Shown: positions 1 to 55,797 of the stretch, piece after piece | Layout: each line of letters opens with the position of its first letter | How positions within the stretch are numbered: position 1 is the stretch's first letter | Source: a virus | Lineage: Duplodnaviria; Caudoviricetes | Virus record (IMG/VR): IMGVR_UViG_3300018410_000011 | Location: 1-55,797 of that record | Length of the DNA: 55,797 nucleotides | Strand: one strand, 5' to 3' | Notes under the pieces: generated by a model | The model's database searches: none | The model's input: the letters and a program-made list of their open reading frames with translations, nothing else | What the model was told of the DNA's origin: nothing | Made by a program: the position numbers and the translations under genes

Positions 1-1
1 A

Positions 2-943
2 GAACAAATAATTGAATTAGAAGGATTAAAAACAAATAGTAAGAATTTAAAACAATTCTTCTATGATAAATATATTAGAAAAAATATAAAATATGATTTT
101 CTAAAATATTATCCAGAATTAATCTCAATTTTCAAAAATTCTAAAAAATTAAATCTATCTAACATAGATTGGTATAATATTTCTAAGTATCAAAAATTAA
201 GTGAATCTTTCATTAAAGAATTTAAAGATCATGTAGATTGGTATAATATTTCATCTTATCAAAAATTGTCAGATGAATTTATAAGAGAATTTAAAGATAA
301 AGTAGGTTGGTCTTGTATTTCATCTTATCAAAAATTAAGTGAATCTTTCATTAGAGAATTTCAATATAAAGTAAATTGGTCTTTTATTTCACGTTACCAA
401 AAACATTCAGAATCATTTATTAGAGAATTTAAAAATTATATAAATTGGTCTTATATTTCAGTGTATCAAAAATTAAGTGAATCTTTTATTATAGAATTTC
501 AAGATAAAGTGGATTGGTCTTATATTTCAAAGTGTCAAAATCTAAGTAAAGAATTTCAAGAAGAATTTAAAGATAAATTAGGTTTCTATTCTATAGAAGA
601 TAGTTGGTATTATAAGGATGAATCATTTAAAAAGAATCGAATTATAGAAAGTAAAATGTATGAATGTCATGATGACTACTTTATAGCCTATAAAGGAATT
701 AGATCAGATCGATATAGTAATTATAACTTTCAATATCAATACTTAAAAGGTGAAACATATACTTGTCATGCTGACCATTCTAATAATGAAAATTCATTTG
801 GTCTTTCGGTTTGGACTAAAGAAATGGCAACAAGATACTGTGATGAACTAGTAGTTAAGGTAAAAGTATACTATAAAGATGTAGCTAGAATAGTACATGA
901 AAATGGTAAAATTAGATGCACTAAAATTAATATTCTAAATTAA
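2..943 (+). CDS. Trp-repeat (23-aa) protein with conserved C-terminal domain; 5' end lies outside the window
   Basis: Frame is open from base 2 (EQIIELEGLKTNSKNLKQFFYDK) and continuous with the 266..943 ORF. Six repeats of VxWxxISxxQKLSExFIxEFxDK. N-cap and C-domain nearly match those of 48084..49727. Confidence 0.85.
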   Translation, partial: EQIIELEGLKTNSKNLKQFFYDKYIRKNIKYDFLKYYPELISIFKNSKKLNLSNIDWYNISKYQKLSESFIKEFKDHVDWYNISSYQKLSDEFIREFKDKVGWSCISSYQKLSESFIREFQYKVNWSFISRYQKHSESFIREFKNYINWSYISVYQKLSESFIIEFQDKVDWSYISKCQNLSKEFQEEFKDKLGFYSIEDSWYYKDESFKKNRIIESKMYECHDDYFIAYKGIRSDRYSNYNFQYQYLKGETYTCHADHSNNENSFGLSVWTKEMATRYCDELVVKVKVYYKDVARIVHENGKIRCTKINILN

Positions 944-968
944 TTGTATTAAATCGAAAAATAATTTT

Positions 969-976
969 TATATTTG
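969..976 (+). promoter_or_regulatory. Bacteroidota-type housekeeping -7 box TATATTTG (putative early promoter)
   Basis: Matches TAnnTTTG. The same 8-mer precedes genes at 2342, 5279, 10654, 11012, 13145, 44795, 49787 (+) and 10036, 47532 (-). Confidence 0.7.
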
Positions 977-992
977 TAAAAACTAAAAATAT

Positions 993-1673
993 ATGTTAAC
1001 ATTAGAGGATATTATAGAAATAGAAAAATTAGATTGTGATACTATACATTATAATCAATTTTTTTATGATAAATATATTAGAAATAAAATTGATTATTCA
1101 TTTTTAAATAAATATCCAGAAATAGTTTTATTTTTTAAAACAGAAAAAAGAATTAAAAAACATAAATTGAATTGGTTAACAATTTCTACAGATAGAATAT
1201 TGTCAGAAGAATTTATAGAAGAATATAAAGATAAAGTTGATTGGTATTATATTTCTAAGAATCAAATCTTATCTGAATCATTCATTAGAAAATTTCAAAA
1301 TGAAGTTGATTGGAATTGGATTTCATCTTATCAAAAACTTTCAGAAGAATTCATTAGAGAATTTCAAGATAAAGTTGATTGGAATTGGATTTCAGTTTAT
1401 CAAAAACTTTCAGAAGAATTTATCAGAGAATTTAAAGATAATGTTGAATGGACTAGTATTTCATCTAATCAAATCTTGTCTGAATCTTTCATAAGAGAAT
1501 TTCAAGATCATCTGAGTTGGTCTTATATTTCTAAATTTCAAAAATTATCTGAATCATTTATAATAGAATTTCAAGATAAAGTAAAATTGGAGTATATTTC
1601 TCAAAACCAATTTATGCCAGTTGACTTTATAAAAAAAATTAAATATAAAATAAATGGTAAAAATACAAAATAA
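993..1673 (+). CDS. Trp-repeat (23-aa) protein without the C-terminal domain
   Basis: About six VDWxxISxxQKLSEEFIREFQDK repeats; N-cap related to the neighbouring paralogue. Confidence 0.85.
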   Translation: MLTLEDIIEIEKLDCDTIHYNQFFYDKYIRNKIDYSFLNKYPEIVLFFKTEKRIKKHKLNWLTISTDRILSEEFIEEYKDKVDWYYISKNQILSESFIRKFQNEVDWNWISSYQKLSEEFIREFQDKVDWNWISVYQKLSEEFIREFKDNVEWTSISSNQILSESFIREFQDHLSWSYISKFQKLSESFIIEFQDKVKLEYISQNQFMPVDFIKKIKYKINGKNTK

Positions 1674-1908
1674 AAAAAAGAAAAGTAATAAAATTAATAA
1701 AAATGATATATTAAATTATTTAAAAGTTACTATTGAAAATATAAAAAAATGTGATAGTGATGTACTAAAGCATCAAACATATTTAACAGCAAGACATAAC
1801 ATAATTAATATGTTTAAATATTCAATAGAATATATTACTAATTTAGAAGATTTTAAAGAAGATAAATGTATAACGTTTTTAGAAAATCAAATGAATTATT
1901 TTAAATAA
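1654..1908 (+). CDS. hypothetical protein
   Basis: 84-aa ORF overlapping the upstream stop. Confidence 0.5.
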   Translation: MVKIQNKKKKSNKINKNDILNYLKVTIENIKKCDSDVLKHQTYLTARHNIINMFKYSIEYITNLEDFKEDKCITFLENQMNYFK

Positions 1909-1913
1909 TTTTA

Positions 1914-2294
1914 TTAATTATCGAAATATTCGTAATAATTTGTAAGAATATCATCAAAACTATATTTACATAATTCAATAACTTTATTCATCGTGTCTTC
2001 TGATAATGTATGATATGATTCTTTAATTTCATACCACATATTATCCATTTCAACAATAGATAATAATATATCATTATCTTCATTTGGTGTAATATCTAAT
2101 GGTTTAGATAAAATCATTTCATATATGTTTTTTAATTCTATACTAGTTTCATATCCATCAGAGAAAGATGAAATCATATTATGAATATGCATATCTAATA
2201 TTTTAATAAATTCTTCTTTATTTTTAGGTAATAATAAATCATTATCGATATTTTCATTTAAAAATTCTTTAAATTCATTTATAGTTGTTATCAT
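1914..2294 (-). CDS. MITTINEFK-leader protein (putative internal head protein)
   Basis: Starts MITTINEFKEFLNEN; acidic; TAATATATA upstream (2321..2329, minus strand). Confidence 0.75.
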   Translation of the reverse strand: MITTINEFKEFLNENIDNDLLLPKNKEEFIKILDMHIHNMISSFSDGYETSIELKNIYEMILSKPLDITPNEDNDILLSIVEMDNMWYEIKESYHTLSEDTMNKVIELCKYSFDDILTNYYEYFDN

Positions 2295-2320
2295 TTTTAA
2301 TATTTTAATATATTTTTAAT

Positions 2321-2329
2321 TATATATTA
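2321..2329 (-). promoter_or_regulatory. putative late promoter TAATATATA
   Basis: The same motif precedes the terminase-like, tail/baseplate and leader genes: 3250, 10093, 10714, 16567, 21764 (+) and 13125, 15860, 26930, 31036, 34737, 38840, 48040 (-). Confidence 0.6.
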
Positions 2330-2353
2330 AAATATTTTTTGTATATTTGTAAT

Positions 2354-2638
2354 ATGAAACATACTATAACAAATATCGACACATATTCTATAAGATCTAA
2401 AAAATCAGATACAATTGTATTTAAATTAAATAGCGATGATTTTAACTCTGATAAAATTAGAAAAATAACTAACTATATTAAAAGTTTAGGATATACTATT
2501 AAAAAAACTAGATCATATTCTAAAACTAAATTAATGTCATGGTGTAAATTTATTATTACAACAGAACAAAACAATATTTGTTGGTTTACAAATGATAAAT
2601 TAGCATTAGATATTGTAAATAAAGCGTTATTAAACTAA
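2354..2638 (+). CDS. hypothetical protein
   Basis: ATG at 2354 just after TATATTTG (2342); preferred over the TTG start at 2339. Confidence 0.6.
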   Translation: MKHTITNIDTYSIRSKKSDTIVFKLNSDDFNSDKIRKITNYIKSLGYTIKKTRSYSKTKLMSWCKFIITTEQNNICWFTNDKLALDIVNKALLN

Positions 2639-2639
2639 T

Positions 2640-3215
2640 ATGAATATAAAATTAGAACATATATTTATTAATCGTAGTCATGATTTAAAACAATTATTAA
2701 AAGATTGTTTTAAATTATCAACTTTTTGTTCAAGATTAGAAAAACAATCTTTATTATATCCAGATCGATATGATCCTGATAAATATAAAGGTGATGGTTT
2801 TGAATTATTTGTAGAAGCATTAATAAAATTATCACCAATAGATAATAGAATTGGAATAGCAAATTATCAAGTAGGTGATGAAACAAATGATAAAGGTATT
2901 GATGGTAGAGGACTAGGTATAGATGGTAAATTAGCTACTGTTCAAGTTAAATATAGATCAAATAATACGACATTATTAACAGCAAATAAAGATCATTTAT
3001 CAAATTTTGTTATGTCTTCTTTATTTGAAGGTGTTGATAAAGATTCAAATACAAATATGTTAATTATTACAACAGCCGAAAGTTTACACCACTTTACAGA
3101 TAATGAAATGTTTTTAAACAAAGTTAGGTGTATCGGATATAAACAATTAAGAGAATTAGTCGATAATAATATAAATTTCTGGAATAATTTTAGACAATTA
3201 TTAAATGTACAATAA
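2640..3215 (+). CDS. Mrr-like PD-(D/E)xK restriction endonuclease domain protein
   Basis: GDGFELFVE...DKGIDG...ATVQVKY, the E..D..QxK signature of Mrr-type nucleases. Confidence 0.7.
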   Translation: MNIKLEHIFINRSHDLKQLLKDCFKLSTFCSRLEKQSLLYPDRYDPDKYKGDGFELFVEALIKLSPIDNRIGIANYQVGDETNDKGIDGRGLGIDGKLATVQVKYRSNNTTLLTANKDHLSNFVMSSLFEGVDKDSNTNMLIITTAESLHHFTDNEMFLNKVRCIGYKQLRELVDNNINFWNNFRQLLNVQ

Positions 3216-3277
3216 ATGTACATTATTTCATAAACAGAAATCATTTTATTAATATATAAAATAAAAATGTACAATTT

Positions 3278-4090
3278 ATGAAATATATTAATAAGGAATA
3301 TGTAGAATCAATAGATTCAAAATATAATAGTGGTGAAGTAATATCACGAAGAAAATCAATTTATTATAAAGGAAATCAATATACATTGAATGATAATGTA
3401 TATTATGTATTAAACAATACAGAAAAAATTGAATGGGCTAAATGTTATAAAGATCCTATTTATTTTATAGAAAAATATCTTAATATTAAATTAAGAAAAT
3501 ATCAAATTGAATGGATTAAATTATATAAAGAACAAAATATAATTTATAATGTTTCTAGACAAACTGGAATCAATTCTATATTATCAGCATTAAATTTACA
3601 TTCTATGATATTTAATAATCAAAATATTATACTTATTCCATGTAAATATAATATTGGTGTTGAATTCATTAATTTAATTAAAAAATATTATATGTTATTA
3701 CCATATTTTTTAAAACCAAATATAAAAACATGGAATAATAAATCTATTGAATTTACAAACAGTAAAATATGTGTATTTAATAATGATACTAATTTAGTAG
3801 AATATGATATTTTAGAATATCATGATTTTGCATTTAATAGCAATTATCCTAAGTTTGAAGTAGACAATAATAAATTAATTATTACATCAACACCAAATGG
3901 TAAAAATTATTTTTATGATCTGTATAAGAATAGTATATTACCAGAAGGACATCCAGATAAAAACAGTTTTAAATCTATTCAAACATATTGGTATGAAGTT
4001 GAAGGACGTGATGAACAATGGCGAATTAATGAAATAAAACGTTTAGGGAGTATTGATAAATTCAATAGAGAACATAATTTAGAATTTTAA
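3278..4090 (+). CDS. terminase large-subunit ATPase-domain paralogue (T4 gp17-like), degenerate
   Basis: KCYKDPIYFIEKY, LRKYQ, SRQTGINS (Walker A lacks Lys), ITSTPNG, WYEVEGRDEQW; no nuclease domain. Confidence 0.7.
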   Translation: MKYINKEYVESIDSKYNSGEVISRRKSIYYKGNQYTLNDNVYYVLNNTEKIEWAKCYKDPIYFIEKYLNIKLRKYQIEWIKLYKEQNIIYNVSRQTGINSILSALNLHSMIFNNQNIILIPCKYNIGVEFINLIKKYYMLLPYFLKPNIKTWNNKSIEFTNSKICVFNNDTNLVEYDILEYHDFAFNSNYPKFEVDNNKLIITSTPNGKNYFYDLYKNSILPEGHPDKNSFKSIQTYWYEVEGRDEQWRINEIKRLGSIDKFNREHNLEF

Positions 4091-4110
4091 TAAAAAATAT
4101 AAACATAATA

Positions 4111-4875
4111 ATGATAACAGAAATTAGTACATATAGATTAGTTAAAGATTTAATTCTTTTAGAAAATAAATTAAATGAAGGATTAATAATGACTCATGAT
4201 ATACATGATAGTAAAAAAATTATTGAAAATTTTATTTCAGCTTATTTTTGGTATAATATAGAAATTGATATAAATAAATTTAAAATATTGTTATCTGATG
4301 GAAAATTCAATACCAATTCATATTTAGAATTTTTAATATTAATAAATAATTTAGGATATTTTATATCAAATATAAAAGCAAAAAATAAAAATAATATTAC
4401 AAATACAATTAATCCTAATGATTTTAAAAATAATTATTTGAATGATAAGTTTTTACAAAATATAATTGAATATAATTTTGTTATAGAACCAAAATTTGAT
4501 ACAACACATAAATTAAAAACAAATATTTTATATCATGTAACAGAAACAAGATATTTATATAATATATTAAAAAATTGGTTAGTTGCTAAATCAAAAAATA
4601 CATTATCTGAATATCCAGAAAGAATATATTTTGTTTATAATATAGAAGACGCTAATACATATATAAAATCTAAAAAGTTTTATTATTTAATGAATCAAAA
4701 AAATGCTAAACAACCAATTAAATCAAATTTTAAAGAAATTAAATATGTTATTTTAAAAATAGAATTACCAGAAAATAACAATTTAATATTGTATGAAGAC
4801 CCTAATTTTGTTGGTAAAGGAATATATACATATGAAAATATTTCACCAAAATTTATAAATATAGAAAACAAATAA
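4111..4875 (+). CDS. leader-variant protein with putative ADP-ribosyltransferase-like C-domain
   Basis: MITEISTY...KLNEGL; LYHVTE..I.KNWL..YPERIYF; paralogue of 32443..33216. Confidence 0.55.
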   Translation: MITEISTYRLVKDLILLENKLNEGLIMTHDIHDSKKIIENFISAYFWYNIEIDINKFKILLSDGKFNTNSYLEFLILINNLGYFISNIKAKNKNNITNTINPNDFKNNYLNDKFLQNIIEYNFVIEPKFDTTHKLKTNILYHVTETRYLYNILKNWLVAKSKNTLSEYPERIYFVYNIEDANTYIKSKKFYYLMNQKNAKQPIKSNFKEIKYVILKIELPENNNLILYEDPNFVGKGIYTYENISPKFINIENK

Positions 4876-4878
4876 AAT

Positions 4879-5253
4879 ATGACAATATATAAATTAATTG
4901 AAAATTTAATTATTTTAGAAAATAAATTAAATAATAATTTAATAGAAAAACAAGATATAAATTTAACATTAGACGCTATAATTAACACATTAGATTTTAA
5001 TGATTTTTGTAGGTGTGAAATAAAAGATAATAAAATATATACAACAATAGTAAATTATGATAATAATATAAATGTAGAAAAAATAATATATTTTCTATTA
5101 TCTATAACAAATTTAGCATATTGTGTATCACACCTAACAATATATAATAAACGTAATAAACCATATACATTAGACATTGATATTTTTAAAAATAATTATT
5201 TATCGGATTATGAATTAGAAAAAATAAATAAATTTGATTTAATAATTGAATAA
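4879..5253 (+). CDS. truncated paralogue of the N-terminal half of 4111..4875
   Basis: LIILENKLN, ITNLAYCVS and FKNNYL align with the upstream gene. Confidence 0.55.
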   Translation: MTIYKLIENLIILENKLNNNLIEKQDINLTLDAIINTLDFNDFCRCEIKDNKIYTTIVNYDNNINVEKIIYFLLSITNLAYCVSHLTIYNKRNKPYTLDIDIFKNNYLSDYELEKINKFDLIIE

Positions 5254-5290
5254 ATTTATAAATATTGAAAATAATTAATATATTTGCTAT

Positions 5291-6817
5291 ATGAAAGTAT
5301 TAAGAACACATCAACAAGAAGCATTAAATGCTATTTCTAAAACAATTGAAGGTATTATACATTTACCAACAGGAACAGGAAAAACATTTATTCAAGCAAC
5401 TGCAATTGTTGATAATTTAGAAAATAATAGAGTATTTGTTGTATTAAGTCCTAGAATTTTATTAACAAATCAATTATTTTCTGAAGTAAAAGAAATTTTA
5501 CAAGTCAATAAAAAAGATTGTCAATACCTCATCGTACATTCAGGAAAAGCAGAAGATAAATCTGATTTCAAATGGACCGAAAATATGCCTTATAGAGAAG
5601 TTAAATCAACAACTTCTGTTAAAGATATTAAATCAGAATATGAAAGATCACAAAGAGAAAATGTACCTTTAATTATATTCGGTACTTATGATAGTTCTGA
5701 TAGAATCATGTTAGCTAATATTCCTGTTTATATGCTATTATGTGATGAAGCTCATTATTTAGTTACCGAAGAATTTTCATGGTTACGTTATGAAAAATAT
5801 ACTGATGGTAGAAAACAATTTAATGCAGATAGAAAATATTATTTCACCGCAACTTTAAAAGAAACAGCATCAGATGAAGGTTTAGGTATGAATAATAAAA
5901 AAGAATTTGGTCCTATTCTATATTCTAAAACACCACTTGATATGGTCGTTGCTGGTGAAATTTTAAGACCTAGAATGCATCTAGTCGATGTAAGTTCTGA
6001 TAATGTAGTTTCTGAATTAGATATGGACGTAAATGCTATATTAGAATCATTCACAGAACATAGAGTTCATTGTAAAATTGGTGCTAAATTATTAGTCGTT
6101 ACTAAAGGTTCAGAACACCTAAATCAAATTGTAAACCACCAAAAAATACAAGAAGAATTAGACACTAGACCGAATTTAAGAATCTTTGATATTACCTCAG
6201 CACATAAACCAAGAATCAATGGAACAATTGTAAAACGTGAAGAATTTCTTTCCGAATTACAATCAATGTCCGATTCAGATGAAGCTATTATATTACACGT
6301 TCGTATATTAACAGAAGGTATAGATGTTCCAGGTATTACTGGTGTTATGATTATGAATGATTTAACACTATCAAATTTTTTACAAACTTTAGGACGTTCT
6401 ACAAGATTATATAAAAAAGATAGAGAACGATTATATAATAATATTATTAAATATGATGAACTAAATAAATTTGTTAAATCGTTTGCTTGGATCATTATAC
6501 CAATTTATGGTACTATAGGAAACGATTTAAGAACTAATATTAAGTCTATGATATATTCACTTAGATCATATGGATTCAATGCAACAGAAGACGTCGTTAT
6601 TAAACAAAGTAAAGGTAAAGCAGTTCCTGTTCCATTATCAGGTTTAAATGTAATAGATACAAGAGGTTTAGCATATAGAGAAACATTCTTAGATATTGTT
6701 CATGATGTAGAAGAACAAGAAATTGCAGAACATCTAGAATTACAAAATTTTAAATTAGACGAAGAAATAAAAAATGAAAGTCTTGACAAAACTATTGCAA
6801 GATTTGCAAATATATAA
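5291..6817 (+). CDS. SF2 DEAH helicase/ATPase (restriction Res-subunit-like)
   Basis: LRTHQ, PTGTGKT, CDEAH, FTAT, ILTEGIDVP, QTLGRSTR. Confidence 0.9.
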   Translation: MKVLRTHQQEALNAISKTIEGIIHLPTGTGKTFIQATAIVDNLENNRVFVVLSPRILLTNQLFSEVKEILQVNKKDCQYLIVHSGKAEDKSDFKWTENMPYREVKSTTSVKDIKSEYERSQRENVPLIIFGTYDSSDRIMLANIPVYMLLCDEAHYLVTEEFSWLRYEKYTDGRKQFNADRKYYFTATLKETASDEGLGMNNKKEFGPILYSKTPLDMVVAGEILRPRMHLVDVSSDNVVSELDMDVNAILESFTEHRVHCKIGAKLLVVTKGSEHLNQIVNHQKIQEELDTRPNLRIFDITSAHKPRINGTIVKREEFLSELQSMSDSDEAIILHVRILTEGIDVPGITGVMIMNDLTLSNFLQTLGRSTRLYKKDRERLYNNIIKYDELNKFVKSFAWIIIPIYGTIGNDLRTNIKSMIYSLRSYGFNATEDVVIKQSKGKAVPVPLSGLNVIDTRGLAYRETFLDIVHDVEEQEIAEHLELQNFKLDEEIKNESLDKTIARFANI

Positions 6818-6820
6818 ATT

Positions 6821-7408
6821 ATGAAAGATGAACAATTTAATATTTTAATAAAAACATTATCTGATAATTCTATGAATTATGGTGATTATATTCAATTAAT
6901 ATTAGTTATTATAACATTAATAATAGGTTTTCAATCTATATTTAATATTTATGATAAATATATTTTACCGTTTTTTAATAAAATAAAAAACAAATATAAT
7001 AAGATAAAAAAATATTTTATTGATAAAAAAAATAATAAATTAACATTTAAAAAATTACAAAAATTACAAAATTTAATAAAAGATTATCCATATTATTATA
7101 ATAAATTTATTATATTATGTTATAATAATAACAATAATTGTTTTTATGATTTAACATATAAAAACTATAAAAAATATAGAAATATTTATATTTGTATAGA
7201 TCCACAAAACTATATAAAATATTATAAATCAACACAAAGTGTTTGTTTAGATATTACAATAGTAAATAAATTATATTATCATACAGATTATGAAAATTTT
7301 GATTTAGTATATGATATTCAAAATCTTATTAAAAGAGATAATAATTTTGATTTGAAAAAAACACATCGGGTATCTAAAACACCACCATGTGAAATAATAG
7401 AGTTTTAA
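6821..7408 (+). CDS. hypothetical membrane-anchored protein
   Basis: One hydrophobic segment, IQLILVIITLIIGF. Confidence 0.55.
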   Translation: MKDEQFNILIKTLSDNSMNYGDYIQLILVIITLIIGFQSIFNIYDKYILPFFNKIKNKYNKIKKYFIDKKNNKLTFKKLQKLQNLIKDYPYYYNKFIILCYNNNNNCFYDLTYKNYKKYRNIYICIDPQNYIKYYKSTQSVCLDITIVNKLYYHTDYENFDLVYDIQNLIKRDNNFDLKKTHRVSKTPPCEIIEF

Positions 7409-7411
7409 ATA

Positions 7412-8621
7412 ATGAATAAAGAAGAAATAGTAAAATCATTAGAAAAGATTTATAGTGAATCAACAGATTCACATAATATTTATACACCACTTGAATTGTG
7501 TGAAGAAATGATTAATTCATTAACTGATTTGAATGGTGATATTTTAGTTATATCTAATCTTGAATTTTTAATTGTTTTAAAACAAAAAGATGTTGATATG
7601 AATAATGTTCATTATTCAACTTCTTGTGATATTAAAAAACAAGTTGCAATTAGTTTAGGTGTTAATATAAACAATATTCATCTTTTAGAATATAACAATA
7701 AAGAAATCAATTTAGGAATAGAAGAAATGAAGTTTGATGTAATTGTTGCGAACCCACCATATCAAAAAGGTTTACATTTAAAATTTTTAGATAAATGTAT
7801 TGATATGAAACATGATGATGGTGAAATTATATTTGTCCATCCTGCAGAATGGTTAGTACAAAAAAGACAAACGTCCAGAACTAAATTACATGATATATTA
7901 AAATCTAAAATAAATGGTGCAAATATAACATTTATAGATAATCCATGGAATAATGTTGCATTATGGGTTCCGCTTGTTATAACCAATATAAATAATTCTT
8001 GTATTTATAATTTTAATGAAAAACGAAAATTTGTAAATAAAGAATATTCATTAAAATTAAAATCATTATATGATATATCATTTTTTGGTGTATTAACACA
8101 TATGCAATCAGTATATAATAAAATATATAATAAAGCAAAAGAAATATCATTTAAAGATATTGAAAAACAAAATTTAAATTTAAACAAATATATAACTTTA
8201 CATAGGTTTACTGGGTCTAATGTAGATTTAATAAATAAAACATCTTCTTTAGCTATGTTTAATAATATAGAAATATAAAATTTATGATAGATTTTTATTA
8301 CATAGAATAGATTCTAAACATTTTAATGTATTTAATGAACCACAATATGCAAGAACAGGGAATCAAAGATTATTTATGTCTTTTAATACTGAAATAGAAG
8401 CTCAAAATTGCTTGAATTTTTTAGGAAAATCAAAAGTATTTGTAGCATATTTTTCATATATAAAAATTGACCAACATGCTGCAGATACGCTATTATCTTG
8501 GATTCCTTGGTTAGATTGGACACAAGAATGGACAGATGATAAATTAATTGAATTTTTTAATTTAACAGATGAAGAAGTTCAAAATATAGAAGAAATAATA
8601 AATATAATTACAATAAAATAA
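7412..8621 (+). CDS. amino-methyltransferase catalytic/TRD part (NPPY), interrupted by a +1 frameshift near 8272
   Basis: FDVIVANPPY present; SAM-binding motif I degenerate. The +1 frame is open from about 8274 into ORF 8376..8621, whose end (WIPWLDWTQEWTDDKLIEFFNLTDEE) is a typical phage MTase C-terminus. Confidence 0.7.
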
Positions 8622-8625
8622 AAAT

Positions 8626-9225
8626 ATGAATAACTACGAATATAAAATAATATTATCTAAAAATACAGATAATACATTAAATATTAAAAAACAAAACAAT
8701 TTAAATAAAGATAATTTAATATTAATAAATTATCGATTTGAAAAAATGAATATAAAAGATATTGATAAAAATACATATATTTATAAAAACAATGATGAAA
8801 TTGTACAATATAATGATGACGATTTTAATAATTTAGAAATAACCAATAATTATCTATTTTGTTTAATAGATATAAATAATAATATTTCAATATGTGATGA
8901 ATCATTAAAGTTTTGGCATATAGGAAATTTAGATATAAATAATAAAATTAACGAATATTTAATTTATGATGATTTAGTTAAATCAAAATTTGGTTTATAT
9001 ACAAATAATACATTACCAAACAATTCTATTTTTTCAATTATTGAAAAAGAAAAACTATATTATTTACAAATAATTAAAACTAAATATAAAAATATTAAAA
9101 AAATTGGATTTATTATAATTAATAATAATGATATAATTAACAATAATGACATTTATGCTAATTATAATGGTATTAATACCATTATAAACCCAGTAAATTC
9201 AACAATTGATGTTAAATGGATATAG
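8626..9225 (+). CDS. hypothetical protein
   Basis: 199-aa Asn/Ile-rich ORF in the operon. Confidence 0.5.
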   Translation: MNNYEYKIILSKNTDNTLNIKKQNNLNKDNLILINYRFEKMNIKDIDKNTYIYKNNDEIVQYNDDDFNNLEITNNYLFCLIDINNNISICDESLKFWHIGNLDINNKINEYLIYDDLVKSKFGLYTNNTLPNNSIFSIIEKEKLYYLQIIKTKYKNIKKIGFIIINNNDIINNNDIYANYNGINTIINPVNSTIDVKWI

Positions 9226-9674
9226 TTAAGTATTTAAAGGAACAGATAAAGAATGAGTCAACTTATTCTAAGGATAAATCTAATGCACATGGTGAGGTTT
9301 TTACGCCGCCATCATTAATTAAGGAAATGTTAGGATCTTTAGATGGAGATGCATTTACTGATCCTAATAAAACATTTCTTGATCCATGTAGTGGGAAAGG
9401 TAATTTTCCTGTATTTATTATACAAGCATTGATGAAAGGATTAGAAACACATTTTCCTAAATCTAAACAACGATATAGGCATATTATTGAGAATATGTTA
9501 TATATGTGTGAATTTCAAAAAGAATCAGCAATATTTATTAATGATTTATTTGGTATGGATGGTGAATTTAAAGTAAATTTATATGTTGGTGATACATTAA
9601 AATTACCAGATGATTTCTTTGATTTATCATATGAAGATAGAAAAATTAAATATCCTGAAAATGTTATTGCATAA
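9216..9674 (+). CDS. DNA methyltransferase N-terminal SAM-binding part
   Basis: HGEVFTPPSLIKEML and FLDPCSGKGNF (motif I); the gene ends before any NPPY. Confidence 0.8.
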   Translation: MDIVKYLKEQIKNESTYSKDKSNAHGEVFTPPSLIKEMLGSLDGDAFTDPNKTFLDPCSGKGNFPVFIIQALMKGLETHFPKSKQRYRHIIENMLYMCEFQKESAIFINDLFGMDGEFKVNLYVGDTLKLPDDFFDLSYEDRKIKYPENVIA

Positions 9675-9704
9675 AAAAAGTCACAATTAATTGTGACTTT
9701 TTTT
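9673..9704. terminator. bidirectional intrinsic terminator
   Basis: A7-GTCACAA-ttaa-TTGTGAC-T7 between convergent genes. Confidence 0.8.
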
Positions 9705-9717
9705 ATATTATATTTAT

Positions 9718-9993
9718 TTAATATCTACCTGATGATTTTAAACCTTTCCAACCATCTTTTACTGATTTAAATACATCATTTAATTTCTTTTCATTATTTT
9801 TAAGTGCTTCGAATGATGTGATAGTAAGTAATTCATTTACTTGAACTTCTAAACCATCATCAAAATATGAAGATGGTAATTCACCTTCTCTACTTAATAC
9901 TAATCTTAATTTACTAAAATAAAATCTTACAAAAGATTTAAATTTTTTAATTAATTTTTGATTTTCTGGAGTTTTATAATTTAAATTTGACAT
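9718..9993 (-). CDS. hypothetical protein
   Basis: 91-aa ORF; TATATTTG upstream (10036..10043, minus strand). Confidence 0.65.
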   Translation of the reverse strand: MSNLNYKTPENQKLIKKFKSFVRFYFSKLRLVLSREGELPSSYFDDGLEVQVNELLTITSFEALKNNEKKLNDVFKSVKDGWKGLKSSGRY

Positions 9994-10107
9994 ATCTTTT
10001 AAGTTTTAAATTTTGTTATTATTAATTGAACAATACAAATATAACAATAATATATGAATCGAGGTACTTTTTATTAAATATATTATGTTATTTAATATAT
10101 AATTTAT

Positions 10108-10645
10108 ATGATAACAACAATTAATGAATACAAATTAATTAATGAAAAATTTGTAAATTTATGGAATAAAGAAGATATGAAGTTATATATTGATGAAGTA
10201 TTTTCTTTAATGATTAAAGCATACGAATCTATTGGTGGTTTTTTAACAGCAAAATCGGCTGATGAATTATGTGAAAAAACTGATTTAATTAAAATAATAA
10301 AAAGAAATGGAAAGATTAGTGCTGTTTCTTGTTATAAAGTATCTTCTTTCGGAAGAAAAATTAATATGTGGTGCGACTAATGCTACAGAACAAGGTAAAA
10401 AAGATTTGTTATCTATTATAAAAGAAGATATAACTCAAATAAAAAGAAATTCTTATTCTGAAGTTAGTGGTAAATTAGAACACATATATTTAAAATATGG
10501 TGCGACTGTTGTACAAAATTATTTGGTATCTGATATAATAGGAAAAGATATAATTATTGATAAAACAGATGATTTTCATTATTATAGAGAAATTAAAGGA
10601 CAATTACATAGAAAATTATTAGTAGGAAATATTAATAAGTCATAA
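10108..10645 (+). CDS. MITTINEYK-leader protein, interrupted by a +1 frameshift near 10356-10360
   Basis: Removing one A from GGAAGAAAAATTA joins FGRK to LICGATN, giving one protein of about 178 aa. Confidence 0.65.
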
Positions 10646-10670
10646 ATAATTGTTATATTTGCTATATGAA
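10612..10670 (+). repeat. 59-bp perfect direct repeat, copy 1
   Basis: AAAATTATTAGTAGGAAAT...TTATATTTGCTATATGAA is identical to 10970..11028. Confidence 0.9.
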
Positions 10671-10752
10671 AATAATATTTAGTTATACAATTAATTTTTA
10701 TGTGAAAATTATTTAATATATAATAAAAAATAATAAAATCACTAAATAATTT

Positions 10753-10971
10753 ATGATAACAACTATTAATGAATTTAAACAATTTATGAATGAAAATAAA
10801 ATAACATTACAACAAGATAGCGCTGATAAAATAAAAATAACGTTAGATGAAAATATTATTTTAACACATGCAAAAAAAATGTTTAAAAAAATAAAAACAA
10901 TGAAAGATGTTTATGGTTTAGGTTCTATTGATTATAATAAATTAATTAAACATTTATCAAAAATTAATTAA
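10753..10971 (+). CDS. small MITTINEFK-leader protein
   Basis: MITTINEFKQFMNEN; TAATATATA at 10714. Confidence 0.75.
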   Translation: MITTINEFKQFMNENKITLQQDSADKIKITLDENIILTHAKKMFKKIKTMKDVYGLGSIDYNKLIKHLSKIN

Positions 10972-11028
10972 AATTATTAGTAGGAAATATTAATAAGTCA
11001 TAAATAATTGTTATATTTGCTATATGAA
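10970..11028 (+). repeat. 59-bp perfect direct repeat, copy 2
   Basis: Identical to 10612..10670. Confidence 0.9.
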
Positions 11029-11626
11029 CATTTTATATTTACACGGATTTCAATCATCATCAAGTAGTAATACAATTAATTACTTGAAAAATAATATTAG
11101 TAATGATCACGTCGTGTTCAGTATTGATTTACCACATCAACCAGAATTAGCAATTAATCTTATAAGTGATACTATAAAAAAATTAAAAATAGATATTATT
11201 ATTGGTACTAGTTTAGGAGGTTTATATGCTTATAATTTTGAAATGCCTAGAATATGTATTAATCCAGCTTTTCAATTTGATATGAAGCCAGGAATTTATA
11301 AATATTTGAATCCTAGAATTAATAATGAAACACATTTTTCAATTGATTATAATGATGTTTTATATTTAAAAAAACTTAAAGAATCATATAAAAATAGATT
11401 ACCGATTGATGAATTACATTATACATCATATATTTTAATTGGTAATAATGATGATGTAGTTAATTTTGATAAATTATCAACATATACAAATATTTATGAT
11501 GAAATTATTTATGATGATTTTGAACATAGATTAACTACTGAAATTATTGATAAACATATTTTTAATTTAATTGATAAATTAGATAAAGTTATCGAAACAA
11601 TAAAAAATTATGGTATTTCTGATTAA
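11024..11626 (+). CDS. YqiA/UPF0227-like alpha/beta esterase
   Basis: LYLHGFQSS, GTSLGG, INPA, DDVV, EHR. Confidence 0.85.
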   Translation: MNILYLHGFQSSSSSNTINYLKNNISNDHVVFSIDLPHQPELAINLISDTIKKLKIDIIIGTSLGGLYAYNFEMPRICINPAFQFDMKPGIYKYLNPRINNETHFSIDYNDVLYLKKLKESYKNRLPIDELHYTSYILIGNNDDVVNFDKLSTYTNIYDEIIYDDFEHRLTTEIIDKHIFNLIDKLDKVIETIKNYGISD

Positions 11627-11634
11627 AATATATA

Positions 11635-11766
11635 GATGTATCTAATGTTACTTATATGTCTTATTTATTTAATAATTCGAAATTTGATGGTGACATAATC
11701 AAAAGTTATGAAGAAAGAAAAATTAAATATCCAAATAATTGTATAAATTTTATAAATGAAAATTAA
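11635..11766 (+). pseudogene. chimeric gene remnant (one DUF285/BspA-like repeat plus a copy of the MTase tail)
   Basis: Reads DVSNVTYMSYLFNNSKFDGDI then SYEERKIKYPNN; 11707..11732 matches 9630..9655 at 25/26 nt. Confidence 0.45.
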
Positions 11767-11794
11767 TTTATATTATAACTAAAAAATTATATTA

Positions 11795-12802
11795 ATGGCA
11801 GAAGTTAGAAAAAGATTGTTTTATAGTAAAAATTCAAAAGTAATAACTATATATTCAGATAATACAAAAAAAGAAAGATATGTTAATTTACATGATTTAT
11901 GTTTAAGCGATTGTACAGTACTTGTAACAAATAATTTAGAATTTAATCAAGTAAAAAATAATTTAACAAGTCTTGGTTATTATTCTTATGATTTATTTAT
12001 GTATGATAGTAAACGTGGATATATATCTATATCATACGGTGTAAAGATAGATTGGGAATATTATCATGTACGTAATCCATTTAATAAACCAACGTATTGT
12101 TATAGTATAAATTTCTCAAGTTATTTAAATGGATTATGTATATTACTTTCTTTATCAGATTATTTGGAATTAATAGAAATAAAACTAGAAGAAAAAGCAA
12201 AAAGAAAACAATTTAAACAAAAACAAGAAAAATTTAATTCATTATCTTTTGAAGAAAAATTAAAATATTTTAGCCATTTAGATATAACGCATATTAATAA
12301 AACAATTATAGAAAATTTACATTTATTAATATTTACAAAAAGTGATGAATTTGAAGAAACAATAAACAGTAAATATTATTTTAATAAATTACAAAATGAT
12401 ACTAGACAAGTATTACATAAATTAGTTCCATTAAAAAATGATGATATTATTGAAATAGATGCTATTGATAATGAATTAGAATTATATCTTGATATAACAA
12501 AATATTTTTTTATTATTGCACCAAAATTTTATAACATAACACGTCCATTAAGTTGTAATTTAACATTTAATGAAACACTTAAAATGATAGATGTATGTCC
12601 ACAATTGTTGGATTCACCTAAAGAAACTTCTATATTATTAGTTATTAAATCACAATTTGATAGTGTAATTAATAATATTAAAAAATTAGGAATAGATATT
12701 ACAATACGTGAATTAATGAAATATCTTAAAAATGAAGATAATATAAATTATAAAAATACTTATAAAGCATATAATTTATTAATTTCTAATAATCATATAT
12801 AG
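11795..12802 (+). CDS. hypothetical protein
   Basis: 335-aa ORF. Confidence 0.65.
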   Translation: MAEVRKRLFYSKNSKVITIYSDNTKKERYVNLHDLCLSDCTVLVTNNLEFNQVKNNLTSLGYYSYDLFMYDSKRGYISISYGVKIDWEYYHVRNPFNKPTYCYSINFSSYLNGLCILLSLSDYLELIEIKLEEKAKRKQFKQKQEKFNSLSFEEKLKYFSHLDITHINKTIIENLHLLIFTKSDEFEETINSKYYFNKLQNDTRQVLHKLVPLKNDDIIEIDAIDNELELYLDITKYFFIIAPKFYNITRPLSCNLTFNETLKMIDVCPQLLDSPKETSILLVIKSQFDSVINNIKKLGIDITIRELMKYLKNEDNINYKNTYKAYNLLISNNHI

Positions 12803-12853
12803 AATAGAAAATGAAAAGTTATGCAGTAGGAACAAATATTGATGTGAATATTA

Positions 12854-13099
12854 TTAATGATTTTCTATTTTTTGTAATTCTGTATAATAATTAGGCATTT
12901 CAGTTAAATGATCTAATGCAATTTCTTTAGCTAAATTTTTATCACTAGTGTGTTCTAATTCAACATTAATTCCTTTTTTAAGTTCATGTTGTATATTTGA
13001 AATAGTTGTATTGTGTTTACTGGCAATATCTTCTATAGATAAATTATCACCAATTCCACCTTTTAAATAATTTTTAAATTCGTTTATTGTTGTTATCAT
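12854..13099 (-). CDS. MITTINEFK-leader protein, DUF5661-like
   Basis: KGGIGD...ELKKGINVELEHT...AKEIALDHL.E.PNYYT.L. Confidence 0.75.
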   Translation of the reverse strand: MITTINEFKNYLKGGIGDNLSIEDIASKHNTTISNIQHELKKGINVELEHTSDKNLAKEIALDHLTEMPNYYTELQKIENH

Positions 13100-13188
13100 A
13101 TTATATTTATGTGATTAATAATTTTATATATTAAAAAATATAATTATATTTGTAAATAATTAAAAAGTACTAATTAAATATAATAAAT

Positions 13189-14043
13189 ATGGAAGTAATA
13201 CACGCACAAATATTTGATGTTAAAAATGCGTTATTTAAACAGAAAGCATCAGTAAAAAGTAAATTAACAACAGTTTCATGTAATAATAAAGATAATTGTT
13301 CTTTATATAAAAAAGGTCAATGTTCTTTAGTTGGAATGTTTCAAGATAAATGTGTATACGGTAAAAAAGTATCTATAGACGGATTTACTAGAAAAGCATC
13401 TAAATATAATTCATGGATAAATGATAATAAAGAACAATATAAAGATGTTTTTAATAAATTAAAGTCAGCAACAAAAAAAATGGCTATTGTTGGTGATTAT
13501 ATTTATTTACCATATTCACATTTAAATATGAATAAGAAATTACCATTTAATAATTTTGGTGGATTTATGAATGATGGTGATAAATATATGTTATTAAAAG
13601 ATTTTACTGATGAGGTAATTTTTTCAATTATTACATTTTCACCACAAGCATTAATGGGTGGAACAATTAAATCATATGCAAAAGAAGTAGTTCCTGATTT
13701 CATTACACATATAATAGAAGTGTTTCCTGATAAAGTTAAATCTTTCTTAATGAAATATCCAAATATGGAATTTATGTTTGTTATTAGATCTCCTATTGGT
13801 CGAAAAGCATTATTAGAATCATTAAAACCCGGAACAGTTATTACAAAATATCATGATTCTGATAAATTAAATACACAACATTGGACATGGGATGGTGAAT
13901 ATATTACATCTACAGATTGTGGATATTCTTTTTCTGTTGTTGAATTTGATACAGTAGAGGTAAAATTAAAACCTAAAGAAAATACAGCGGTTGTTATTAC
14001 TGATAAAAATCAAACAGATCAAGATACAATTTATATAGATTAA
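13189..14043 (+). CDS. conserved phage hypothetical protein
   Basis: 284-aa ORF with Cys cluster (CNNKDNCSLYKKGQC); TATATTTG upstream. Confidence 0.7.
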   Translation: MEVIHAQIFDVKNALFKQKASVKSKLTTVSCNNKDNCSLYKKGQCSLVGMFQDKCVYGKKVSIDGFTRKASKYNSWINDNKEQYKDVFNKLKSATKKMAIVGDYIYLPYSHLNMNKKLPFNNFGGFMNDGDKYMLLKDFTDEVIFSIITFSPQALMGGTIKSYAKEVVPDFITHIIEVFPDKVKSFLMKYPNMEFMFVIRSPIGRKALLESLKPGTVITKYHDSDKLNTQHWTWDGEYITSTDCGYSFSVVEFDTVEVKLKPKENTAVVITDKNQTDQDTIYID

Positions 14044-14045
14044 AT

Positions 14046-14435
14046 ATGTATAAATATAAACCAATTGTAGAAATAACAGATATAGCTAAAAAAATTATAT
14101 TAAAAAATAAAAAACAAAAAAAATATAGTTATAAAAAATGGTATAATATTGCATTTGATGAAAGTCTTAAATATGATGGTGATTATGTTAAAGCAAAAAA
14201 AAATGCTCTTTATGCTAGAGAAATGCATAAACTTTTATATAATGATTTTAAAACAGAATTTAAAAACAGAAAAAAATATAAAACATTTATAAATTATTCT
14301 GATATGGGCGAATATTATTGCTATATTGAATTTGATACTAAAAAAGATAGTAATACTAATTATCATAATAGTTATGATTTTGATTCAGATTTAAATAATA
14401 ATGGTACGTATTGGCATACTAGTGCTGATCTATAA
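14046..14435 (+). CDS. hypothetical protein
   Basis: 129-aa ORF. Confidence 0.6.
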   Translation: MYKYKPIVEITDIAKKIILKNKKQKKYSYKKWYNIAFDESLKYDGDYVKAKKNALYAREMHKLLYNDFKTEFKNRKKYKTFINYSDMGEYYCYIEFDTKKDSNTNYHNSYDFDSDLNNNGTYWHTSADL

Positions 14436-14491
14436 TTTTTTATTTAATATAGTAAAATAAATAATGAAAAAATATTAATACCTGTAACACA

Positions 14492-15007
14492 ATGGGATTA
14501 GTAAAAAAATATAAAGAATTAATGTTAAAAAAAAAAAATATGGAAGTAATAAATAGTTATCAAAAAGAAAAATTAATTAAAGGAAAAAAATACTGGACGT
14601 TTTACACATTTACATCGAATAGTGGTAATAGCTTTTCTGAATATGTAAAAGTATTTCAAACTGAAGTATTAAGTAAAGGTCCTAGATTTATATTTGATGT
14701 TGAGAATGCACAAACAACAGAAAGATTTAAATCAAAATTAAATACATATATGAATGGATATGGTTTAGCAACTTGTAATTTTTATGAAACTGAAGAAGAT
14801 GCTAAATTAGCGCATGATATGTATATCATATCATTTAGTAAATCTTTAAAAGGTAGTCATAAAGAAAAAATATTAAAAAAATTATATGATAACTCTTTAA
14901 TTATTATTGAACCTATAGAAAAAGATTCTATAAATTGGTATAACTCTTTATCTGATAAAGAAAAGACATATTTAAAATGGATTAAAGATTATTATACAAA
15001 AATTTAA
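14492..15007 (+). CDS. hypothetical protein (start may be 14540)
   Basis: ORF followed by a terminator. Confidence 0.6.
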   Translation: MGLVKKYKELMLKKKNMEVINSYQKEKLIKGKKYWTFYTFTSNSGNSFSEYVKVFQTEVLSKGPRFIFDVENAQTTERFKSKLNTYMNGYGLATCNFYETEEDAKLAHDMYIISFSKSLKGSHKEKILKKLYDNSLIIIEPIEKDSINWYNSLSDKEKTYLKWIKDYYTKI

Positions 15008-15009
15008 AT

Positions 15010-15045
15010 AAAAAAAAACATATGATTATAATCATATGTTTTTTT
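15010..15045. terminator. bidirectional intrinsic terminator
   Basis: A-tract CATATGATT-at-AATCATATG T-tract between convergent genes. Confidence 0.75.
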
Positions 15046-15063
15046 ATTTTTTAATTAAAATTA

Positions 15064-15840
15064 TTAATCTTGTCTTAATACATAACCTTCTTCGGAACAA
15101 AAATCTACCATTTTATTTAGTCCTGTTGAACCATAAGGTCCACCTGGATTAAAATTATAGAAAGATACAGTATTTGGTTGAAAAATTACATTAATAGATT
15201 CTTTTTCGTAATATATATATGATTCTAATTTAGTTTCTTTAATATCGTTATATGAATTTTCTTGGAATAAAAATAGTGCCCATCCTGGTTGTTCATTTTC
15301 ATTAGCCATAACATCAAATCCCATTCTAAAATATCCACGTTCGTGATTATTTAAATCTTTATTTTTAATTTCAGATGATAATATATTAATAGAATTTTGT
15401 ACATCATTATCATCAACCGTACTAAAATTTTCGTTATCTTCTTCAGGTGACCCAGAATCTCTATATATTTCACCAGGAATATATGCTAAAAAACACTCTT
15501 GACTATCATAACCTTTTTCTTCAATCCATCTACTGAATTGTTCGGCATTGTTGTAAATTTTATTTATAGAATCACCACCAGATGTTAATCTATCCATCCC
15601 TAAAGATTTAATCCAATTAGGTATTAATTCTCTATGGAATTTTGTATATGTATTATTTAGATTACCAGGACCTACATGCAATGATGTGAATATAGTACCA
15701 CTTTCAACTAAAGAAACTAATATATCTAAATCTTTTAAATCTGTTAAATTATTTAACACACCTTTTAAAATTTCATATGTTGAATCATTTTCTATATTTT
15801 CTCTAATATATTTTTTAAACTCGTTAATATTTGTTATCAT
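15064..15840 (-). CDS. MITNINEFK-leader protein
   Basis: MITNINEFKKYIREN; TAATATATA at 15860..15868 (minus strand). Confidence 0.75.
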   Translation of the reverse strand: MITNINEFKKYIRENIENDSTYEILKGVLNNLTDLKDLDILVSLVESGTIFTSLHVGPGNLNNTYTKFHRELIPNWIKSLGMDRLTSGGDSINKIYNNAEQFSRWIEEKGYDSQECFLAYIPGEIYRDSGSPEEDNENFSTVDDNDVQNSINILSSEIKNKDLNNHERGYFRMGFDVMANENEQPGWALFLFQENSYNDIKETKLESYIYYEKESINVIFQPNTVSFYNFNPGGPYGSTGLNKMVDFCSEEGYVLRQD

Positions 15841-15892
15841 TTTTTTTCTTTTTTTTTATTATATATTAAAAAAAAAAGATTATATTTACAGC

Positions 15893-16564
15893 ATGGAAAC
15901 ATTTAATACACCTAAAGACGATACATTACGAGGTACTGGTTACGGAAAATTAGATTATACTAATTCAAGTAAATTACATAGTACTGCTAAACGTGTACAA
16001 TCTACATTTAATGATGACCAACAAACTAGTAAACAAAAAACTAAATCCGTTTTTTGTTCTAAATGTAAAAATCATTTTAAAATTCATGATTCTAAAACTG
16101 ATTTACCAACACATACTAAAGAGGTTACTAAATATGATAATCATAAAACAAAACCATATGTTGTAATTACAACATATGTAAATGAACCATGCGTTGGTGG
16201 TGAAATTGTAAATTTAGGAAATAAAAATTTAGAAACTACTATTATTAAATCATATAAAAAAATTACACCAACTTTAGGTTTAATTTCATTTGATTTAGAA
16301 ATTAAACCTAAAGATAATTTACTTGTTTCTTATATAGTAAAAAATAAAAAACATACTAAATATAATCGACCAGTAGATAAAGAAGAAATATTTTTAATTG
16401 AATTAACTGTTAAATCTATTGTTAAATCAATTAAACGTGGATATAGAATGAGTAATAGCAGAACATTTAAGTGTTATTCTACATTTGTAGAAAACATTGA
16501 AGTATATTTTACTGATGGATCTAAATTGAGTGATTATTCTACACGTGAAATTATTGTTATATAA
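15893..16564 (+). CDS. hypothetical protein with CxxC..H..C motif
   Basis: Likely start is METF at 15893; the longer track ORF overlaps the opposite-strand gene. Confidence 0.65.
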   Translation: METFNTPKDDTLRGTGYGKLDYTNSSKLHSTAKRVQSTFNDDQQTSKQKTKSVFCSKCKNHFKIHDSKTDLPTHTKEVTKYDNHKTKPYVVITTYVNEPCVGGEIVNLGNKNLETTIIKSYKKITPTLGLISFDLEIKPKDNLLVSYIVKNKKHTKYNRPVDKEEIFLIELTVKSIVKSIKRGYRMSNSRTFKCYSTFVENIEVYFTDGSKLSDYSTREIIVI

Positions 16565-16579
16565 TTTAATATATATTAT

Positions 16580-16888
16580 ATGACAAGATTTATAGTTACC
16601 ACACGAATTTCTGTATTAGAAATTTATGATTTTTTAAAAGAACACATTGAATTACCATTTTCTTATAAAGAATTGGAAGAACATATTCCATCTAATGTTT
16701 TACAAATAATTGCTGAACTTATGGTTGAATATAGTTATAGCCAAGATATATTATTTAAAAACGTTCAAGATGTTTTAGACGTTCATGAAATTAAATTACC
16801 TACAACAAATGAGGAAGTTCAAGAAGATGAAATCTATGAAAGTAAATTATATACAAATATAAATAGTTTTAAAAATTCATTAAAATAA
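16580..16888 (+). CDS. hypothetical late protein with a leader-like motif at its C-terminus
   Basis: TAATATATA at 16567; ends IYESKLYTNINSFKNSLK. Confidence 0.6.
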   Translation: MTRFIVTTRISVLEIYDFLKEHIELPFSYKELEEHIPSNVLQIIAELMVEYSYSQDILFKNVQDVLDVHEIKLPTTNEEVQEDEIYESKLYTNINSFKNSLK

Positions 16889-16912
16889 TTTTTTTAATTC
16901 ATAATAATCGAT

Positions 16913-16940
16913 TAAACTTTTAAATAATTTATTCATATAA
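16913..16940 (+). promoter_or_regulatory. TAAAC-N18-TATAA putative phage (middle) promoter
   Basis: Same spacing at 22958, 24076, 39544, 52105 (+) and 39557, 47206 (-). Confidence 0.55.
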
Positions 16941-16945
16941 AATGT

Positions 16946-17389
16946 ATGAATAAATTATTTAAAACAATTTTAGGTTTATTTAAAAAATCTAAACCGATAA
17001 AAAAATCATATAAAAAAATTATATTAAAAGATCAAATCCTTTATAATGTTGATGTAGAAAAAATTAATGTAAATTCACTTGAAAATTGTATTGATGATTT
17101 TAATAAAAAATTAGAAACTATTGGTGTTATGTATGGTGAATTAGATCATACATCAAAATTAGATATTACATTACATAATGTATCTCATAGTATTGAAAAA
17201 ATTAAATTAGATAATAATAACAATATAATAGCAAATGTAAAAACATTATCTACACCAAGTGGTAAAATATTACAAAATTTAATTAATGATGGGTTTAAAA
17301 TTAATTTTAAACCTAGTATGATTGGAATAAAAGATAAAAATAATATTTTTGAGGTAAAAGAAATACTTACATTTGATGTATGTATATAA
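16946..17389 (+). CDS. T4 gp21-like prohead core protease homologue
   Basis: YGELDH, LHNVSHSI, LSTPSGKIL, LTFD; the SSRG motif region has diverged to KPSMIG. Confidence 0.7.
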   Translation: MNKLFKTILGLFKKSKPIKKSYKKIILKDQILYNVDVEKINVNSLENCIDDFNKKLETIGVMYGELDHTSKLDITLHNVSHSIEKIKLDNNNNIIANVKTLSTPSGKILQNLINDGFKINFKPSMIGIKDKNNIFEVKEILTFDVCI

Positions 17390-17406
17390 AAAGAATTTAA
17401 TTATGA

Positions 17407-18120
17407 ATGTTAGAAAACCTTATAGGAATTGATCCATCTATTATATCTACAGGATTAGTAGTTAATGGTATAGTATTTAATTATTGTCGTGAAAAAGATG
17501 CTAAAAATACAAAATTAACAAAATTATCTAAATGGTATTTATTATGTGAAAGCGTTATAAATTATAGATATATTAAATTGGATTATGTTGAAGGATATTC
17601 AAAAAATGAAATTCAAAAAATGTTTTTATATGACGCTATCACGGATATGATGATTGATGATATTATAAAAACAATAGATAATACCTTACCTACTAGAGTA
17701 GCAATAGAAGGATATTCATATTCATCAGGCGCAGGTGATATTATTGATTTAGTAACATTTTCAACTTTATTACGTAGAAAATTATTAACTATTACTACAG
17801 ATATTACTATTTTAGCACCTATGACTTTAAAATTGGAATCATGTAAATTAACATATACTCCAATAGAAAAGAAAATAGGCGGAAAGAATCCACGTACAGA
17901 ATATATTTATAAAAGTAAATTAGGCATTCCTGGTGGATCATTTAATAAATTAGATATATTCCTATCACTTATTGAAAATGATTCATTAAATGATACATAT
18001 GTTAATTTTTTAAAAGAACATAAAATGTCAATAGCATTTACAAAAAATATTAAAAAACCATTAGAAGATACTAATGATGCATACACATTATATTTATTAT
18101 TAAAAAACAATAAAATATGA
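17407..18120 (+). CDS. RuvC-like (RNase H fold) resolvase/nuclease
   Basis: IGIDPS, VAIEGYSY, EDTNDAY acidic motifs. Confidence 0.75.
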   Translation: MLENLIGIDPSIISTGLVVNGIVFNYCREKDAKNTKLTKLSKWYLLCESVINYRYIKLDYVEGYSKNEIQKMFLYDAITDMMIDDIIKTIDNTLPTRVAIEGYSYSSGAGDIIDLVTFSTLLRRKLLTITTDITILAPMTLKLESCKLTYTPIEKKIGGKNPRTEYIYKSKLGIPGGSFNKLDIFLSLIENDSLNDTYVNFLKEHKMSIAFTKNIKKPLEDTNDAYTLYLLLKNNKI

Positions 18121-18488
18121 AACATGCTAATATTATAAATATTCCAAAAAATCCAAAAAAACTTTTAGATTATGCAATGTCTAAATCTTTTGATTATTGG
18201 ATTGATGAGAAAAGTTCTATAGATAATCCATCAGTACATTATAGAGCAAATAGTAATTTAACATTTGATGAGGCATTTAATATAATATTTAATAATAAAC
18301 CACATTGGACAATTATTTTTAGAAATATGTCATATATTAATATCAGTGAAGAAGATTATTGGGAATTTGGTGGATGTAATATTGGTGCTAATTCTTATGG
18401 TGAAGTTTTTATTTGGATTAAAGTCAAAGTAAATATTGCCTATGAAATATTTGAAAAATTTAATCTACAAATTAAATATATAAATTAA
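18117..18488 (+). CDS. hypothetical protein
   Basis: 123-aa ORF with ATGA overlap. Confidence 0.65.
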   Translation: MKHANIINIPKNPKKLLDYAMSKSFDYWIDEKSSIDNPSVHYRANSNLTFDEAFNIIFNNKPHWTIIFRNMSYINISEEDYWEFGGCNIGANSYGEVFIWIKVKVNIAYEIFEKFNLQIKYIN

Positions 18489-18554
18489 ATATAATAAATA
18501 TAATTATATCTTTTAATAGACGAAATAAATAATCAATAATATTTTTAATAAATT

Positions 18555-18587
18555 AAAAAAACCTAGAATTAATTCTAGGTTTTTTTT
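18555..18587 (+). terminator. intrinsic terminator
   Basis: CCTAGAA-ttaa-TTCTAGG followed by a T-tract. Confidence 0.8.
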
Positions 18588-18598
18588 ATATATATTAT

Positions 18599-19165
18599 AT
18601 GATAACTGAATTTAAAATATTTGAGAATAACAGAGCAGATTTATATCATGCAATAAAAACAAAATACGCTAATATAGCATTAGAAAAAAACGAATTAGAT
18701 ATTTATTCTTATCAACGATATTGGGCTAATGGAAAAAGATATAAAGATAATGAACCAGAATATAAAAATTCATTTTTTTATCGTGGTTTATCATTAACTA
18801 GAGATATAAATTATGCAAAAAATTGGGCTAGTGTTATTTTAGTTTTTGATACAAATAAATTAAAAGAAAAATATAAAATTGTTCCTTATAACTGGGGCTT
18901 TAGTATAGGTAATATAACTAATCAAAATATAAAAAAAGAAAAAGAAGAATTTTTAATTGTATCATATAATAAAAATCATTTAACAGATAAAGAATTTATT
19001 AATATGTATGGTAAATCTGGTGGATCTATAAAAAATCTTTCTTATTATTTAAAAGGTTTTTATATAAATAAATCAACATATAATATTTATACTGAAAATG
19101 ATACAAAAATATATGAACCATATGAAAAATTAAAAAAAAATAAATTATATTTAGGACTACTATGA
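18599..19165 (+). CDS. MITEFK-leader protein, putative ADP-ribosyltransferase-like fold
   Basis: MITEFKIFEN; LYHA...GLSLTRD...ILVFD...EKEEF. Confidence 0.55.
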   Translation: MITEFKIFENNRADLYHAIKTKYANIALEKNELDIYSYQRYWANGKRYKDNEPEYKNSFFYRGLSLTRDINYAKNWASVILVFDTNKLKEKYKIVPYNWGFSIGNITNQNIKKEKEEFLIVSYNKNHLTDKEFINMYGKSGGSIKNLSYYLKGFYINKSTYNIYTENDTKIYEPYEKLKKNKLYLGLL

Positions 19166-20526
19166 TAACTGAATTTAAAAAATATTTACTAAATGAATCC
19201 ACAAAATTTAAAGAAAGTGAATATGATTTAGTAATAGTGGATGTACAAGAAGGATTTAAGAAATTTTTTGGTGAAGAGTATTTATTAGCATTAGAAGAAT
19301 ATTGTGAAAATTTTACAAGAGTTTTTCAAATATTTGATACTAATAATACAAATCACAGTGATTATATATTTCCAAATCAAACATTAGAAATAGAAAAAAC
19401 GTATGGTGGTCAATTAGATGAAGAAGATATAGATTATTTATTTACTGAACCTATGCGAGATTATGTTAGATCTAAAATGAATAATTTACAAGAACGTGAC
19501 ATTTTCGAAACAATAAATGGAGATTATTATGTATATGTTGATGCCGCACATGAATGGTTTTTTTGTACAAAAGAAATGGCAGATTTATTTAAAAAATTTA
19601 AATCTGAAAATAGAAAAATTATGTTAGTTGGTGGTGCTGGTGGATCTAAAAAAAATCCTAAAGGTGAATGTTTACGAGATATTTATGTTACATTAAAAGC
19701 ATTTGGAGTTGATACAAGATATAATTTAGATTATGTTTATTCAGCAGATGGAAATATGTTTAAATCAAATATTAAAGGCGTTCCGTTAACAGACGAACAA
19801 CGAAATAAAGTAAAATCTACTAATGAAAATTACAATAATGATGATATAATTAATTTAAAAACTTTTGATTTTACTACTTTATTTAATACTATAAATAAAG
19901 AGTGTTTTAATTCTTCTTTATCTATAATTCCTATCAAATTTTCTACTTCTAAATCATACACTGCACAATTTGTTAGACCACGTTATCCTAAATATGATGG
20001 AACTGATAAAGAATATTTTGTTTTTTCTACTTTATTTGAAATGACATATAAAAAATTAAAAAATGTGTTAGCGCATGAAATGATACATTATTATTTGTAT
20101 GCTATTATGGATAGAGATAAATCACATCATGGATATTCTTTTCAAAATAAAATGAATTCTATTAATAATTTAAATTTAGGATATATCATAACATTAAAAG
20201 ATGATGAACCAAGTAATGTATCAGAAGAAAATTTAAATAAAAAGTTACAAAAAAAGAAATTTATAACATATAAAATAAAAGGACAAAACGGATATTCTTT
20301 AATAAACGAAATTACATTTATTAAAGATAAAGCTAATTTTTTAAGTAAAAGAACAATGTATGGTGTTACAGATATAAAAGTGTATGATACATCATCAGCA
20401 CATTATAAAGTATTATCTGGATCTACAACAAAAATAAAATTATCAATAATAAAACCACAATATCAATATTTAATAGACAATATTATTAATGATACAAAAA
20501 ATACAAAATTTTTATATAATTTATGA
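19162..20526 (+). CDS. MITEFK-leader protein: isochorismatase-like domain plus SprT-like zinc metalloprotease
   Basis: LVIVDVQ and LVGG...ECL; then LAHEMIHY...HHGYSF. Confidence 0.7.
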   Translation: MITEFKKYLLNESTKFKESEYDLVIVDVQEGFKKFFGEEYLLALEEYCENFTRVFQIFDTNNTNHSDYIFPNQTLEIEKTYGGQLDEEDIDYLFTEPMRDYVRSKMNNLQERDIFETINGDYYVYVDAAHEWFFCTKEMADLFKKFKSENRKIMLVGGAGGSKKNPKGECLRDIYVTLKAFGVDTRYNLDYVYSADGNMFKSNIKGVPLTDEQRNKVKSTNENYNNDDIINLKTFDFTTLFNTINKECFNSSLSIIPIKFSTSKSYTAQFVRPRYPKYDGTDKEYFVFSTLFEMTYKKLKNVLAHEMIHYYLYAIMDRDKSHHGYSFQNKMNSINNLNLGYIITLKDDEPSNVSEENLNKKLQKKKFITYKIKGQNGYSLINEITFIKDKANFLSKRTMYGVTDIKVYDTSSAHYKVLSGSTTKIKLSIIKPQYQYLIDNIINDTKNTKFLYNL

Positions 20527-21107
20527 TAACGACGATAAATGAATTTAAATTAAATATATCAGAATCCGTTCAAAAATATGATTTAGATGCTATATTAAAT
20601 ATAGCATTAACATATAAAGATGATGAGTATTATTTTTATAAATATGCTGATGAAACTAATGATGATATAGATAATATAGATGACGAAAGTGATGAATATA
20701 TATCATGGTACAAAGAAGAAATTGAATATATAATAGAAAATATATATTTTTTAATGAAAAGTAATTATTCTTCACCTGGTTTAGTATATAGAAAAATAAC
20801 TGTTAATGAAAATTGGTTTAATAATTTAAAATCTGGTGATAATTTAGGAATATATTGGACATATGATGAAAACTCAGCAGAATCACATTGGTCAAAAGAA
20901 GATATTGAAGTTTTATTAATAGCTGAAATTGATTCATCAAATATAGATTATAAAAATACATATTTAGCACATATAATACCTTATACTGGCGAAGACGAAA
21001 AAGAAATAAGATTATTAAAAAATACAGAAATTAATATTAAATCTATAATTATAAAAGATGAAGAACAAGATTTATCTAAATTTGAAAATACAATATTTAA
21101 AGCTTAA
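20523..21107 (+). CDS. MITTINEFK-leader protein, putative ADP-ribosyltransferase-like fold
   Basis: LVYRKI...LGIYWT...EDEKEIRL. Confidence 0.55.
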   Translation: MITTINEFKLNISESVQKYDLDAILNIALTYKDDEYYFYKYADETNDDIDNIDDESDEYISWYKEEIEYIIENIYFLMKSNYSSPGLVYRKITVNENWFNNLKSGDNLGIYWTYDENSAESHWSKEDIEVLLIAEIDSSNIDYKNTYLAHIIPYTGEDEKEIRLLKNTEINIKSIIIKDEEQDLSKFENTIFKA

Positions 21108-21748
21108 TGATAACAACGATAAATGAATTTATGATTAATGAAACATATTCTAAATTAGAATTTGAAAATATACATTTAGATTATCATAATCAACAAAACT
21201 GTTATAAAATGAATGCTAAATTAAATGGTGAAATTGTAGCATATTGTGATTATACAGAGTATAATGGTATTTATCAAATAAGTATGATAGAATCATTAGT
21301 TAAAGGCCAAGGATATGGTAAAGCTATAATGATGGAATTAGCTAGATTATATGGATATAAGAATATAGAACGAAATAATTTAACTCCTGATGGTCAAAAA
21401 TTACGTAATAAAGTTGATAATGAATTAGGTTTTGATTACACCGAGTATAAAAAATCATTAAATAAACATTTATCTAATGAAGAATCAATAGATAAAATAA
21501 GAATTAAATATCCTTTATGTGCTGATTTTATGTCTGAAATTATATTATTTGATTATAGTGACACATGGTTAAAATGGAAAAATAATAATAAAATAAAAAA
21601 TATAGAACAAGAATTACAAAATACAGATATAGATATAAATGATTTATCAGATATAACAGAATGGATAAAAAATTCAGCGACAAATAATAATTCTACTACA
21701 GAATCTGTTCCAGATTATATTTTAGAATATATTCAAAAATTATCATAA
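21107..21748 (+). CDS. MITTINEF-leader protein with GNAT-like domain
   Basis: ISMIESLVKGQGYGKAIM resembles the acetyl-CoA-binding motif A. Confidence 0.6.
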   Translation: MITTINEFMINETYSKLEFENIHLDYHNQQNCYKMNAKLNGEIVAYCDYTEYNGIYQISMIESLVKGQGYGKAIMMELARLYGYKNIERNNLTPDGQKLRNKVDNELGFDYTEYKKSLNKHLSNEESIDKIRIKYPLCADFMSEIILFDYSDTWLKWKNNNKIKNIEQELQNTDIDINDLSDITEWIKNSATNNNSTTESVPDYILEYIQKLS

Positions 21749-21793
21749 TTTTTTTAAACTTTTTAATATATAATAATAAAAAACAATTATATT

Positions 21794-22840
21794 ATGGAAT
21801 ATATTAATGTATATAATTTTTTAAATTATTTTAAAAGACCTGGTGATAAGAGATTAGCTAGAATAGGACATGTTAATGAAGTTATTGAAAAAATTAATGA
21901 AGGTGGTTCTGGTGGTGGTTCTGCTGGTGTAATAGAAAATACGTATGAGGAATTAACTATATTAAAATCAAATAATGAATTAATTCCTGGAGCATTATAT
22001 AAAATAACAGACTTCCAAACAATTTATGACCAACCAGATTATACAAGTGGTGGTTCTTTAAAAGGTACATTAGTAACTAAAACAGCTAGTATTGATCCTA
22101 TAATTTTATTTGCAATATCTAATAACGAATTTCATATCACAGCATATAGACCAAGTACACCAAATCATAAAATAGAATTTGATTTTGATTTTAATCAAAC
22201 TGAAATAATGTCAGCTCCAGCTAAAGGTAGAATTAGTTCTTTAATAGACGAATTTGATAATCATACTAATTATGATCATTCAGTAGTTCTTTTAAAAAGA
22301 TATGAAACAGTAAGTGGTTCTGGAATTTATAATTCATATAAAGACACTGGTTTTGGTTCAGTTGAAGTAAATACATTTGGAACAAATTGTAATAACAATA
22401 CAATGTATTATAAAGTTACTTCTGGTATTTTAATTTCAAATAATACATTTGGAGATAATTGTTTTGGAAATTCATTTAGAAATAATTGTCGAAATAATTC
22501 ATTTAGAAATTATAGTGTTATTAATATATTTGGATATAATTGTTTTGGAAATTCATTTGGAAATTATTGTAATACTAATTCATTTGGAAATGATTGTCAA
22601 TATAATTCATTTGGTGAAGATTGTTATAATAATACATTTGGAAATGGTTGTAGTAGTAATACAATTGTAGATAGTTGTCGATTTAATGATTTTAAAAAAT
22701 CACAAAGTTTGAATTATACAACGGCAACTCATATTTACACTGATTATACTTGTACTATTTCGGTAAGACTGGATGGAACATATATATTACAGTATATTAA
22801 CAATAGTGATGTTCAAGTGATAGTAGCAGCGAATGCATAA
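21794..22840 (+). CDS. putative tail fibre/spike protein with 11-aa beta-helix repeats
   Basis: NxFGxxCxxNxFG repeats at about 22440-22680; late motif upstream. Confidence 0.6.
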   Translation: MEYINVYNFLNYFKRPGDKRLARIGHVNEVIEKINEGGSGGGSAGVIENTYEELTILKSNNELIPGALYKITDFQTIYDQPDYTSGGSLKGTLVTKTASIDPIILFAISNNEFHITAYRPSTPNHKIEFDFDFNQTEIMSAPAKGRISSLIDEFDNHTNYDHSVVLLKRYETVSGSGIYNSYKDTGFGSVEVNTFGTNCNNNTMYYKVTSGILISNNTFGDNCFGNSFRNNCRNNSFRNYSVINIFGYNCFGNSFGNYCNTNSFGNDCQYNSFGEDCYNNTFGNGCSSNTIVDSCRFNDFKKSQSLNYTTATHIYTDYTCTISVRLDGTYILQYINNSDVQVIVAANA

Positions 22841-22914
22841 AAAATACTTTAGTAGTGGTAGCACCAACAGTTTAAAAAATAATAATCGGTAACTATTCGT
22901 AAAAAATAATTCAT

Positions 22915-22958
22915 AAAAAAAAAACATAAAATATTAAATATTTTATGTTTTTTTTTTT
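22915..22958. terminator. AT-rich hairpin, possible terminator
   Basis: A-tract CATAAAATATT.AATATTTTATG T-tract. Confidence 0.55.
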
Positions 22959-23025
22959 AAACTTTTTAATTAAAATATTATATAATATATATAAAAAATA
23001 ATTAAAAAGAATAAAAGGAAAAATT

Positions 23026-24024
23026 ATGGCAGATGTATTTAATTTAGACGAATCAGCAGAAGTAAGCTCATGGTCAGAATCAAAAAAAGTAAACAATGAT
23101 GGTCTTTTAAGACCGAAATTAGAAGAAGGAAAAGATGGTAAACGTGAATTAACTATTCGATTTTTACCAAATATGATTTCAGAAAATCAATTAGGTCCAA
23201 CAGCAATTGAAAAACATATTCACTATGCAAATTTCAAAAATAATCCAGAATTACAAGGATATTATGACTGTTTAAAAAACACAAATATTGGAAAAGATTG
23301 CCCATTATGTAAAACATTTTGGTTATTGAAAAATTCTAATAATCCAGCAGAACAAGAAAAAGCAAAATTAATAAGTAGAAATACAAAATACTATTCATAT
23401 GTATTAGTAGTAGATGATGAACAAGTTCCAGAAAACGAAGGAAAAATCTTTATTTTCCCATTTGGATTTAAAATCTACGAAAAAATTAAAGCAAAATTAG
23501 AAGCTAAAAAACGTCCATTTAAAGTAGAAGATTTAATTAATGGTGCTGACTTTAATTTAGTTATTAAAGAAGTAGCAGGTTTTTATAATTATGATTCTTC
23601 TGAATTTGATACACCAGAACCAATTACTATTAATGGTAAAATGTTAAAAGTAAATGATGATGGAACTATTGATAAATCAGAAAGAAAACGAGTAATTGAA
23701 TTCTTATTATCAAGAGAACACACATTAGAAGAATTCTTACCTCAAGATTGGACGCCAGAACAATATGATAAAGTGGAAAAAATTATTTCTGTATTATCAG
23801 GACAAGCATATACTGGACAATCTAGTAATAACAACACAACAACACCATTAAGTACATCATCTGTATTTTCTGATGATGATGATGATGATGATGAAGTGGT
23901 AGTAACGAAAACTAGAAAAACTAAAGTTGTAGAAGCAGTAGAAACAGAAGAAGAAGAAGCACCACAAGCTTTGAAAGCATCTAAGAAAAGAGCTGCACAA
24001 TTTTTTGATGACGATGAAGATTAA
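23026..24024 (+). CDS. single-stranded DNA-binding protein (T4 gp32-like)
   Basis: IRFLP, C..CPLC, YYSYVLVVDD..PENEGK, GADFNL, NYDSSEF, acidic tail. Confidence 0.9.
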   Translation: MADVFNLDESAEVSSWSESKKVNNDGLLRPKLEEGKDGKRELTIRFLPNMISENQLGPTAIEKHIHYANFKNNPELQGYYDCLKNTNIGKDCPLCKTFWLLKNSNNPAEQEKAKLISRNTKYYSYVLVVDDEQVPENEGKIFIFPFGFKIYEKIKAKLEAKKRPFKVEDLINGADFNLVIKEVAGFYNYDSSEFDTPEPITINGKMLKVNDDGTIDKSERKRVIEFLLSREHTLEEFLPQDWTPEQYDKVEKIISVLSGQAYTGQSSNNNTTTPLSTSSVFSDDDDDDDEVVVTKTRKTKVVEAVETEEEEAPQALKASKKRAAQFFDDDED

Positions 24025-24040
24025 AAAATTTAATTTAATT

Positions 24041-24076
24041 AAAAAAAACCATTACTAATGTAATGGTTTTTTTTTT
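24041..24076 (+). terminator. intrinsic terminator
   Basis: CCATTAC-taat-GTAATGG followed by a T-tract. Confidence 0.8.
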
Positions 24077-24108
24077 AAACTTTAATAAAAAAAAATAATA
24101 TAATAATT

Positions 24109-25053
24109 ATGGAACAAATTTTAAATAAAAAATATATTAGAAAAAATAGTATAAATTCTGATATATTTATACCTATTAATATAAATGATCAAGATATACA
24201 CTTTTCTAATGGCGCCATAGGTAACATAAATTCATTTATGAATGATTTTGAAGAATATAAAGAACAAATAACTGAATCATTAGAGTTAGATCCAAATAGT
24301 TTTTTTAATACTCCTACAAATGATCAAAAACTTTTAAATGATGTTGAAAGTATAGCAAAAAATCCTAGTGCTAAAATAGGTATGAGTCAAAAATATCAAG
24401 AAGAATTACAAAATCAACCATCATTTTTAAATTATAATAATACAAATAATAATACAGAAGATACTGAAATTAATTATACAGTACAAGAAAATACATCTAT
24501 ACTAAATAAAGTAAAACCTTCTAATAGATTACCAGAATATGATGTTTTCGATCGTATTAAAAAATCAGAAGAAATTGAAATACTTATACCATTTACAATT
24601 AAATTACCACGAGCTGAAAAAATTGATGCGATAAATGATATGTTTGAAACATCACTAACAGATTATTTATCTAAAATGTATATAGAAGATAATATTTCTA
24701 AAAATTCTAAAAAATTACAAAAATTAATTAAAGATTCAATAGAAGAATGGGTTGAAAAAGAATTATATAGTAATAAAAAACCTAGAAAAGTACGAAAAAA
24801 TAAAGTTCAAGAAGTAGAAAAAGTTCAAGTAGAAAAAGTTCAAGAAGAAAATATTCCAATAATTGATGATATTTCTGTTTTTACTACACCTATTAAAAAA
24901 TGGGATAAAGATTTGAAAAAATTATTTGTAATAACAACTGAAGAACAATTTATTGAAGTAGAAAAAGAATATAATAGACTGAAAGATAATAATATAATAA
25001 ATGTTGATTTTGACAAATATGAAGATATGATTTTTCAATATAAAAATAAATAA
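24109..25053 (+). CDS. hypothetical protein
   Basis: 314-aa ORF. Confidence 0.7.
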   Translation: MEQILNKKYIRKNSINSDIFIPININDQDIHFSNGAIGNINSFMNDFEEYKEQITESLELDPNSFFNTPTNDQKLLNDVESIAKNPSAKIGMSQKYQEELQNQPSFLNYNNTNNNTEDTEINYTVQENTSILNKVKPSNRLPEYDVFDRIKKSEEIEILIPFTIKLPRAEKIDAINDMFETSLTDYLSKMYIEDNISKNSKKLQKLIKDSIEEWVEKELYSNKKPRKVRKNKVQEVEKVQVEKVQEENIPIIDDISVFTTPIKKWDKDLKKLFVITTEEQFIEVEKEYNRLKDNNIINVDFDKYEDMIFQYKNK

Positions 25054-25064
25054 ATAAATAAAAC

Positions 25065-25439
25065 ATGGTAATAGATAATATTTACATATTAGAAACAAAA
25101 AGAATTTTAGATAATTTTAATTACATTTTTAATGAAATTTCAAATTATGAAAAAACATTAATAGATAAAAAAAATAAGATGTTAAACATCAAAAAAGAAT
25201 TATCTGTTATAAATAAATCTAATAAAGATGATTTATTTAAAGAACAAGAAATATTTAAATTAATAGACACATATAATTTAGAAATTTCGAAAATAGAAAA
25301 AGAAATAAGTCCATTAATAGAAAAAATAGAATTAACAAAAAAAGAAATAGCTATTTTATATAATACAATTATTGAAAAATATTCAGATTATACAGAAGAA
25401 GAAATTAAAGAAGCAATAAAAATCCAATTAGAAAATTAA
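25065..25439 (+). CDS. hypothetical coiled-coil protein
   Basis: 124-aa E/K/I-rich ORF. Confidence 0.6.
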   Translation: MVIDNIYILETKRILDNFNYIFNEISNYEKTLIDKKNKMLNIKKELSVINKSNKDDLFKEQEIFKLIDTYNLEISKIEKEISPLIEKIELTKKEIAILYNTIIEKYSDYTEEEIKEAIKIQLEN

Positions 25440-25451
25440 TTGGATTTTTTG

Positions 25452-26924
25452 TTATAAATAATTTATAGTAAAATCAAATTTATAATCACAATTTACTTCA
25501 ACCGCATATCGTCTAGCTTTTAATAAAGGACCTTCTGTTGCACTAAAATCCCATATAATTTCTTCAATAAGTGTATCATTATATATTTCAGTTAATTCTG
25601 GTGTACCTACTGATGTATATGTAGTACCACTACCTGTGCTTATATAATAATGTTTAACTTCATATACAGCGTATTTTGTAGATAATGGTAATTTTATAAA
25701 TAATTTACCAATTATACAAAACATACCATCTATTAATGGTAAATGATTTGTGATATTAAATAAAGTTGTTAATGTTTCATCTATAAATGAATTTTTTGAT
25801 ATGTTTTTATAATATTTTTTTTCTAATTCTACTAAACCATCATCTTGTACTGATATTTTAATATTTTTAGATACCATTTCTAATATTGTAGGTTTATATT
25901 GTGTATATGAATATAGATTTCCTATATATAATGAACCAACACCATCAGATTTGACTATAGCAAACATATTACTACCTCCATAATTATGATTTATATTAAT
26001 TCCTGTTTGTGTTATTTCAAAATACATTTTTTCATCATTTGTATCTTGGTCATTAATTATATAAACTAATTTACTTCCATTCGTATTATGTACTAATGGA
26101 TCATATATTGCAAAATTACTTCTTTCATTATAATATGGATTAACGTCATTTAAAGTATTTATTTTAAAATCTATTTTATTAGATAATATTTCATTTGATA
26201 TAATTTGTCTACCAGCATTATCATATATACTATATAAATAAGATTCATAATCATGTATAATTTTAGATCCTCTTGAGCCTGTATTTTTACGAATAAATGT
26301 TGTTTTATTGGATAACAAATCAGATTTAAATTCTTCATGAATACCTGCTGCATCTAATTTATAATATCCAGCGTATGCTTCTTGTCCGTAATATAATAAT
26401 GATTCTGTTTCAGATAAATTTAAATTTGTATTATGTCCATTATCTAAATTTCTATATGCTAATAAAATGTCAGATTGTCCAATACTTGCACCACCAATAA
26501 TTATATTATTATATATCCCAGATGTTGGTGGTGTAGTTAAATCATATATATCTCCTAAATTTATAAAATTTGGTGCTGAAACTGGTGTATTTAATCCAAA
26601 TAATATACCAAAAGTACTATTTGGATTATAAATTCCTTGTTGTCTATTTATTAATATATCATTAGAACCTGTTAAATTACCTAAAACTAAAGTTTGTGCT
26701 AATGTTTGATCGCCACCAGAACCTACTAATGAATTTAACCACGCTACTTCATCACCAACAAAACCATTATTTACTGCTATTTCATACGCTGATAATCCTG
26801 TACCATTATTTAATAAATTAGTAATAGCTTTTAATAATTCATTTAATAATGGACCAGTAATTTTTTTTTGTCCATTTGAAATTATATAATTATTTATAAA
26901 ATCTAATATTTCTTGTTTGTTCAT
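25452..26924 (-). CDS. putative virion structural (tail-associated) protein
   Basis: ISNGQKKITG, GLSAYEIAVNNGFVGDEVAWLNSL and QTLAQTLVLGN motifs typical of tail-fibre proteins; late motif. Confidence 0.6.
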   Translation of the reverse strand: MNKQEILDFINNYIISNGQKKITGPLLNELLKAITNLLNNGTGLSAYEIAVNNGFVGDEVAWLNSLVGSGGDQTLAQTLVLGNLTGSNDILINRQQGIYNPNSTFGILFGLNTPVSAPNFINLGDIYDLTTPPTSGIYNNIIIGGASIGQSDILLAYRNLDNGHNTNLNLSETESLLYYGQEAYAGYYKLDAAGIHEEFKSDLLSNKTTFIRKNTGSRGSKIIHDYESYLYSIYDNAGRQIISNEILSNKIDFKINTLNDVNPYYNERSNFAIYDPLVHNTNGSKLVYIINDQDTNDEKMYFEITQTGININHNYGGSNMFAIVKSDGVGSLYIGNLYSYTQYKPTILEMVSKNIKISVQDDGLVELEKKYYKNISKNSFIDETLTTLFNITNHLPLIDGMFCIIGKLFIKLPLSTKYAVYEVKHYYISTGSGTTYTSVGTPELTEIYNDTLIEEIIWDFSATEGPLLKARRYAVEVNCDYKFDFTINYL

Positions 26925-26948
26925 AATATTATATATTAATAAATTATA

Positions 26949-29900
26949 CTAAATATAAAAATCATCATTATAATCGTCATTATAATCACCTAAATTAATA
27001 ATATAATTATTGATGTTATTATCATTAGAGTTTGGAATTATATACGATTTAGTCATTTTTTTTGTATTCGAATATCCAGAATGCCAAAATACTTCTACTA
27101 TAAAATATGGGTCTATATTTTGATTTATTGAAAATGATACAGGATCAAGATCGTTTTTAGAAGATCTTAAAATTTGTGTATTTTGTAATTTATCTAATGT
27201 TGTTATTTCCCATATATTATTAATACCAGGTTCATCTGTTGGTGAAGATGTAACATTATTAATCCAAATATTATTGTTATGAAATAATATAGTTTCTGGT
27301 AAATATGTAATATTATTCCATTTAGATAAATTAAATGTTTTAATTACATAATCGAACCAAATATCTTCTGAATTAGTATTAGTACTAATAAATTGTACAG
27401 ATATATTATATAAATTAGAACCTTGTGATATTGGCTGAAGATAACCTGTTACATGAAATGATATAGCATCACTGTATTCTTCGGTTCTAAAATTTTTAGT
27501 CATATATGATTCGTGTTCTAATATAAAATTATTTTGTATTTTATATTTACCATTAATATCTAATATTTTTGTGCCTATAGGTATAATATTTTCAGTTAAC
27601 CAACGTTTTAATCCTAATAATTTAACTTTAACTTCTTCTAATGAATAAGCATTTATAAAATTTCCATTATCATCAGTAATTTTATAATTTAATGAAAATA
27701 AATTAGTTTTTCTAAATCCTTGATTTCTATAATTTTCATATGCTAAATTAGAATATAAATATTCAGTAGAGTCTTTTGTTAGTAAATTTAATAATTCTAA
27801 ATTAAATAATTTTCCAAATTTACTATTTTCTGGATCTATATTTTGAAAATATTCTGTAAACGTCAAATCATTATATCCAAAAAAGTTAATTGCATATATT
27901 ACACTTTTATAACTAGCTAAATAATTAAATATTTCTGGGTATATTTCTATTAATTCTTTACGTTTTCTATTCATTAATACCCAATCAATACCATTTTCAT
28001 TTATATCTACTTCTTTAAAAATAAAATAATCTTGTAATTTTAAAATATTTAAATTTTTATTGTTAATATTTATTTCATGTCTAATATCAACTCCTTCAGT
28101 TTCACCATATAAATCAAAATATGCTATTTGTTTTGGTAAAACTGATATATTTACGTTTAATAATCTATTTACATATAATAAATTACCATTAATATCATAA
28201 AATGGTAAAGTATTTTTAACTACAGATTTAACACTTGTCTCTTCTATAACATTTTCTTCAAATACTAATTTATTTAAATATATTTCTTTTATTGTATAAT
28301 CTATACCATTATTACTTAATTTTCCTAATAATTGTCCATCTGAACTTGTATCATTAGATGAAAATTGTATAATTTGTCCTGTTTTAAATCCTAAAGAAAT
28401 AAAATCTATAGTATTTGTAGAAAATTGTATTTCTACATAATTATCTTTAAAAATAAATAAATCATCATACGAAGATCCAACACTTGTTGTAGTTAAAGAA
28501 AAAACAACATCTTCTATTTTTTCTAAATATAATCTAGCATTAGTCCATCCTTCATTTAATGTATTATAACCTATAAATATTTGCATAGGATCTGGTTCTA
28601 ATTGATTATTTGTTATATTAGAATTAATATAAGGTATGTCAAAAGTTATCGTATCAAATATTGTTTGTTGTTTATATGGATTAGATATTTCATTAATATC
28701 AGTATTAGGTTTATAATTTAATGTAATATCATATTCACCGTTTTCACCACATAATGGTGTTATACCATTATAATTTGGAAAATATTCAGTATAAGGTTGT
28801 AATTGTGTACCACTAAAATCATATAAAAACATATCATTAATTTGTGTATCTTTCCAAGTCCACTTATATTTAGTTTGAACATTAATTCCATCTAAACCAG
28901 ATTTAGGATAACGTATAAAAAAATCAGATTCAATATCTAAATCTAATAAAGAAATATTCCAAAATGGACCTTGATATGATAATGAAATAATATTTTCTGT
29001 TAAACCAATAATATTAAACGATTTATTTTGTGAAATATATGTTGAACCATTAATACTAATTTTTTGTCCAACTGAATAATAATCTAAAAAATTATATAAT
29101 CCAGGTGCACAAATAATTTCATTTCCAGAAATTACACTACCACTATAATTTATAGCGTGTAATGTTTCTAAAATAGATAAATCACCGGATTTTGGTATAT
29201 AACCAATATTATAAAATATATCTAATTGTCTTTCAGGATCTAATATATTAATAAAAATAATCGTATTAGATACAGAAATAATGATACCTAACAACTTTAA
29301 TTCTTCATACCATGTATTATACCAATCTAAAATAGTTTGTGCGTCAGATGTGTTATATGGAACAATATAATCTACTTCATTAATATTTATTAATAATTGT
29401 GATTTAATATTTGTAATATTTATATCTAAATATTTAATATCATAAATAGTTCCATCACCAAATAACATATTTAAATAAACAGGTATATTAGGATATGTAT
29501 TTGTTAAAGTTAATACATTTAAAGTTGAACTTATATTAATTCCTAAATTAAATAATTCTGTTTGATATGTAGAAACAAAATCATTTATTGTTGTATCAAT
29601 GTCTGTATTAAATGGTACATAATAATTTTTAGAATTAATATTAATTTTAATTCCAAAATTATCTATATTATAAAATTCAATAATACGTGTATATAAATTA
29701 GAATCTTTTTTTAATAATTCTAATTCTTTTAATGGTTCTTGTACATATAAAGGTGTTACATCATAAATTGTTGTATTTATTGATGTTGTATAATCCGTAA
29801 TTACATTATTTATATTTATTATAGATAATGATATTGTACTATAATTATCTGTAAATATTGAAATTAAGTCTAATGAATTATCTTCTTTGTTATATTCTAA

Positions 29901-31031
29901 ATTATATCCACCAGCTAATTCTGCTAATTCTTCACCATAATTATTCATTATAGAAAAATATGTTAATGGTAATGATAATAAATTATTATTATCATATAAA
30001 ATATTTGATTCTATAGAAAATATATTAGATGCTAAATATAAATAACAATCAACTAATTGTGTTGATACGGTATTACCTATATCAAATGTTAAAGTATTTG
30101 TAGAACGATCTATATTAGTAATTATAAATTGTTGTTGGTTTAATAAATTTAAAGATGTACTTTTTTCTTTAAATATTACACTATCACCTATTTTAATAAA
30201 ATATGGAACATAAGGTATAGATACAGTATTAGTACTATTATCAAAATTAGATTCACCATCACTAATTAAAATATTAGATGTTTTTAATTGTATATTTATT
30301 TTGATTTTATCACCATCTGATGGAGTATAAAATAAGTCTGGAATGTTATAAGAATATCTATTTTTAGTATTTGTTTTTTTAGATATAGTATAAATACCAT
30401 CATTATCAGTATTTGATATTAAAGATATTTTTTTATTTTCATAAATATTTGTTAATGAATCATTCCATATCGGTTCATTATATTGTTGAACTTCAATAAC
30501 ATCTACTGGTATAATTTTAGCATTAGTTATATTAAAATTTGGTAATGCTGTAAAATTATTAGTACTTGTATAAACTAATATTTTATCTTTTTTAACATCT
30601 AATATTTTAAATAATTGGTAATTAGTATTTATAGTGTCGAAATCAGTATTATGATATGAATCTAATCCAGTAAAATAACACCACATTCCTGTATAAAAAT
30701 ATTTATGAATATTTTCTGATGATACCCATTTAGTATTATAATTAGAATCTATGATAGTACTTTCTATATTAGTTATAATAAACTCTATAGCATCATATTT
30801 AGGAAAAAAATTAAATCCATTAGTATTAAATACTTGAAATTTATTCAATGATGTATTAAATGTATTTTGTGTTCCTTCTATTTTTTCAAATGTATAAATT
30901 CCTTGTGTTTTAAATGTATCTGTTGAATTTTTATCAAAAAATAATGATGTATAATACATTTTATTATTCTCATCATAATTCATATTTAATTGATGTCCTT
31001 CTTTATTAAAGAATATTAAGTTTTCTTCCAT
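26949..31031 (-). CDS. large virion structural protein (baseplate wedge-like)
   Basis: 1360 aa, beta-rich and acidic; YLASYKSVIYAINFFGY and IIPIGTKI motifs; late motif. Confidence 0.55.
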   Translation of the reverse strand: MEENLIFFNKEGHQLNMNYDENNKMYYTSLFFDKNSTDTFKTQGIYTFEKIEGTQNTFNTSLNKFQVFNTNGFNFFPKYDAIEFIITNIESTIIDSNYNTKWVSSENIHKYFYTGMWCYFTGLDSYHNTDFDTINTNYQLFKILDVKKDKILVYTSTNNFTALPNFNITNAKIIPVDVIEVQQYNEPIWNDSLTNIYENKKISLISNTDNDGIYTISKKTNTKNRYSYNIPDLFYTPSDGDKIKINIQLKTSNILISDGESNFDNSTNTVSIPYVPYFIKIGDSVIFKEKSTSLNLLNQQQFIITNIDRSTNTLTFDIGNTVSTQLVDCYLYLASNIFSIESNILYDNNNLLSLPLTYFSIMNNYGEELAELAGGYNLEYNKEDNSLDLISIFTDNYSTISLSIININNVITDYTTSINTTIYDVTPLYVQEPLKELELLKKDSNLYTRIIEFYNIDNFGIKININSKNYYVPFNTDIDTTINDFVSTYQTELFNLGINISSTLNVLTLTNTYPNIPVYLNMLFGDGTIYDIKYLDINITNIKSQLLININEVDYIVPYNTSDAQTILDWYNTWYEELKLLGIIISVSNTIIFINILDPERQLDIFYNIGYIPKSGDLSILETLHAINYSGSVISGNEIICAPGLYNFLDYYSVGQKISINGSTYISQNKSFNIIGLTENIISLSYQGPFWNISLLDLDIESDFFIRYPKSGLDGINVQTKYKWTWKDTQINDMFLYDFSGTQLQPYTEYFPNYNGITPLCGENGEYDITLNYKPNTDINEISNPYKQQTIFDTITFDIPYINSNITNNQLEPDPMQIFIGYNTLNEGWTNARLYLEKIEDVVFSLTTTSVGSSYDDLFIFKDNYVEIQFSTNTIDFISLGFKTGQIIQFSSNDTSSDGQLLGKLSNNGIDYTIKEIYLNKLVFEENVIEETSVKSVVKNTLPFYDINGNLLYVNRLLNVNISVLPKQIAYFDLYGETEGVDIRHEININNKNLNILKLQDYFIFKEVDINENGIDWVLMNRKRKELIEIYPEIFNYLASYKSVIYAINFFGYNDLTFTEYFQNIDPENSKFGKLFNLELLNLLTKDSTEYLYSNLAYENYRNQGFRKTNLFSLNYKITDDNGNFINAYSLEEVKVKLLGLKRWLTENIIPIGTKILDINGKYKIQNNFILEHESYMTKNFRTEEYSDAISFHVTGYLQPISQGSNLYNISVQFISTNTNSEDIWFDYVIKTFNLSKWNNITYLPETILFHNNNIWINNVTSSPTDEPGINNIWEITTLDKLQNTQILRSSKNDLDPVSFSINQNIDPYFIVEVFWHSGYSNTKKMTKSYIIPNSNDNNINNYIINLGDYNDDYNDDFYI

Positions 31032-31103
31032 GAATTATATATTATATCTATATAATTCTGTTTAATTATTTAAACTAATAGTATAATTTATTATAAAATA
31101 TAT

Positions 31104-31652
31104 ATGGAAAATAAAACTCTACATATAAATTTATATGCTGGACCAGGTACAGGAAAATCAACAATGGCAGCTGATATATTTTCAAAATTAAAATATAAAA
31201 ATATTAATGCTGAATTAATAACAGAATATGTTAAAGAATTAGTTTGGGAAGAATCATTTAAAAAAATAACTAATCAAATATATTTATTTGCTAAACAATT
31301 AAAAAAACATTCTACTTTAGAAAATAAAGTAGATGTATTAATTACCGATTCAGCATTACCATTAGGATTAATTTATGATAATGGTAATACTAAGTATTTA
31401 AAAGAATTAATTCTTTCTGAATTTAATAAATTTGATAATTTAAATATTTTTTTAAAAAGAACTAAAAAATATAATCCTAATGGTCGAATGCAAACGGAAT
31501 TAGAAGCAATAGAAAAGGATAAAGAAATATTATCGTTTTTAGAAGAAAATAATATAGAATATATAACTATAGAAGCAACAAATACTGCTTATATAGAAAT
31601 ATTAAATATTATTAAAAAAAGAAGACCTAATTTATGGAACAACATACAGTAG
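31104..31652 (+). CDS. P-loop nucleotide kinase/ATPase (NadR/AAA_28-like)
   Basis: INLYAGPGTGKST, ITDSAL, YNPNGRMQT. Confidence 0.8.
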   Translation: MENKTLHINLYAGPGTGKSTMAADIFSKLKYKNINAELITEYVKELVWEESFKKITNQIYLFAKQLKKHSTLENKVDVLITDSALPLGLIYDNGNTKYLKELILSEFNKFDNLNIFLKRTKKYNPNGRMQTELEAIEKDKEILSFLEENNIEYITIEATNTAYIEILNIIKKRRPNLWNNIQ

Positions 31653-32440
31653 AAAGTATAAAAGAAAAACTAAAAGTATATAATGATAAAGATTTTAAAT
31701 TTGATCCTGAAAAACATGTATACACTTATAATGGTAATGTAATGAGAGGAACAACCGGATTTTTACATAATTTTGTAAAACCATTTGATTCCGATTATTG
31801 GTCAAAGAAAAAAGCAGAACAGGCTGGAATAACACAAGAAGAAATGTTAGCACAATGGGATGCAAAACGTGATAGATCATGTGACTTAGGACATATGGTA
31901 CACGATTATATAGAACATTTTTATGAAAATAATTCAACTAAATTAACAGAAGATGAAGAAGCTAATTTAAGAATTGCTAAATTTCATACTATTTATGAAA
32001 ATAAATTAAAAAACTTAATTTCAGTAGGATCAGAAATTAAAGTTTTCTCAAAAAAATGGAATTTAGCTGGAACAATAGATAAGATATATTTATATGAGAA
32101 TTCTATTATATTAGGTGATTGGAAAACTAATAAAGAAATCAAAACAGATAAATCATTTTGTTTCGGTAAATTATTAACACCATTTAATAATTACAAAGAT
32201 AATGAATTAAATAAATATTCTTTACAATTATCTATTTATGCCTTATTATTAGAAGAAGCTGGAATATATGTAGATTATTGTTTTATTTGTCATATACCAG
32301 AAAAAGGTGATTCTGAAATTTATAAATTAAAAGATTTTAGAGCTGAACTTAGAGCATACTTTACACATCAATTTTTAATGACTGAAGTTGTGGATATAAA
32401 TAAAGAAAAAGAATTAGTAAAAATGGAGGTAATATGGTAA
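31634..32440 (+). CDS. PD-(D/E)xK exonuclease
   Basis: G.MVHDYIE, SE, AGTID, GDWKT, YSLQLSIY. Confidence 0.85.
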   Translation: MEQHTVESIKEKLKVYNDKDFKFDPEKHVYTYNGNVMRGTTGFLHNFVKPFDSDYWSKKKAEQAGITQEEMLAQWDAKRDRSCDLGHMVHDYIEHFYENNSTKLTEDEEANLRIAKFHTIYENKLKNLISVGSEIKVFSKKWNLAGTIDKIYLYENSIILGDWKTNKEIKTDKSFCFGKLLTPFNNYKDNELNKYSLQLSIYALLLEEAGIYVDYCFICHIPEKGDSEIYKLKDFRAELRAYFTHQFLMTEVVDINKEKELVKMEVIW

Positions 32441-32442
32441 AT

Positions 32443-33216
32443 ATGATAACAGATATAAATTTATTTAGAATATATGAAAATTTTAAAGACTCAGAAAATA
32501 AATTAAATGAAGGATTAATTAAATCCTATCCTATAGATAAATCATTTGATATTTTAATTAATAAAACAGATCCTGTTTTAGATAATGTAAAAAGAGAATC
32601 TATGATACAAAATAATAAAATTATGTTATGTTGTAATAAACTAAATATTAGTGAATTTTTAGATTTATTAACTACAATAAATAACTTAGGTTATTTTATA
32701 TCAACTATTAAACCATATCAAAATACACCATTTAAATTTTTACAATTTAATGAGTTTAAAATAAAATTTTTTAATGAAAATAGTTTAAACAAATTCACAT
32801 CTTATGATATAATAATAGAAGCAAAGTTTGATATAATATACAAAACTAGTAGTAATAAATTATATCATGTAACTGAAGATATTTATGTTAATAAAATTTT
32901 TAAAAATGGTTTAATTGTTAAATCATATAATACATTATTAGATTATCCTGAAAGAATTTATTTAACAGATGATATACAACATAGTAAATTATTTATAGAT
33001 AAAAAGAAATTTTATTATAATAATTATCAAGATAAAAATATAGAAAGAAGAATAGGTAAAGATCAATATAGAAAAAAATCAGATAATGTTTATGTTATAC
33101 TTGAAATAGATAATTCTAATAAAGATATTATTTTGTATTTAGATCCAAATATGTCTAATGCATATTTTACTTTAAATACAATACCACCAAACAAAATTAA
33201 AAAATATGAAGAATAA
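32443..33216 (+). CDS. MITDINLF-leader protein with putative ADP-ribosyltransferase-like C-domain
   Basis: KLNEGL; LYHVTE..I.KNGL..YPERIYL..DPN; paralogue of 4111..4875. Confidence 0.6.
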   Translation: MITDINLFRIYENFKDSENKLNEGLIKSYPIDKSFDILINKTDPVLDNVKRESMIQNNKIMLCCNKLNISEFLDLLTTINNLGYFISTIKPYQNTPFKFLQFNEFKIKFFNENSLNKFTSYDIIIEAKFDIIYKTSSNKLYHVTEDIYVNKIFKNGLIVKSYNTLLDYPERIYLTDDIQHSKLFIDKKKFYYNNYQDKNIERRIGKDQYRKKSDNVYVILEIDNSNKDIILYLDPNMSNAYFTLNTIPPNKIKKYEE

Positions 33217-33219
33217 TAA

Positions 33220-33765
33220 ATGAATCGAGTAATAATAATAGAAGGTGTACGAAATGTAGGAAAATCATTCTTAATATCTAAAATAGATAAACCTGAAAAA
33301 TATAAATTTATGTTTTCAGATTATTTTGTAAATTCATTTATATATGATTTTGATGAAACTACAATTGAATGTAATGATAAAAAAGAATTACACTATTTTT
33401 TATTAGGAACTGATGTATCTTTTCTAAATTTAATAAAAGAAAAAATAATAAATAAAGATTTAATCATAGATCGTGGATTTATTTCAACATTAGTTTTTGG
33501 TATTCAAGCAAATAGAATTACTTATAAACAAGCATTAAATCAAGGAAAATATATTTTAGACAAATACGGAAATAATATTAAAATAATTTTAGTATCATCA
33601 GAATTTAAAGAAGATAATAGAAATAAAGACATGTGGTCTTTTTATAATCAAAAAGAAACTAATGATTTATATTTAAAATTATTAAAAGATTTAAATATAG
33701 AATACGTAATTTTTAATAATGAATTTAAAGAAAAAAATATAGAAGAATTTAGAAATATGTTTTAA
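33220..33765 (+). CDS. dNMP (thymidylate-kinase-like) kinase
   Basis: IIIEGVRNVGKS, IIDRGFIS. Confidence 0.7.
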   Translation: MNRVIIIEGVRNVGKSFLISKIDKPEKYKFMFSDYFVNSFIYDFDETTIECNDKKELHYFLLGTDVSFLNLIKEKIINKDLIIDRGFISTLVFGIQANRITYKQALNQGKYILDKYGNNIKIILVSSEFKEDNRNKDMWSFYNQKETNDLYLKLLKDLNIEYVIFNNEFKEKNIEEFRNMF

Positions 33766-33809
33766 TATTAAAAAAAAATGTTATATTTACACAACTAAAA
33801 TAACAATAT

Positions 33810-34505
33810 ATGAAAAGTATTAAAGAAATTGTTTTAAATTCTAATTATTCATTTGATTTTGATAATAGAAATAAAGCAGTTAAAAGTATTAATAATGTAT
33901 TAAATAATAGTAATATTGAAATTGTTTTAGCAAAAAAAGGATATAGTTGGAAATTAACAACTGGAATGTCTGTTAATTTAATTATTAAATTAAATGGTAA
34001 AAGAATAGGATTTGATTGTAAAGATATTACACCATATCGTATTCTTACAAATTTAGGATTTTTTCTTAAAAAAGATTGGGTTAAAGAACACATTTATTCT
34101 GAAGTTCAAACTAAATATAAATGTAGTAAATGTAATGGTACAGGATATTTACCAATGTTTGCACATTATGCTAATGGTGTTTGTTTTGATTGTATGGGTA
34201 TAGGTATTAGAGGAAAATTAAGTGTTAATAATATACAAGATCAAAAAAATCTAAAAGGACACCCATATTTAAGATCATTTTATGTTAGTAAAGAATATTC
34301 TACATATTTTCCTAATGATGTTAAAAAACTTAAACCAATTTCTTATATAAATCACCCTACAGCAGAAACATTTTTAGGAGAAAATGATACAAATTATTTT
34401 ATATATCAACCAGTTTGTCAAGCTAACTCATGGTATAGTATTCCTAAAAATGATTTTGATAAATTTAAAACTGAATGGAATAAATTAAAATATGATTTTA
34501 TTTAA
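33810..34505 (+). CDS. zinc-finger (CxxCxGxG twice) protein
   Basis: CSKCNGTG...GVCFDCMGIG. Confidence 0.7.
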   Translation: MKSIKEIVLNSNYSFDFDNRNKAVKSINNVLNNSNIEIVLAKKGYSWKLTTGMSVNLIIKLNGKRIGFDCKDITPYRILTNLGFFLKKDWVKEHIYSEVQTKYKCSKCNGTGYLPMFAHYANGVCFDCMGIGIRGKLSVNNIQDQKNLKGHPYLRSFYVSKEYSTYFPNDVKKLKPISYINHPTAETFLGENDTNYFIYQPVCQANSWYSIPKNDFDKFKTEWNKLKYDFI

Positions 34506-34524
34506 TTTTTTTTTTTTCTAGTAT

Positions 34525-34722
34525 TTAAAAATTATCATCATCTTCATCAAATTCTTCATCTTTGTCTGAATTAGCTAACATGATAGTATGATAAGTCATA
34601 TTTTCAATAGCATCTTCTAATTCATCACAAGTTCTAAGATAATTTATAATTTCATCAAGAGTAAATGATGGATTATAATTCTCGTTAATATTTTGTTTAA
34701 AAGTATTTATATTTGTTATCAT
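34525..34722 (-). CDS. small MITNINTFK-leader protein
   Basis: Start at 34722, MITNINTFKQNINEN; TAATATATA at 34737..34745. Confidence 0.7.
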   Translation of the reverse strand: MITNINTFKQNINENYNPSFTLDEIINYLRTCDELEDAIENMTYHTIMLANSDKDEEFDEDDDNF

Positions 34723-34759
34723 AATTATTTTATTTTTATATATTAAATAAAATATGATT

Positions 34760-35269
34760 TTATTTAATTTCATATTTATCTTTTAAATAATTATATTCTG
34801 GATTAGATTTTAAAATAAATAAATCACCATTAGTATTAGTTTTAATGTGATCTATATCATTTTCCAATTTTAATTTTTGTGCCATTTTAGGAACTTCATT
34901 TTTATTTAATGTTCTTCCAGGTGTTGTATACATATGACCAAATTCATGAATAAATTTTAATGTTATTTTATATCCTAATCCTTGATTTTGTAATGTATTT
35001 GATATATGTCGATGAGGATGATATAATTCATCATTAATAATTTGAATATCAAAAATTATTCCTTTATTTATTTCATTATCTGTTGGTAATTTTATACCTA
35101 AATGTATAATAGAATTATTATCATCACCTAATTCTATTAATTCAATATCTTTCCAATTAATATTTTTATAATCTTTATATTCTACTGTCTCATCAGGTAA
35201 TCTTAAACCAGGAAATAAATGAAATTCTTCATTTAATTTATTTTTAAATTCATTAATTGTCGTTATCAT
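34760..35269 (-). CDS. MITTINEFK-leader protein, GNAT-like
   Basis: KLNEE; TLQNQGLGYKI motif. Confidence 0.6.
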   Translation of the reverse strand: MITTINEFKNKLNEEFHLFPGLRLPDETVEYKDYKNINWKDIELIELGDDNNSIIHLGIKLPTDNEINKGIIFDIQIINDELYHPHRHISNTLQNQGLGYKITLKFIHEFGHMYTTPGRTLNKNEVPKMAQKLKLENDIDHIKTNTNGDLFILKSNPEYNYLKDKYEIK

Positions 35270-35892
35270 TCAATAGTTCTCTCTTTTATATTTAATATTC
35301 CTAAATAATCCATTTTTAAATCTTTTAATGACCATAACTCATTACTAATATCAGCGTCAGGTACGCAACTATAAAATTTCTTTTTATATTTTTCAGGTAA
35401 ATCAGATGGTCGTTTAACATTTAGTTTATTAAATATATTTAACTTAAGTGATTTTCTTATTTCTTTTATTTCATCTTTTTCTAATGATGAAATCCAAACA
35501 TTTAAATCAAATTTTACACCGTATTTATTATTAATTGAATTAGGACATTTTTGTTGTTGTTGTTTTATATTAATAATATCAATATCATCTGTCTTATCAT
35601 TATATAAATCAACACCATATACATAAAATAATCTAGTACTGTCATCCACACCCTTTAAACAATTATCGATAGAATTTGATAATGAAACTCTAGCTGTAAA
35701 ATCATCTTCTATAACTGAATTATTGTTTTGGTACGGGTTATTTGGTACTTTTGCTGTAAAAATAAAAGTACCATCATTATTTAATAATTTTTTATAAGAT
35801 AAATGAAAATATTTATACTCAGATTCTGCTTTATCTATAGTATAAATATTTTCATTTAATTTATTTCTAAATTCATTAATTGTCGTTATCAT
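35266..35892 (-). CDS. MITTINEFR-leader protein, possible ADP-ribosyltransferase-like fold
   Basis: YFHLS...EDDFTARVSLSNSI.NCL...VPDA..SNELW. Confidence 0.55.
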   Translation of the reverse strand: MITTINEFRNKLNENIYTIDKAESEYKYFHLSYKKLLNNDGTFIFTAKVPNNPYQNNNSVIEDDFTARVSLSNSIDNCLKGVDDSTRLFYVYGVDLYNDKTDDIDIINIKQQQQKCPNSINNKYGVKFDLNVWISSLEKDEIKEIRKSLKLNIFNKLNVKRPSDLPEKYKKKFYSCVPDADISNELWSLKDLKMDYLGILNIKERTIE

Positions 35893-36638
35893 TTAGCTGT
35901 AATAAATTTATTTTTATTTATATCATAAACTAACCAACCATCTTCACCTCTTCCAGGAATCCATTCACAATCTATTTCAATATTTATTAATTTTTCACAT
36001 TCAGAAAATTTATCAAATATATGATTTTTAATAAGATTTATTAAACCATTATCATCAAAAGGATTAGAATCACATAAATTAATTGCTATTTTATACTCTT
36101 CTTTATTAATATAAACATCACCATAATCTATTGATAATGTTTTAATACCATTTGAAAAATTTATTAAATTTTTCAAATTTATAATTTTATCAAATTTATT
36201 ATTAGATTCAATTGATTCTTTAATATATTCACCGTTTTTTAATACATCTATAAATTCTTGTTCGAAATTACCATTATTATCAAAAACAGTATATTCCGTT
36301 CTATCAATATAACATACTAATGGATAATTATCTTTAGAATTTATAGTAGTACCAAATTCATAATATTCATCATTTATTTTTATTGTATAATTAGAAATAA
36401 AAATAATTCCTAATAAATTATTTTGTTTTATATCAAATGGTTCTCCACTTTCTTCTATTACTATATTAATACCTTCTGGTAATTTATTTTCATGTATTAA
36501 TAAAGCTAATCTACCCATACATTTTAATAATTTAGATTCATTAAAAAAATCACGAGGAATTACTCTATGATAATTATAAATAGATTCATTTATTTTTTTT
36601 AATGTTATTAATTTATATTCATTAATCGTTGTTATCAT
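35889..36638 (-). CDS. MITTINEYK-leader protein
   Basis: KKINES; YHRVIPRDFFNESKLLKCMGRL domain; a second IKES site. Confidence 0.7.
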   Translation of the reverse strand: MITTINEYKLITLKKINESIYNYHRVIPRDFFNESKLLKCMGRLALLIHENKLPEGINIVIEESGEPFDIKQNNLLGIIFISNYTIKINDEYYEFGTTINSKDNYPLVCYIDRTEYTVFDNNGNFEQEFIDVLKNGEYIKESIESNNKFDKIINLKNLINFSNGIKTLSIDYGDVYINKEEYKIAINLCDSNPFDDNGLINLIKNHIFDKFSECEKLINIEIDCEWIPGRGEDGWLVYDINKNKFITAK

Positions 36639-36674
36639 ATAATTATATATTTATTTTTATAACAGACATTAATA

Positions 36675-37031
36675 TCATTTAAAATATCTAAAGCCTTGAA
36701 ATCCTTTCATTGTAATTGGATCAATTTTATAAAATTTACCGGTACGTTCAATAAATTTACCTTTCCAAATATTACCAGTAGTTGTACATTTAAACTCTTT
36801 TTCACTCAGTCCAGAGATAATATGGTAGCCTATAACATTACCATTATAACATATATAGCATTTACTTCCAATATTTGTTCTAGGGAAACCATTTGTCTTA
36901 AAATTTAAAACTTCACCATTTTCTGCTGCAATTAATTCTTTTTCATACTCATTCCATTTAATTGATTTAGGAATAGTAATTATAATGTCTTGACTCATAT
37001 ATTTTTTAAATTCGTTAATTGTTGTTATCAT
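36675..37031 (-). CDS. MITTINEFK-leader protein, possible PUA/ASCH-like fold
   Basis: Ends MKGFQGFRYF. Confidence 0.6.
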   Translation of the reverse strand: MITTINEFKKYMSQDIIITIPKSIKWNEYEKELIAAENGEVLNFKTNGFPRTNIGSKCYICYNGNVIGYHIISGLSEKEFKCTTTGNIWKGKFIERTGKFYKIDPITMKGFQGFRYFK

Positions 37032-37043
37032 ATAATTATATAT

Positions 37044-38195
37044 TTATTTTATAACTGACATTATTTGTCCTAAGTTGGACCAATCTAAATATTGCATATT
37101 GATAGCATCTTCTAATGTAATTACATGTAATTCTGTTCGTTCCGTGTCTTCTATATTTCCAAAAGTTTGACCAACACAAGATTTTATTTTATTCATTTCT
37201 AATTCTGATAAAGTATAAGAATATAAAAACGATTTATGTGTTAACATAGTAGAACAAATTTGTCTAGCACTTTCAAATATTAATTTTTCTATTTGTGGTG
37301 TAAATCCAGTTTCTTCTTCTAATTCATCAACCATAATTGTTTTAGGATCTACTCCTTCTTTTACGCTTGACCCACCTGGTAATTCATATACTTTACCTTT
37401 TGTATTATTAACTGGTGATCTAAATTCAGATACTAAAACTAATTCTGTTTTCATTATATCTTGATTTGGTAAGTATAAAACACATGAACTAATATCTGGT
37501 CTAGAAAATATAAATTCGTTATTTTTATATCTATTTTCATCACGGATATAAATATTAACCCATAAAGAAAAAGCAAATATTTTATTATTACTAGGAATAC
37601 GATAAACATTTAATACTTTGGCATCAGAAATCCAATTACGATTTAATTTTAATTGTTTATACCAAGATTGAAATTGTTCTGTTTTCCATATTTCTTGTGG
37701 TATAAATCTTTCTCCATCAATTCTTTTATAATCTTCTTGTGTTTCATATACATGTTTAATAGCAGAAAATAATTCATGATAAACTGGTACTTTTAAATCT
37801 TTTGCCCACCATTCTTGATAACGTACTGAATCTGCAGTTAATTCTGTAGACAAGATACATTTACCAGAATCTTTCCAGTAACCCCATTCATCATTCGTAG
37901 TTAACCCTAATAGTTCAGTCTTAGTATTTCTATTAATATGAAATAATATGTTATCTGACGCTCTTAAGGCACGAGTTTCCCATAATATTTGTGATTCATA
38001 ATTAAAATCTTCAAAATTTCCTTCTCTAGCTTCCGGTACAAATACGATACCATCATATCCAATTAGATTTAATATTTCTAATGCTTTAATTCTCCAACTT
38101 ATACCTACTTGTCCAGGTCTTAATGACGGACCAGCTAAAAATAAAGATTTATTAATTTCATTTGGTATAGATTCTTGTGCGTATATTATTTTCAT
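37044..38195 (-). CDS. nucleoside 2-deoxyribosyltransferase-like plus Nudix hydrolase fusion
   Basis: SLFLAGP..SWR..QILWE..TTNDEWG; ELPGG...ELEEETG. Confidence 0.8.
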   Translation of the reverse strand: MKIIYAQESIPNEINKSLFLAGPSLRPGQVGISWRIKALEILNLIGYDGIVFVPEAREGNFEDFNYESQILWETRALRASDNILFHINRNTKTELLGLTTNDEWGYWKDSGKCILSTELTADSVRYQEWWAKDLKVPVYHELFSAIKHVYETQEDYKRIDGERFIPQEIWKTEQFQSWYKQLKLNRNWISDAKVLNVYRIPSNNKIFAFSLWVNIYIRDENRYKNNEFIFSRPDISSCVLYLPNQDIMKTELVLVSEFRSPVNNTKGKVYELPGGSSVKEGVDPKTIMVDELEEETGFTPQIEKLIFESARQICSTMLTHKSFLYSYTLSELEMNKIKSCVGQTFGNIEDTERTELHVITLEDAINMQYLDWSNLGQIMSVIK

Positions 38196-38252
38196 ATTTA
38201 TTATTTAATGTTATATTTATTCTCTTGTATATGTTGTTTTATATACCATATT

Positions 38253-38822
38253 TTAATTAGTAGAATTTGCATACCTTGTATTATATAATTCTTTTAATTC
38301 TAACCAAAATTTATAGTATTTAGATGGAATTTGTTCTGGTTTATAATGTCTACTATAACTTCTAAAAGTTGATCCAACAGAATAATTTGATCCTTTATAA
38401 TATTCCATACTTTCTGCTTTTGTATTAATATCAATAGCATATGTTATATATGAACCATCATAAAAATGTCCTTCTAAAATATCATAATCTGAATTATGTT
38501 TAGTATGTGAATTGAAATTTATTCTAACAAAGGAATTTCCAGCATTCTCATTAATATTAGTATCAACAAATTGTTGAATATCTGTAAAATTTTCATCTGC
38601 TTCAATATAATTTCCGTCTTCATCCTTTTTCATCAATTCAATAATATCGTGTCCTTTGATAAGGGCATAATTGACCCCATTATGTGTGTAAGCGATTATT
38701 CCATTTTCTAATCTAGCATCAGGAAATTTTGTGGCAACCATAGCCACATCAGTATTGTTAAAGTTAGAAGCAGTTCCTAATTGCTCATTCAATTTTTCAA
38801 ATATTTTAAAATTAGTAATCAT
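38253..38822 (-). CDS. MITNFK-leader protein
   Basis: Start at 38822, MITNFKIFEKLNEQ; TAATATATA at 38840..38848; internal INEN. Confidence 0.7.
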   Translation of the reverse strand: MITNFKIFEKLNEQLGTASNFNNTDVAMVATKFPDARLENGIIAYTHNGVNYALIKGHDIIELMKKDEDGNYIEADENFTDIQQFVDTNINENAGNSFVRINFNSHTKHNSDYDILEGHFYDGSYITYAIDINTKAESMEYYKGSNYSVGSTFRSYSRHYKPEQIPSKYYKFWLELKELYNTRYANSTN

Positions 38823-38850
38823 GATTTTATGTTTTATTTTATATATTAAA

Positions 38851-39057
38851 TTATAAATAATTCTCCATATCAAACCATGATATTATTAATGCATTAATAA
38901 TTAGAACTAATGAAGAACATAGGTATGTATAAGTTAAAAAAATTGACACATATCCTATTGCTATTAATATAGCAGATATTAATACAATTATTAAAGGAAT
39001 TAATAATAATATTGCTCTGATTTTTATTTGTTGTAAGTATTTATTTACTTTTTTCAT
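38851..39057 (-). CDS. small two-TM membrane protein
   Basis: Two hydrophobic segments. Confidence 0.55.
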   Translation of the reverse strand: MKKVNKYLQQIKIRAILLLIPLIIVLISAILIAIGYVSIFLTYTYLCSSLVLIINALIISWFDMENYL

Positions 39058-39524
39058 AATTTTAAAAAATTGTTTATTTGGTTATTTATTAGTGTTTTAG
39101 TTTTATTATCTATAATTTCATTATCATTTATAAGATTATTGATAGACGGAAAATATAATCTATCATAAAATGGTATAGCTTTAAGATATAACATTACATC
39201 ACATAAATGATCTACTCCACGTACATTACCTTGTAATCCAGCTGCAATACCTGTGAATAATATATGTTTATCTTTAAATGTATTCATATTGCAATTATCA
39301 ATTAATAATTTTAATTGTCCAGGATATGATCCATTATATTCAGGAATAACGAATATTATTTTATTAGAATTGTTTATATTATTTTGTACTTGTAATATAT
39401 CTGTGTTTGGATATATTAAATGTGTATTATACATTTCATGTAATATTTGATAGTAATATGTAGAAAATATTTGACTCTTATTACCAGTTCTATTAGTACC
39501 GTTTATTATTGTTATATCATTCAT
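39054..39524 (-). CDS. NAD(P)H-dependent FMN reductase (flavodoxin fold)
   Basis: GTNRTGNKS, PEYNGSYPGQLKLLID. Confidence 0.85.
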   Translation of the reverse strand: MNDITIINGTNRTGNKSQIFSTYYYQILHEMYNTHLIYPNTDILQVQNNINNSNKIIFVIPEYNGSYPGQLKLLIDNCNMNTFKDKHILFTGIAAGLQGNVRGVDHLCDVMLYLKAIPFYDRLYFPSINNLINDNEIIDNKTKTLINNQINNFLKL

Positions 39525-39529
39525 AATCT

Positions 39530-39571
39530 TTATATAAAAATTTTAAACAATTGTTTATATATCATATATAA
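39530..39571. promoter_or_regulatory. divergent overlapping TAAAC-N18-TATAA promoters centred on palindrome TAAACAATTGTTTA
   Basis: Plus strand 39544..39571; minus strand 39557..39530. Confidence 0.6.
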
Positions 39572-39576
39572 AGTTT

Positions 39577-40284
39577 ATGAATGAATATAATACATTTGAA
39601 GAAGCTTTTATTGGGCTAAATCAAGAATTAATAGAAAAATATCAATATAATATTGAATCACGTATTGGAACAACATTAGAAATTTGTCCTATTTTATATA
39701 AAATAAATGATGTATCAACATATAAATTTGATAATGAAAAAATAGGACGTTTAGATTATGAATATTGTGATACTTATTATAATTGGATGATTAGTGGAAA
39801 TACAGAAATTAAAGAATTGGCTGAAAAATATCCTAATACTTCTAGATTTTTAGAAAAACCAAAATCAAATCTTTTACCAGAAAATTTCAATACATTTTAT
39901 GGTCCAAGAATTAATTATCAATTAGAAAATATAATTAATGAACTTAAAAATAATAAAAATACTAGAAGAGCTGTTATATCTATATTAGATAAAGAAGATA
40001 CTAATTTATTAGCTTTAGATGAAACATTAGAATTCCCGTGTACAGATTCGGCAACATTTTATATTAGAAATAATAAATTAAATGTTCATGTACATATGAG
40101 ATCACAGAATGTTGGACAAGTAATTAAGTTAGATATGTATTTATGGGGTAGATTTACAACAGAATTAGCAAATAAATTAGGTTATGCGCCTGGTTCATTT
40201 ACGTCTAGTATTGTATCAGCTCATTTATTTACAAGAGATTTAGATTATTTAAAAGAATTAATAAACACATATAATGAGAAATAA
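39577..40284 (+). CDS. thymidylate-synthase-family dCMP-modifying enzyme (gp42-like)
   Basis: YGPR, TRRAVI, FPCT, MRSQNVGQVIKLD (Asp at the dUMP/dCMP specificity site), SAHLF. Confidence 0.75.
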   Translation: MNEYNTFEEAFIGLNQELIEKYQYNIESRIGTTLEICPILYKINDVSTYKFDNEKIGRLDYEYCDTYYNWMISGNTEIKELAEKYPNTSRFLEKPKSNLLPENFNTFYGPRINYQLENIINELKNNKNTRRAVISILDKEDTNLLALDETLEFPCTDSATFYIRNNKLNVHVHMRSQNVGQVIKLDMYLWGRFTTELANKLGYAPGSFTSSIVSAHLFTRDLDYLKELINTYNEK

Positions 40285-41929
40285 ATTAATATTAGATTTT
40301 GATGGTATTTTTGCATCAAATATGTTATATAATGAAACAGGTAAAAGTTATAAAACTTTTACTTGGGGCATTAGACACGCTATAGATATGTTAATTGAAA
40401 ATGGAATTGATGTTTATATAATTAGTGGAGATTCTACAGAAAAAGGACAATCCATTACTAGAAAATTTTGTGAAAATTTAAAAGTTAAAGAAATTACATT
40501 TACTAATTCTAAACATAAATTATCATATTTAAAGCAAAAATATAATTTAGATGAATGTTATTATTGTGGTGATGATATTTATGACGTAGAATTATTTAAA
40601 CATATGTACGGTATTACACATAAAAATACACATCATACAATAAGTAAATATGCTAAATATGTTAGTGAATATACAACATCAGATTATTTTTTTACTGATA
40701 TGTCATTATATATATTAGCTAAAAAATATAATACGGGTATAAATAATATTTCTAATTTAATTGGTAAAGATTGTAATAAAGAATCATTATCTGATTCATT
40801 AATGGATTTACGATATAAAAACATTTTTATATTACAGCAATATAGTATGAGAAACCATACCGATAATAAATATAATCCATTATTAGATGGTAATTTAAAT
40901 TTAACATTTAATAGAATTTATAATTCTGTTAAAAATAATCCAAATTTAAATTATACAATTACTATTCCTACTAATATAAATGAATCACAATATGAAACAT
41001 TGAAAATATTAGTTGATAAGATTTTTGGTGAAAATCGTATATTTTTTAAAGAAATAGAATATGGTATAAATGCACCAGCTAATTATGAGAAATTTTCTGG
41101 AGATTATATTATAGATAATAAATATGATTTGTTTATTACATATTTTGCTAATTATGGTATAAATATTGATAAATTTACAAATAATCAAGAATATAAAATA
41201 ATTTATTGTTTTAATATATCTAAAGTAAAAGATTTATCACGTGAATATATTGATAAATTTTTTAAAATTCAATATGAATCAGTTAAATCTTTTACAAATA
41301 AAGTTTATGTTTTAAATCAAAATCAAAAAGATTATTTTTTAGAATATTCAAAAGAAATTAATGATATATTTATAAAAGAATTACAAATAAAACAAAATGT
41401 TTTAGTTGATAGTCTTTTAATTAATAAAACATTTTTAAATAATCAAATTATTAATTTAATCCCAAATGAAACAAATGAAATTACACATGATTTTTTAAAA
41501 ATTTTAAAAAACAGAAAATCTAATTTCATATTTTTTCCATTTAGGTTATCAGATAAATGTTATGAATTTGAATTTTTATTAGAAAAAATAAGTAAAAGTA
41601 ATTCATATTATACAATATTTATAACGGATCCTAACAATACAATTAATGATTATATTATACCTAATAATGTAAATATATATAATTTACAAAATAAAAAATA
41701 TGATAGTAAAGTTATGTATTTATTATTTTTAATGTATTGTAATGAATATAATGTTAGTATTCCTGTATTTGAAAATCCTTTAATAGTTATGCACCAATCT
41801 ATTTTAGAAATGACGCATTTAACTGATAATGTTAAATTTTTAAATGTAAATAATTTTGATATTAAAACATTATATGATTTTAATGATATAACAGGTATAA
41901 AAGATAAAATAAAAAATTATATTAATTGA
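40274..41929 (+). CDS. KdsC-like HAD phosphatase fused to a putative glycosyltransferase-like domain
   Basis: LILDFDGI, ISG, K, GDDIYD; the C-terminal ~380 aa (FFPFRLSD, ITDPN) is unassigned, possibly GT-B. Confidence 0.6.
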   Translation: MRNKLILDFDGIFASNMLYNETGKSYKTFTWGIRHAIDMLIENGIDVYIISGDSTEKGQSITRKFCENLKVKEITFTNSKHKLSYLKQKYNLDECYYCGDDIYDVELFKHMYGITHKNTHHTISKYAKYVSEYTTSDYFFTDMSLYILAKKYNTGINNISNLIGKDCNKESLSDSLMDLRYKNIFILQQYSMRNHTDNKYNPLLDGNLNLTFNRIYNSVKNNPNLNYTITIPTNINESQYETLKILVDKIFGENRIFFKEIEYGINAPANYEKFSGDYIIDNKYDLFITYFANYGINIDKFTNNQEYKIIYCFNISKVKDLSREYIDKFFKIQYESVKSFTNKVYVLNQNQKDYFLEYSKEINDIFIKELQIKQNVLVDSLLINKTFLNNQIINLIPNETNEITHDFLKILKNRKSNFIFFPFRLSDKCYEFEFLLEKISKSNSYYTIFITDPNNTINDYIIPNNVNIYNLQNKKYDSKVMYLLFLMYCNEYNVSIPVFENPLIVMHQSILEMTHLTDNVKFLNVNNFDIKTLYDFNDITGIKDKIKNYIN

Positions 41930-41930
41930 T

Positions 41931-42551
41931 ATGATAAAAATTAGTAAACATATACAAAATACACAAAATTATTTAAATCAATCATTAACTGATTTATTAA
42001 CAGATAATAATATTAAAACAATAGATAATATAATTGAAGATATTATTAAAACAGTTAATAATAAAGGAAAAGTTATTTTTACTGGTATAGGTAAAAATGT
42101 GTATGCTGCACAAAAATTAGCTGCTTCTTATTCATCTATAGGTATTCCATCATTTTTTTTAGATGCAGTACATGCCGTACATGGTGATATAGGTGTAATG
42201 AATGATAATGATTTATTAATTTGTATGTCTAAATCTGGAAATACTTCTGAATTAATAAATACATTAATTCATATTAATAACAATAAAAAAACTTTTAAGT
42301 TTAAAGTAATAGGTATTGATTGTAATCCAGATAATGAAAATGGTTTTAATAAATATTGTGATTATTCATTATCTATTAAAACAGATAATGAATTAGATAT
42401 TTTAAATATGGTGCCAACTATTTCTTTATTAATGATTCAAATTGTTGGTGATATTATAGGTATAGAAGCAAGTGAACAATTAGGATTTAGTTCAGAAAAA
42501 TTTAGTATTAATCATCCTGGTGGATCTATTGGAAAGGCGTTAAGTAAATAA
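41931..42551 (+). CDS. SIS-domain sugar-phosphate isomerase (KdsD/GutQ arabinose-5-phosphate isomerase-like)
   Basis: TGIGKN, AVHGDIG, SKSGNTSE, PT.S, HPGGSIG. Confidence 0.85.
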   Translation: MIKISKHIQNTQNYLNQSLTDLLTDNNIKTIDNIIEDIIKTVNNKGKVIFTGIGKNVYAAQKLAASYSSIGIPSFFLDAVHAVHGDIGVMNDNDLLICMSKSGNTSELINTLIHINNNKKTFKFKVIGIDCNPDNENGFNKYCDYSLSIKTDNELDILNMVPTISLLMIQIVGDIIGIEASEQLGFSSEKFSINHPGGSIGKALSK

Positions 42552-44122
42552 TGACTAATAAAGGAATTATATTAGCAGGCGGTTTAGGAACACGTTTATA
42601 TAAATATACTAATGGATTATATCCTAAAATATTATTAAATTTAGGAAATTCTATATTTTTAGATAATCTTATAGAATTTTGGTTTAATGTACAAGAGGTA
42701 GAAGAATTAATAATAGTATTAAGTGAAAATGATCATATTTATAAAATACAAGAATATTTAAAAATTTTTTATAACGATAAAAATATAACATTATTAAAAT
42801 ACGATAAAGTAAATGGTACATTTAATACATTATTTTATGTATTAAATATGCGTAATGATTTATTAAAATCTAATTTAATAATATCATGGTCTGATATTAT
42901 TCCAACAGAAAAATTGAATATTCTTGAATATTCAGGTATAAAAATATTTACAGATAAAATATCAAGACATCGTTGTAATATTTGTAATTTAGGAATAATA
43001 ACAAATAAACCAGATTTAACAGGTAATATTCCTGGATTTTATAATATTAATGGATTAAATATTACTGATTGGATCAATTTTAAAAATTCTTATGAAAAAA
43101 TAAAACCAGAAATAGATATTACAGATTATTTGATAACATGTTCAAATATTATTCAAGAAAAAATAGATTTATTAGATATAGGTGATATTGAAAAATACGA
43201 AAACGTATTAAAAACACAAGATATTAAACAAAGATGGTTTAATAATATTATATTTAATACAGATAATGTAATTAAATCATCTAATAGTGATTATGGTTTA
43301 TCAGTAATTAAATCTGAAATTGAATTTTATAAAAAAATTCAAGGTACTGAAGCAGAAAATATATTTCCAAAAATATATGATTTATCAAATAATTCGATAA
43401 ATATGGAAAATTTATGTACTAATGGATATGTTACAGTAAATGAATTTTTAGAATCTAATCCTAATCAAGAAGATAAATTATTAGAAGATTATAAGAAAAA
43501 TATTAAAACATTACATAATATAAACCATACATTAACTAATTTTAATACAGATATTTATAAAGAATATATTCAAGTTCCTATTGAACGTTATTCTAAAATA
43601 AATTATTTTATTCCTAATATCGATATTTTAAATATAAATGATAAAGATATTTATATTAATTATGATTTTTATGAAACTATGGATAAGTTATTAAAATATT
43701 TTTCTAATAAAGAATTTAATATAGCCCTTATACACGGTGATACAAACAGTACTAATACTTTATATAATCAATCAACTAATAAAATAGCCTTAATTGATCC
43801 AAGAGGTAAATTTGGTAATACATTATATTACGGTGATACCAATTATGATTTAGCTAAATTTGTATATGGTATCACTGGTTATGATAAATTTAATTTAGAT
43901 AAGTATTTTAATTTTAATTTTTCTAATAATTTCCTAGACCTTAAAAAAATTAAAATAGATTTACCAGAATTAAATTTATTAGATAACCTAAATATTTCTA
44001 ATGATATAAAAATTTTAGTAGGTTTAATATGGTTAAAATTACCATTTTATATAAAAAATAATCCAAATAAAATAATAGCTTCTTATTATATAGGAATGTA
44101 TCTTATTAATAAATATTTATAA
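42551..44122 (+). CDS. NTP-sugar nucleotidyltransferase plus APH/choline-kinase-like fusion
   Basis: ILAGGLGTRL..PK; IHGD...N.L...LIDPRG...YDLAK. Confidence 0.8.
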   Translation: MTNKGIILAGGLGTRLYKYTNGLYPKILLNLGNSIFLDNLIEFWFNVQEVEELIIVLSENDHIYKIQEYLKIFYNDKNITLLKYDKVNGTFNTLFYVLNMRNDLLKSNLIISWSDIIPTEKLNILEYSGIKIFTDKISRHRCNICNLGIITNKPDLTGNIPGFYNINGLNITDWINFKNSYEKIKPEIDITDYLITCSNIIQEKIDLLDIGDIEKYENVLKTQDIKQRWFNNIIFNTDNVIKSSNSDYGLSVIKSEIEFYKKIQGTEAENIFPKIYDLSNNSINMENLCTNGYVTVNEFLESNPNQEDKLLEDYKKNIKTLHNINHTLTNFNTDIYKEYIQVPIERYSKINYFIPNIDILNINDKDIYINYDFYETMDKLLKYFSNKEFNIALIHGDTNSTNTLYNQSTNKIALIDPRGKFGNTLYYGDTNYDLAKFVYGITGYDKFNLDKYFNFNFSNNFLDLKKIKIDLPELNLLDNLNISNDIKILVGLIWLKLPFYIKNNPNKIIASYYIGMYLINKYL

Positions 44123-44156
44123 AAAAAAGAGACTCTAAAAAGTCTCTTTTTTTTTT
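44121..44156. terminator. bidirectional intrinsic terminator
   Basis: A-tract GAGACT-ctaaaa-AGTCTC T-tract between convergent genes. Confidence 0.8.
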
Positions 44157-44159
44157 ATT

Positions 44160-44759
44160 TTAAAATAAAGAAAATGTATTGTTTTCTTTATTTATATCTT
44201 TTAATAATTTTGTCATAGCTATCATTAATACTTTAGGAGAATGACCATATTCGTTTACTAAATATTCTGGTTTATATTTATCAAATATATTTCTTGTTTG
44301 TCTTTCTATTTTCTCTTTTTTATTTATAGTAACTATAACTTTACCTTGATTTAATAAATTATAATTATCTATGGCTTCTTTAGTTGAAACATTAAAAGAT
44401 TCTGGTAAATACCATACAGGACTATTTATAATAATAGCTTTAAATTTTTGTAAAAAAATATAACTAGATAACATAATTCCACCATTAGAAAAACCAACTA
44501 ATATAGTTTCTTCTGTATTTATATTTATTTTTTTTAATATTTCAAACCCATGTCTATAATAAGGTTCGAAACCAGAACTTCTATTTTTATCCTTTCCATC
44601 TGCTGGAAATATTACGTATACATTACATTCATTTGGTATATGATATGGACAAGCATATAGATTAGTGTTATATCCAGGGAAATATAATACAGTTTGTCCT
44701 TCTCTATTACCAAATCTATATAATTTCAATCCATTAAATAATGTTTTTATAAATATCAT
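44160..44759 (-). CDS. alpha/beta hydrolase
   Basis: VGFSNGG nucleophile elbow; C-terminal GH. Confidence 0.65.
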   Translation of the reverse strand: MIFIKTLFNGLKLYRFGNREGQTVLYFPGYNTNLYACPYHIPNECNVYVIFPADGKDKNRSSGFEPYYRHGFEILKKININTEETILVGFSNGGIMLSSYIFLQKFKAIIINSPVWYLPESFNVSTKEAIDNYNLLNQGKVIVTINKKEKIERQTRNIFDKYKPEYLVNEYGHSPKVLMIAMTKLLKDINKENNTFSLF

Positions 44760-44818
44760 TTTTTTTTTTTAACAATTATATAAATTTAAATTGTTATATT
44801 TGTAAAAAATAAAAAAAA

Positions 44819-45271
44819 ATGACAAGAATAAATGGAAATATTCCACCTAAATTATTAGTAGATTCACATTTATTAGCCGAATATAGAGAAATTATTAGAA
44901 TTCCTAATATGGTTAATTCTACTGATTGTAATATTATATTAAGTCGCTTAAAAAATGCACCGAAACAATTTGTATTAGGTAAAGGACATGTTTTGTTTTT
45001 TTATGATAAAATACTATTTTTACATAAAAGGTTTTTATCTATATTATTAGAATTAAAAGCACGAGGATTTACTACAACTATAGATGACACATTATTTAAA
45101 AATACAAATACATTATTTTATAATGACGTGGATTTAGAATATTCTAATAATATTGTATGTGAAAGGATATGTGAACGTATTTTAAATATGAAAAGTATTA
45201 AAATTAATAAAAAAAATATAGATAAAAATGTCTATATTAATTATTTAAAAACTAAATTAAATGAGAGATAA
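44819..45271 (+). CDS. denV: pyrimidine dimer DNA glycosylase / endonuclease V
   Basis: MTRIN..L.DSHLLAEYREI.RI..F.LGKGHVLFFYDK. Confidence 0.9.
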   Translation: MTRINGNIPPKLLVDSHLLAEYREIIRIPNMVNSTDCNIILSRLKNAPKQFVLGKGHVLFFYDKILFLHKRFLSILLELKARGFTTTIDDTLFKNTNTLFYNDVDLEYSNNIVCERICERILNMKSIKINKKNIDKNVYINYLKTKLNER

Positions 45272-45632
45272 TCATAAAAATTATTTATTAGCACCATTAA
45301 AAATAGGATTTACTAATAATTTTATAGAAAAAGAAAATTCTACAATATTTGAACGTGTATTTAAAACCATAGAAAATGGTAAAGAAGTAAACTTAAGTGT
45401 TAGATATTGTGAATTAATGTTTGGTGATAATAATGAATATACTGTGAATGGTATAGTAACTGATCAATTATGTTTAGACGGTAAACCTGGATCATATTCA
45501 CATATAGATATTAGTAAAACATTAGAAAAGAGTATAGTAATTGTAGCACAAGATCTTAATTTAGATATTTGTCATAAAGTATGTTCTTGGCCATTTGCTA
45601 AAGTAGTCGTTACAAAACAAAGAGACAATTAA
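45261..45632 (+). CDS. hypothetical protein
   Basis: 123-aa ORF. Confidence 0.6.
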   Translation: MRDNHKNYLLAPLKIGFTNNFIEKENSTIFERVFKTIENGKEVNLSVRYCELMFGDNNEYTVNGIVTDQLCLDGKPGSYSHIDISKTLEKSIVIVAQDLNLDICHKVCSWPFAKVVVTKQRDN

Positions 45633-45633
45633 T

Positions 45634-46068
45634 TTAAATTAATTGTCTCACTTTAACACCAGCGTTGATTAAAAAATCAATACTTTCAGTTATTCTATAT
45701 TTTTCTTTATATACAACTTCTTTAATTCCGGCTTGTATAATTAATTTAGCACATTCAAAACAGGGAGATAACGTTACATATAAAATACTATCAGTACTTG
45801 AATTTGTAGATTTAGCTACTTTTGTAATAGCATTACTTTCAGCGTGTAATACTTCTTGTTTTGTTACTAATTTCCCATCTATAAGATTTTCTCCAGTATT
45901 ATCAAATCCTTTAGGAGTGCCATTAAATCCATAACTTATAATATTATCTTCAGCATCTATTAATACCGCTCCTACTTTCGCTCTAGTACAATGTGATAGC
46001 GATGCTACATTGCTAGCTATATTCATATAAACATTGTCAAACTGTTTTTTTCTTTTTTCTTTATACAT
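45634..46068 (-). CDS. dCMP deaminase
   Basis: S.C.RAKVGA, GFNGTP, HAESNAI, SPCFEC. Confidence 0.9.
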   Translation of the reverse strand: MYKEKRKKQFDNVYMNIASNVASLSHCTRAKVGAVLIDAEDNIISYGFNGTPKGFDNTGENLIDGKLVTKQEVLHAESNAITKVAKSTNSSTDSILYVTLSPCFECAKLIIQAGIKEVVYKEKYRITESIDFLINAGVKVRQLI

Positions 46069-46114
46069 AAATATTTAATTAATATTAAGTAATATAAAGA
46101 AAAAAGAAAAAAGT

Positions 46115-47173
46115 TTAATTAGATAATGGTAAATTAATTTTATTGCTTGATTCATAATCAATAATTTCTAAATCATTAAATTTATAATCGAAGATATTTG
46201 TATATCTTCTTCTATGTATTAATAATTTAGGTAATTTATATCTTTGATTATTAAATTGTTCTTTAATAGGATATATATGATTATTATAAATGTGTGTATC
46301 ACCTAAATTAGATATTAATTCATCCGGTACCATATTTACATTTAATGCTAATAATTGTAATAATAACGCATAACTTGCTATATTAAATGGTAAACCTAAT
46401 CCAACGTCAACAGAACGCATATTAAATAATAAAGAAATTGATCTAGTTGGTAAATTTAATACATCACAATCATTATGTGTAAAAATATTTGGTGTATTTT
46501 TTGGTACTAAATTTATTCTTTCTTCTAGTGATAATTTTCTAGTAAATACTTGAAATGAATAATGACATGGTGGTAAAACAGCATTTTTTACATTTGTAGG
46601 ATTCCATGCCGTTACTAACATTCTTCTTGAATCTGGATTATTTAATAAAGTATTAACTAAATCTTGAATTTGATTGATATTATCATTCCAATTTACCCAT
46701 TCAGACCCATATACTTTATTCAATTCACCCCATACTTCATAAAATCCTGGATGATTTTCATCATCTTTTATAGCTTCTATAAATTCTTCTCTTGTATACA
46801 TTCTTGTATTATCTTTATTGGTAGTATCTAAAGATTTAACTAAATTAACAACAGAATATTTTATAGCTTCACTATTATTTTTATTATATTCAGTTACATA
46901 ATTTTTATAACAATCTCCTACCCAAATATATACATTATTATCTACTAAATATTTAATATTTGTATCACCTTTCAAAAACCACAATAATTCATGAAAAATA
47001 CCATTATAAAACATTTTTTTACTTGTCAATAATGGAAAACCATCATTCATATTGTGTCTTAACGTTCTACCAAAAACTTTTCTAGTTCCTGTTCCAGTTC
47101 TATCATCACTTTCATATCCATTAGAAATAACATCTTCTACTAAATCTAAATAATCTTTATCTAATTTATTCAT
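46115..47173 (-). CDS. thyA: thymidylate synthase
   Basis: DRTGTGT, ELLWFLKG, PDSRR, LPPCH, RSVDVGLGLPFN, DTHIY. Confidence 0.95.
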   Translation of the reverse strand: MNKLDKDYLDLVEDVISNGYESDDRTGTGTRKVFGRTLRHNMNDGFPLLTSKKMFYNGIFHELLWFLKGDTNIKYLVDNNVYIWVGDCYKNYVTEYNKNNSEAIKYSVVNLVKSLDTTNKDNTRMYTREEFIEAIKDDENHPGFYEVWGELNKVYGSEWVNWNDNINQIQDLVNTLLNNPDSRRMLVTAWNPTNVKNAVLPPCHYSFQVFTRKLSLEERINLVPKNTPNIFTHNDCDVLNLPTRSISLLFNMRSVDVGLGLPFNIASYALLLQLLALNVNMVPDELISNLGDTHIYNNHIYPIKEQFNNQRYKLPKLLIHRRRYTNIFDYKFNDLEIIDYESSNKINLPLSN

Positions 47174-47234
47174 AGATATTATATGAATAAATAAATAAAT
47201 AGTTTAAATTTATTATTCTGATATTATTAATAAT

Positions 47235-47516
47235 TTAGATGTTTTTTTTGGATGAAATTATATCAAATTTTTTCTTCATTTGATAATCAATAGATTTATG
47301 AATATCATTAGTTAATTGACTATATAATTCAGTATTAGATTTATATGTATTATTTAATATAGGTTCTAAATTAGTTTCTAAATATGCTAAATATTCAGTT
47401 GTTTTTTCTTTAACTACATCTAAATCGTTAACATCATCTAATGTATAAATTAATTCTTGTAATAATAATACGGTTTTTAATAAATTAAAATCTTCTGTTC
47501 TAATTTTATGAGCCAT
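47235..47516 (-). CDS. hypothetical protein
   Basis: 93-aa ORF; TATATTTG upstream (47532..47539, minus strand). Confidence 0.65.
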   Translation of the reverse strand: MAHKIRTEDFNLLKTVLLLQELIYTLDDVNDLDVVKEKTTEYLAYLETNLEPILNNTYKSNTELYSQLTNDIHKSIDYQMKKKFDIISSKKNI

Positions 47517-47655
47517 TTTTATAATTTTTTACAAATATAAAAAAAATAATTTTACTTTAAATATTTTTTATATAAAAAATATAAAAATTTCGCTATAGAA
47601 TAAAAAGACCCATATATTCCAATCCAAATTAATATCATTAAAAATATAGCCATAT

Positions 47656-48009
47656 TTAGTGGTTTTCCATATATTTATTTAATAAATCAGATGATTCATT
47701 TACATTACTATTATAAGTTGGACGATACCAATTATCTATATTTTCTGGGTCAATATTATTTCTATCTAAAAATTTACGAGTTACTAATTTAACTGTTGTA
47801 GAATTTATTTTTTCTTCTGGAAAATTATCTTTTAAATCGTTATAAAAATAAAAATTCTTATCTGAATTTAAATCATCTGTTTCAATATCAGAATAATTCC
47901 ACCCATCCATTATTTGATTAGTAGATTTAAATATAGCAAAATGAGTATAGTTTTTATCTGCCATAACATTTTCATATATTTTTTTAAACAATTTAATATC
48001 CGTTATCAT
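47656..48009 (-). CDS. MITDIKLFK-leader protein
   Basis: MITDIKLFKKIYEN; late motif at 48040..48048. Confidence 0.7.
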   Translation of the reverse strand: MITDIKLFKKIYENVMADKNYTHFAIFKSTNQIMDGWNYSDIETDDLNSDKNFYFYNDLKDNFPEEKINSTTVKLVTRKFLDRNNIDPENIDNWYRPTYNSNVNESSDLLNKYMENH

Positions 48010-48083
48010 ATTTTTTTTATATTTTTTAATTATATATGTTATATATTAAAATAATAATTTATATAATTGTAAAAAATATTGAA

Positions 48084-49727
48084 ATGCGAACATTAGAGGA
48101 AATAGTTGACTTAGAAGGATTAAAAACAAAATCAAAGAATTTAAAACAATTCTTCTATGATAAATTTATCAGAAAAAATATAAATTACTATTTTTTATAT
48201 AATTATCCTGAACTAATATCACTTTTCAAAAATTCTAAAAAAATAAATCTAGATCAAGTAAATTGGTATAAGATTTCATCTAATCAAAAATTAAGTGAAT
48301 CTTTTATTAGAGAATTTAAAGATAAAGTTGAGTGGTCTTGTATTTCTAAGTATCAAAAACTTTCTGAATCTTTCATTATAGAATTTCAAGATAAAGTTAA
48401 TTGGACTTATATTTCAGAATATCAAAAACTTAGTGAAAAATTTATTATAGAACATCAAGATAAAGTTAATCGGTCTTTGATTTCTAAGTATCAAAAACTT
48501 TCAGAAGAATTTATAAGAGATTTTCAAGATATAGTTGAGTGGACTAGTATTTCATCTTATCAAAAACTTTCTGAAGAATTTATAAGAGAATTTCAAAATA
48601 AAGTTACTTGGACTTGTATTTCAGCTTATCAAAAATTAAGTGAAGAATTTATAAGAGAATTTCAAAATAAAATTGATTGGTCTTGGATTTCTAAACATCA
48701 AAAATTAAGTGAAGAATTTATAAGAGAATTTAAAGATTATGTAGATTGGACTAGTATTTCATCTAATCAAAAATTAAGTGAAGAATTTATTAGAGAATTT
48801 AAAGATAAAGTTGATTGGAAGATGATTTCAGAATATCAAAAACTTTCTGAAGAATTTATAAGAGAATTTCAAGATAAAGTTGATTGGAAGATAATTTCAG
48901 ATAGTCAAAAACTGTCTGAATCTTTTATTCGGGAATTTCAAGATAAAGTAAATTGGAACATGATTTCAAAGTTTAAAAAATTATCTGAAGAATTTATTAT
49001 TGAATTTAAAGATAAAATAAATTGGTCTAATATTTCATATAAACAAAATTTAAGTGAAGAATTTATAAGAGAATTTAAAGATAAAGTAAATTGGTCATAT
49101 ATTTTAGAATATCAAAAACTAAGTGAAGATTTCATTAAAGAATTTAAAGATAAAGTAAATTGGTCTATTATTTCATCTTATCAAAAACTTTCAGAATCTT
49201 TTATTAGAGAATTTAAAAATAAAGTTTATTGGTATGGTATTTCATCTAGTCAAAAACTTTCAGAATCTTTCATAAGAGAATTTAAAGATAAAGTTGATTG
49301 GAGTTTTATTTCTAGGTATCAAAAACTTAGTGAAGAATTTATAAAAGAATTCAAAGATAAATTGGATTTAGATGAAATTAGAGATAGTTGGAATTATAAG
49401 GATGAATCTTTTAAAAAGAATCGAATTATAAAATCTGGACTATATGAATGTCATGATGACTATTTTATTGCATATAAAGGTATTAGAAGTGACAGACATA
49501 GTAATTTTAATTTTCAATTTCAATACTTACCTAATGAAACATATACATGTCATGCTGACTATTCTAATAATGAAAGTTCATTTGGTCTTTCAGTTTGGAC
49601 TGAAAAAAAAGCAACTGATTATTGTGATGAATTAGTAGTTAAAGTGAAAGCCTACTATAAAGATGTAGCTAGAATGGTACATAATAACGGTAAAATTCGT
49701 TGTAGCAAAATAACAATTCTAAATTAA
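48084..49727 (+). CDS. Trp-repeat protein with 16 x 23-aa repeats and conserved C-terminal domain
   Basis: Likely start MRTLEEIVDLEG at 48084; paralogue of 2..943. Confidence 0.85.
   Translation: MRTLEEIVDLEGLKTKSKNLKQFFYDKFIRKNINYYFLYNYPELISLFKNSKKINLDQVNWYKISSNQKLSESFIREFKDKVEWSCISKYQKLSESFIIEFQDKVNWTYISEYQKLSEKFIIEHQDKVNRSLISKYQKLSEEFIRDFQDIVEWTSISSYQKLSEEFIREFQNKVTWTCISAYQKLSEEFIREFQNKIDWSWISKHQKLSEEFIREFKDYVDWTSISSNQKLSEEFIREFKDKVDWKMISEYQKLSEEFIREFQDKVDWKIISDSQKLSESFIREFQDKVNWNMISKFKKLSEEFIIEFKDKINWSNISYKQNLSEEFIREFKDKVNWSYILEYQKLSEDFIKEFKDKVNWSIISSYQKLSESFIREFKNKVYWYGISSSQKLSESFIREFKDKVDWSFISRYQKLSEEFIKEFKDKLDLDEIRDSWNYKDESFKKNRIIKSGLYECHDDYFIAYKGIRSDRHSNFNFQFQYLPNETYTCHADYSNNESSFGLSVWTEKKATDYCDELVVKVKAYYKDVARMVHNNGKIRCSKITILN
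48258..49361 (+). repeat. coding tandem array of 16 x 69-bp units
   Basis: Unit encodes VxWxxISxxQKLSExFIREFxDK. Confidence 0.9.
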
Positions 49728-49815
49728 TTATGAATTTTTTTTTTATATTTTTTATAACTTTATGTGAACGTATAAATTATTTTGTGTATATTTGTAAAAA
49801 TAAATAAATAAAAGT

Positions 49816-50337
49816 ATGAAAAATATCATTAAATATATTAAAAAGAAATTAAATTTAAATACTAAATTTTATGAAATGTTTAAATACAATGCATATCATG
49901 GAAATTTATCACCTAAATATGTTCTTTTAGAAAATGAAGATATTATTTCTAAATTTACTATTTATACTGATCATTTGTCAAATGTGATTAGAGAGAAAAA
50001 GAAAAAAGGTTTAATTCAATATAATCGTTTACAATATGATAATAGAACAGGATATTATATTGATGGACGAAAAATTGATACAAAAATTCATCCATTACAT
50101 GGAAAAACATTAGTAAATATACTTAATGATATTAAATATACTATTGATATTGTTTCACATAATAATTATTATGGTGAATATATTTCATTATTAGTACGAG
50201 CACATGGATCTAAATCACATAAAGAAGTGATTTGGCAAGATGTTTCATGTCACTATGAACCATTTTTACGAGAAATTGAAATCAATAATAACAAATATGA
50301 ATTAATTGATTTTATTAAAGAACCAGAAATTAAATAA
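49816..50337 (+). CDS. hypothetical protein
   Basis: 173-aa ORF; TATATTTG at 49787. Confidence 0.65.
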   Translation: MKNIIKYIKKKLNLNTKFYEMFKYNAYHGNLSPKYVLLENEDIISKFTIYTDHLSNVIREKKKKGLIQYNRLQYDNRTGYYIDGRKIDTKIHPLHGKTLVNILNDIKYTIDIVSHNNYYGEYISLLVRAHGSKSHKEVIWQDVSCHYEPFLREIEINNNKYELIDFIKEPEIK

Positions 50338-50340
50338 AAT

Positions 50341-51102
50341 ATGAAAAGATATTGTATAGGAGATATACACGGTGGATATTTACCATTATTAGAATTATTA
50401 AATACTATAAATTTTGATTATGAAAATGATCAATTGATTGCTTTGGGTGATGTTTGTGACGGTTGGTCACAAACACCTGAGGCAATTGAATTATTAATGA
50501 AAATTAAAAAATTGGTTTACATTAATGGTAATCATGATTTATGGACAGCACAACATTTATTAAATTCTAATAAATATGATATGGATAAGGATGCTTGGAT
50601 ATATAATGGTGGAAAATCTACAATACTAGCATATTCTAAACTTCCAGTAGAAACAGTAGAAAAACATTTAAACTTTCTTAAAAATGCTTTACCGTTTTAT
50701 ATAGATTCAGAAAATAATTTATATATTCATGCTGGATATGAAAATTATATTCCTGGTAAACAAGATTGGACATTAAATCCAATATATAAATCTATTGTAG
50801 AAGAATATTGTTGGAGTAGAAAATTTTGGTTAGATGCGTATAATGGTAGAAATGTTGCTAAACAATTTAATAAAGTATATATTGGTCATACACCAACATT
50901 AAATTTTCCTAAATCTAATTTAGAACATTTATTACCAATGACGAGAAAAAATGTAATTAATATGGACACTGGTGCATGTTATACTGGAAAATTATCTTTA
51001 ATAGATTTAGATACTAATAAAATATATCAATCTGAAAAAAGAGTAATGGAATACTATCCTACTGAAAAAGGTAGAAATAAAAAACCTTTTAATGAAAACT
51101 AA
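50341..51102 (+). CDS. calcineurin-like metallophosphoesterase (Ser/Thr phosphatase family)
   Basis: GDIHG, GDVCD, GNHD, HAG, GHTPT, DTGA. Confidence 0.9.
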   Translation: MKRYCIGDIHGGYLPLLELLNTINFDYENDQLIALGDVCDGWSQTPEAIELLMKIKKLVYINGNHDLWTAQHLLNSNKYDMDKDAWIYNGGKSTILAYSKLPVETVEKHLNFLKNALPFYIDSENNLYIHAGYENYIPGKQDWTLNPIYKSIVEEYCWSRKFWLDAYNGRNVAKQFNKVYIGHTPTLNFPKSNLEHLLPMTRKNVINMDTGACYTGKLSLIDLDTNKIYQSEKRVMEYYPTEKGRNKKPFNEN

Positions 51103-51499
51103 ATTATTTTCTTTATTTAAATATAATAAATTTGAATTTGGTAATCAAATTGTATCACAATTTATTATATTTGAATGTAAATATCTTTTTAGTATTATTT
51201 TATTTTATTTTCATAAATCAGATAAAGAACAAGATAGATACCATACACACGCATTCAATGCACATTCATTTAAAATATTTGGTAAATATACCGAATATGT
51301 ATTATATGATGAAAAAACATTAGAAAATAAATCATACATTAGAGAAAGTGTTTATAAGTATTTCCCTAAAGATTGTTATCATAAAATAGGTAATAGTACA
51401 GGTTGTTTAACCATTTTATTTTCAGGAAAATGGGATAAAACATGGAAAGAGTGTAATGATAAAGGTGAAATAAAAACATTAAATTGGAATAGAAAATAA
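51092..51499 (+). CDS. cupin-like protein
   Basis: YHTHAFN...G.Y.E...CYHKI. Confidence 0.6.
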   Translation: MKTKLFSLFKYNKFEFGNQIVSQFIIFECKYLFSIILFYFHKSDKEQDRYHTHAFNAHSFKIFGKYTEYVLYDEKTLENKSYIRESVYKYFPKDCYHKIGNSTGCLTILFSGKWDKTWKECNDKGEIKTLNWNRK

Positions 51500-51552
51500 T
51501 AATATTTTTATTATTAAAATATAAATTGTATAATTGTTAAAAAAAAAAAAAT

Positions 51553-52089
51553 ATGAAAAAAATGTCAGATGACTCTGTATTATTAGTAACATCATTATTA
51601 ATTCATACAAATGGGTCAACAACTTCTTTAGAAGTTAAAAATTTATTAAGAAGTCTTAATTATAAAGCAACACAATCAGATGTATCTGAAAAAATGAAAA
51701 ATATTGCTGATGTTATTAATGAACTTAGTTCAACCGATTCTGGTGAAGGTTATCTAATTTATAAATTTAACAAAGATGGTATGGTTGTTGAAGATGTAGA
51801 AGAAGAAGAAGATGATATAGTTGGTTCTAAAGAATTACCTCATTCTACAGAATATTCAAATTCATATACAAATGAAAATCATTTAGTTCATGATAAATTT
51901 ATAAATTCTTTAAATGTTGTTAGTAATGATGATATGAATTGGGTTGTAAATTCAACACATAGTGATACTGAATATTTAGTTTTTAACAAAAATTTATCAC
52001 GTGATAAAGTAAGATATTTATTTGCAAAAATTTATTCAATTAAAAAAGATGATGTACGTTCTAGACGTTATTTAAATTTTAATAAATAA
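51553..52089 (+). CDS. hypothetical protein
   Basis: 178-aa ORF; N-terminal TTSLEVKNLLR...Q.DVS may be wHTH-like. Confidence 0.65.
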   Translation: MKKMSDDSVLLVTSLLIHTNGSTTSLEVKNLLRSLNYKATQSDVSEKMKNIADVINELSSTDSGEGYLIYKFNKDGMVVEDVEEEEDDIVGSKELPHSTEYSNSYTNENHLVHDKFINSLNVVSNDDMNWVVNSTHSDTEYLVFNKNLSRDKVRYLFAKIYSIKKDDVRSRRYLNFNK

Positions 52090-52152
52090 TAATACATAAT
52101 AAAATAAACTTTATTAAATAACCTTTATATAAATTATATAAAGGTTTTTTTT

Positions 52153-52512
52153 ATGTATAATAAATTATTAAAAATAATAGAATATAAAGGTTATTTAATA
52201 ATATCTTATTTAGATATTAATTCTCCTAAAATATCATTGGTTGGTACTGGTACATTAATATCTGGTTTTAATTCAAATGATATTTTAATTTCAAATGAAG
52301 CTCTTAAATTATTAAAAAACAATTTAAAAATTAATAAACTTATTAATGATCCTGTATTAGAAATAATATCAAAAGATAGATTATGGGTGAATATGATTGG
52401 TAATATAATAATACCTCCTAATGAAATAATAAATACATATACAATACCATATCATACTATATGTGAAAATACTATAGATGAAAAAATAAAAATAGAATTA
52501 GATAAAATATGA
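52153..52512 (+). CDS. hypothetical protein
   Basis: 119-aa ORF; TAAAC-N18-TATAA at 52105. Confidence 0.6.
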   Translation: MYNKLLKIIEYKGYLIISYLDINSPKISLVGTGTLISGFNSNDILISNEALKLLKNNLKINKLINDPVLEIISKDRLWVNMIGNIIIPPNEIINTYTIPYHTICENTIDEKIKIELDKI

Positions 52513-52745
52513 CAAATCCATTATTAGACTTAAGCATAATATTATTATACATAATAATAATTTTTAAAAATGAAATTATTTATCATATAATAAATAGTAC
52601 ATCATATATGTTTTATATTTTAGGTAATATATTTAACAATTTGACAAATGTATATTACTTAAATAATATATCAATTACATTTACATATTTAAGTGTAATA
52701 TCATATTATATACAATATTCTTTATTAACTATTTTAAATATATAA
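52509..52745 (+). CDS. hypothetical hydrophobic protein
   Basis: 78-aa ORF with ATGA overlap. Confidence 0.4.
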   Translation: MTNPLLDLSIILLYIIIIFKNEIIYHIINSTSYMFYILGNIFNNLTNVYYLNNISITFTYLSVISYYIQYSLLTILNI

Positions 52746-52748
52746 AAT

Positions 52749-53648
52749 ATGATATATAGACATAAATTATTATATAATTCAAATAGAGAATTATGTTTTC
52801 TAAGAAAACCAAAATATAATATAACAAAAAAGATTAATGAAGATTCTAGTTTTGTTCCTAGGTTTACTATAAAGAATGAAGAAATATTTTCTAATTTTCC
52901 TACTAACACACCAATGAAACTATCACAGGAGTTGTTAGAAACCGCTATAACGCATGGTATGATACTTCAAATAGATTATAAAGGTGAAGAAGATGATAAT
53001 TTTTCAGGACATGAGAGAACCATTTATCCTATGGTTTATGGAAAAACTAAAGAAAATAAAGGAGTTTTAAGAGGTTATCATTTAAAAGGTTGGTCAGTAT
53101 CAAATGGTGGAAATATAGATAAAGAATGGAGAATGTTTAGAACTGATAGAATTTTAAATGTTGTATTTACAGGCTCATTTTTTAGATTAGCACCTAATGG
53201 ATATAATGAAAGTGGGGATAAAGGTATATCTAAAATTATATATCAAGCTGATTTTAATACTATAAGAAATAATCAATCTAAATTATTACAAAAAAATGAA
53301 ATAGATGAACAAGATAGAGTTATATTATCTAAAATTCATAATATTGAAACCAAAGATTTAAATTATAATTTAAAAATATTTAAACCTTGGGAAGGTAATG
53401 TAATACCAAAAAAAGATGCAAAAAATATTAGAATAACATTTGCTAAACCTATTGTAGGTACAGGACAATGGGTAGCTATAATAGGTACAAGTATTGTACC
53501 TGGTAATATATTTAAATTAAAAATAAATGATAAAATAGAAGGATCTTATAAATCTGTTAAGTATTTAATGGCAAATGAATTAGATTCATTAAATACTATA
53601 GAACAACAATCAGAATTTAAATCTTTATTATTTTTAAAAGGAAATTAA
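52749..53648 (+). CDS. WYL-like domain protein
   Basis: IDYKG...ERTIYP.VYG...LRGY...WRMFRTDRI. Confidence 0.6.
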   Translation: MIYRHKLLYNSNRELCFLRKPKYNITKKINEDSSFVPRFTIKNEEIFSNFPTNTPMKLSQELLETAITHGMILQIDYKGEEDDNFSGHERTIYPMVYGKTKENKGVLRGYHLKGWSVSNGGNIDKEWRMFRTDRILNVVFTGSFFRLAPNGYNESGDKGISKIIYQADFNTIRNNQSKLLQKNEIDEQDRVILSKIHNIETKDLNYNLKIFKPWEGNVIPKKDAKNIRITFAKPIVGTGQWVAIIGTSIVPGNIFKLKINDKIEGSYKSVKYLMANELDSLNTIEQQSEFKSLLFLKGN

Positions 53649-53657
53649 AAAAAAAAT

Positions 53658-53996
53658 ATGATATTTAATTATAATTTTTATAAAACACCAGAACATAGAT
53701 GGTATGCTGATATTCCAGAATGGACTGGAACAATAGATGATTTAGAAATGGTAAGTGGGGCCGATACAATGTTAGATATTTTATCACAAGGTGAAAATAA
53801 AATAAATATTTCATTTTCAGATAATCCGTTACATAATTCTATTAAATTATCTAAAATAAATGATACACCGGAAATAGGTGGAGCTGAATATTTATTTACA
53901 GAGTATTTAGGTATAGAATATAATATTAAAATTTGGTTATGTGATGTAACTAAATGGGTTTTTGATTATTTACCTGAAAAGATATGGATTATTTAA
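53658..53996 (+). CDS. conserved hypothetical protein (DUF6717-like)
   Basis: WYADIPEW.G...LEMVSGADTMLD...WLCDVT. Confidence 0.6.
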   Translation: MIFNYNFYKTPEHRWYADIPEWTGTIDDLEMVSGADTMLDILSQGENKINISFSDNPLHNSIKLSKINDTPEIGGAEYLFTEYLGIEYNIKIWLCDVTKWVFDYLPEKIWII

Positions 53997-54360
53997 ATAA
54001 AACTGATACGTTACTATTTCCTAAATTAATTTCTATTACACCTATATCTTGTATAGTTCCTTTCATTATATAAACACGTACATTATATTGATTAGGTGAT
54101 AATTCTGGAATATATAAAGATATTTGTTCTTCAATTTCTGCTTGAATAGAAGACGCAGGAAAACTTGTTTTCCATAAATATGTTGGAATATCAGCACCGA
54201 AATTTATATCACTTAAAACTTCACCTTTATTAGTAAAAAGAATCATATATAATTTAGAAATAATACCATCTAATTTAGTTATAGTTTCTATTTCTAATTC
54301 ATTATAATAAGGATCTTTTATACCTCTTATATAAATATCTTTATAATCTTCACTAGCCAT
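53989..54360 (-). CDS. baseplate wedge protein, gp25-like
   Basis: ILFTNKGEVLSDINFGADI..YLW....IEEQISLYIPE. Confidence 0.75.
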   Translation of the reverse strand: MASEDYKDIYIRGIKDPYYNELEIETITKLDGIISKLYMILFTNKGEVLSDINFGADIPTYLWKTSFPASSIQAEIEEQISLYIPELSPNQYNVRVYIMKGTIQDIGVIEINLGNSNVSVLFK

Positions 54361-54983
54361 TATACTGTTACTTTATATGTTTTATTTTTATTATAAAATT
54401 CTTTACTAAACATACATGTAATTAATTTAAATATAATTATATCTGAATTTTTTTTAGCTATTAAACCACCAACAACATTTAAATCATTACTAGTGTCATA
54501 AATCCAAACTGGATCTCCAGCATTTAAAGTATTATTAATTAATAAATCTACAATTTGTTCTGTAGCTTTTTCGACAGCGGATTTAATATCTGAATTTTTT
54601 ATAAATTCAGATGATCTACCTTGTCTTTCCATTGAATGATATGAATGTTTTAAATCTAATTCTATAGTTATTTCTTTAGTAATTTTACCTATATTAGAAA
54701 CAGCATCAAAATCATTTCTTTCTAAAATTTTACCATTAATTATATCTAAAATTTTTAAATCTTTCTTAACTCTTTTTATTTCATTTGGAACTTTAGAATA
54801 TTGTTTTTTAATTAAAAAAGTTAATTGTAATTGTTCATCTTTATCAAAATCAGATTCTATCCAATTCATATAAGCCCTTTTAACTTTAGTATCTATAGTT
54901 TTGAATTCTTTACTATCTACAACATATTTAGATATTTGTTGTTTATATGTATCTATTTTAAATTCATTAATCGTTGTTATCAT
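54360..54983 (-). CDS. MITTINEFK-leader protein
   Basis: Leader present; C-domain HSYHSMERQGR...LITCM. Confidence 0.7.
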   Translation of the reverse strand: MITTINEFKIDTYKQQISKYVVDSKEFKTIDTKVKRAYMNWIESDFDKDEQLQLTFLIKKQYSKVPNEIKRVKKDLKILDIINGKILERNDFDAVSNIGKITKEITIELDLKHSYHSMERQGRSSEFIKNSDIKSAVEKATEQIVDLLINNTLNAGDPVWIYDTSNDLNVVGGLIAKKNSDIIIFKLITCMFSKEFYNKNKTYKVTV

Positions 54984-55025
54984 ACTTTATATATTGTAAA
55001 TTTCTATCATACTTTATATATTGTA
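54978..55025 (-). repeat. 21-bp tandem duplication of the late-promoter/start cassette
   Basis: TATCATACTTTATATATTGTA at 54978..54998 and 55005..55025. Confidence 0.8.
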
Positions 55026-55796
55026 TATTTCTTTTATTTTTTCTTTTAATTCATCAGATAAATTATCGTTTTTTAATAATCTATTTATATTTAATTTATT
55101 TTTAAATTCTCTTATAACTTCTTCAGATAAGATTTGGTATAGTGAAATAAAATACCAATTTACTTTATCTTTAAATTCTCTTATAACTTCTTCAGATAAG
55201 ATTTGGTATAGTGAAATATAATACCAATTTATTTTATCTTGAAATTCTCTAATGAAAGATTCACTTAATTTTTGAGTATATGAAATATTAGACCAATTTA
55301 CTTTATCTTGAAATTCTATAATAAAAGATTCAGAAAGTTTTTGTTTAGATGAAATATAATCCCAATGTACTTTATGTTTAAATTCTCTAATGAAAGATTC
55401 TGAAAGTTTTTGATAAGATGAAATTCTAGTCCAATTTACTTTATCTTGAAATTCTCTAATAAACGATTCTGAAAGTTTTTGATATTCTGAAATATAAGAC
55501 CAATTTACTTTATCTTTAAATTCTCTAATTAAAGATTCTGAAAGTTTTTGGTAATATGAAATATTATACCAATAAACTTTATCTTGAAATTTTCTTATAA
55601 AATCTTCAGATAAAGAACCATATCTTGAAACAAAAGACCATTCATCGTGATTTAAATTATTGTAATTTATTGAATCAGGTTCAAATATAAATGTTAATTG
55701 AATTGGTATTTTATAATTAGGATATTTGTTTTGAATTAGTTTGAATATATTATAGATATAAGGTTTATTTTTTAATTCATCATCATCATCAAATAT
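55014..55796 (-). CDS. Trp-repeat (23-aa) protein, 5'-truncated by the window; absent from the ORF track
   Basis: Minus-strand frame is open from 55796 to TAA at 55016..55014; about eight repeats, e.g. VNWSYISEYQKLSESFIREFQDK. Confidence 0.85.
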   Translation of the reverse strand: MFDDDDELKNKPYIYNIFKLIQNKYPNYKIPIQLTFIFEPDSINYNNLNHDEWSFVSRYGSLSEDFIRKFQDKVYWYNISYYQKLSESLIREFKDKVNWSYISEYQKLSESFIREFQDKVNWTRISSYQKLSESFIREFKHKVHWDYISSKQKLSESFIIEFQDKVNWSNISYTQKLSESFIREFQDKINWYYISLYQILSEEVIREFKDKVNWYFISLYQILSEEVIREFKNKLNINRLLKNDNLSDELKEKIKEIYNI

Positions 55797-55797
55797 A

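Follow-up and report, generated by a model that had tools for sequence, protein, structure and literature searches.

A shared N-terminal leader on about one gene in four of a huge-phage genome fragment, a probable head-targeting peptide for a swappable enzyme set

Among the closest described systems is the capsid targeting sequence of phage T4, reported by Mullaney & Black 1996 and taken here from the accounts in PMC3012670, PMC5694885 and PMC9026906. In the T4 record NC_000866, IPII and IPIII start with MKTYQEFIAE, IPI with MKTFKEF... and gp24 with MAKINELLRE. Section 2.6 of PMC9026906 describes residues 4 and 7 of IPIII as important in targeting and residues 8 and 10 in processing. In the giant phages phiKZ, 201phi2-1 and SPN3US, head and ejection propeptides are cut after (S/A)-x-E by gp175 or gp245, according to the relevant parts of PMC5694885 and PMC10052503, and proteases related to gp21 are described in the former as cleaving themselves at their own substrate motif. 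In the account of Iyer et al. 2017 (PMC5512222), T4 Alt is named as a packaged ADP-ribosyltransferase (ART), and ART, metallopeptidase, GNAT, NUDIX and LPD11 domains are discussed as parts or neighbours of polyvalent proteins, for which injection along with phage DNA is predicted. Our literature search found no paper on leaders of the kind described below in huge phages.

The window, by which we mean the whole analysed stretch of 55,797 nucleotides, is a 56-kb fragment of a huge, very A+T-rich phage genome, 14% of it by the CheckV estimate. The phage is kin to T4 and to the >600-kb 'megaphages'. A major capsid protein gene was not found in the window. The T4-type head module was seen instead in the complete relative G004 (391 kb), where a gp23-type capsid gene (64.9 bits) adjoins the gene of a 739-aa protease-scaffold fusion carrying the gp21 His and Ser motifs.

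The leader and the genes that carry it

The initial annotation had named 19 genes with a common start. A scan of both window strands for ATG-AT(T/C/A)-ACN returned 24 places, 19 of which open frames of 65-454 aa, and these long frames are exactly the named ones. The remaining places (11103, 14886, 50535, 51382 and 53081) open frames of only 4-16 aa and were set aside as chance. Leader genes thus account for 19 of the ~77 window genes, about one in four; a 20th is truncated at the right end. A slash marks the putative cut site in the following list, which includes a protease paralogue.

1914..2294, minus strand: leader gene, 126 aa, MITTINEFKEFLNE/N, no family
4111..4875, plus strand: leader gene, 254 aa, long leader MITEISTYRL...ENKLNE/G, predicted Tpt1/KptA-like two-lobed fold, paralogue of 32443
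4879..5253, plus strand: possible degenerate member outside the 19, 124 aa, MTIYKLIENLIILENKLNNN..., with an ENKLN stretch as in 4111 and 32443
10108..10380, plus strand: leader gene, 90 aa, MITTINEYKLINE/K
10753..10971, plus strand: leader gene, 72 aa, MITTINEFKQFMNE/N, leader-bearing orthologue in contig G002
12854..13099, minus strand: leader gene, 81 aa, DUF5661 at 23-80, no site at residues 12-15
15064..15840, minus strand: leader gene, 258 aa, MITNINEFKKYIRE/N, no family, poor Atlas model
16946..17389, plus strand: diverged gp21-type prohead protease paralogue, 147 aa, ends before the DPGF motif
18599..19165, plus strand: leader gene, 188 aa, short leader MITEFKIFE/N, heads a four-gene overlapping array
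19162..20526, plus strand: leader gene, 454 aa, MITEFKKYLLNE/S, SprT-like metallopeptidase domain at 240-344
20523..21107, plus strand: leader gene, 194 aa, MITTINEFKLNISE/S
21107..21748, plus strand: leader gene, 213 aa, MITTINEFMINE/T, weak GNAT match (18.9 bits, cut-off 20.7)
32443..33216, plus strand: leader gene, 257 aa, MITDINLFRIYE/N ... LNE/G, paralogue of 4111
34525..34722, minus strand: leader gene, 65 aa, MITNINTFKQNINE/N
34760..35269, minus strand: leader gene, 169 aa, MITTINEFKNKLNE/E
35266..35892, minus strand: leader gene, 208 aa, MITTINEFRNKLNE/N
35889..36638, minus strand: leader gene, 249 aa, MITTINEYKLITLKKINE/S
36675..37031, minus strand: leader gene, 118 aa, MITTINEFKKYMSQD, no site at residues 12-15
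38253..38822, minus strand: leader gene, 189 aa, short leader MITNFKIFEKLNE/Q
47656..48009, minus strand: leader gene, 117 aa, MITDIKLFKKIYE/N
54360..54983, minus strand: leader gene, 207 aa, MITTINEFKIDTYKQ, no site at residues 12-15; N-terminus identical in contig G003, relatives in G002 and G005
55014..55796, minus strand: 20th leader gene, C-terminal 260 aa only, start beyond the window; product 100% identical to residues 210-469 of a G003 protein starting MITKINEFKIYFINE

The consensus of all 19 starts is MIT(T/N/D/E)(I)(N)x(F/Y)(K/R), and the leader is bipartite: a core resembling the T4 capsid targeting sequence is followed by (I/L/M)-N-E-(N/S) at residues 12-15. The core belongs to protein starts, since 55 of 57 six-frame matches lay directly after M (one lay after MK, one was internal). 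In a scan with a scoring matrix, trained on 67 of the 75 M-starts scoring at least 6, these 75 came from 4,237 M-starts, and none of 20,199 internal control 9-mers exceeded 6.9 bits. The leader was present in five related IMG/VR contigs of 21-31% G+C. Its pattern is clade-specific, with 33 stretches among metagenome contigs and a single match in 185,579 bacterial and archaeal genomes, on a 16-kb MAG contig.

A hydrophobic-x-E site had been noted in most leaders, and the counts agree. [LIVMFY]-x-E ended at residues 12-15 in 13 of the 19 window leaders, compared with 4 of the remaining 58 window proteins. A site ending at residues 5-8, in the leaders the core's INE, occurred in 12 of 19 and 3 of 58, respectively. 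Among the six leaders lacking the distal site, 4111 and 36638 have one at residue 18 (4111 a second at residue 23) and 18599 at residue 9; in 13099, 37031 and 54983 INE at residue 7 is the sole site. With the related contigs included, the distal site was found in 52 of 72 leaders versus 73 of 721 other proteins, and beyond residues 12-15 its frequency in leader proteins dropped to background. Position P3 was I, L or M at all 52 sites. P2 was N at 30 of 52 (8% of 3,791 background sites) and P1' was N or S at 33 of 52 (15% in background). Hydrophobic-N-E was not depleted within the mature parts (23 seen, 18.1 expected).

Cargo domains and the protease family

The cargo behind the leader had been described as unrelated apart from one paralogue pair, and this held. 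When the first 18 residues were removed, the sole direct BLASTP link among window cargo (E<=1e-3) joined 4111 and 32443 (41% identity, E 1.3e-35), while 18599 and 19162 shared one cluster only via fused relatives. The 72 leader proteins from six contigs, likewise trimmed, fell into 56 BLASTP families, 45 of them singletons. A domain scan of 71 leader proteins found ART-PolyVal in three, GNAT in two, and LPD11, SMODS-associated NUDIX, SprT-like, DUF5661, YunG-like and DUF3990 in one each. In the window, only 3 of 19 leader proteins matched Pfam, and none of the ten searched matched a PHROG. Foldseek matched 4111 and 32443 to Tpt1/KptA (E 9e-4, probability 1.0, TM 0.44 by target), and the models suggest a Tpt1/KptA-like fold of the ADP-ribosyltransferase superfamily for both. 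In the AF2 model of 4111, a helix spans residues 2-22, and a lower-confidence loop at LNE/G leads into the globular lobes.

Judged from homologues, the leader is an add-on to cargo domains. P0007 and P0008, homologues of 19162, begin straight at the domain with no leader; in the relative P0003 the 18599 domain is internal, fused behind another domain and leaderless. ART-PolyVal begins at residue 16 in one G001 protein, and the 697-aa relative P0006 combines a leader with SprT-like and ART-PolyVal domains, with (I/L)NES linkers between. The mature parts are not basic (median pI 5.3; other proteins 6.4), and their genes, on both strands, are interspersed with genes of DNA metabolism.

The initial annotation had pointed to a gp21-like gene at 16946. 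Its product does belong to the protease fold family (PHROG 207, E 3.7e-12; 30% identity to a relative's protease) and retains the family residues G73, E74, H77, H90 and D154. It is, however, a diverged paralogue: the family-invariant S132 and R134 are missing, as are G34, F36, N43, R47 and Y49, and a Peptidase_S77 search gave no match. A working gp21 at 16946 is therefore not credible. The protease-scaffold family of the clade has 1,741 representatives at E<=1e-3. In 52 aligned members the protease domain was followed by [VILM] (51/52), N (48/52), E (51/52) and S (43/52). The G004 protein held seven [VILM]-N-E-S sites, with 1.03 expected (P 1e-4). In the protein of the distant megaphage LR756504, a VNES lies close to the N-terminus and an LNES at the junction. 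By this comparison, the leader site (I/L/M)-N-E-(N/S) is a match to the junction motif of the clade's gp21-type protease-scaffold protein.

Upstream motif, strain variation and rival readings

An A+T-rich motif had also been said to precede most leader genes or their arrays, as well as structural genes. The window has no excess of WAATATATA, with 36 copies against 48 expected from shuffles. The placement of TAATATATA copies was non-random, 13 of 19 being sense-oriented and no more than 60 nt ahead of a start, in a stretch that covers ~4% of strand positions. Eight leader genes are preceded by the motif, and so are gp32 (23026), a terminase fragment (3278) and the 490-aa and 1360-aa genes; it is thus not specific to structural genes. 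Since AATATATAA also lies upstream of ribonucleotide reductase genes and gp32, the motif is no evidence of late expression.

At three places, contigs from other samples are short of exactly one leader gene, and the breakpoints fall at or inside leaders. A wastewater strain contig has 28 nt in place of 32443. The body of 35266..35892 is absent from one strain contig, the breakpoints lying near codon 14 of two neighbouring leaders, and that of 36675..37031 is absent from one as well. Leader-coding DNA seems to serve as a site of unequal recombination, by which cargo genes are swapped as cassettes between strains.

These breaks could mean that the shared start is mainly a DNA cassette for recombination and for translation initiation without Shine-Dalgarno in an A+T-rich genome, the peptide having no role. 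Such a reading would account for the promoter-like motif often found directly upstream, for the lack of any visible Shine-Dalgarno-like sequence upstream of leader genes and for codon 2, where ATA, 48% of Ile codons genome-wide, is used by 16 of 16 canonical window leaders. It is nevertheless very improbable. Codons 3-6 vary synonymously at least as much as codon usage predicts: codon 3 is ACG in 4 of 16 canonical leaders (4% genome-wide) and codon 6 is AAC in 3 of 14 Asn codons (8% genome-wide). Relatives use six-fold switches at fixed positions, with Ser4 encoded by TCN and AGT and Arg9 by CGN and AGA. The peptide stays N-terminal and is kept across the 21-31% G+C range, internal genes of overlapping arrays retain it without the promoter motif, and the second motif, definable by residue class, has its counterpart in a protein motif of the protease family. 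LR756504, too, gave 0 matches to the leader DNA pattern, yet has a related peptide. Codon usage and position thus indicate that the leader is selected as a peptide, as the initial annotation assumed, and not as DNA alone; the ATA bias and the deletion breaks imply some DNA-level constraint or use as well. Still harder to credit is a single fast-evolving multigene family diverged beyond recognition save at its N-terminus. Alignment is indeed limited to that end and one paralogue pair exists, but lengths run from 65 to 454 aa, one cargo domain has leaderless homologues, and the domains and folds (ART-PolyVal, SprT-like, GNAT, NUDIX, LPD11, DUF5661, Tpt1-like) are unrelated.

If the peptide matters, it could still be an address or regulatory tag unconnected with the head, read by a chaperone or the 16946 paralogue, or used in timed degradation or other sorting, its T4 likeness being convergent or only partly relevant. 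We regard this as unlikely. The scatter among DNA-metabolism genes would suit it, but T4 internal-protein genes are likewise distant from head genes. The acidic to neutral mature parts, unlike T4 internal proteins, and a catalytically doubtful protease paralogue encoded among the leader genes also speak for such a tag. So does the number of leader genes, as a quarter of the genes is much for head cargo, to our knowledge far above any studied phage. Against this, the site at residues 12-15 corresponds to those at the junction and in the interior of the head protease-scaffold protein, the core is like the T4 sequence in residue type and spacing, and the recognisable domains are of packaged or injected effector types.

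Proposed head loading and comparison with known systems

We therefore favour, as the likely though not assured reading, a removable head-targeting leader, with about a quarter of the genes encoding injected head cargo gained and lost as cassettes. The sequence data suggest that the leader genes are probably a large, swappable enzyme set packed in the virus particle. An address peptide of ~14 residues would be carried by the 19 window genes and the truncated one. Its targeting half, M-I-T-x-(I/L)-x-x-(F/Y)-(K/R), would bind the scaffolding core during prohead building, and (I/L/M)-N-E then N or S at residues 12-15 would be the cut site for a gp21-type prohead protease, the active form of which would be encoded outside the window. 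Cutting would free the mature protein within the head. The cargo, mostly small unrelated enzymes including putative ADP-ribosyltransferase-superfamily, SprT-like peptidase and acetyltransferase members, would be ejected with the DNA and act on the host ahead of any phage gene expression, and the leader-coding DNA may double as the recombination site for cassette gain and loss between strains. What we infer here are core binding, cleavage, presence in the virion, ejection and the time of expression. Six window leaders without the distal site, mature parts in which hydrophobic-N-E is not depleted, and a window whose one protease relative lacks the invariant serine weigh against this reading. The head-loading idea of the initial annotation thus gains from the peptide signal, the T4 likeness, the protease-junction site, the effector domains and the T4-type head module of a complete relative; a working gp21 at 16946 is not credible, and the upstream motif does not establish late timing.

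Parts of PMC5694885 and PMC10052503 describe phiKZ, 201phi2-1 and SPN3US as giant phages in which a gp21-related protease cuts after Glu, with many internal head proteins, multiple cut sites, self-cutting at the protease's own motif and a diverged protease paralogue comparable to 16946. Their propeptides, as given there, are mostly of 111-254 residues with no single shared portable peptide and are cut at A/S-x-E, whereas here one short consensus peptide with hydrophobic-N-E stands on dozens of proteins. As presented by Iyer et al. 2017 (PMC5512222), polyvalent proteins from phages and from conjugative elements share the ART-PolyVal, LPD11, metallopeptidase, GNAT and NUDIX vocabulary and a predicted role in delivery with the DNA and early action; they are single giant polypeptides, whereas here most domains are single, each gene with its own leader.

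Strain-variable cargo genes recall the T-even internal-protein genes as treated in PMC9026906. In T4 and here alike, a short N-terminal peptide with an M-x-T start and a hydrophobic-x-E end stands on unrelated proteins, with hydrophobic or aromatic residues three apart and then E-F. Conserved I5/F8 and L12/E14 are spaced i/i+3 and i/i+2, as are the targeting and processing residues of IPIII. The lineage has gp23-type capsid and gp21-type protease genes, and the cargo includes probable ADP-ribosyltransferase-superfamily enzymes, as with Alt. Unlike in T4, the leader has ~14 residues rather than 10, with three extra between its halves, P2 is mostly Asn, and 19-20 genes in 56 kb (about one in four) carry it, compared with four in T4. 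The cargo is mostly acidic or neutral where T4 internal proteins are basic, and the clade's protease is fused to a long scaffold-like region. In T4-type phages, mobile regulatory cassettes mediate gene shuffling. Here, too, a short conserved gene-start sequence seems to be a recombination site for accessory genes, but the conserved stretch is coding and apparently selected as a peptide.

The leader peptide and its terminal site

ATG-ATH-ACN occurred at 24 places on the two strands of the window. Nineteen of these opened frames of 65-454 aa, exactly the 19 leader starts listed in the initial annotation, and the remaining five opened frames of 4-16 aa. The consensus was M-I-T-(T/N/D/E)-(I)-(N)-x-(F/Y)-(K/R), with the leader two residues shorter in genes 18599, 19162 and 38822. 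The frame 55014-55796 at the right edge was 100% identical to the final 260 residues of a 469-aa leader protein of the related contig G003; the window end thus truncates a 20th leader gene, and the phage sequence continues in G003. A unit of about 20 residues (…LSESFIREFQDKVNW.IS…) was tandemly repeated in the proteins at both window ends (2-943 and 55014-55796) and in G003 (L061:3488-4894), the right-hand window copy being part of the leader protein.

The leader was shared with five IMG/VR contigs, among them the complete 391-kb genome G004, which has terminal repeats. A loose regular expression over these six records (21-31% G+C) collected 72 leader proteins:

Window: 19
G004: 21, two of them doubtful
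G002: 15
G005: 9
G001: 5
G003: 3

The doubtful G004 matches, 9153 and 166941, fitted the leader loosely; they are included in the 72 and excluded from the leader alignment. That the proteins are unrelated behind the leader held up: once 18 N-terminal residues were trimmed, 4111 and 32443 were the only related pair within the window, and the 72 trimmed proteins fell into 56 families.

Searched as DNA in 185,579 genomes of bacteria and archaea, the leader pattern had a single match, on a 16-kb MAG contig; metagenome contigs contained 33 matching stretches. No blastn match to the array 18599-21748 was found among GenBank phages. The exact MITTINEF-type DNA pattern had no match in LR756504, a distant megaphage of 636 kb, where a related, distinct peptide, M(x)(x)IKKF(N/E)EF...NE, stood at six N-termini (one pattern; N-termini read directly). 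Three of these six proteins adjoin each other.

The initial annotation named a motif conserved only as DNA as an alternative to a conserved peptide. Synonymous variation at window codons 3-6 was at least that predicted by genome-wide usage, and in the relatives Ser4 was written both TCN and AGT and Arg9 both CGN and AGA, which argues that selection acts on the peptide. Codon 2 was ATA in 16 of 16 canonical window leaders, against 48% genome-wide, and hence a smaller nucleotide-level preference exists besides. In six-frame translations the leader core was found 57 times: 55 times right after M, once after MK and once internally. With a position matrix, 75 of 4,237 M-starts scored at least 6 bits; since the matrix was trained on its members, the control alone is informative, and there none of 20,199 internal 9-mers exceeded 6.9 bits.

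The hydrophobic-x-E site claimed for most leaders ended at residues 12-15 in 13 of the 19 window leaders, against 4 of 58 other proteins, and was absent from these positions in the other six. Over all records the counts were 52/72 leaders and 73/721 other proteins, and the excess was gone at residues 20-23 (4/72 and 87/721). P3 was I, L or M at all 52 sites, P2 was Asn at 30 of them compared with 8% of 3,791 background sites, and P1' was Asn or Ser at 33, compared with 15% of background. An earlier triplet, I-N-E at residues 5-7, lay inside the core of 51/72 leaders and 58/721 other proteins. Depletion of hydrophobic-N-E within mature cargo, which might be expected if exposed sites are selected against, was absent (23 seen, 18.1 expected).

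The phage and its protease relatives

The window, 55,797 bases long, is the complete record for this genome, has 20-21% G+C and represents about 14% of a genome (CheckV). Its T4-type gp32 single-strand-binding protein had its closest GenBank relatives in uncultured phages of 634-735 kb and was 46% identical to gp32 of LR756504. DNA-related genes comprised a helicase, a DNA methylase, a PD-(D/E)XK nuclease and an endonuclease V-like glycosylase; nucleotide metabolism was represented by dCMP deaminase and two thymidylate-synthase-family genes. Sugar-nucleotide genes, a tail-fibre-like gene and the N-terminal part of a T4-type large terminase were also present. Neither a major capsid gene nor a Peptidase_S77 (PF03420) match was found in the window.

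Several further features of the window deserve mention. The phage or close strains were present in salt-marsh and wastewater metagenomes from several studies (query 31000-39000). The 270-aa product of 3278-4090 corresponded to large terminase of the T4 type solely in its N-terminal ATPase portion (phrog_5989, E 1.1e-22), with Terminase_6N positions 128-200 aligning at the gene's extreme end, and no Terminase_6C match occurred anywhere in the window. Leader gene 4111 and then a degenerate relative, 4879, directly follow this gene. A split or interrupted terminase is possible at this locus. The stretch 37044-47173 held a nucleoside 2-deoxyribosyltransferase-like gene, an FMN reductase, a dCMP deaminase, a SIS-domain protein, a short (39577-40284) and a full (46115-47173) thymidylate-synthase-family gene and a nucleotidyltransferase/kinase-like protein of 523 aa, a cluster that suggests DNA base modification.

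In G004, a gp23-type capsid gene (64.9 bits) adjoins a gene of 739 aa whose N-terminal 165 or so residues are a gp21-type protease. The domain scored 26.5 bits, barely below the Pfam cut-off, and its motifs GE(F/L)xHP and VSSR align with His85 and Ser140 of T4 gp21. At E<=1e-3, a full HMMER search with this domain retrieved 1,741 representatives, most of them 570-860 aa in length, and 51 of the best 150 were aligned with G004. In G004 (158045-160264) and these 51 relatives the protease was fused to a scaffold-like, coiled-coil-rich region of 400-700 residues. Directly behind the protease domain, the 52 sequences read [V/I/L/M] in 51, N in 48, E in 51 and S in 43, followed by [L/F/Y]-G.

The G004 protease-scaffold contained seven hydrophobic-N-E sites, one of them at residue 21, where 1.03 were expected (P 1e-4), and the capsid and portal-like proteins of G004 had one each. 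In the LR756504 orthologue, VNES stood near the N-terminus, LNES at the junction and LNES twice more. By analogy with related proteases, which cleave themselves at the motif of their substrates (PMC5694885), we infer that the protease-scaffold junction is cut and that hydrophobic-N-E followed by S is the cleavage motif of this clade, with the cut after E. The leader end at residues 12-15, (I/L/M)-N-E-(N/S), matches this junction motif, [VILM]-N-E-S, and we regard the match as the strongest new argument that the leader targets proteins to the capsid. A complex prediction for G004 protease residues 1-163 and leader residues 1-40, made with the two alignments, scored 0.00 and was uninformative either way.

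The gp21-like gene reported at 16946 proved to be a relative of the protease that lacks the invariant serine. The product of 16946-17389 matched PHROG 207, 'head maturation protease' (E 3.7e-12), and was 30% identical to the G004 protease domain; the PF03420 (Peptidase S77) profile did not match it, and a sequence search of PDB chains gave chance-level matches only. Added to the 52-sequence alignment, it kept G73, E74, H77, H90 and D154. The invariant Ser132 was replaced by Lys and Arg134 by Ser, G34, F36, N43, R47 and Y49 were lost, and the protein ended ahead of the DPGF motif. Given the lack of Ser132, Arg134 and these five further invariant residues, a working gp21 protease is not credible here. 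Judged by its sequence, 16946 is a diverged paralogue of the prohead protease. Giant phages of the phiKZ group likewise have a diverged protease paralogue, according to a section of PMC5694885.

Domains of the candidate cargo, upstream motif and possible cassettes

Three window leader genes gave Pfam leads:

12854-13099, DUF5661
19162-20526, SprT-like peptidase (42.3 bits, cut-off 25.6)
21107-21748, GNAT (18.9 bits, under the cut-off of 20.7)

None of ten window leader proteins matched a PHROGs family, and the Atlas gave no usable match for the 15064-15840 protein. The Pfam scan took in 71 of the 72 leader proteins, one lying across a locus boundary being excluded. It found ART-PolyVal in three, GNAT in two, and LPD11, SMODS-associated NUDIX, SprT-like, DUF5661, YunG-like and DUF3990 in one each; two further matches were probably due to chance. 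In the relatives, one of the ART-PolyVal matches scored 42.4 bits (cut-off 31.2) and LPD11 112.5 bits, and Sa_NUDIX had E 3.4e-28. Leader proteins thus carry domains of the polyvalent-protein set (Iyer et al. 2017) that score over the curated Pfam cut-off. In parts of that paper (PMC5512222), ART, metallopeptidase, GNAT, NUDIX and LPD11 domains are placed in or beside 'polyvalent proteins', for which packaging and injection are predicted, with T4 Alt as the prototype of a packaged ADP-ribosyltransferase. In a G001 protein the ART domain began at residue 16, immediately after the leader.

Homologues of the 19162 protein varied in architecture. Some had a leader, either canonical or variant; two were leaderless, with the domain at the very start. 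One had the 18599 domain fused behind, without a leader, and one of 697 aa joined SprT-like and ART-PolyVal domains by (I/L)NES linkers. In the leaderless P0007 and P0008, a stretch resembling the leader (…KKIKTFNQFLLEG…) lay internally, flanked by two domains, as though a gene with a leader had become fused behind another gene.

The 4111 family (38 relatives aligned) had a long leader with a nearly invariant end, LNE-GLI. In the AlphaFold (AF2) model of 4111 (pLDDT 84.3), a helix at 2-22 was followed by a lower-confidence loop at the site and by two lobes. The best 11 PDB ranks in Foldseek were all Tpt1/KptA NAD-dependent 2'-phosphotransferases (E from 9e-4, probability 0.94-1.0, TM 0.39-0.45 by target). 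Pfam had no match for 4111 or 32443, and sub-threshold ADP-ribosyltransferase leads for 4111 in the Atlas agree with the Tpt1/KptA match. Mature cargo was not basic.

An upstream motif shared with structural genes had also been described. It indeed preceded leader, protease-scaffold and baseplate wedge genes; it preceded NrdA and the window gp32 as well. In G004, 51 of 60 copies of AATATATAA lay in sense within 60 nt before a start. In the window, 13 of 19 copies of the TAATATATA(A) element lay 0-60 nt, often 3-30 nt, before starts; the element was located upstream of 2294, 3278, 10108, 10753, 13099, 15840, 16580, 21794, 23026, 26924, 31031, 34722, 38822 and 48009. It is probably a phage promoter, and it often lies so close to the ATG that the resulting transcripts would be nearly leaderless. 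Since AATATATAA stands before NrdA and gp32 too, the motif does not date expression. Its assignment as a late promoter is unproven: besides these two genes, its total count was below the shuffle mean.

Comparison of 31000-39000 with contigs from other samples revealed three joints with long flanks, each in one strain. At one, gene 32443-33216 was replaced by 28 other bases, not at a repeat. At another, about codon 14 of 35892 was joined to about codon 14 of 35269 with loss of one gene body, and at the third the leader of 37031 was joined to the body of 36638; the latter two lie inside repeated leaders of assembled contigs and so could be assembly artefacts. Taken together, the three joints suggest that cargo genes are gained and lost as cassettes, with crossover in leader-coding DNA.

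Proposed head loading and the T4 system

We consider it fairly probable, from the peptide-level constraint, the site and its match to the junction motif, that the leader is a capsid-targeting sequence. Against this stand the six window leaders without a site at residues 12-15, the cargo that is not basic, the site that is not depleted inside cargo, and a head module seen in relatives alone: the gp23-type capsid and the protease are both in the complete relative G004, and the protease is also in LR756504. Head cargo amounting to a quarter of the genes would, moreover, be far beyond precedent.

A wider reading, which we put forward tentatively and hold to be possible rather than probable, is that huge T4-related phages have an 'injectome' that can be read from sequence. 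Any protein bearing the leader of the clade would enter the head, be cut there after hydrophobic-N-E and reach the host together with the DNA. They would amount to about one gene in four of the region sampled here, perhaps many dozens per genome, and would constitute the polyvalent-protein toolkit in single-domain versions. The leader-coding DNA would double as a crossover site at which cargo cassettes are swapped between strains, and the serine-less paralogue 16946 might be a non-cutting, leader-binding adaptor.

A literature search of main article texts found no paper describing such a leader in huge phages, and passages of a jumbo-phage genomics overview (PMC7824862) did not touch on internal proteins, propeptides or prohead protease. 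What appears new here is the match between leader end and protease-scaffold junction, the polyvalent-protein domain content, the leaderless and fused homologues, and the apparent strain-level loss of cassettes at leaders. If the reading is true, a leader scan of the sequence alone would suffice to list what uncultured huge phages package and inject, and would lead directly to candidate enzymes of host takeover and anti-defence in mostly unannotated genomes. The T4 head-loading mechanism, which serves four proteins in T4, would then scale up to dozens. Agreement between leader end and junction also provides a simple, testable rule for protease specificity.

The T4 tag, used by T-even phages for varied internal proteins, is already used to package proteins in laboratory phage work, and the leader with its cognate protease and scaffold could be used in the same way. 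The N-termini in the T4 record are MKTYQEFIAE for IPII and IPIII, MKTFKEF... for IPI and MAKINELLRE for gp24. Like the T4 capsid targeting sequence, the leader has M-x-T, hydrophobic residues three apart (I5, F8), E-F and then hydrophobic-x-E (L12, E14); unlike it, the leader has one extra residue near the start and three more between the halves. The resemblance is one at the level of the motif only; the peptide is too short for a homology statistic. For IPIII, ten N-terminal residues are enough for head incorporation, and the tag is thought to allow T4-like phages to load varied proteins, as stated in passages of PMC9026906 (also PMC3012670, PMC5694885). Within that tag, residues 4 and 7 are assigned to targeting and residues 8 and 10 to processing in a passage of PMC9026906.

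Follow-up and report, generated by a model that had tools for sequence, protein, structure and literature searches.

Which activities are carried by the small, mutually dissimilar phage proteins that share an N-terminal leader at this locus, and does the leader direct them into the virion? The window, that is, the whole stretch of 55,797 nucleotides analysed here, accounts for roughly 14% of the genome of a huge T4-like phage (markers gp32, gp25 and a T4-type large terminase, TerL), and about 20 of its ORFs begin with a leader of the MITTINEF type (MIT-T-I-N-E-F/Y and variants). The original prediction read the domains behind this leader as five ADP-ribosyltransferases (ARTs), two GNAT acetyltransferases and one SprT protease, and all of the motifs it quoted are present in the translations of the ORFs concerned, designated here by their lower coordinate (Table 1). 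Homologue alignments show key residues without variation, so that the motifs of 4111, 18599, 20523, 35266, 21107 and 34760 are more than chance strings. Enzymes of host-modifying types do stand behind the common leader, in the form of three ART-fold ORFs, the SprT domain of 19162 and leader-bearing relatives, and the best overall reading, which we consider fairly likely, is that the leader is a tag like the T4 capsid targeting sequence (CTS) on injected host-modifying enzymes (ART, SprT and possibly GNAT).

Table 1. Positions of ORFs and upstream motif copies in the window
Feature	Position	Strand	Description
TTAATATATAA copy	3249..3259	+	One of 11 in the window
Other TTAATATATAA copies (starts)	2320(-), 10092, 10713, 13124(-), 15859(-), 21763, 26929(-), 34736(-), 38839(-), 48039(-)
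Large-terminase N-terminal ATPase gene	3278..4090	+	Pfam Terminase_6N, E 7.3e-5; phrog_5989 (terminase large subunit), E 1.1e-22
4111	4111..4875	+	Leader, N-domain, C-terminal ART-fold domain
4879	4879..5253	+	Leader and N-domain paralogue of 4111/32443, without ART domain
Head-maturation-protease-like ORF	16946..17389	+	phrog_207, E 3.7e-12; phrog_3014, E 4.9e-5
18599	18599..19165	+	Leader (MITEFKIFE-NN), then single ART-fold domain
19162	19162..20526	+	Leader, mobile N-domain (about residues 1-205), SprT-like zinc metallopeptidase (240-344)
20523	20523..21107	+	Leader, acidic linker, C-terminal domain (about residues 85-194)
21107	21107..21748	+	Leader, possible minimal GNAT core (residues 14-81), conserved C-terminal region
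32443	32443..33216	+	Full-length 4111 paralogue: leader, N-domain, ART-fold domain
34760	34760..35269	-	Leader and domain of unnamed family
35266	35266..35892	-	Leader and widespread domain of unnamed family

ART-fold domains and their chemistry

The 4111 gene lies directly downstream of TerL, and its leader (MITEISTY...KLNE-GLI) is followed by an alpha/beta N-domain (about residues 30-127) and, as judged from an AF2 model (pLDDT 82.9), an ART-fold domain (about residues 129-254). Ranks 1-19 of a Foldseek search of the PDB are all Tpt1/KptA (best E 7.9e-4), and the BFVD matches include viral Tpt1/KptA, one PARP-domain protein and one DarT. The translation contains LYHVT, ILKNWL and YPERIY, and Y141, H142, T144, R171, Y173 and D230 are invariant in the family (alignment A1, n=29 sequences). 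A PDB profile search with A1 gave non-significant matches only (DarT1, E 0.28; Tpt1, E about 1), in which LYHVT...I..NGL aligns to LYHGT of Tpt1 and LFHFT of DarT1 (E 0.28-1.4). The ART fold extends to 32443 by 40% full-length identity (256 columns, E 8.6e-50, BLASTP); this paralogue contains LYHVT and YPERIY and, as a row of A1, keeps every invariant column, while 4879 matches 4111 over 124 aa (BLASTP E 1.9e-21) and 32443 with E 5e-14.

18599 is modelled as a single domain with an ART fold (pLDDT 86, pTM 0.81). No Foldseek match reached E<=0.001, the top one being DarT at E 0.082, and DarT provides 4 of the top 7 VIA rows, with a best VIA Z of 8.6, which is only slightly above the 7-8 usual for models without a clear match. 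The motifs LYH, GLSLTRD and EKEE are accompanied by invariant L15, H17, Q39, R40, G63, S65, R68, D69, E114, E116 and E117 (n=36 sequences), and homologues carry ...EE(A/Q/S)SRA directly before LYH. For the two ORFs modelled, 4111 and 18599, the predicted structures match ART folds by Foldseek and by a second, independent fold search. 4111/32443 and 18599 are two ART-fold families not recognised by Pfam, and in these models both are nearest the His-type Tpt1/KptA-DarT-PARP side of the superfamily. The best-known members of this side work on nucleic acids. Given their likeness to Tpt1/KptA and DarT, the two may act on nucleic acids, at RNA or DNA ends or bases, rather than on RNA polymerase, the target of T4 Alt, or on another protein.

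The same resemblance raises the possibility, which we regard as unlikely, that 4111 and 32443, and perhaps 18599, are not injected effectors but KptA/Tpt1-type RNA-repair or nucleic-acid-end enzymes of the infected cell, restoring tRNAs cut by host anticodon nucleases. Tpt1/KptA comes nearest among solved and viral structures; in the VIA search, however, the alignment is confined to the C-terminal NAD lobe of Tpt1 (model 129-253 to chain 85-180), and the 4111 N-domain matches ferredoxin-like, PilO or EpsM-like folds and not the Tpt1 RNA lobe. Pfam PTS_2-RNA is matched by 4 of the 29 family members, in every case below threshold (best E 0.041), next to sub-threshold matches to PARP (6) and Tox-ART-HYD1 (2). 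Jumbo-phage KptA homologues are placed within tRNA repair in parts of two publications (PMC7824862, PMC9503650), and domains like those of 20523 and 35266 occur elsewhere in fusions with CCA-adding, 2H/LigT, NUDIX and ligase domains, typical partners in RNA repair; yet a repair enzyme would need neither two paralogues, nor an N-domain-only copy, nor a shared leader, and no RNA ligase was seen in the roughly 14% of the genome that the window covers.

It is quite improbable that the ART-fold domains are not transferases at all but NAD+ glycohydrolases, non-catalytic NAD/ADPr-binding decoys against NAD-based defences (e.g. Thoeris) or structural modules without activity. The structural matches do include ART-fold NADases and RES-type enzymes, and the catalytic acidic residue could be placed in neither 4111 nor 18599, the invariant acidic residue of 4111, D230, lying in a post-strand loop. 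By contrast, the NAD-site His and several polar residues never vary within either family, which argues for catalysis, and the invariant E114-x-E116-E117 of 18599 opens a strand that follows a disordered loop, the place where in the model the ART catalytic Glu would sit, and this speaks against a non-transferase.

20523 is a probable third kind of ART, of the R-S-ExE type. Its domain carries R90, S/T113 and E159-x-E161 and the motifs YR, GIYWT and EKE; R90, L108, G109, Y111, W112 and E161 are invariant in the family, with E159 conserved at 90% or more (A9, n=56 sequences). Atlas leads point to R-S-E ART families (ADPrib_exo_Tox, DRAT, Mod_ADP_RT and PF01129 ART), and the domain has no Pfam or PDB sequence match. 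None of the five ORFs proposed as ARTs reaches any Pfam ART family threshold alone, and profile-profile comparison of the four candidate families gave no relation to one another. Three of the five (4111, 32443 and 18599) are nevertheless upheld, with 20523 probable and 35266 left unsupported.

Protease, acetyltransferase and unnamed domains

The assignment of 19162 as a SprT-like zinc metallopeptidase is confirmed at the sequence level, by an above-cut-off Pfam SprT-like match (E 7.5e-11, 42.3 bits; cut-off 25.6) and the presence of HEMIH. Its N-domain occurs as a separate gene in one relative (G003; 58% identity, E 2e-85), and another (G001; E 1e-30) has it joined to a domain like that of 21107.

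Neither GNAT call stands as firmly. A minimal GNAT core containing KGQGYG is probable in 21107, whose Acetyltransf_1 match is borderline against a cut-off of 20.7 bits (18.9 bits, E 0.002, in the Pfam search; 20.0 bits, E 3e-5, in the window-only search); K66, G69, Y70 and G71 are invariant (n=4 sequences), and its homologues gave no GNAT match. For 34760, in which QNQGLG had suggested a GNAT, no match was obtained in Pfam, NCBIfam, a targeted PF00583 search or hhalign; homologues occur only in G003 and G004 (52% identity), and Q94, G97, L98 and G99 are invariant (n=3 sequences, 2 of them near-identical).

Judged by their sequences, 34760 and 35266 are enzyme-like domains of unnamed families. 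Sequence and profile methods, including PDB and hhalign comparisons, gave no ART signal for 35266, which contains FHLS, RVSLS and ELW and belongs to a large family with 141 representatives at E<=0.001 and invariant H30, E62, D63, R68, D179 and E185 (A3 alignment, n=54 sequences). The domain has no Pfam name, the PHROGs matched are of unknown function, and elsewhere it is fused to NUDIX, GNAT, 2H and ligase domains.

The leader and its probable link to the virion

Strict matches to the leader DNA number 12 in the window and 0 in a reversed control. The copies differ by synonymous codons, so that selection appears to act on the peptide. A potential cleavage site, [LI]-x-E, lies within the first 20 residues of 15/15 regex-matched leader ORFs and of 17/62 (27%) other ORFs, the motif being frequent in this AT-rich proteome. 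In relatives, the leader is found on ART-PolyVal (E 1.5e-10), GNAT (E 6e-8) and SprT domains, with scores that exceed the Pfam cut-offs in every case.

A second link comes from TTAATATATAA, found 11 times where 3.7 copies are expected (0/100 shuffles reach 11), every copy lying 5-30 nt upstream of a same-strand ATG, a proximity that casts some doubt on a promoter role. Leader genes follow 8 of the copies, and the other 3 stand before TerL, a tail-type ORF and ORF 21794. A candidate for the leader-removing enzyme is the 147-aa ORF at 16946, whose protease likeness comes from PHROGs alone, with no Pfam or PDB match. Pfam Peptidase_S77 has no match in the window; in relatives it is weak in G001 (26.8 bits, or 27.1 with neighbouring stretches, against a cut-off of 27) and below that cut-off in G004 (24.9 bits).

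By analogy with the T4 CTS and Alt, we infer packaging, cleavage and injection of the tagged proteins. They would be synthesised alongside virion genes and loaded into the prohead core, the tag acting as a CTS and being removed by the head protease at the [LI]-x-E site; the mature enzymes would pass into the host together with the DNA and there, by means of NAD+ (ARTs), acetyl-CoA (GNAT) or proteolytic cleavage (SprT), modify macromolecules of the host or counter its defences ahead of all phage gene expression. The proposal of packaged, processed, injected and pre-early proteins stays conditional, strengthened by the [LI]-x-E sites, by the motif that terminase and tail genes also have upstream and by the protease-like ORF.

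Alternatively, the leader could be a translation-initiation or regulatory element, an assembly or interaction tag for another compartment or a remnant of gene-cassette duplication, and the enzymes ordinary cytoplasmic phage proteins. The indirect nature of the case for packaging, the lack of a Pfam-recognisable T4 gp21 protease in the window and the great diversity of the tagged proteins, some of just 65-90 aa, lean this way, but we doubt it, as the synonymous differences imply selection on the peptide, the tag always has [LI]-x-E, and the upstream motif is common to leader, terminase and tail-type genes. Moreover, the same cargo domains bear different N-terminal extensions with the same kind of junction in other phage lineages, as in the phi-x-E-[ASGM]-[SYG] ahead of the domain in 20/39 short 20523 homologues, and the tag closely parallels the T4 CTS as portrayed in sections of PMC9026906 and PMC5694885. 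Under the preferred CTS-like reading, the particle of this phage, with its about 20 small, mutually unrelated tagged proteins, probably holds a set of enzymes that modify the host.

Comparison with known systems

T4 itself has only a handful of CTS-bearing proteins, whereas about 20 tagged ORFs occur here in just some 14% of the genome, most of their cargos have the size of enzymes and they fall into several classes (at least two to three ART-fold families, SprT and possibly GNAT), and packaging and cleavage are predicted from the genes alone. In T4, as excerpts of PMC5694885, PMC9026906 and PMC3012670 describe it, the internal proteins (IPI-III) and Alt carry the CTS as a propeptide of 10-20 residues, which gp21 cuts off, and the likeness lies in a short N-terminal peptide common to unrelated proteins with a hydrophobic-x-Glu site, in a T4-like genome and in at least one ART cargo class. 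Part of PMC9503650 predicts that ARTs packaged in the head are common among myoviruses. The original choice of Alt as model does not hold for the two modelled ARTs, which unlike Alt (R-S-E clade) resemble the His-type Tpt1/KptA, DarT and PARP.

Tpt1/KptA RNA 2'-phosphotransferases differ in that Pfam-level membership is absent here, the N-terminal lobe that binds RNA is missing or replaced, and 18599 is a single domain. DarT, the ssDNA thymidine ADP-ribosyltransferase that is the toxin of DarTG, is the top Foldseek match of 18599 and the best, non-significant, PDB profile match of the 4111 family; however, scores are weak, there is no Pfam DarT match, and no DarG-like macrodomain partner was seen within the window. 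Polyvalent proteins and MuF- or portal-fused effectors (Iyer et al. 2017, 2022) have the same effector repertoire (ART, GNAT, SprT/zincin, 2H and NUDIX) and predicted delivery with DNA, and 20523-like and 35266-like domains are found inside such multidomain proteins, whereas the present phage encodes every domain in a small gene of its own, behind its own leader, in place of a polypeptide string or MuF/portal fusion.

ART-fold families behind the leader

The 4111 protein, which carries the short N-terminal leader (MITTINEF type) of the tagged window proteins, has 41 homologues at E<=0.001, all lacking precomputed Pfam domains. Twenty-nine of these homologues were aligned (A1); the invariant columns of the C-terminal half are Y141, H142, T144, L157, R171, Y173, D230, T240 and I244, with G82 as a tenth, and the junction E23-G24-L25-I26 reaches >=90% conservation. 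Pfam matches of the individual members were all sub-threshold, comprising PARP in six (best E 7.5e-4), PTS_2-RNA (PF01885, Tpt1/KptA) in four (E>=0.041, with 0/29 reaching the threshold), Tox-ART-HYD1 in two and 15 other families in one member each. The only PDB matches of the A1 profile, all non-significant and all located on LYHVT...I..NGL, were DarT1 (E 0.28) and five Tpt1/KptA sequences (E 1-1.4), and in these H142 (strand 139-145) pairs with the His of the Tpt1 LYHGT and DarT LFHFT motifs. ADP-ribosyltransferases (ARTs) carry a His or Arg of the NAD site on the first strand and a Tyr or Ser on the second. Both features are conserved in 4111 and 32443: R171/Y173 lie at strand 172-175 of the AlphaFold2 model and, like H142, are invariant in the 29 sequences. 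ARTs hold a catalytic acidic residue on strand 5; in the 29 sequences, the sole invariant acidic residue is D230, just after strand 227-229.

The 4111 model (pLDDT 82.9, pTM 0.55) matched Tpt1/KptA structures at ranks 1-19 of the Foldseek search against the PDB (best E 7.9e-4). In BFVD it matched uncharacterised phage proteins (best E 1e-11), the annotated matches being viral Tpt1/KptA, PARP-domain and DarT proteins, and the ESM-atlas leads were in agreement (Tox-ART-HYD1 0.94, PARP 0.92, Tpt1 at TM 0.61). By VIA, only the Tpt1 C-lobe aligns (model 129-253 to chain 85-180), the best matches of the N-domain being S6-, EpsM- and PilO-like folds, and the 250-column Foldseek alignments have an rmsd of 10-13 A. 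In Tpt1/KptA, the N-terminal RNA-binding lobe carries part of the catalytic Arg/His tetrad. The modelled similarity to solved ARTs points to an ART fold for 4111 and for 32443, which is 40% identical to it over the full length; 4879 duplicates only the N-terminal half of 4111.

The search with 18599 gave 36 proteins at E<=0.001, including the window's own, none with a Pfam domain. In their alignment (A2, the window protein plus 35 homologues), 23 columns are invariant, including L15, H17, Q39, R40, G63, S65, R68, D69, P96, N98, W99, G100, K112, E114, E116, E117 and F118. None of the 36 members matches the ART families of Pfam or PTS_2-RNA, and the A2 profile found nothing in the PDB. The 18599 model (pLDDT 86.0, pTM 0.81, with low confidence in the leader at residues 1-9 and in loop 100-112) had no Foldseek match at E<=0.001; its best rows were DarT1 (E 0.082), Tpt1/KptA and PARP2, suggesting three-dimensional similarity to solved ARTs. 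E114-x-E116-E117 opens the strand after the disordered loop, the putative counterpart of the place where ARTs hold the catalytic Glu. On the model, 18599 is accepted as a predicted ART fold, somewhat less certain than 4111.

A word-indexed search with 20523 found one real homologue, another being present in the related viral contig G001, and an alignment-based scan found the G001 locus only. A metagenome scan with the leader-trimmed domain gave 91 relatives, with 80 loci kept and 72 ORFs left after removal of identical translations. The family alignment (A9) contains 56 sequences, namely the window protein, locus L008 and 54 of the 72 ORFs, and leaves out loci with a frame change (L082), an open 3' end (L089) or no ATG start (L027, L037, L038, L039), 5'-open short pieces (L023, L049), and near-duplicates or pieces (L018, L020, L025, L047, L054, L058, L064, L070, L071, L083). 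R90, L108, G109, Y111, W112 and E161 are invariant, and V94, I110, A119, W123, T146, E159, I162 and L164 are conserved at >=90%. The three closest sequences have S or T at position 113, which completes an R...[ST]...E-x-E pattern. The triad of the R-S-E clade of ARTs is R, S-T-S and E-x-E. Atlas leads were ADPrib_exo_Tox (0.91, on 20% of a cluster), DRAT (0.90) and Mod_ADP_RT (0.89), and by structure, from the atlas's own model only, PF01129 ART and PARP clusters at TM 0.51-0.56. The Pfam ART models matched the 20523-like domain in 0/56 A9 members, ADPrib_exo_Tox (PF03496, the family of T4 Alt) was found neither in the window at E<=10 nor in the 56 members at E<=0.1, and the A9 profile found nothing in the PDB.

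In 17 long A9 members, the 20523-like domain lies at the C-terminus of multidomain proteins, the partners being CCA-adding enzyme/poly(A) polymerase (6), 2H/Acb1 phosphoesterase (3), GNAT (2) and ankyrin (1). One long member, L029, contains ART-PolyVal in another part of the protein (residues 260-397 against ~492-598 for the 20523-like domain), and ART-PolyVal was rejected as the identity of 20523. We rate 20523 a probable ART.

For 35266, an exhaustive representative search gave 141 proteins at E<=0.001 (83 at 1e-10), and the alignment of the window protein with 53 single-domain members (A3) has H30, E62, D63, R68, V177, D179 and E185 invariant. Pfam gave nothing named on this domain in 35 members scanned, the matching PHROGs are groups of unknown function, and a scan of viral contigs found no relative. 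The domain is fused to NUDIX (2), GNAT (2) or 2H/LigT (1), and also occurs in a 3111-aa protein with DNA ligase, LigD phosphoesterase and NT5C. There was no NCBIfam or PDB-profile match, and hhalign of A3 against A1 or A2 gave a probability of <1%, as did all profile-profile comparisons of A1, A2, A3 and A9 with one another. Two further alignments, A4 and A5, matched through the leader sequence only, and PDB sequence-profile searches with A2, A3, A4, A5, A6 and A9 returned no ART or GNAT chain.

The original prediction had named five ART-like ORFs from motifs read by eye. The predicted folds of 4111, 32443 and 18599 uphold it for these three, the structural comparison of leader proteins giving Tpt1/KptA for the 4111 model and DarT1 as the best row for 18599, and 20523 stands as probable. 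For 35266 the H/S/E residues are indeed conserved, but no ART fold signal appeared in Pfam, NCBIfam, the PDB profile search or hhalign.

SprT-like and GNAT-like candidates

The predicted SprT protease was confirmed: residues 240-344 of 19162, which include HEMIH (HExxH), match the SprT-like family (PF10263) at 42.3 bits against a cut-off of 25.6. The NCBIfam SprT model matched weakly (E 0.0017), and NCBIfam otherwise gave nothing on 22 proteins. Leader-bearing SprT proteins lacking the extra N-domain occur in the related contigs G001 and G002. This N-domain (~205 residues, DLVIVDVQEGF...) is a separate mobile module, fused to SprT in the window; it stands alone in G003 (58% identity, E 2e-85) and G004, and in G001 it is joined to a 21107-like domain (E 1e-30). 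Isochorismatase was considered as its identity and rejected, the targeted Pfam model giving no match.

The two GNAT-like assignments fared less well. In 21107, the motif residues K66, G69, Y70 and G71 are invariant in the family, but the match to Acetyltransf_1 (PF00583, profile positions 15-87) reached 18.9-20.0 bits, below the cut-off of 20.7, and 0/3 homologues matched GNAT. The sole stretch aligned by hhalign between 21107 and a bona fide leader-bearing GNAT of G001 was motif A, at a probability of 1.7%. For 34760, the assignment is unsupported: no GNAT signal appeared in Pfam at E<=1, in a targeted PF00583 search at E<=10, in NCBIfam or in hhalign, and a QxxGxG-like loop is all that is conserved of the GNAT core. 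Homologues of 34760 were found in G003 and G004 only, a viral-contig scan with 21107 found no relative, and tblastn with both proteins against 50,697 phage records gave no match. A Rosetta-stone comparison of both with the GNAT halves of two 35266-like fusions (P0151, P0181) showed no similarity.

The leader, its genomic setting and head packaging

The window is a stand-alone viral record of 55.8 kb (~14% complete, G+C ~20% throughout), with genes for T4-type gp32, gp25 baseplate wedge, DenV, thymidylate synthase, dCMP deaminase and helicase. The closest gp32 homologues among annotated phages belong to uncultured phages of 630-735 kb (identity <=46%), and related viral contigs include G001 (123 kb) and G004 (314 kb, ~80% complete). 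Judged by its gene content, gp32 neighbours and related contigs, the window is a piece of a huge T4-related phage. Since no nuclease half of the large terminase was seen in the window, the terminase gene may be split or interrupted. A divergent second thymidylate-synthase-like gene (E 4e-15) stands beside the canonical ThyA and dCMP deaminase genes, which could point to a modified-pyrimidine pathway. At least two of four paralogous repeat proteins (those starting at 2 and 48036) have a conserved C-terminal domain (YECHDDYFIAYKGIR...), and Pfam gave no match on one of them (2-940).

By eye, a leader of the type MIT(T/N/D/E)I(N)E(F/Y) was listed at the start of 16 ORFs. A regular expression matched 15 of the 77 ORFs of >=80 aa, adding 10108, 12854 (minus strand) and an internal start in 34525 (minus strand), and a degenerate DNA pattern for the strict leader had 12 copies in the window against 0 in a reversed control, adding the small ORF 10753; the union of the three listings is ~20 ORFs. 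Leader copies vary synonymously (ACA/ACG/ACT, ATA/ATT, AAT/AAC), so that the conserved element is the peptide. Beyond the leader, similarity exists only among the paralogues 4111, 32443 and 4879, the other tagged proteins sharing nothing. In T4, internal proteins and Alt bear the capsid targeting sequence (CTS), a 10-20 residue N-terminal propeptide that suffices to direct them to the head and is cut off by gp21 (PMC5694885, PMC9026906, PMC3012670). The leader likewise is one short N-terminal peptide on unrelated proteins, and ends in a hydrophobic-x-Glu site that is a candidate processing motif. [LI]-x-E occurs in the first 20 residues of 15/15 regex-matched leader ORFs and 17/62 other ORFs; its frequency across the window proteome counts against the packaging reading.

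The motif TTAATATATAA has 11 copies in the window against 3.7 expected (0/100 shuffles reach 11), each followed within 5-30 nt by an ATG on its own strand. Leader genes lie behind eight of them, and the other three precede the terminase gene, ORF 25452 (tail category by PHROG, E about 1e-6) and ORF 21794. The motif may serve as a promoter or initiation element, and its occurrence before both leader and virion genes suggests co-expression. The T4 late promoter TATAAATA lies upstream of only 3/20 leader genes and was therefore discarded as the signal common to them.

Other lineages carry the same cargo domains behind different N-terminal extensions that end in a like junction, such as phi-x-E-[ASGM]-[SYG] in 20/39 short 20523 homologues and ...EE(A/Q/S)SRA immediately before LYH in 18599 homologues. 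In relatives, the identical leader is found on Pfam-significant ART-PolyVal (E 1.5e-10), GNAT (E 6e-8) and SprT domains; the targeted Pfam model gave no ART-PolyVal match in the window. The 34760 homologue of G003 and G004 reads on in frame, with no stop codon between, to another MITTIDEF leader followed by a further domain; such an internal leader would be consistent with a polyprotein that is processed by a protease.

By analogy with T4, we infer that the tagged cargo may be packaged in the head, because the leader has the form of the published CTS, TTAATATATAA is common to leader and virion genes, cargo extensions in other lineages end in similar junctions, and relatives carry the same leader on ART-PolyVal, GNAT and SprT domains. 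Further grounds are the position of 4111, first of the leader genes directly after the terminase gene, such a position being counted as suggestive of head packaging in PMC9503650, and the presence of the protease-like ORF 16946 together with weak Peptidase_S77 matches in G001 (26.8 bits) and G004 (24.9 bits; cut-off 27). The reading is weakened because the Pfam Peptidase_S77 model has no match in the window, and because ORF 16946 is short for a head-maturation protease, with no Pfam match and nothing relevant from the PDB search.

Coordinates of features in the window and in related contigs
Feature	Position	Strand	Remarks
Large terminase, N-terminal ATPase part, T4-type	3278-4090	+	ORF 270 aa
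Head-maturation-protease-like ORF, 147 aa	16946-17389	+	phrog_207, E 3.7e-12
TTAATATATAA starts	2320, 3249, 10092, 10713, 13124, 15859, 21763, 26929, 34736, 38839, 48039		
19162 N-domain module, window	19162-19780	+	
19162 N-domain module, locus L005	2121-3089	-	
19162 N-domain module, locus L007	904-2097	+	
Two thymidylate-synthase-like genes and dCMP deaminase gene	39577-40284, 45634-46068, 46115-47173	+, -, -	
Protein with nucleoside 2-deoxyribosyltransferase-like N-terminal domain	37044-38195	-	383 aa, E 4.5e-7; adjoins minus-strand leader-gene array 34760-37031
Four paralogues with ~23-residue tandem repeats	2-943, 993-1673, 48036-49727, 55014-55796	+, +, +, -	W..IS.YQKLSE.FIREF.DKV
Leader-bearing ART-PolyVal protein, G002 (locus L002)	6696-7514	+	273 aa
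34760 homologue with second leader, G003 and G004 (loci L003, L004)	2947-4029	+	361 aa in total

Comparison with known systems

The original interpretation, an arsenal of host-modifying enzymes behind the leader, is correct in its general nature, with too many members counted, and the observation beneath it is real. The literature already describes both cargo addressed by a CTS in T4-like phages and ARTs packaged in the head; the window case thus extends an established principle and does not introduce a new one. ART, GNAT and SprT-like domains are described in jumbo phages and polyvalent proteins in PMC9503650 and PMC7824862. A literature search, which did not extend to supplementary lists, found no paper joining the capsid targeting sequence with huge phages, and one on ADP-ribosyltransferases and jumbo phages, of the same extent, found general works only.

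Should the tag direct loading into the head, sequence alone would reveal which proteins accompany the DNA of an uncultured huge phage into its host, and in the window these include predicted ART-fold enzymes of families missed by profile libraries. We think it rather unlikely that the full picture holds, in which the head would be loaded with at least ~20 tag-addressed enzymes, including three or more ART-fold families that are unrelated to one another and absent from Pfam, two being Tpt1/KptA-DarT-like, and infection would open with ADP-ribosylation of host DNA or RNA by the injected enzymes. Were it true, possible targets would be tRNA, RNA ends or ssDNA at replication forks, and ADP-ribosylation of host nucleic acid would represent a form of takeover or counter-defence that has been described for no phage. 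The modelled ARTs and the widespread, unnamed 20523-like and 35266-like domains are candidates for new NAD-dependent chemistry in phage-host conflict; the proteins are small, expressible and testable, and two or three ART-fold families and the two unnamed domains are worth testing at the bench.

By profile, the modelled ARTs of the window belong to neither Tpt1/KptA nor DarT, and unlike T4 Alt they appear to be His-type, nearest to Tpt1/KptA and DarT. Both modelled families are similar to enzymes whose ADP-ribosylation targets are nucleic acids. The predicted window system is like the CTS-addressed internal proteins and Alt of T4 in its tag-addressed cargo, and like the head-delivered effectors predicted by Iyer and colleagues; compared with T4, the window phage has more tagged genes and a greater enzymatic variety among them.

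Follow-up and report, generated by a model that had tools for sequence, protein, structure and literature searches.

The window analysed in this work is a stretch of 55,797 nucleotides from a virus of the Caudoviricetes (IMG/VR record IMGVR_UViG_3300018410_000011), and the features of concern are collected in Table 1. Four ORFs on the plus strand fill positions 39577-44122, the second of them running from 40274 to 41929, and their products measure 235, 551, 206 and 523 aa in operon order. Successive genes are joined by an 11-nt overlap, a 1-nt gap and a 1-nt overlap, and the four-gene operon proposed in an earlier note on this DNA was recovered ORF by ORF. The hairpin at its end is the sole terminator-like site between 38800 and 44900, a span for which shuffled sequences give an expectation of 0.4. 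The family assignments of that note also held, with Pfam recognizing the TS, SIS and NTP_transferase domains and NCBIfam placing the HAD part with KdsC/YrbI, as did its quoted motifs: EFPCT and RSQNVGQVIKLD in the thymidylate synthase (TS) paralogue, PPCH and RSVDVGLGLPFN in the true ThyA. A further gene, for an FMN reductase, had been missed; it diverges from the TS paralogue across a spacer of 52 bp.

Table 1. Features of the four-gene operon and of its surroundings in the window, with the basis of each assignment
Positions	Strand	Feature	Basis
33220..33765	+	Weak candidate gp45-type (thymidylate-kinase-like) nucleotide kinase	BLASTP, motifs
39054..39524	-	SsuE/YhdA-like NAD(P)H-dependent FMN reductase, 156 aa	Pfam, PDB match
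39577..40284	+	Predicted 5-hydroxy-dCMP synthase (TS-fold flavin-dependent dCMP 5-hydroxylase), RB69 gp48 homologue	Homology, signature residues, tree
40274..40795	+	KdsC/YrbI-type HAD-IIIA sugar-phosphate phosphatase, N-terminal domain of 551-aa protein	NCBIfam, Foldseek, HAD motifs
40820..41929	+	GT-B glycosyltransferase, C-terminal domain of 551-aa protein; homologue of RB69 gp46:47 / DLP3 gp79 "arabinosyltransferase 1"	tblastn, phrog_3891, fold
41931..42551	+	Arabinose-5-phosphate isomerase, SIS domain only, KdsD/GutQ/KpsF type, RB69 gp55 homologue	PHROGs, NCBIfam, identity
42551..44122	+	Sugar-1-phosphate nucleotidyltransferase (N, ~1-235) and sugar kinase (C, ~238-523), AfhE / RB69 gp52:53 type	Pfam, PHROGs, RB69 alignment
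44121..44154	+	Terminator-like hairpin and T-run	Closes operon; downstream gene convergent
45634-46068	-	dCMP deaminase	Pfam dCMP_cyt_deam_1 9e-26
46115-47173	-	Canonical ThyA	Pfam Thymidylat_synt 6e-84; D169 and N177 kept

The product of the first gene shares 46% identity with RB69 gp48. In the PDB it matches 9iqu, 9iqc and 9ir2 best (E 1e-66), whereas the best ordinary TS reaches 1.9e-12; in Pfam, its Thymidylat_synt match is 4e-15, against the far stronger one of the true ThyA. In E. coli ThyA numbering it carries E143, C146, T147, Q168, N169 and D177. The earlier note had described a dCMP-specific TS paralogue by analogy with T4 gp42. Homology supports the dCMP specificity, but the analogy is misleading, since Asn169 and the likeness to RB69 gp48 point to 5-hydroxylation; the note had overlooked that RSQN in place of RSVD is an Asp169-to-Asn change as well. 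Of the viral loci that span these sites, each of the 28 with an identity of 37% or more has the signature N169/D177/E143/C146, while D169 is kept in the 17 weaker matches covering site 169 (17/17), and weaker homologues with D177 in the compared set retain it too. In the tree, the Asn169 group forms a clade (97/93) and the paralogue falls inside the clade containing RB69 gp48 (support 100/99), where it joins the homologues of loci L004 and L010 (98/94). According to the available text of PMC13326640, RB69 gp48 was shown to make 5hodCMP, and N169 was present in every homologue that did so. Because of the four signature residues and the identity to gp48, the predicted base is 5-hydroxycytosine and not hydroxymethylcytosine, and we predict from the sequence that the enzyme catalyzes a flavin- and O2-dependent 5-hydroxylation instead of a hydroxymethylation.

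The 551-aa protein has no match in Pfam. Its residues 5-133 match NCBIfam TIGR01670 (KdsC/YrbI) at 1.3e-12, under the curated cut-off, and the KdsC structures 4um5 and 1k1e are the best Foldseek hits of the HAD domain (E 8e-9, TM on the target 0.75). Residues D8, D10, S54/T55, K82, D101 and D104 are invariant in all 19 aligned sequences. Similarity to RB69 gp51 is absent, and this phosphatase is not orthologous to gp51/AfhF; because its type differs, its substrate is assumed, and we propose that the domain may act as an arabinose-1,5-bisphosphate 5-phosphatase. Phosphatases of the KdsC type usually act on Kdo-8-P or KDN-9-P, and for this reason the sugar could differ.

The C-terminal domain spans residues ~183-551. 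Its homologues are RB69 gp46:47 (tblastn 1.5e-6 for gp46 and 5.9e-6 for gp47) and proteins of ~300 aa that adjoin the TS homologue in related phages, and it matches phrog_3891 at 1e-29. Sugar transfer, which the earlier note had ascribed to this domain, is thus supported by homology. The structure prediction it had suggested was run and gave a GT-B glycosyltransferase fold, the AF2 model (pLDDT 88.3) retrieving with Foldseek GT-B enzymes that include MshA 3c4q, the top match listed for gp46:47 in PMC13326640. In 344 phage records only residues ~185-535 are matched, the stand-alone transferase homologues begin at the domain boundary of the fusion, and the fusion itself occurs in 18 of 20 metagenomic homologues. 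Among the 28 loci L010-L037, 26 contain a transferase homologue, and in 24 it follows the TS gene directly. In the available part of PMC13326640, the first arabinosyltransferase was not reconstituted; the first sugar may be placed on a nucleotide or on DNA.

The third product contains a Pfam SIS domain and matches phrog_5670, arabinose-5-phosphate isomerase (1.3e-43), as well as the NCBIfam models KpsF/GutQ (1.4e-30) and KdsD (2e-28); its identity amounts to 36% with RB69 gp55 and 57% with its counterpart in L004. The fourth combines a Pfam NTP_transferase domain with a C-terminus resembling choline/fructosamine kinases and matches phrog_4098 at 1.7e-82, being covered to at least 80% in 354 of 355 matching phage records. 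RB69 gp53 aligns to its residues 4-233 and gp52 to residues 238-523. Both fused proteins had been called unusual; this stands for the HAD-transferase fusion, but AfhE proteins normally combine nucleotidyltransferase and kinase in one chain.

Taking together the homologies, the signature residues, the predicted folds, the order of the genes and their co-occurrence, we find it likely that positions 39577-44122 are a compact module replacing DNA cytosine with arabinosylated 5-hydroxycytosine, a pathway whose chemistry we infer from published relatives. The reading of the locus as a source of sugar-modified cytosine is supported by homology to the ara-5hoC pathway of RB69, DLP3 and HY126. The TS-fold enzyme would hydroxylate dCMP at C5 with FMN and O2, and the resulting 5-hydroxy-dCMP would be phosphorylated by kinases and then incorporated by polymerase. 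For the sugar, the isomerase would convert ribulose-5-P to arabinose-5-P, the C-terminal kinase domain of the fourth protein would form arabinose-1,5-bisphosphate, the KdsC-type HAD domain would remove the 5-phosphate, and the N-terminal nucleotidyltransferase domain would yield NDP- (probably UDP-) arabinofuranose, from which the GT-B domain may place the first arabinose onto the 5-hydroxyl. The NDP-arabinose route of the earlier note is upheld by homology, but not its order, since the kinase, which forms Ara-1,5-P2 after the isomerase, precedes the phosphatase and nucleotidyltransferase (PMC13326640, in its available text, citing He et al.).

Other readings of the operon have to be weighed against this one. 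The view taken of RB69 in 2018 would make the base 5-hydroxymethylcytosine, formed by a folate-dependent hydroxymethylase like T4 gp42 and bearing the sugar on top; hydroxymethylases share the TS fold and the dCMP-specificity residue D177, and many database records of homologues carry a dCMP hydroxymethylase label. Given N169, the D169 of weaker homologues with D177, and the identity and placement of the paralogue with gp48, we regard this as very improbable. It is also unlikely, to a lesser degree, that the sugar on 5-hydroxycytosine is not arabinofuranose but another pentose or a Kdo-like sugar, as a phosphatase resembling KdsC and KDN-9-P phosphatase, and not AfhF, might signal. In the related loci L010 and L067 this hydroxylase is accompanied by another transferase, in L010 also by an NAD-dependent epimerase/dehydratase, and therefore the sugar varies within the lineage; yet the window has a full-length isomerase and a full-length nucleotidyltransferase-kinase of the AfhE type, the transferase family is the one beside the hydroxylase in arabinosylating phages, and Kdo-8-P synthase and CMP-Kdo synthetase families are absent from the 60 ORFs scanned with Pfam. 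Least probable of all, we consider, is a decoration of virion proteins or host surface glycans by the sugar genes, with the TS homologue independent of them, for the four genes overlap in a single operon and the transferase family adjoins the hydroxylase gene in most loci.

Returning to arabinosylated 5-hydroxycytosine, the hydroxylation step raises the question of the divergent reductase (Pfam FMN_red PF03358, 2.7e-15), which matches B. subtilis YhdA/azoreductase 1nni (E 1.6e-6, residues 4-122) and, weakly and under cut-off, NCBIfam MsuE/SsuE. Members of its subfamily occur in five viral contigs, in four of which, namely the window, L004, L010 and L067 (GC 0.20, 0.32, 0.31 and 0.55), an Asn169-type TS gene is no more than 10 kb away; the fifth contig stops 5.7 kb downstream of its reductase gene. 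No homologue of the subfamily was found among 50,697 phage records, nor in the 10 high-GC loci L028-L037, several of which are short contigs. Two-component flavin monooxygenases bind FMN loosely and use O2. The published 5hodCMP synthase likewise does so (PMC13326640, available text), and we give an even chance to the possibility that the reductase supplies it with reduced FMN. Slightly less than an even chance goes to a co-inherited neighbour serving general redox, detoxification or another flavoenzyme: azo- and chromate reductases belong to the same family, the arabinosylating T4-like phages do without it (0/16 loci), and co-occurrence may reflect common descent because the contigs share a wider gene order (kinase, reductase, ligase), with ligase and kinases near the gene in all four. 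Against this, the linkage outlasts divergence, the reductases being 20-29% and the TS homologues 27-54% identical to those of the window, and it outlasts rearrangement, a ligase gene standing between the two in L004, L010 and L067 while they are adjacent here.

In the wider fragment, dCMP deaminase and ThyA give the phage an ordinary route to dTMP in addition to the cytosine pathway. The candidate kinase at 33220 has BLASTP matches to the L004 kinase (E 8e-4) and RB69 gp45 (4e-4), with the P-loop and DRG(F/Y)IS aligned, and in Pfam a sub-threshold AAA_14 hit only. In relatives, a gp45-type kinase gene is located within the cluster. A dCTPase, a guanylate-kinase-like dNMP kinase and a further transferase were not found in this 55.8-kb fragment, 60 ORFs of which were scanned with Pfam, a scan that also overlooks the transferase domain present here, in a record of 14% completeness by CheckV. 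The SSB and a 1360-aa protein have their best matches in uncultured "Mahaphage" genomes of 634-735 kb, whose predicted hosts, according to Al-Shayeb et al., are Bacteroidetes; the Bacteroidota host suggested earlier thus receives only indirect support. The carrier, with a GC content of ~20%, is a fragment of a phage that lies outside Straboviridae and is probably huge.

Compared with known systems, the isomerase is a member of the KdsD/GutQ family and the phosphatase domain one of the KdsC/YrbI family, which in bacteria supply the KdsD and KdsC steps of Kdo biosynthesis, but the window lacks Kdo-8-P synthase and CMP-Kdo synthetase, all its scores are far under the curated equivalog cut-offs and the context is a DNA-modification operon. 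Among cultured phages, the best matches of the nucleotidyltransferase-kinase (31-32%) are in Sphingomonas phage PAU (JQ362498), Tenacibaculum phage PTm1 and Chryseobacterium phages MA9V-1/2, and in PTm1 and MA9V-1/2 this match alone is shared. PAU further encodes a TS homologue with Asn169 and Asp177, a transferase homologue just 5' of it, an isomerase and a HAD domain of the KdsC type that shares 33% identity with that of the window, but its genes occupy two sites ~20 kb apart and the HAD domain is joined to another C-terminal part (gp216) instead of the transferase. The uncultured IMGVR_UViG_3300025168_000033 (L004/L011; 166.5 kb, 59% complete) has the same order of hydroxylase, HAD-transferase fusion, isomerase and nucleotidyltransferase-kinase, with 44-57% identity to the operon proteins, and a homologue of the FMN reductase; it differs by a thymidylate-kinase-like gene between hydroxylase and fusion, by two additional upstream ORFs, one of which scores at the cut-off of Pfam as a GT4-type transferase, and by a reductase 3.7 kb off, past the ligase. 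The ara-5hoC gene set itself is already known, having been published in 2025-2026 for Escherichia phage RB69 (gp45-gp55 and gp3), Acinetobacter phage DLP3 (gp76-gp83) and E. coli phage HY126 (Afh proteins), as the available text of PMC13326640 describes with citation of Mahler et al. 2025 and He et al. The window shares with these the 5hodCMP synthase signature, the arabinosyltransferase-1 homologue with its gene 3' of the hydroxylase gene, the SIS-only isomerase and the bifunctional nucleotidyltransferase-kinase. It is without the U32 gene (RB69 gp50), an in-operon kinase and a second or third transferase, and it differs from the published clusters in its KdsC/YrbI-type phosphatase in place of the gp51/AfhF type, in the fusion of this enzyme to the transferase and in the FMN reductase gene next door.

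The four plus-strand genes that the earlier note had grouped were recovered as ORFs at exactly the positions it gave (Table) and, on sequence grounds, they constitute a real and coherent DNA-hypermodification operon, as claimed there, of the published arabinosyl-5-hydroxycytosine (ara-5hoC) type. Successive genes are joined by an 11-nt overlap, a 1-nt gap and a 1-nt overlap, and a terminator-like hairpin at 44121-44154 is the sole such site within 38800-44900; a promoter scan, which returned 58 sites against 82.5 expected, is uninformative in the AT-rich DNA of the window, where no tRNA genes were found either. What is new in the operon is its phosphatase, the phosphatase-transferase fusion, the adjoining reductase and the phage lineage. 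CheckV rates the 55,797-bp record, whose GC content is about 20%, as 14% complete. The reading given here is based on homology and signature residues, on predicted folds, and on operon structure together with co-occurrence, the chemistry being inferred from the published systems.

Positions of the operon genes and of the neighboring reductase gene
Feature	Position	Strand	Basis and remarks
NAD(P)H-dependent FMN reductase	39054-39524	-	PF03358 2.7e-15; divergent from hydroxylase gene, 52 bp apart
TS paralogue (5-hydroxy-dCMP synthase type)	39577-40284	+	ORF
551-aa HAD-transferase fusion	40274-41929	+	ORF
206-aa isomerase	41931-42551	+	ORF
523-aa nucleotidyltransferase-kinase	42551-44122	+	ORF

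The thymidylate synthase (TS) paralogue matches Pfam PF00303 (thymidylate synthase) weakly (4e-15), compared with 6e-84 for the true ThyA of the window (46115-47173, minus strand). Its closest solved structures are 9iqu, 9iqc and 9ir2 (E 1e-66), ordinary TS following at 1.9e-12, and it shares 46% identity (103/224) with RB69 gp48. According to Lee et al. (NAR 2026; PMC13326640), RB69 gp48 and DLP3 gp80 convert dCMP to 5-hydroxy-dCMP (5hodCMP) with an oxygen that derives from O2 and with a loosely bound FMN, Asn169 is proposed as diagnostic beside N177D and L143E, and nine IMG/VR enzymes, which may include relatives of the present protein, were assayed. The motifs quoted earlier proved correct (EFPCT and RSQNVGQVIKLD in the paralogue, PPCH and RSVDVGLGLPFN in ThyA), and in E. 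coli ThyA numbering the paralogue carries E143, C146, T147, Q168, N169 and D177, that is, the acidic residue 143, the catalytic cysteine within an FPCT motif and the aspartate of dCMP specificity. At site 169 its RSQN aligns with RSVD of the window ThyA and RSGD of PDB 7xyj. A survey of 49 IMG/VR loci from a TS-alignment search, two of them cut off, plus Sphingomonas phage PAU (JQ362498) found E143, C146, Q168, N169 and D177 in 28/28 loci that are at least 37% identical and cover these sites, and Asp169 in all 17 weaker hits covering position 169; the PAU homologue has N169 and D177. In a maximum-likelihood tree of 28 rows every Asn169 protein falls in one clade (support 97/93), the window protein grouping with those of two uncultured viral loci, L004 and L010 (98/94), as sister to a T4-like plus high-GC group with RB69 gp48; the clade shared with gp48 has support of 100/99, the deep order being unsure owing to the long branches of PAU, ThyA and a further locus, L067. 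Together, the survey and the tree placement argue for 5-hydroxy-dCMP, and not hydroxymethyl-dCMP, as the predicted product. Of the earlier proposal, the predicted action on dCMP stands by virtue of D177, and the analogy with the hydroxymethylating T4 gp42 is misleading, since N169 and the gp48 clade speak against it.

The 551-aa protein has no match in Pfam. Its residues 5-133 match KdsC/YrbI, a subfamily of HAD-IIIA, in NCBIfam at 1.3e-12, which is below cut-off, and the KdsC score of 47.9 bits lies under the curated equivalog/subfamily cut-off of 106.95, so that it is not called as an equivalog; KdsA or KdsB families were not seen in Pfam scans of the window ORFs. The catalytic positions D8, D10, S54/T55, K82, D101 and D104 are invariant in 19/19 sequences, and a model of the whole protein built with 19 aligned fused homologues (pLDDT 86.3) has the KdsC phosphatases 4um5 and 1k1e as its best structural matches (E 8e-9; TM to target 0.75). 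As modelled, the N-domain shares with KdsC the fold and the HAD subfamily only. It shows no similarity to RB69 gp51, the AfhF-type phosphatase of the published pathway (best E 1.1), and tblastn found no gp51 homologue elsewhere in the window.

The C-terminal part, which the earlier note had left unassigned and for which it had suggested structure prediction, was modelled from 17 fused and 13 stand-alone sequences (pLDDT 88.3) and adopts a predicted GT-B glycosyltransferase fold, its structural matches (E ~1e-5, TM ~0.5) being LmbT, MshA 3c4q, a tetrahydrobiopterin glucosyltransferase and WaaG. Residues ~185-535 match a hypothetical protein of ~300 aa in 344 phage records, none covering more than 64% of the query, and the stand-alone proteins start exactly at the domain boundary and have the SMR...DGN motif in common with the fusion. 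The domain also matches RB69 gp46 (1.5e-6) and gp47 (5.9e-6), which PMC13326640 regards as a single gene interrupted through a sequencing error and names 'arabinosyltransferase 1'; 3c4q, one of the matches found here, is the top Foldseek match that the paper lists for gp46:47. A member of the first-arabinosyltransferase family is thus present directly downstream of the hydroxylase, as the C-domain of a fusion. Of 20 homologues in the protein database, 18 have a length of 533-572 aa, with at least 92% query coverage and 34-60% identity, and therefore the fusion is a recurrent, conserved architecture in uncultured sequences; among viral contigs, a single-sequence scan gave no match and an alignment-based scan gave one full-length relative.

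The two remaining genes are of more familiar kinds. The 206-aa protein is a SIS-only arabinose-5-phosphate isomerase (phrog_5670 1e-43, KpsF/GutQ 1e-30), 36% identical to RB69 gp55. The 523-aa protein belongs to phrog_4098 (2e-82) and has matches in 355 phage records, with 80% or more of the protein covered in 354; an alignment scan of genome contigs found no relative. RB69 gp53 (nucleotidyltransferase) aligns to its residues 4-233 and gp52 (kinase) to 238-523, and therefore this fusion is the normal AfhE architecture. Of the two fused proteins once described as unusual, only the HAD-transferase deserves the term.

We propose that the TS paralogue would convert dCMP to 5hodCMP with FMN and O2, the reduced flavin coming perhaps from the adjoining reductase; that ribulose-5-P would pass through arabinose-5-P, arabinose-1,5-P2 and arabinose-1-P to UDP-arabinofuranose; and that the GT-B domain would move the arabinose onto the 5-hydroxyl. 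PMC13326640 describes the first arabinose transfer as not reconstituted and leaves undecided whether it occurs on the nucleotide or on DNA. In the window this yet unreconstituted transferase is physically fused to a sugar-pathway enzyme, and its fusion with the phosphatase ties it to the making of the sugar. Descriptions of the ara-5hoC pathway date from 2025-2026 only and concern almost exclusively T4-like phages that infect Proteobacteria; the present locus points to the same chemistry in a relative of the Mahaphage genomes that is very rich in AT and probably huge, and to a phosphatase step filled by an unrelated HAD subfamily. DNA of the ara-5hoC type may be under-recovered by some sequencing methods. 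Like the DNA of RB69 and DLP3, for which this has been reported, it is also likely to withstand many restriction enzymes.

A gene missed at first reading, divergent from the hydroxylase gene, encodes the FMN reductase, which aligns with B. subtilis YhdA (1.6e-6, residues 4-122). Its family homology spans the flavodoxin-like core, and a PEYN-S-P-LK motif is conserved in 5/5 phage copies, the other four being 20-29% identical to that of the window. An NrdI-like flavodoxin was considered and rejected, as the matches go to PF03358 and YhdA. At E 1e-3 it matched none of 50,697 phage records; when IMG/VR was scanned using a three-copy alignment, four contigs were found, or five counting the window. 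An Asn169-type TS homologue lies within 10 kb of the reductase in four of these five (3.7 kb away in L004, 5.7 kb in L010, and 3.1 kb in L067, which has a GC of 0.55 and a TS homologue with the motifs EYPCT and RSNN...D), and in the fifth, L068, the contig stops 5.7 kb beyond the reductase gene. The reductase contigs also share a wider order of guanylate-kinase-like gene, reductase and ligase, and therefore common descent explains part of the linkage, although the reductase sequences have diverged widely; only in the window are reductase and hydroxylase genes direct neighbours. A complex prediction of the two proteins scored 0.00 in two runs without controls, which speaks neither for nor against binding. 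In the literature searched, PMC13326640 included, we found nothing that ties a phage flavin reductase to 5-hydroxycytosine.

Given the loosely bound FMN of the published enzyme, a dedicated reductase partner for the hydroxylase is the most economical reading of this gene pair, and from the sequences we regard it as about evenly balanced. Such a partner would aid in-vitro work on a hydroxylase that holds its cofactor loosely. A wider and more tentative hypothesis, which falls somewhat short of that balance, joins two propositions: that the hydroxylase and its own SsuE-like reductase form a self-contained two-component flavin monooxygenase, and that both bifunctional proteins form one assembly whose steps alternate between polypeptides and end on the DNA base. 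If true, cytosine replacement would be independent of host flavin reductases.

Several parts of the published pathway were looked for in the window. There, tblastn matched neither the gp45 kinase, the U32 protein gp50 nor gp51 of RB69, and likewise none of the guanylate-kinase-like kinases, the ligases, or the transferases of L004, L010 and L067; the sole gp45-like kinase candidate (33220-33765) is a weak match, and no dCTPase was recognised, in a record that is 14% complete. The window yielded no additional transferase, a weak negative, since Pfam also misses the transferase domain that is present; this could mean mono-arabinosylation, or additional transferases could be encoded in the portion of the genome that the record does not cover.

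Elsewhere in the window, a 383-aa fusion (37044-38195, minus strand) joins a nucleoside 2-deoxyribosyltransferase-like N-domain (PF15891, 4.5e-07) to a Nudix-box C-domain weakly resembling ADP-ribose pyrophosphatases and MutT; it could be a nucleotide-pool enzyme, for instance a dCTP-clearing one, and has no homologue in 49 related loci. The 182-aa P-loop protein at 31104-31652 (plus strand; AAA_28, 8e-09) could be a further kinase for nucleotides or small molecules. The phage may methylate its DNA besides modifying cytosine, as suggested by a DNA methyltransferase domain of the Eco57I type (7412-8278, plus strand; PF07669, 8.9e-09). A 270-aa ORF (3278-4090, plus strand) resembles, over its final ~70 residues, the central portion of the N-domain of the T4-type terminase large subunit (7e-05), and the terminase gene may be split or interrupted. 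A 199-aa ORF convergent with the operon (44160-44759, minus strand) has a GFSNGG nucleophile-elbow-like motif and no family match in Pfam, PHROGs or NCBIfam, and no Pfam family is credible for a 563-aa protein (48036-49727, plus strand) that consists of ~15 repeats in tandem, each 23 aa (69 nt) long and following the pattern QKLSEEFIREFKDKV.W..IS.Y.

Genes for a gp32-like SSB, a phage helicase and an endonuclease V of the T4 type mark the window as part of a tailed phage. Both the SSB (46% identity) and a 1360-aa protein have their best matches in uncultured genomes of 634-735 kb (LR745206, LR756501-4), with weaker ones in Lak phages and Tenacibaculum phage pT24; Al-Shayeb et al. (PMC7162821) assign those genomes to the Mahaphage clade, with Bacteroidetes hosts predicted. 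The Bacteroidota host suggested earlier is therefore plausible, on indirect grounds. LR756504.1 (636 kb), the closest complete relative by SSB match, lacks the module: nothing in it matches the nucleotidyltransferase-kinase, and the one match obtained is ThyA-like (25%, E 4e-4). The module is therefore not general to that phage group.

Among the 49 loci compared, a transferase-domain homologue is present in 26 of the 28 loci L010-L037, and in 24 of them it immediately follows the hydroxylase gene. The 16 T4-like loci (L012-L027) all carry a phosphatase of gp51 type and lack both the KdsC-type domain and the FMN reductase; in none of the 49 loci are the two types of phosphatase found together. 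L011, on the same contig as L004 (IMGVR_UViG_3300025168_000033), alone shares the KdsC-type domain; there it is fused to the transferase, and the gene order is that of the window, at 44-57% identity to the window operon and with a thymidylate-kinase-like gene between hydroxylase and fusion. A U32 'peptidase' homologous to RB69 gp50 occurs in 9/16 T4-like loci (L012, L014-L017, L019-L021, L023) and in none bearing the FMN reductase; the two may be alternative accessory genes. In L010 (9968-15759) and L067 (13405-16021) an Asn169 hydroxylase and an FMN reductase occur with a different protein of ~430 aa, without Pfam match, directly downstream, and L010 has an NAD-dependent epimerase/dehydratase and no isomerase or nucleotidyltransferase-kinase within 10 kb. 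From this gene content, 5-hydroxycytosine may carry another sugar in these relatives.

In phage PAU the corresponding parts are unfused and divided between two sites: a transferase homologue lies just upstream of its Asn169 TS homologue, and ~20 kb away are an isomerase, a nucleotidyltransferase-kinase and, joined to a different partner, a KdsC-type domain; a search for a gp51-type phosphatase gave an empty answer, which is weak evidence. With this set of genes, PAU is a cultured candidate for glycosylated 5-hydroxycytosine DNA. Compared with the ara-5hoC systems of RB69, DLP3 and HY126, the window lacks the AfhF/gp51 phosphatase and has a KdsC-type HAD domain instead, and it shares with them the isomerase, a full-length AfhE-type kinase/nucleotidyltransferase and arabinosyltransferase 1 beside the hydroxylase.
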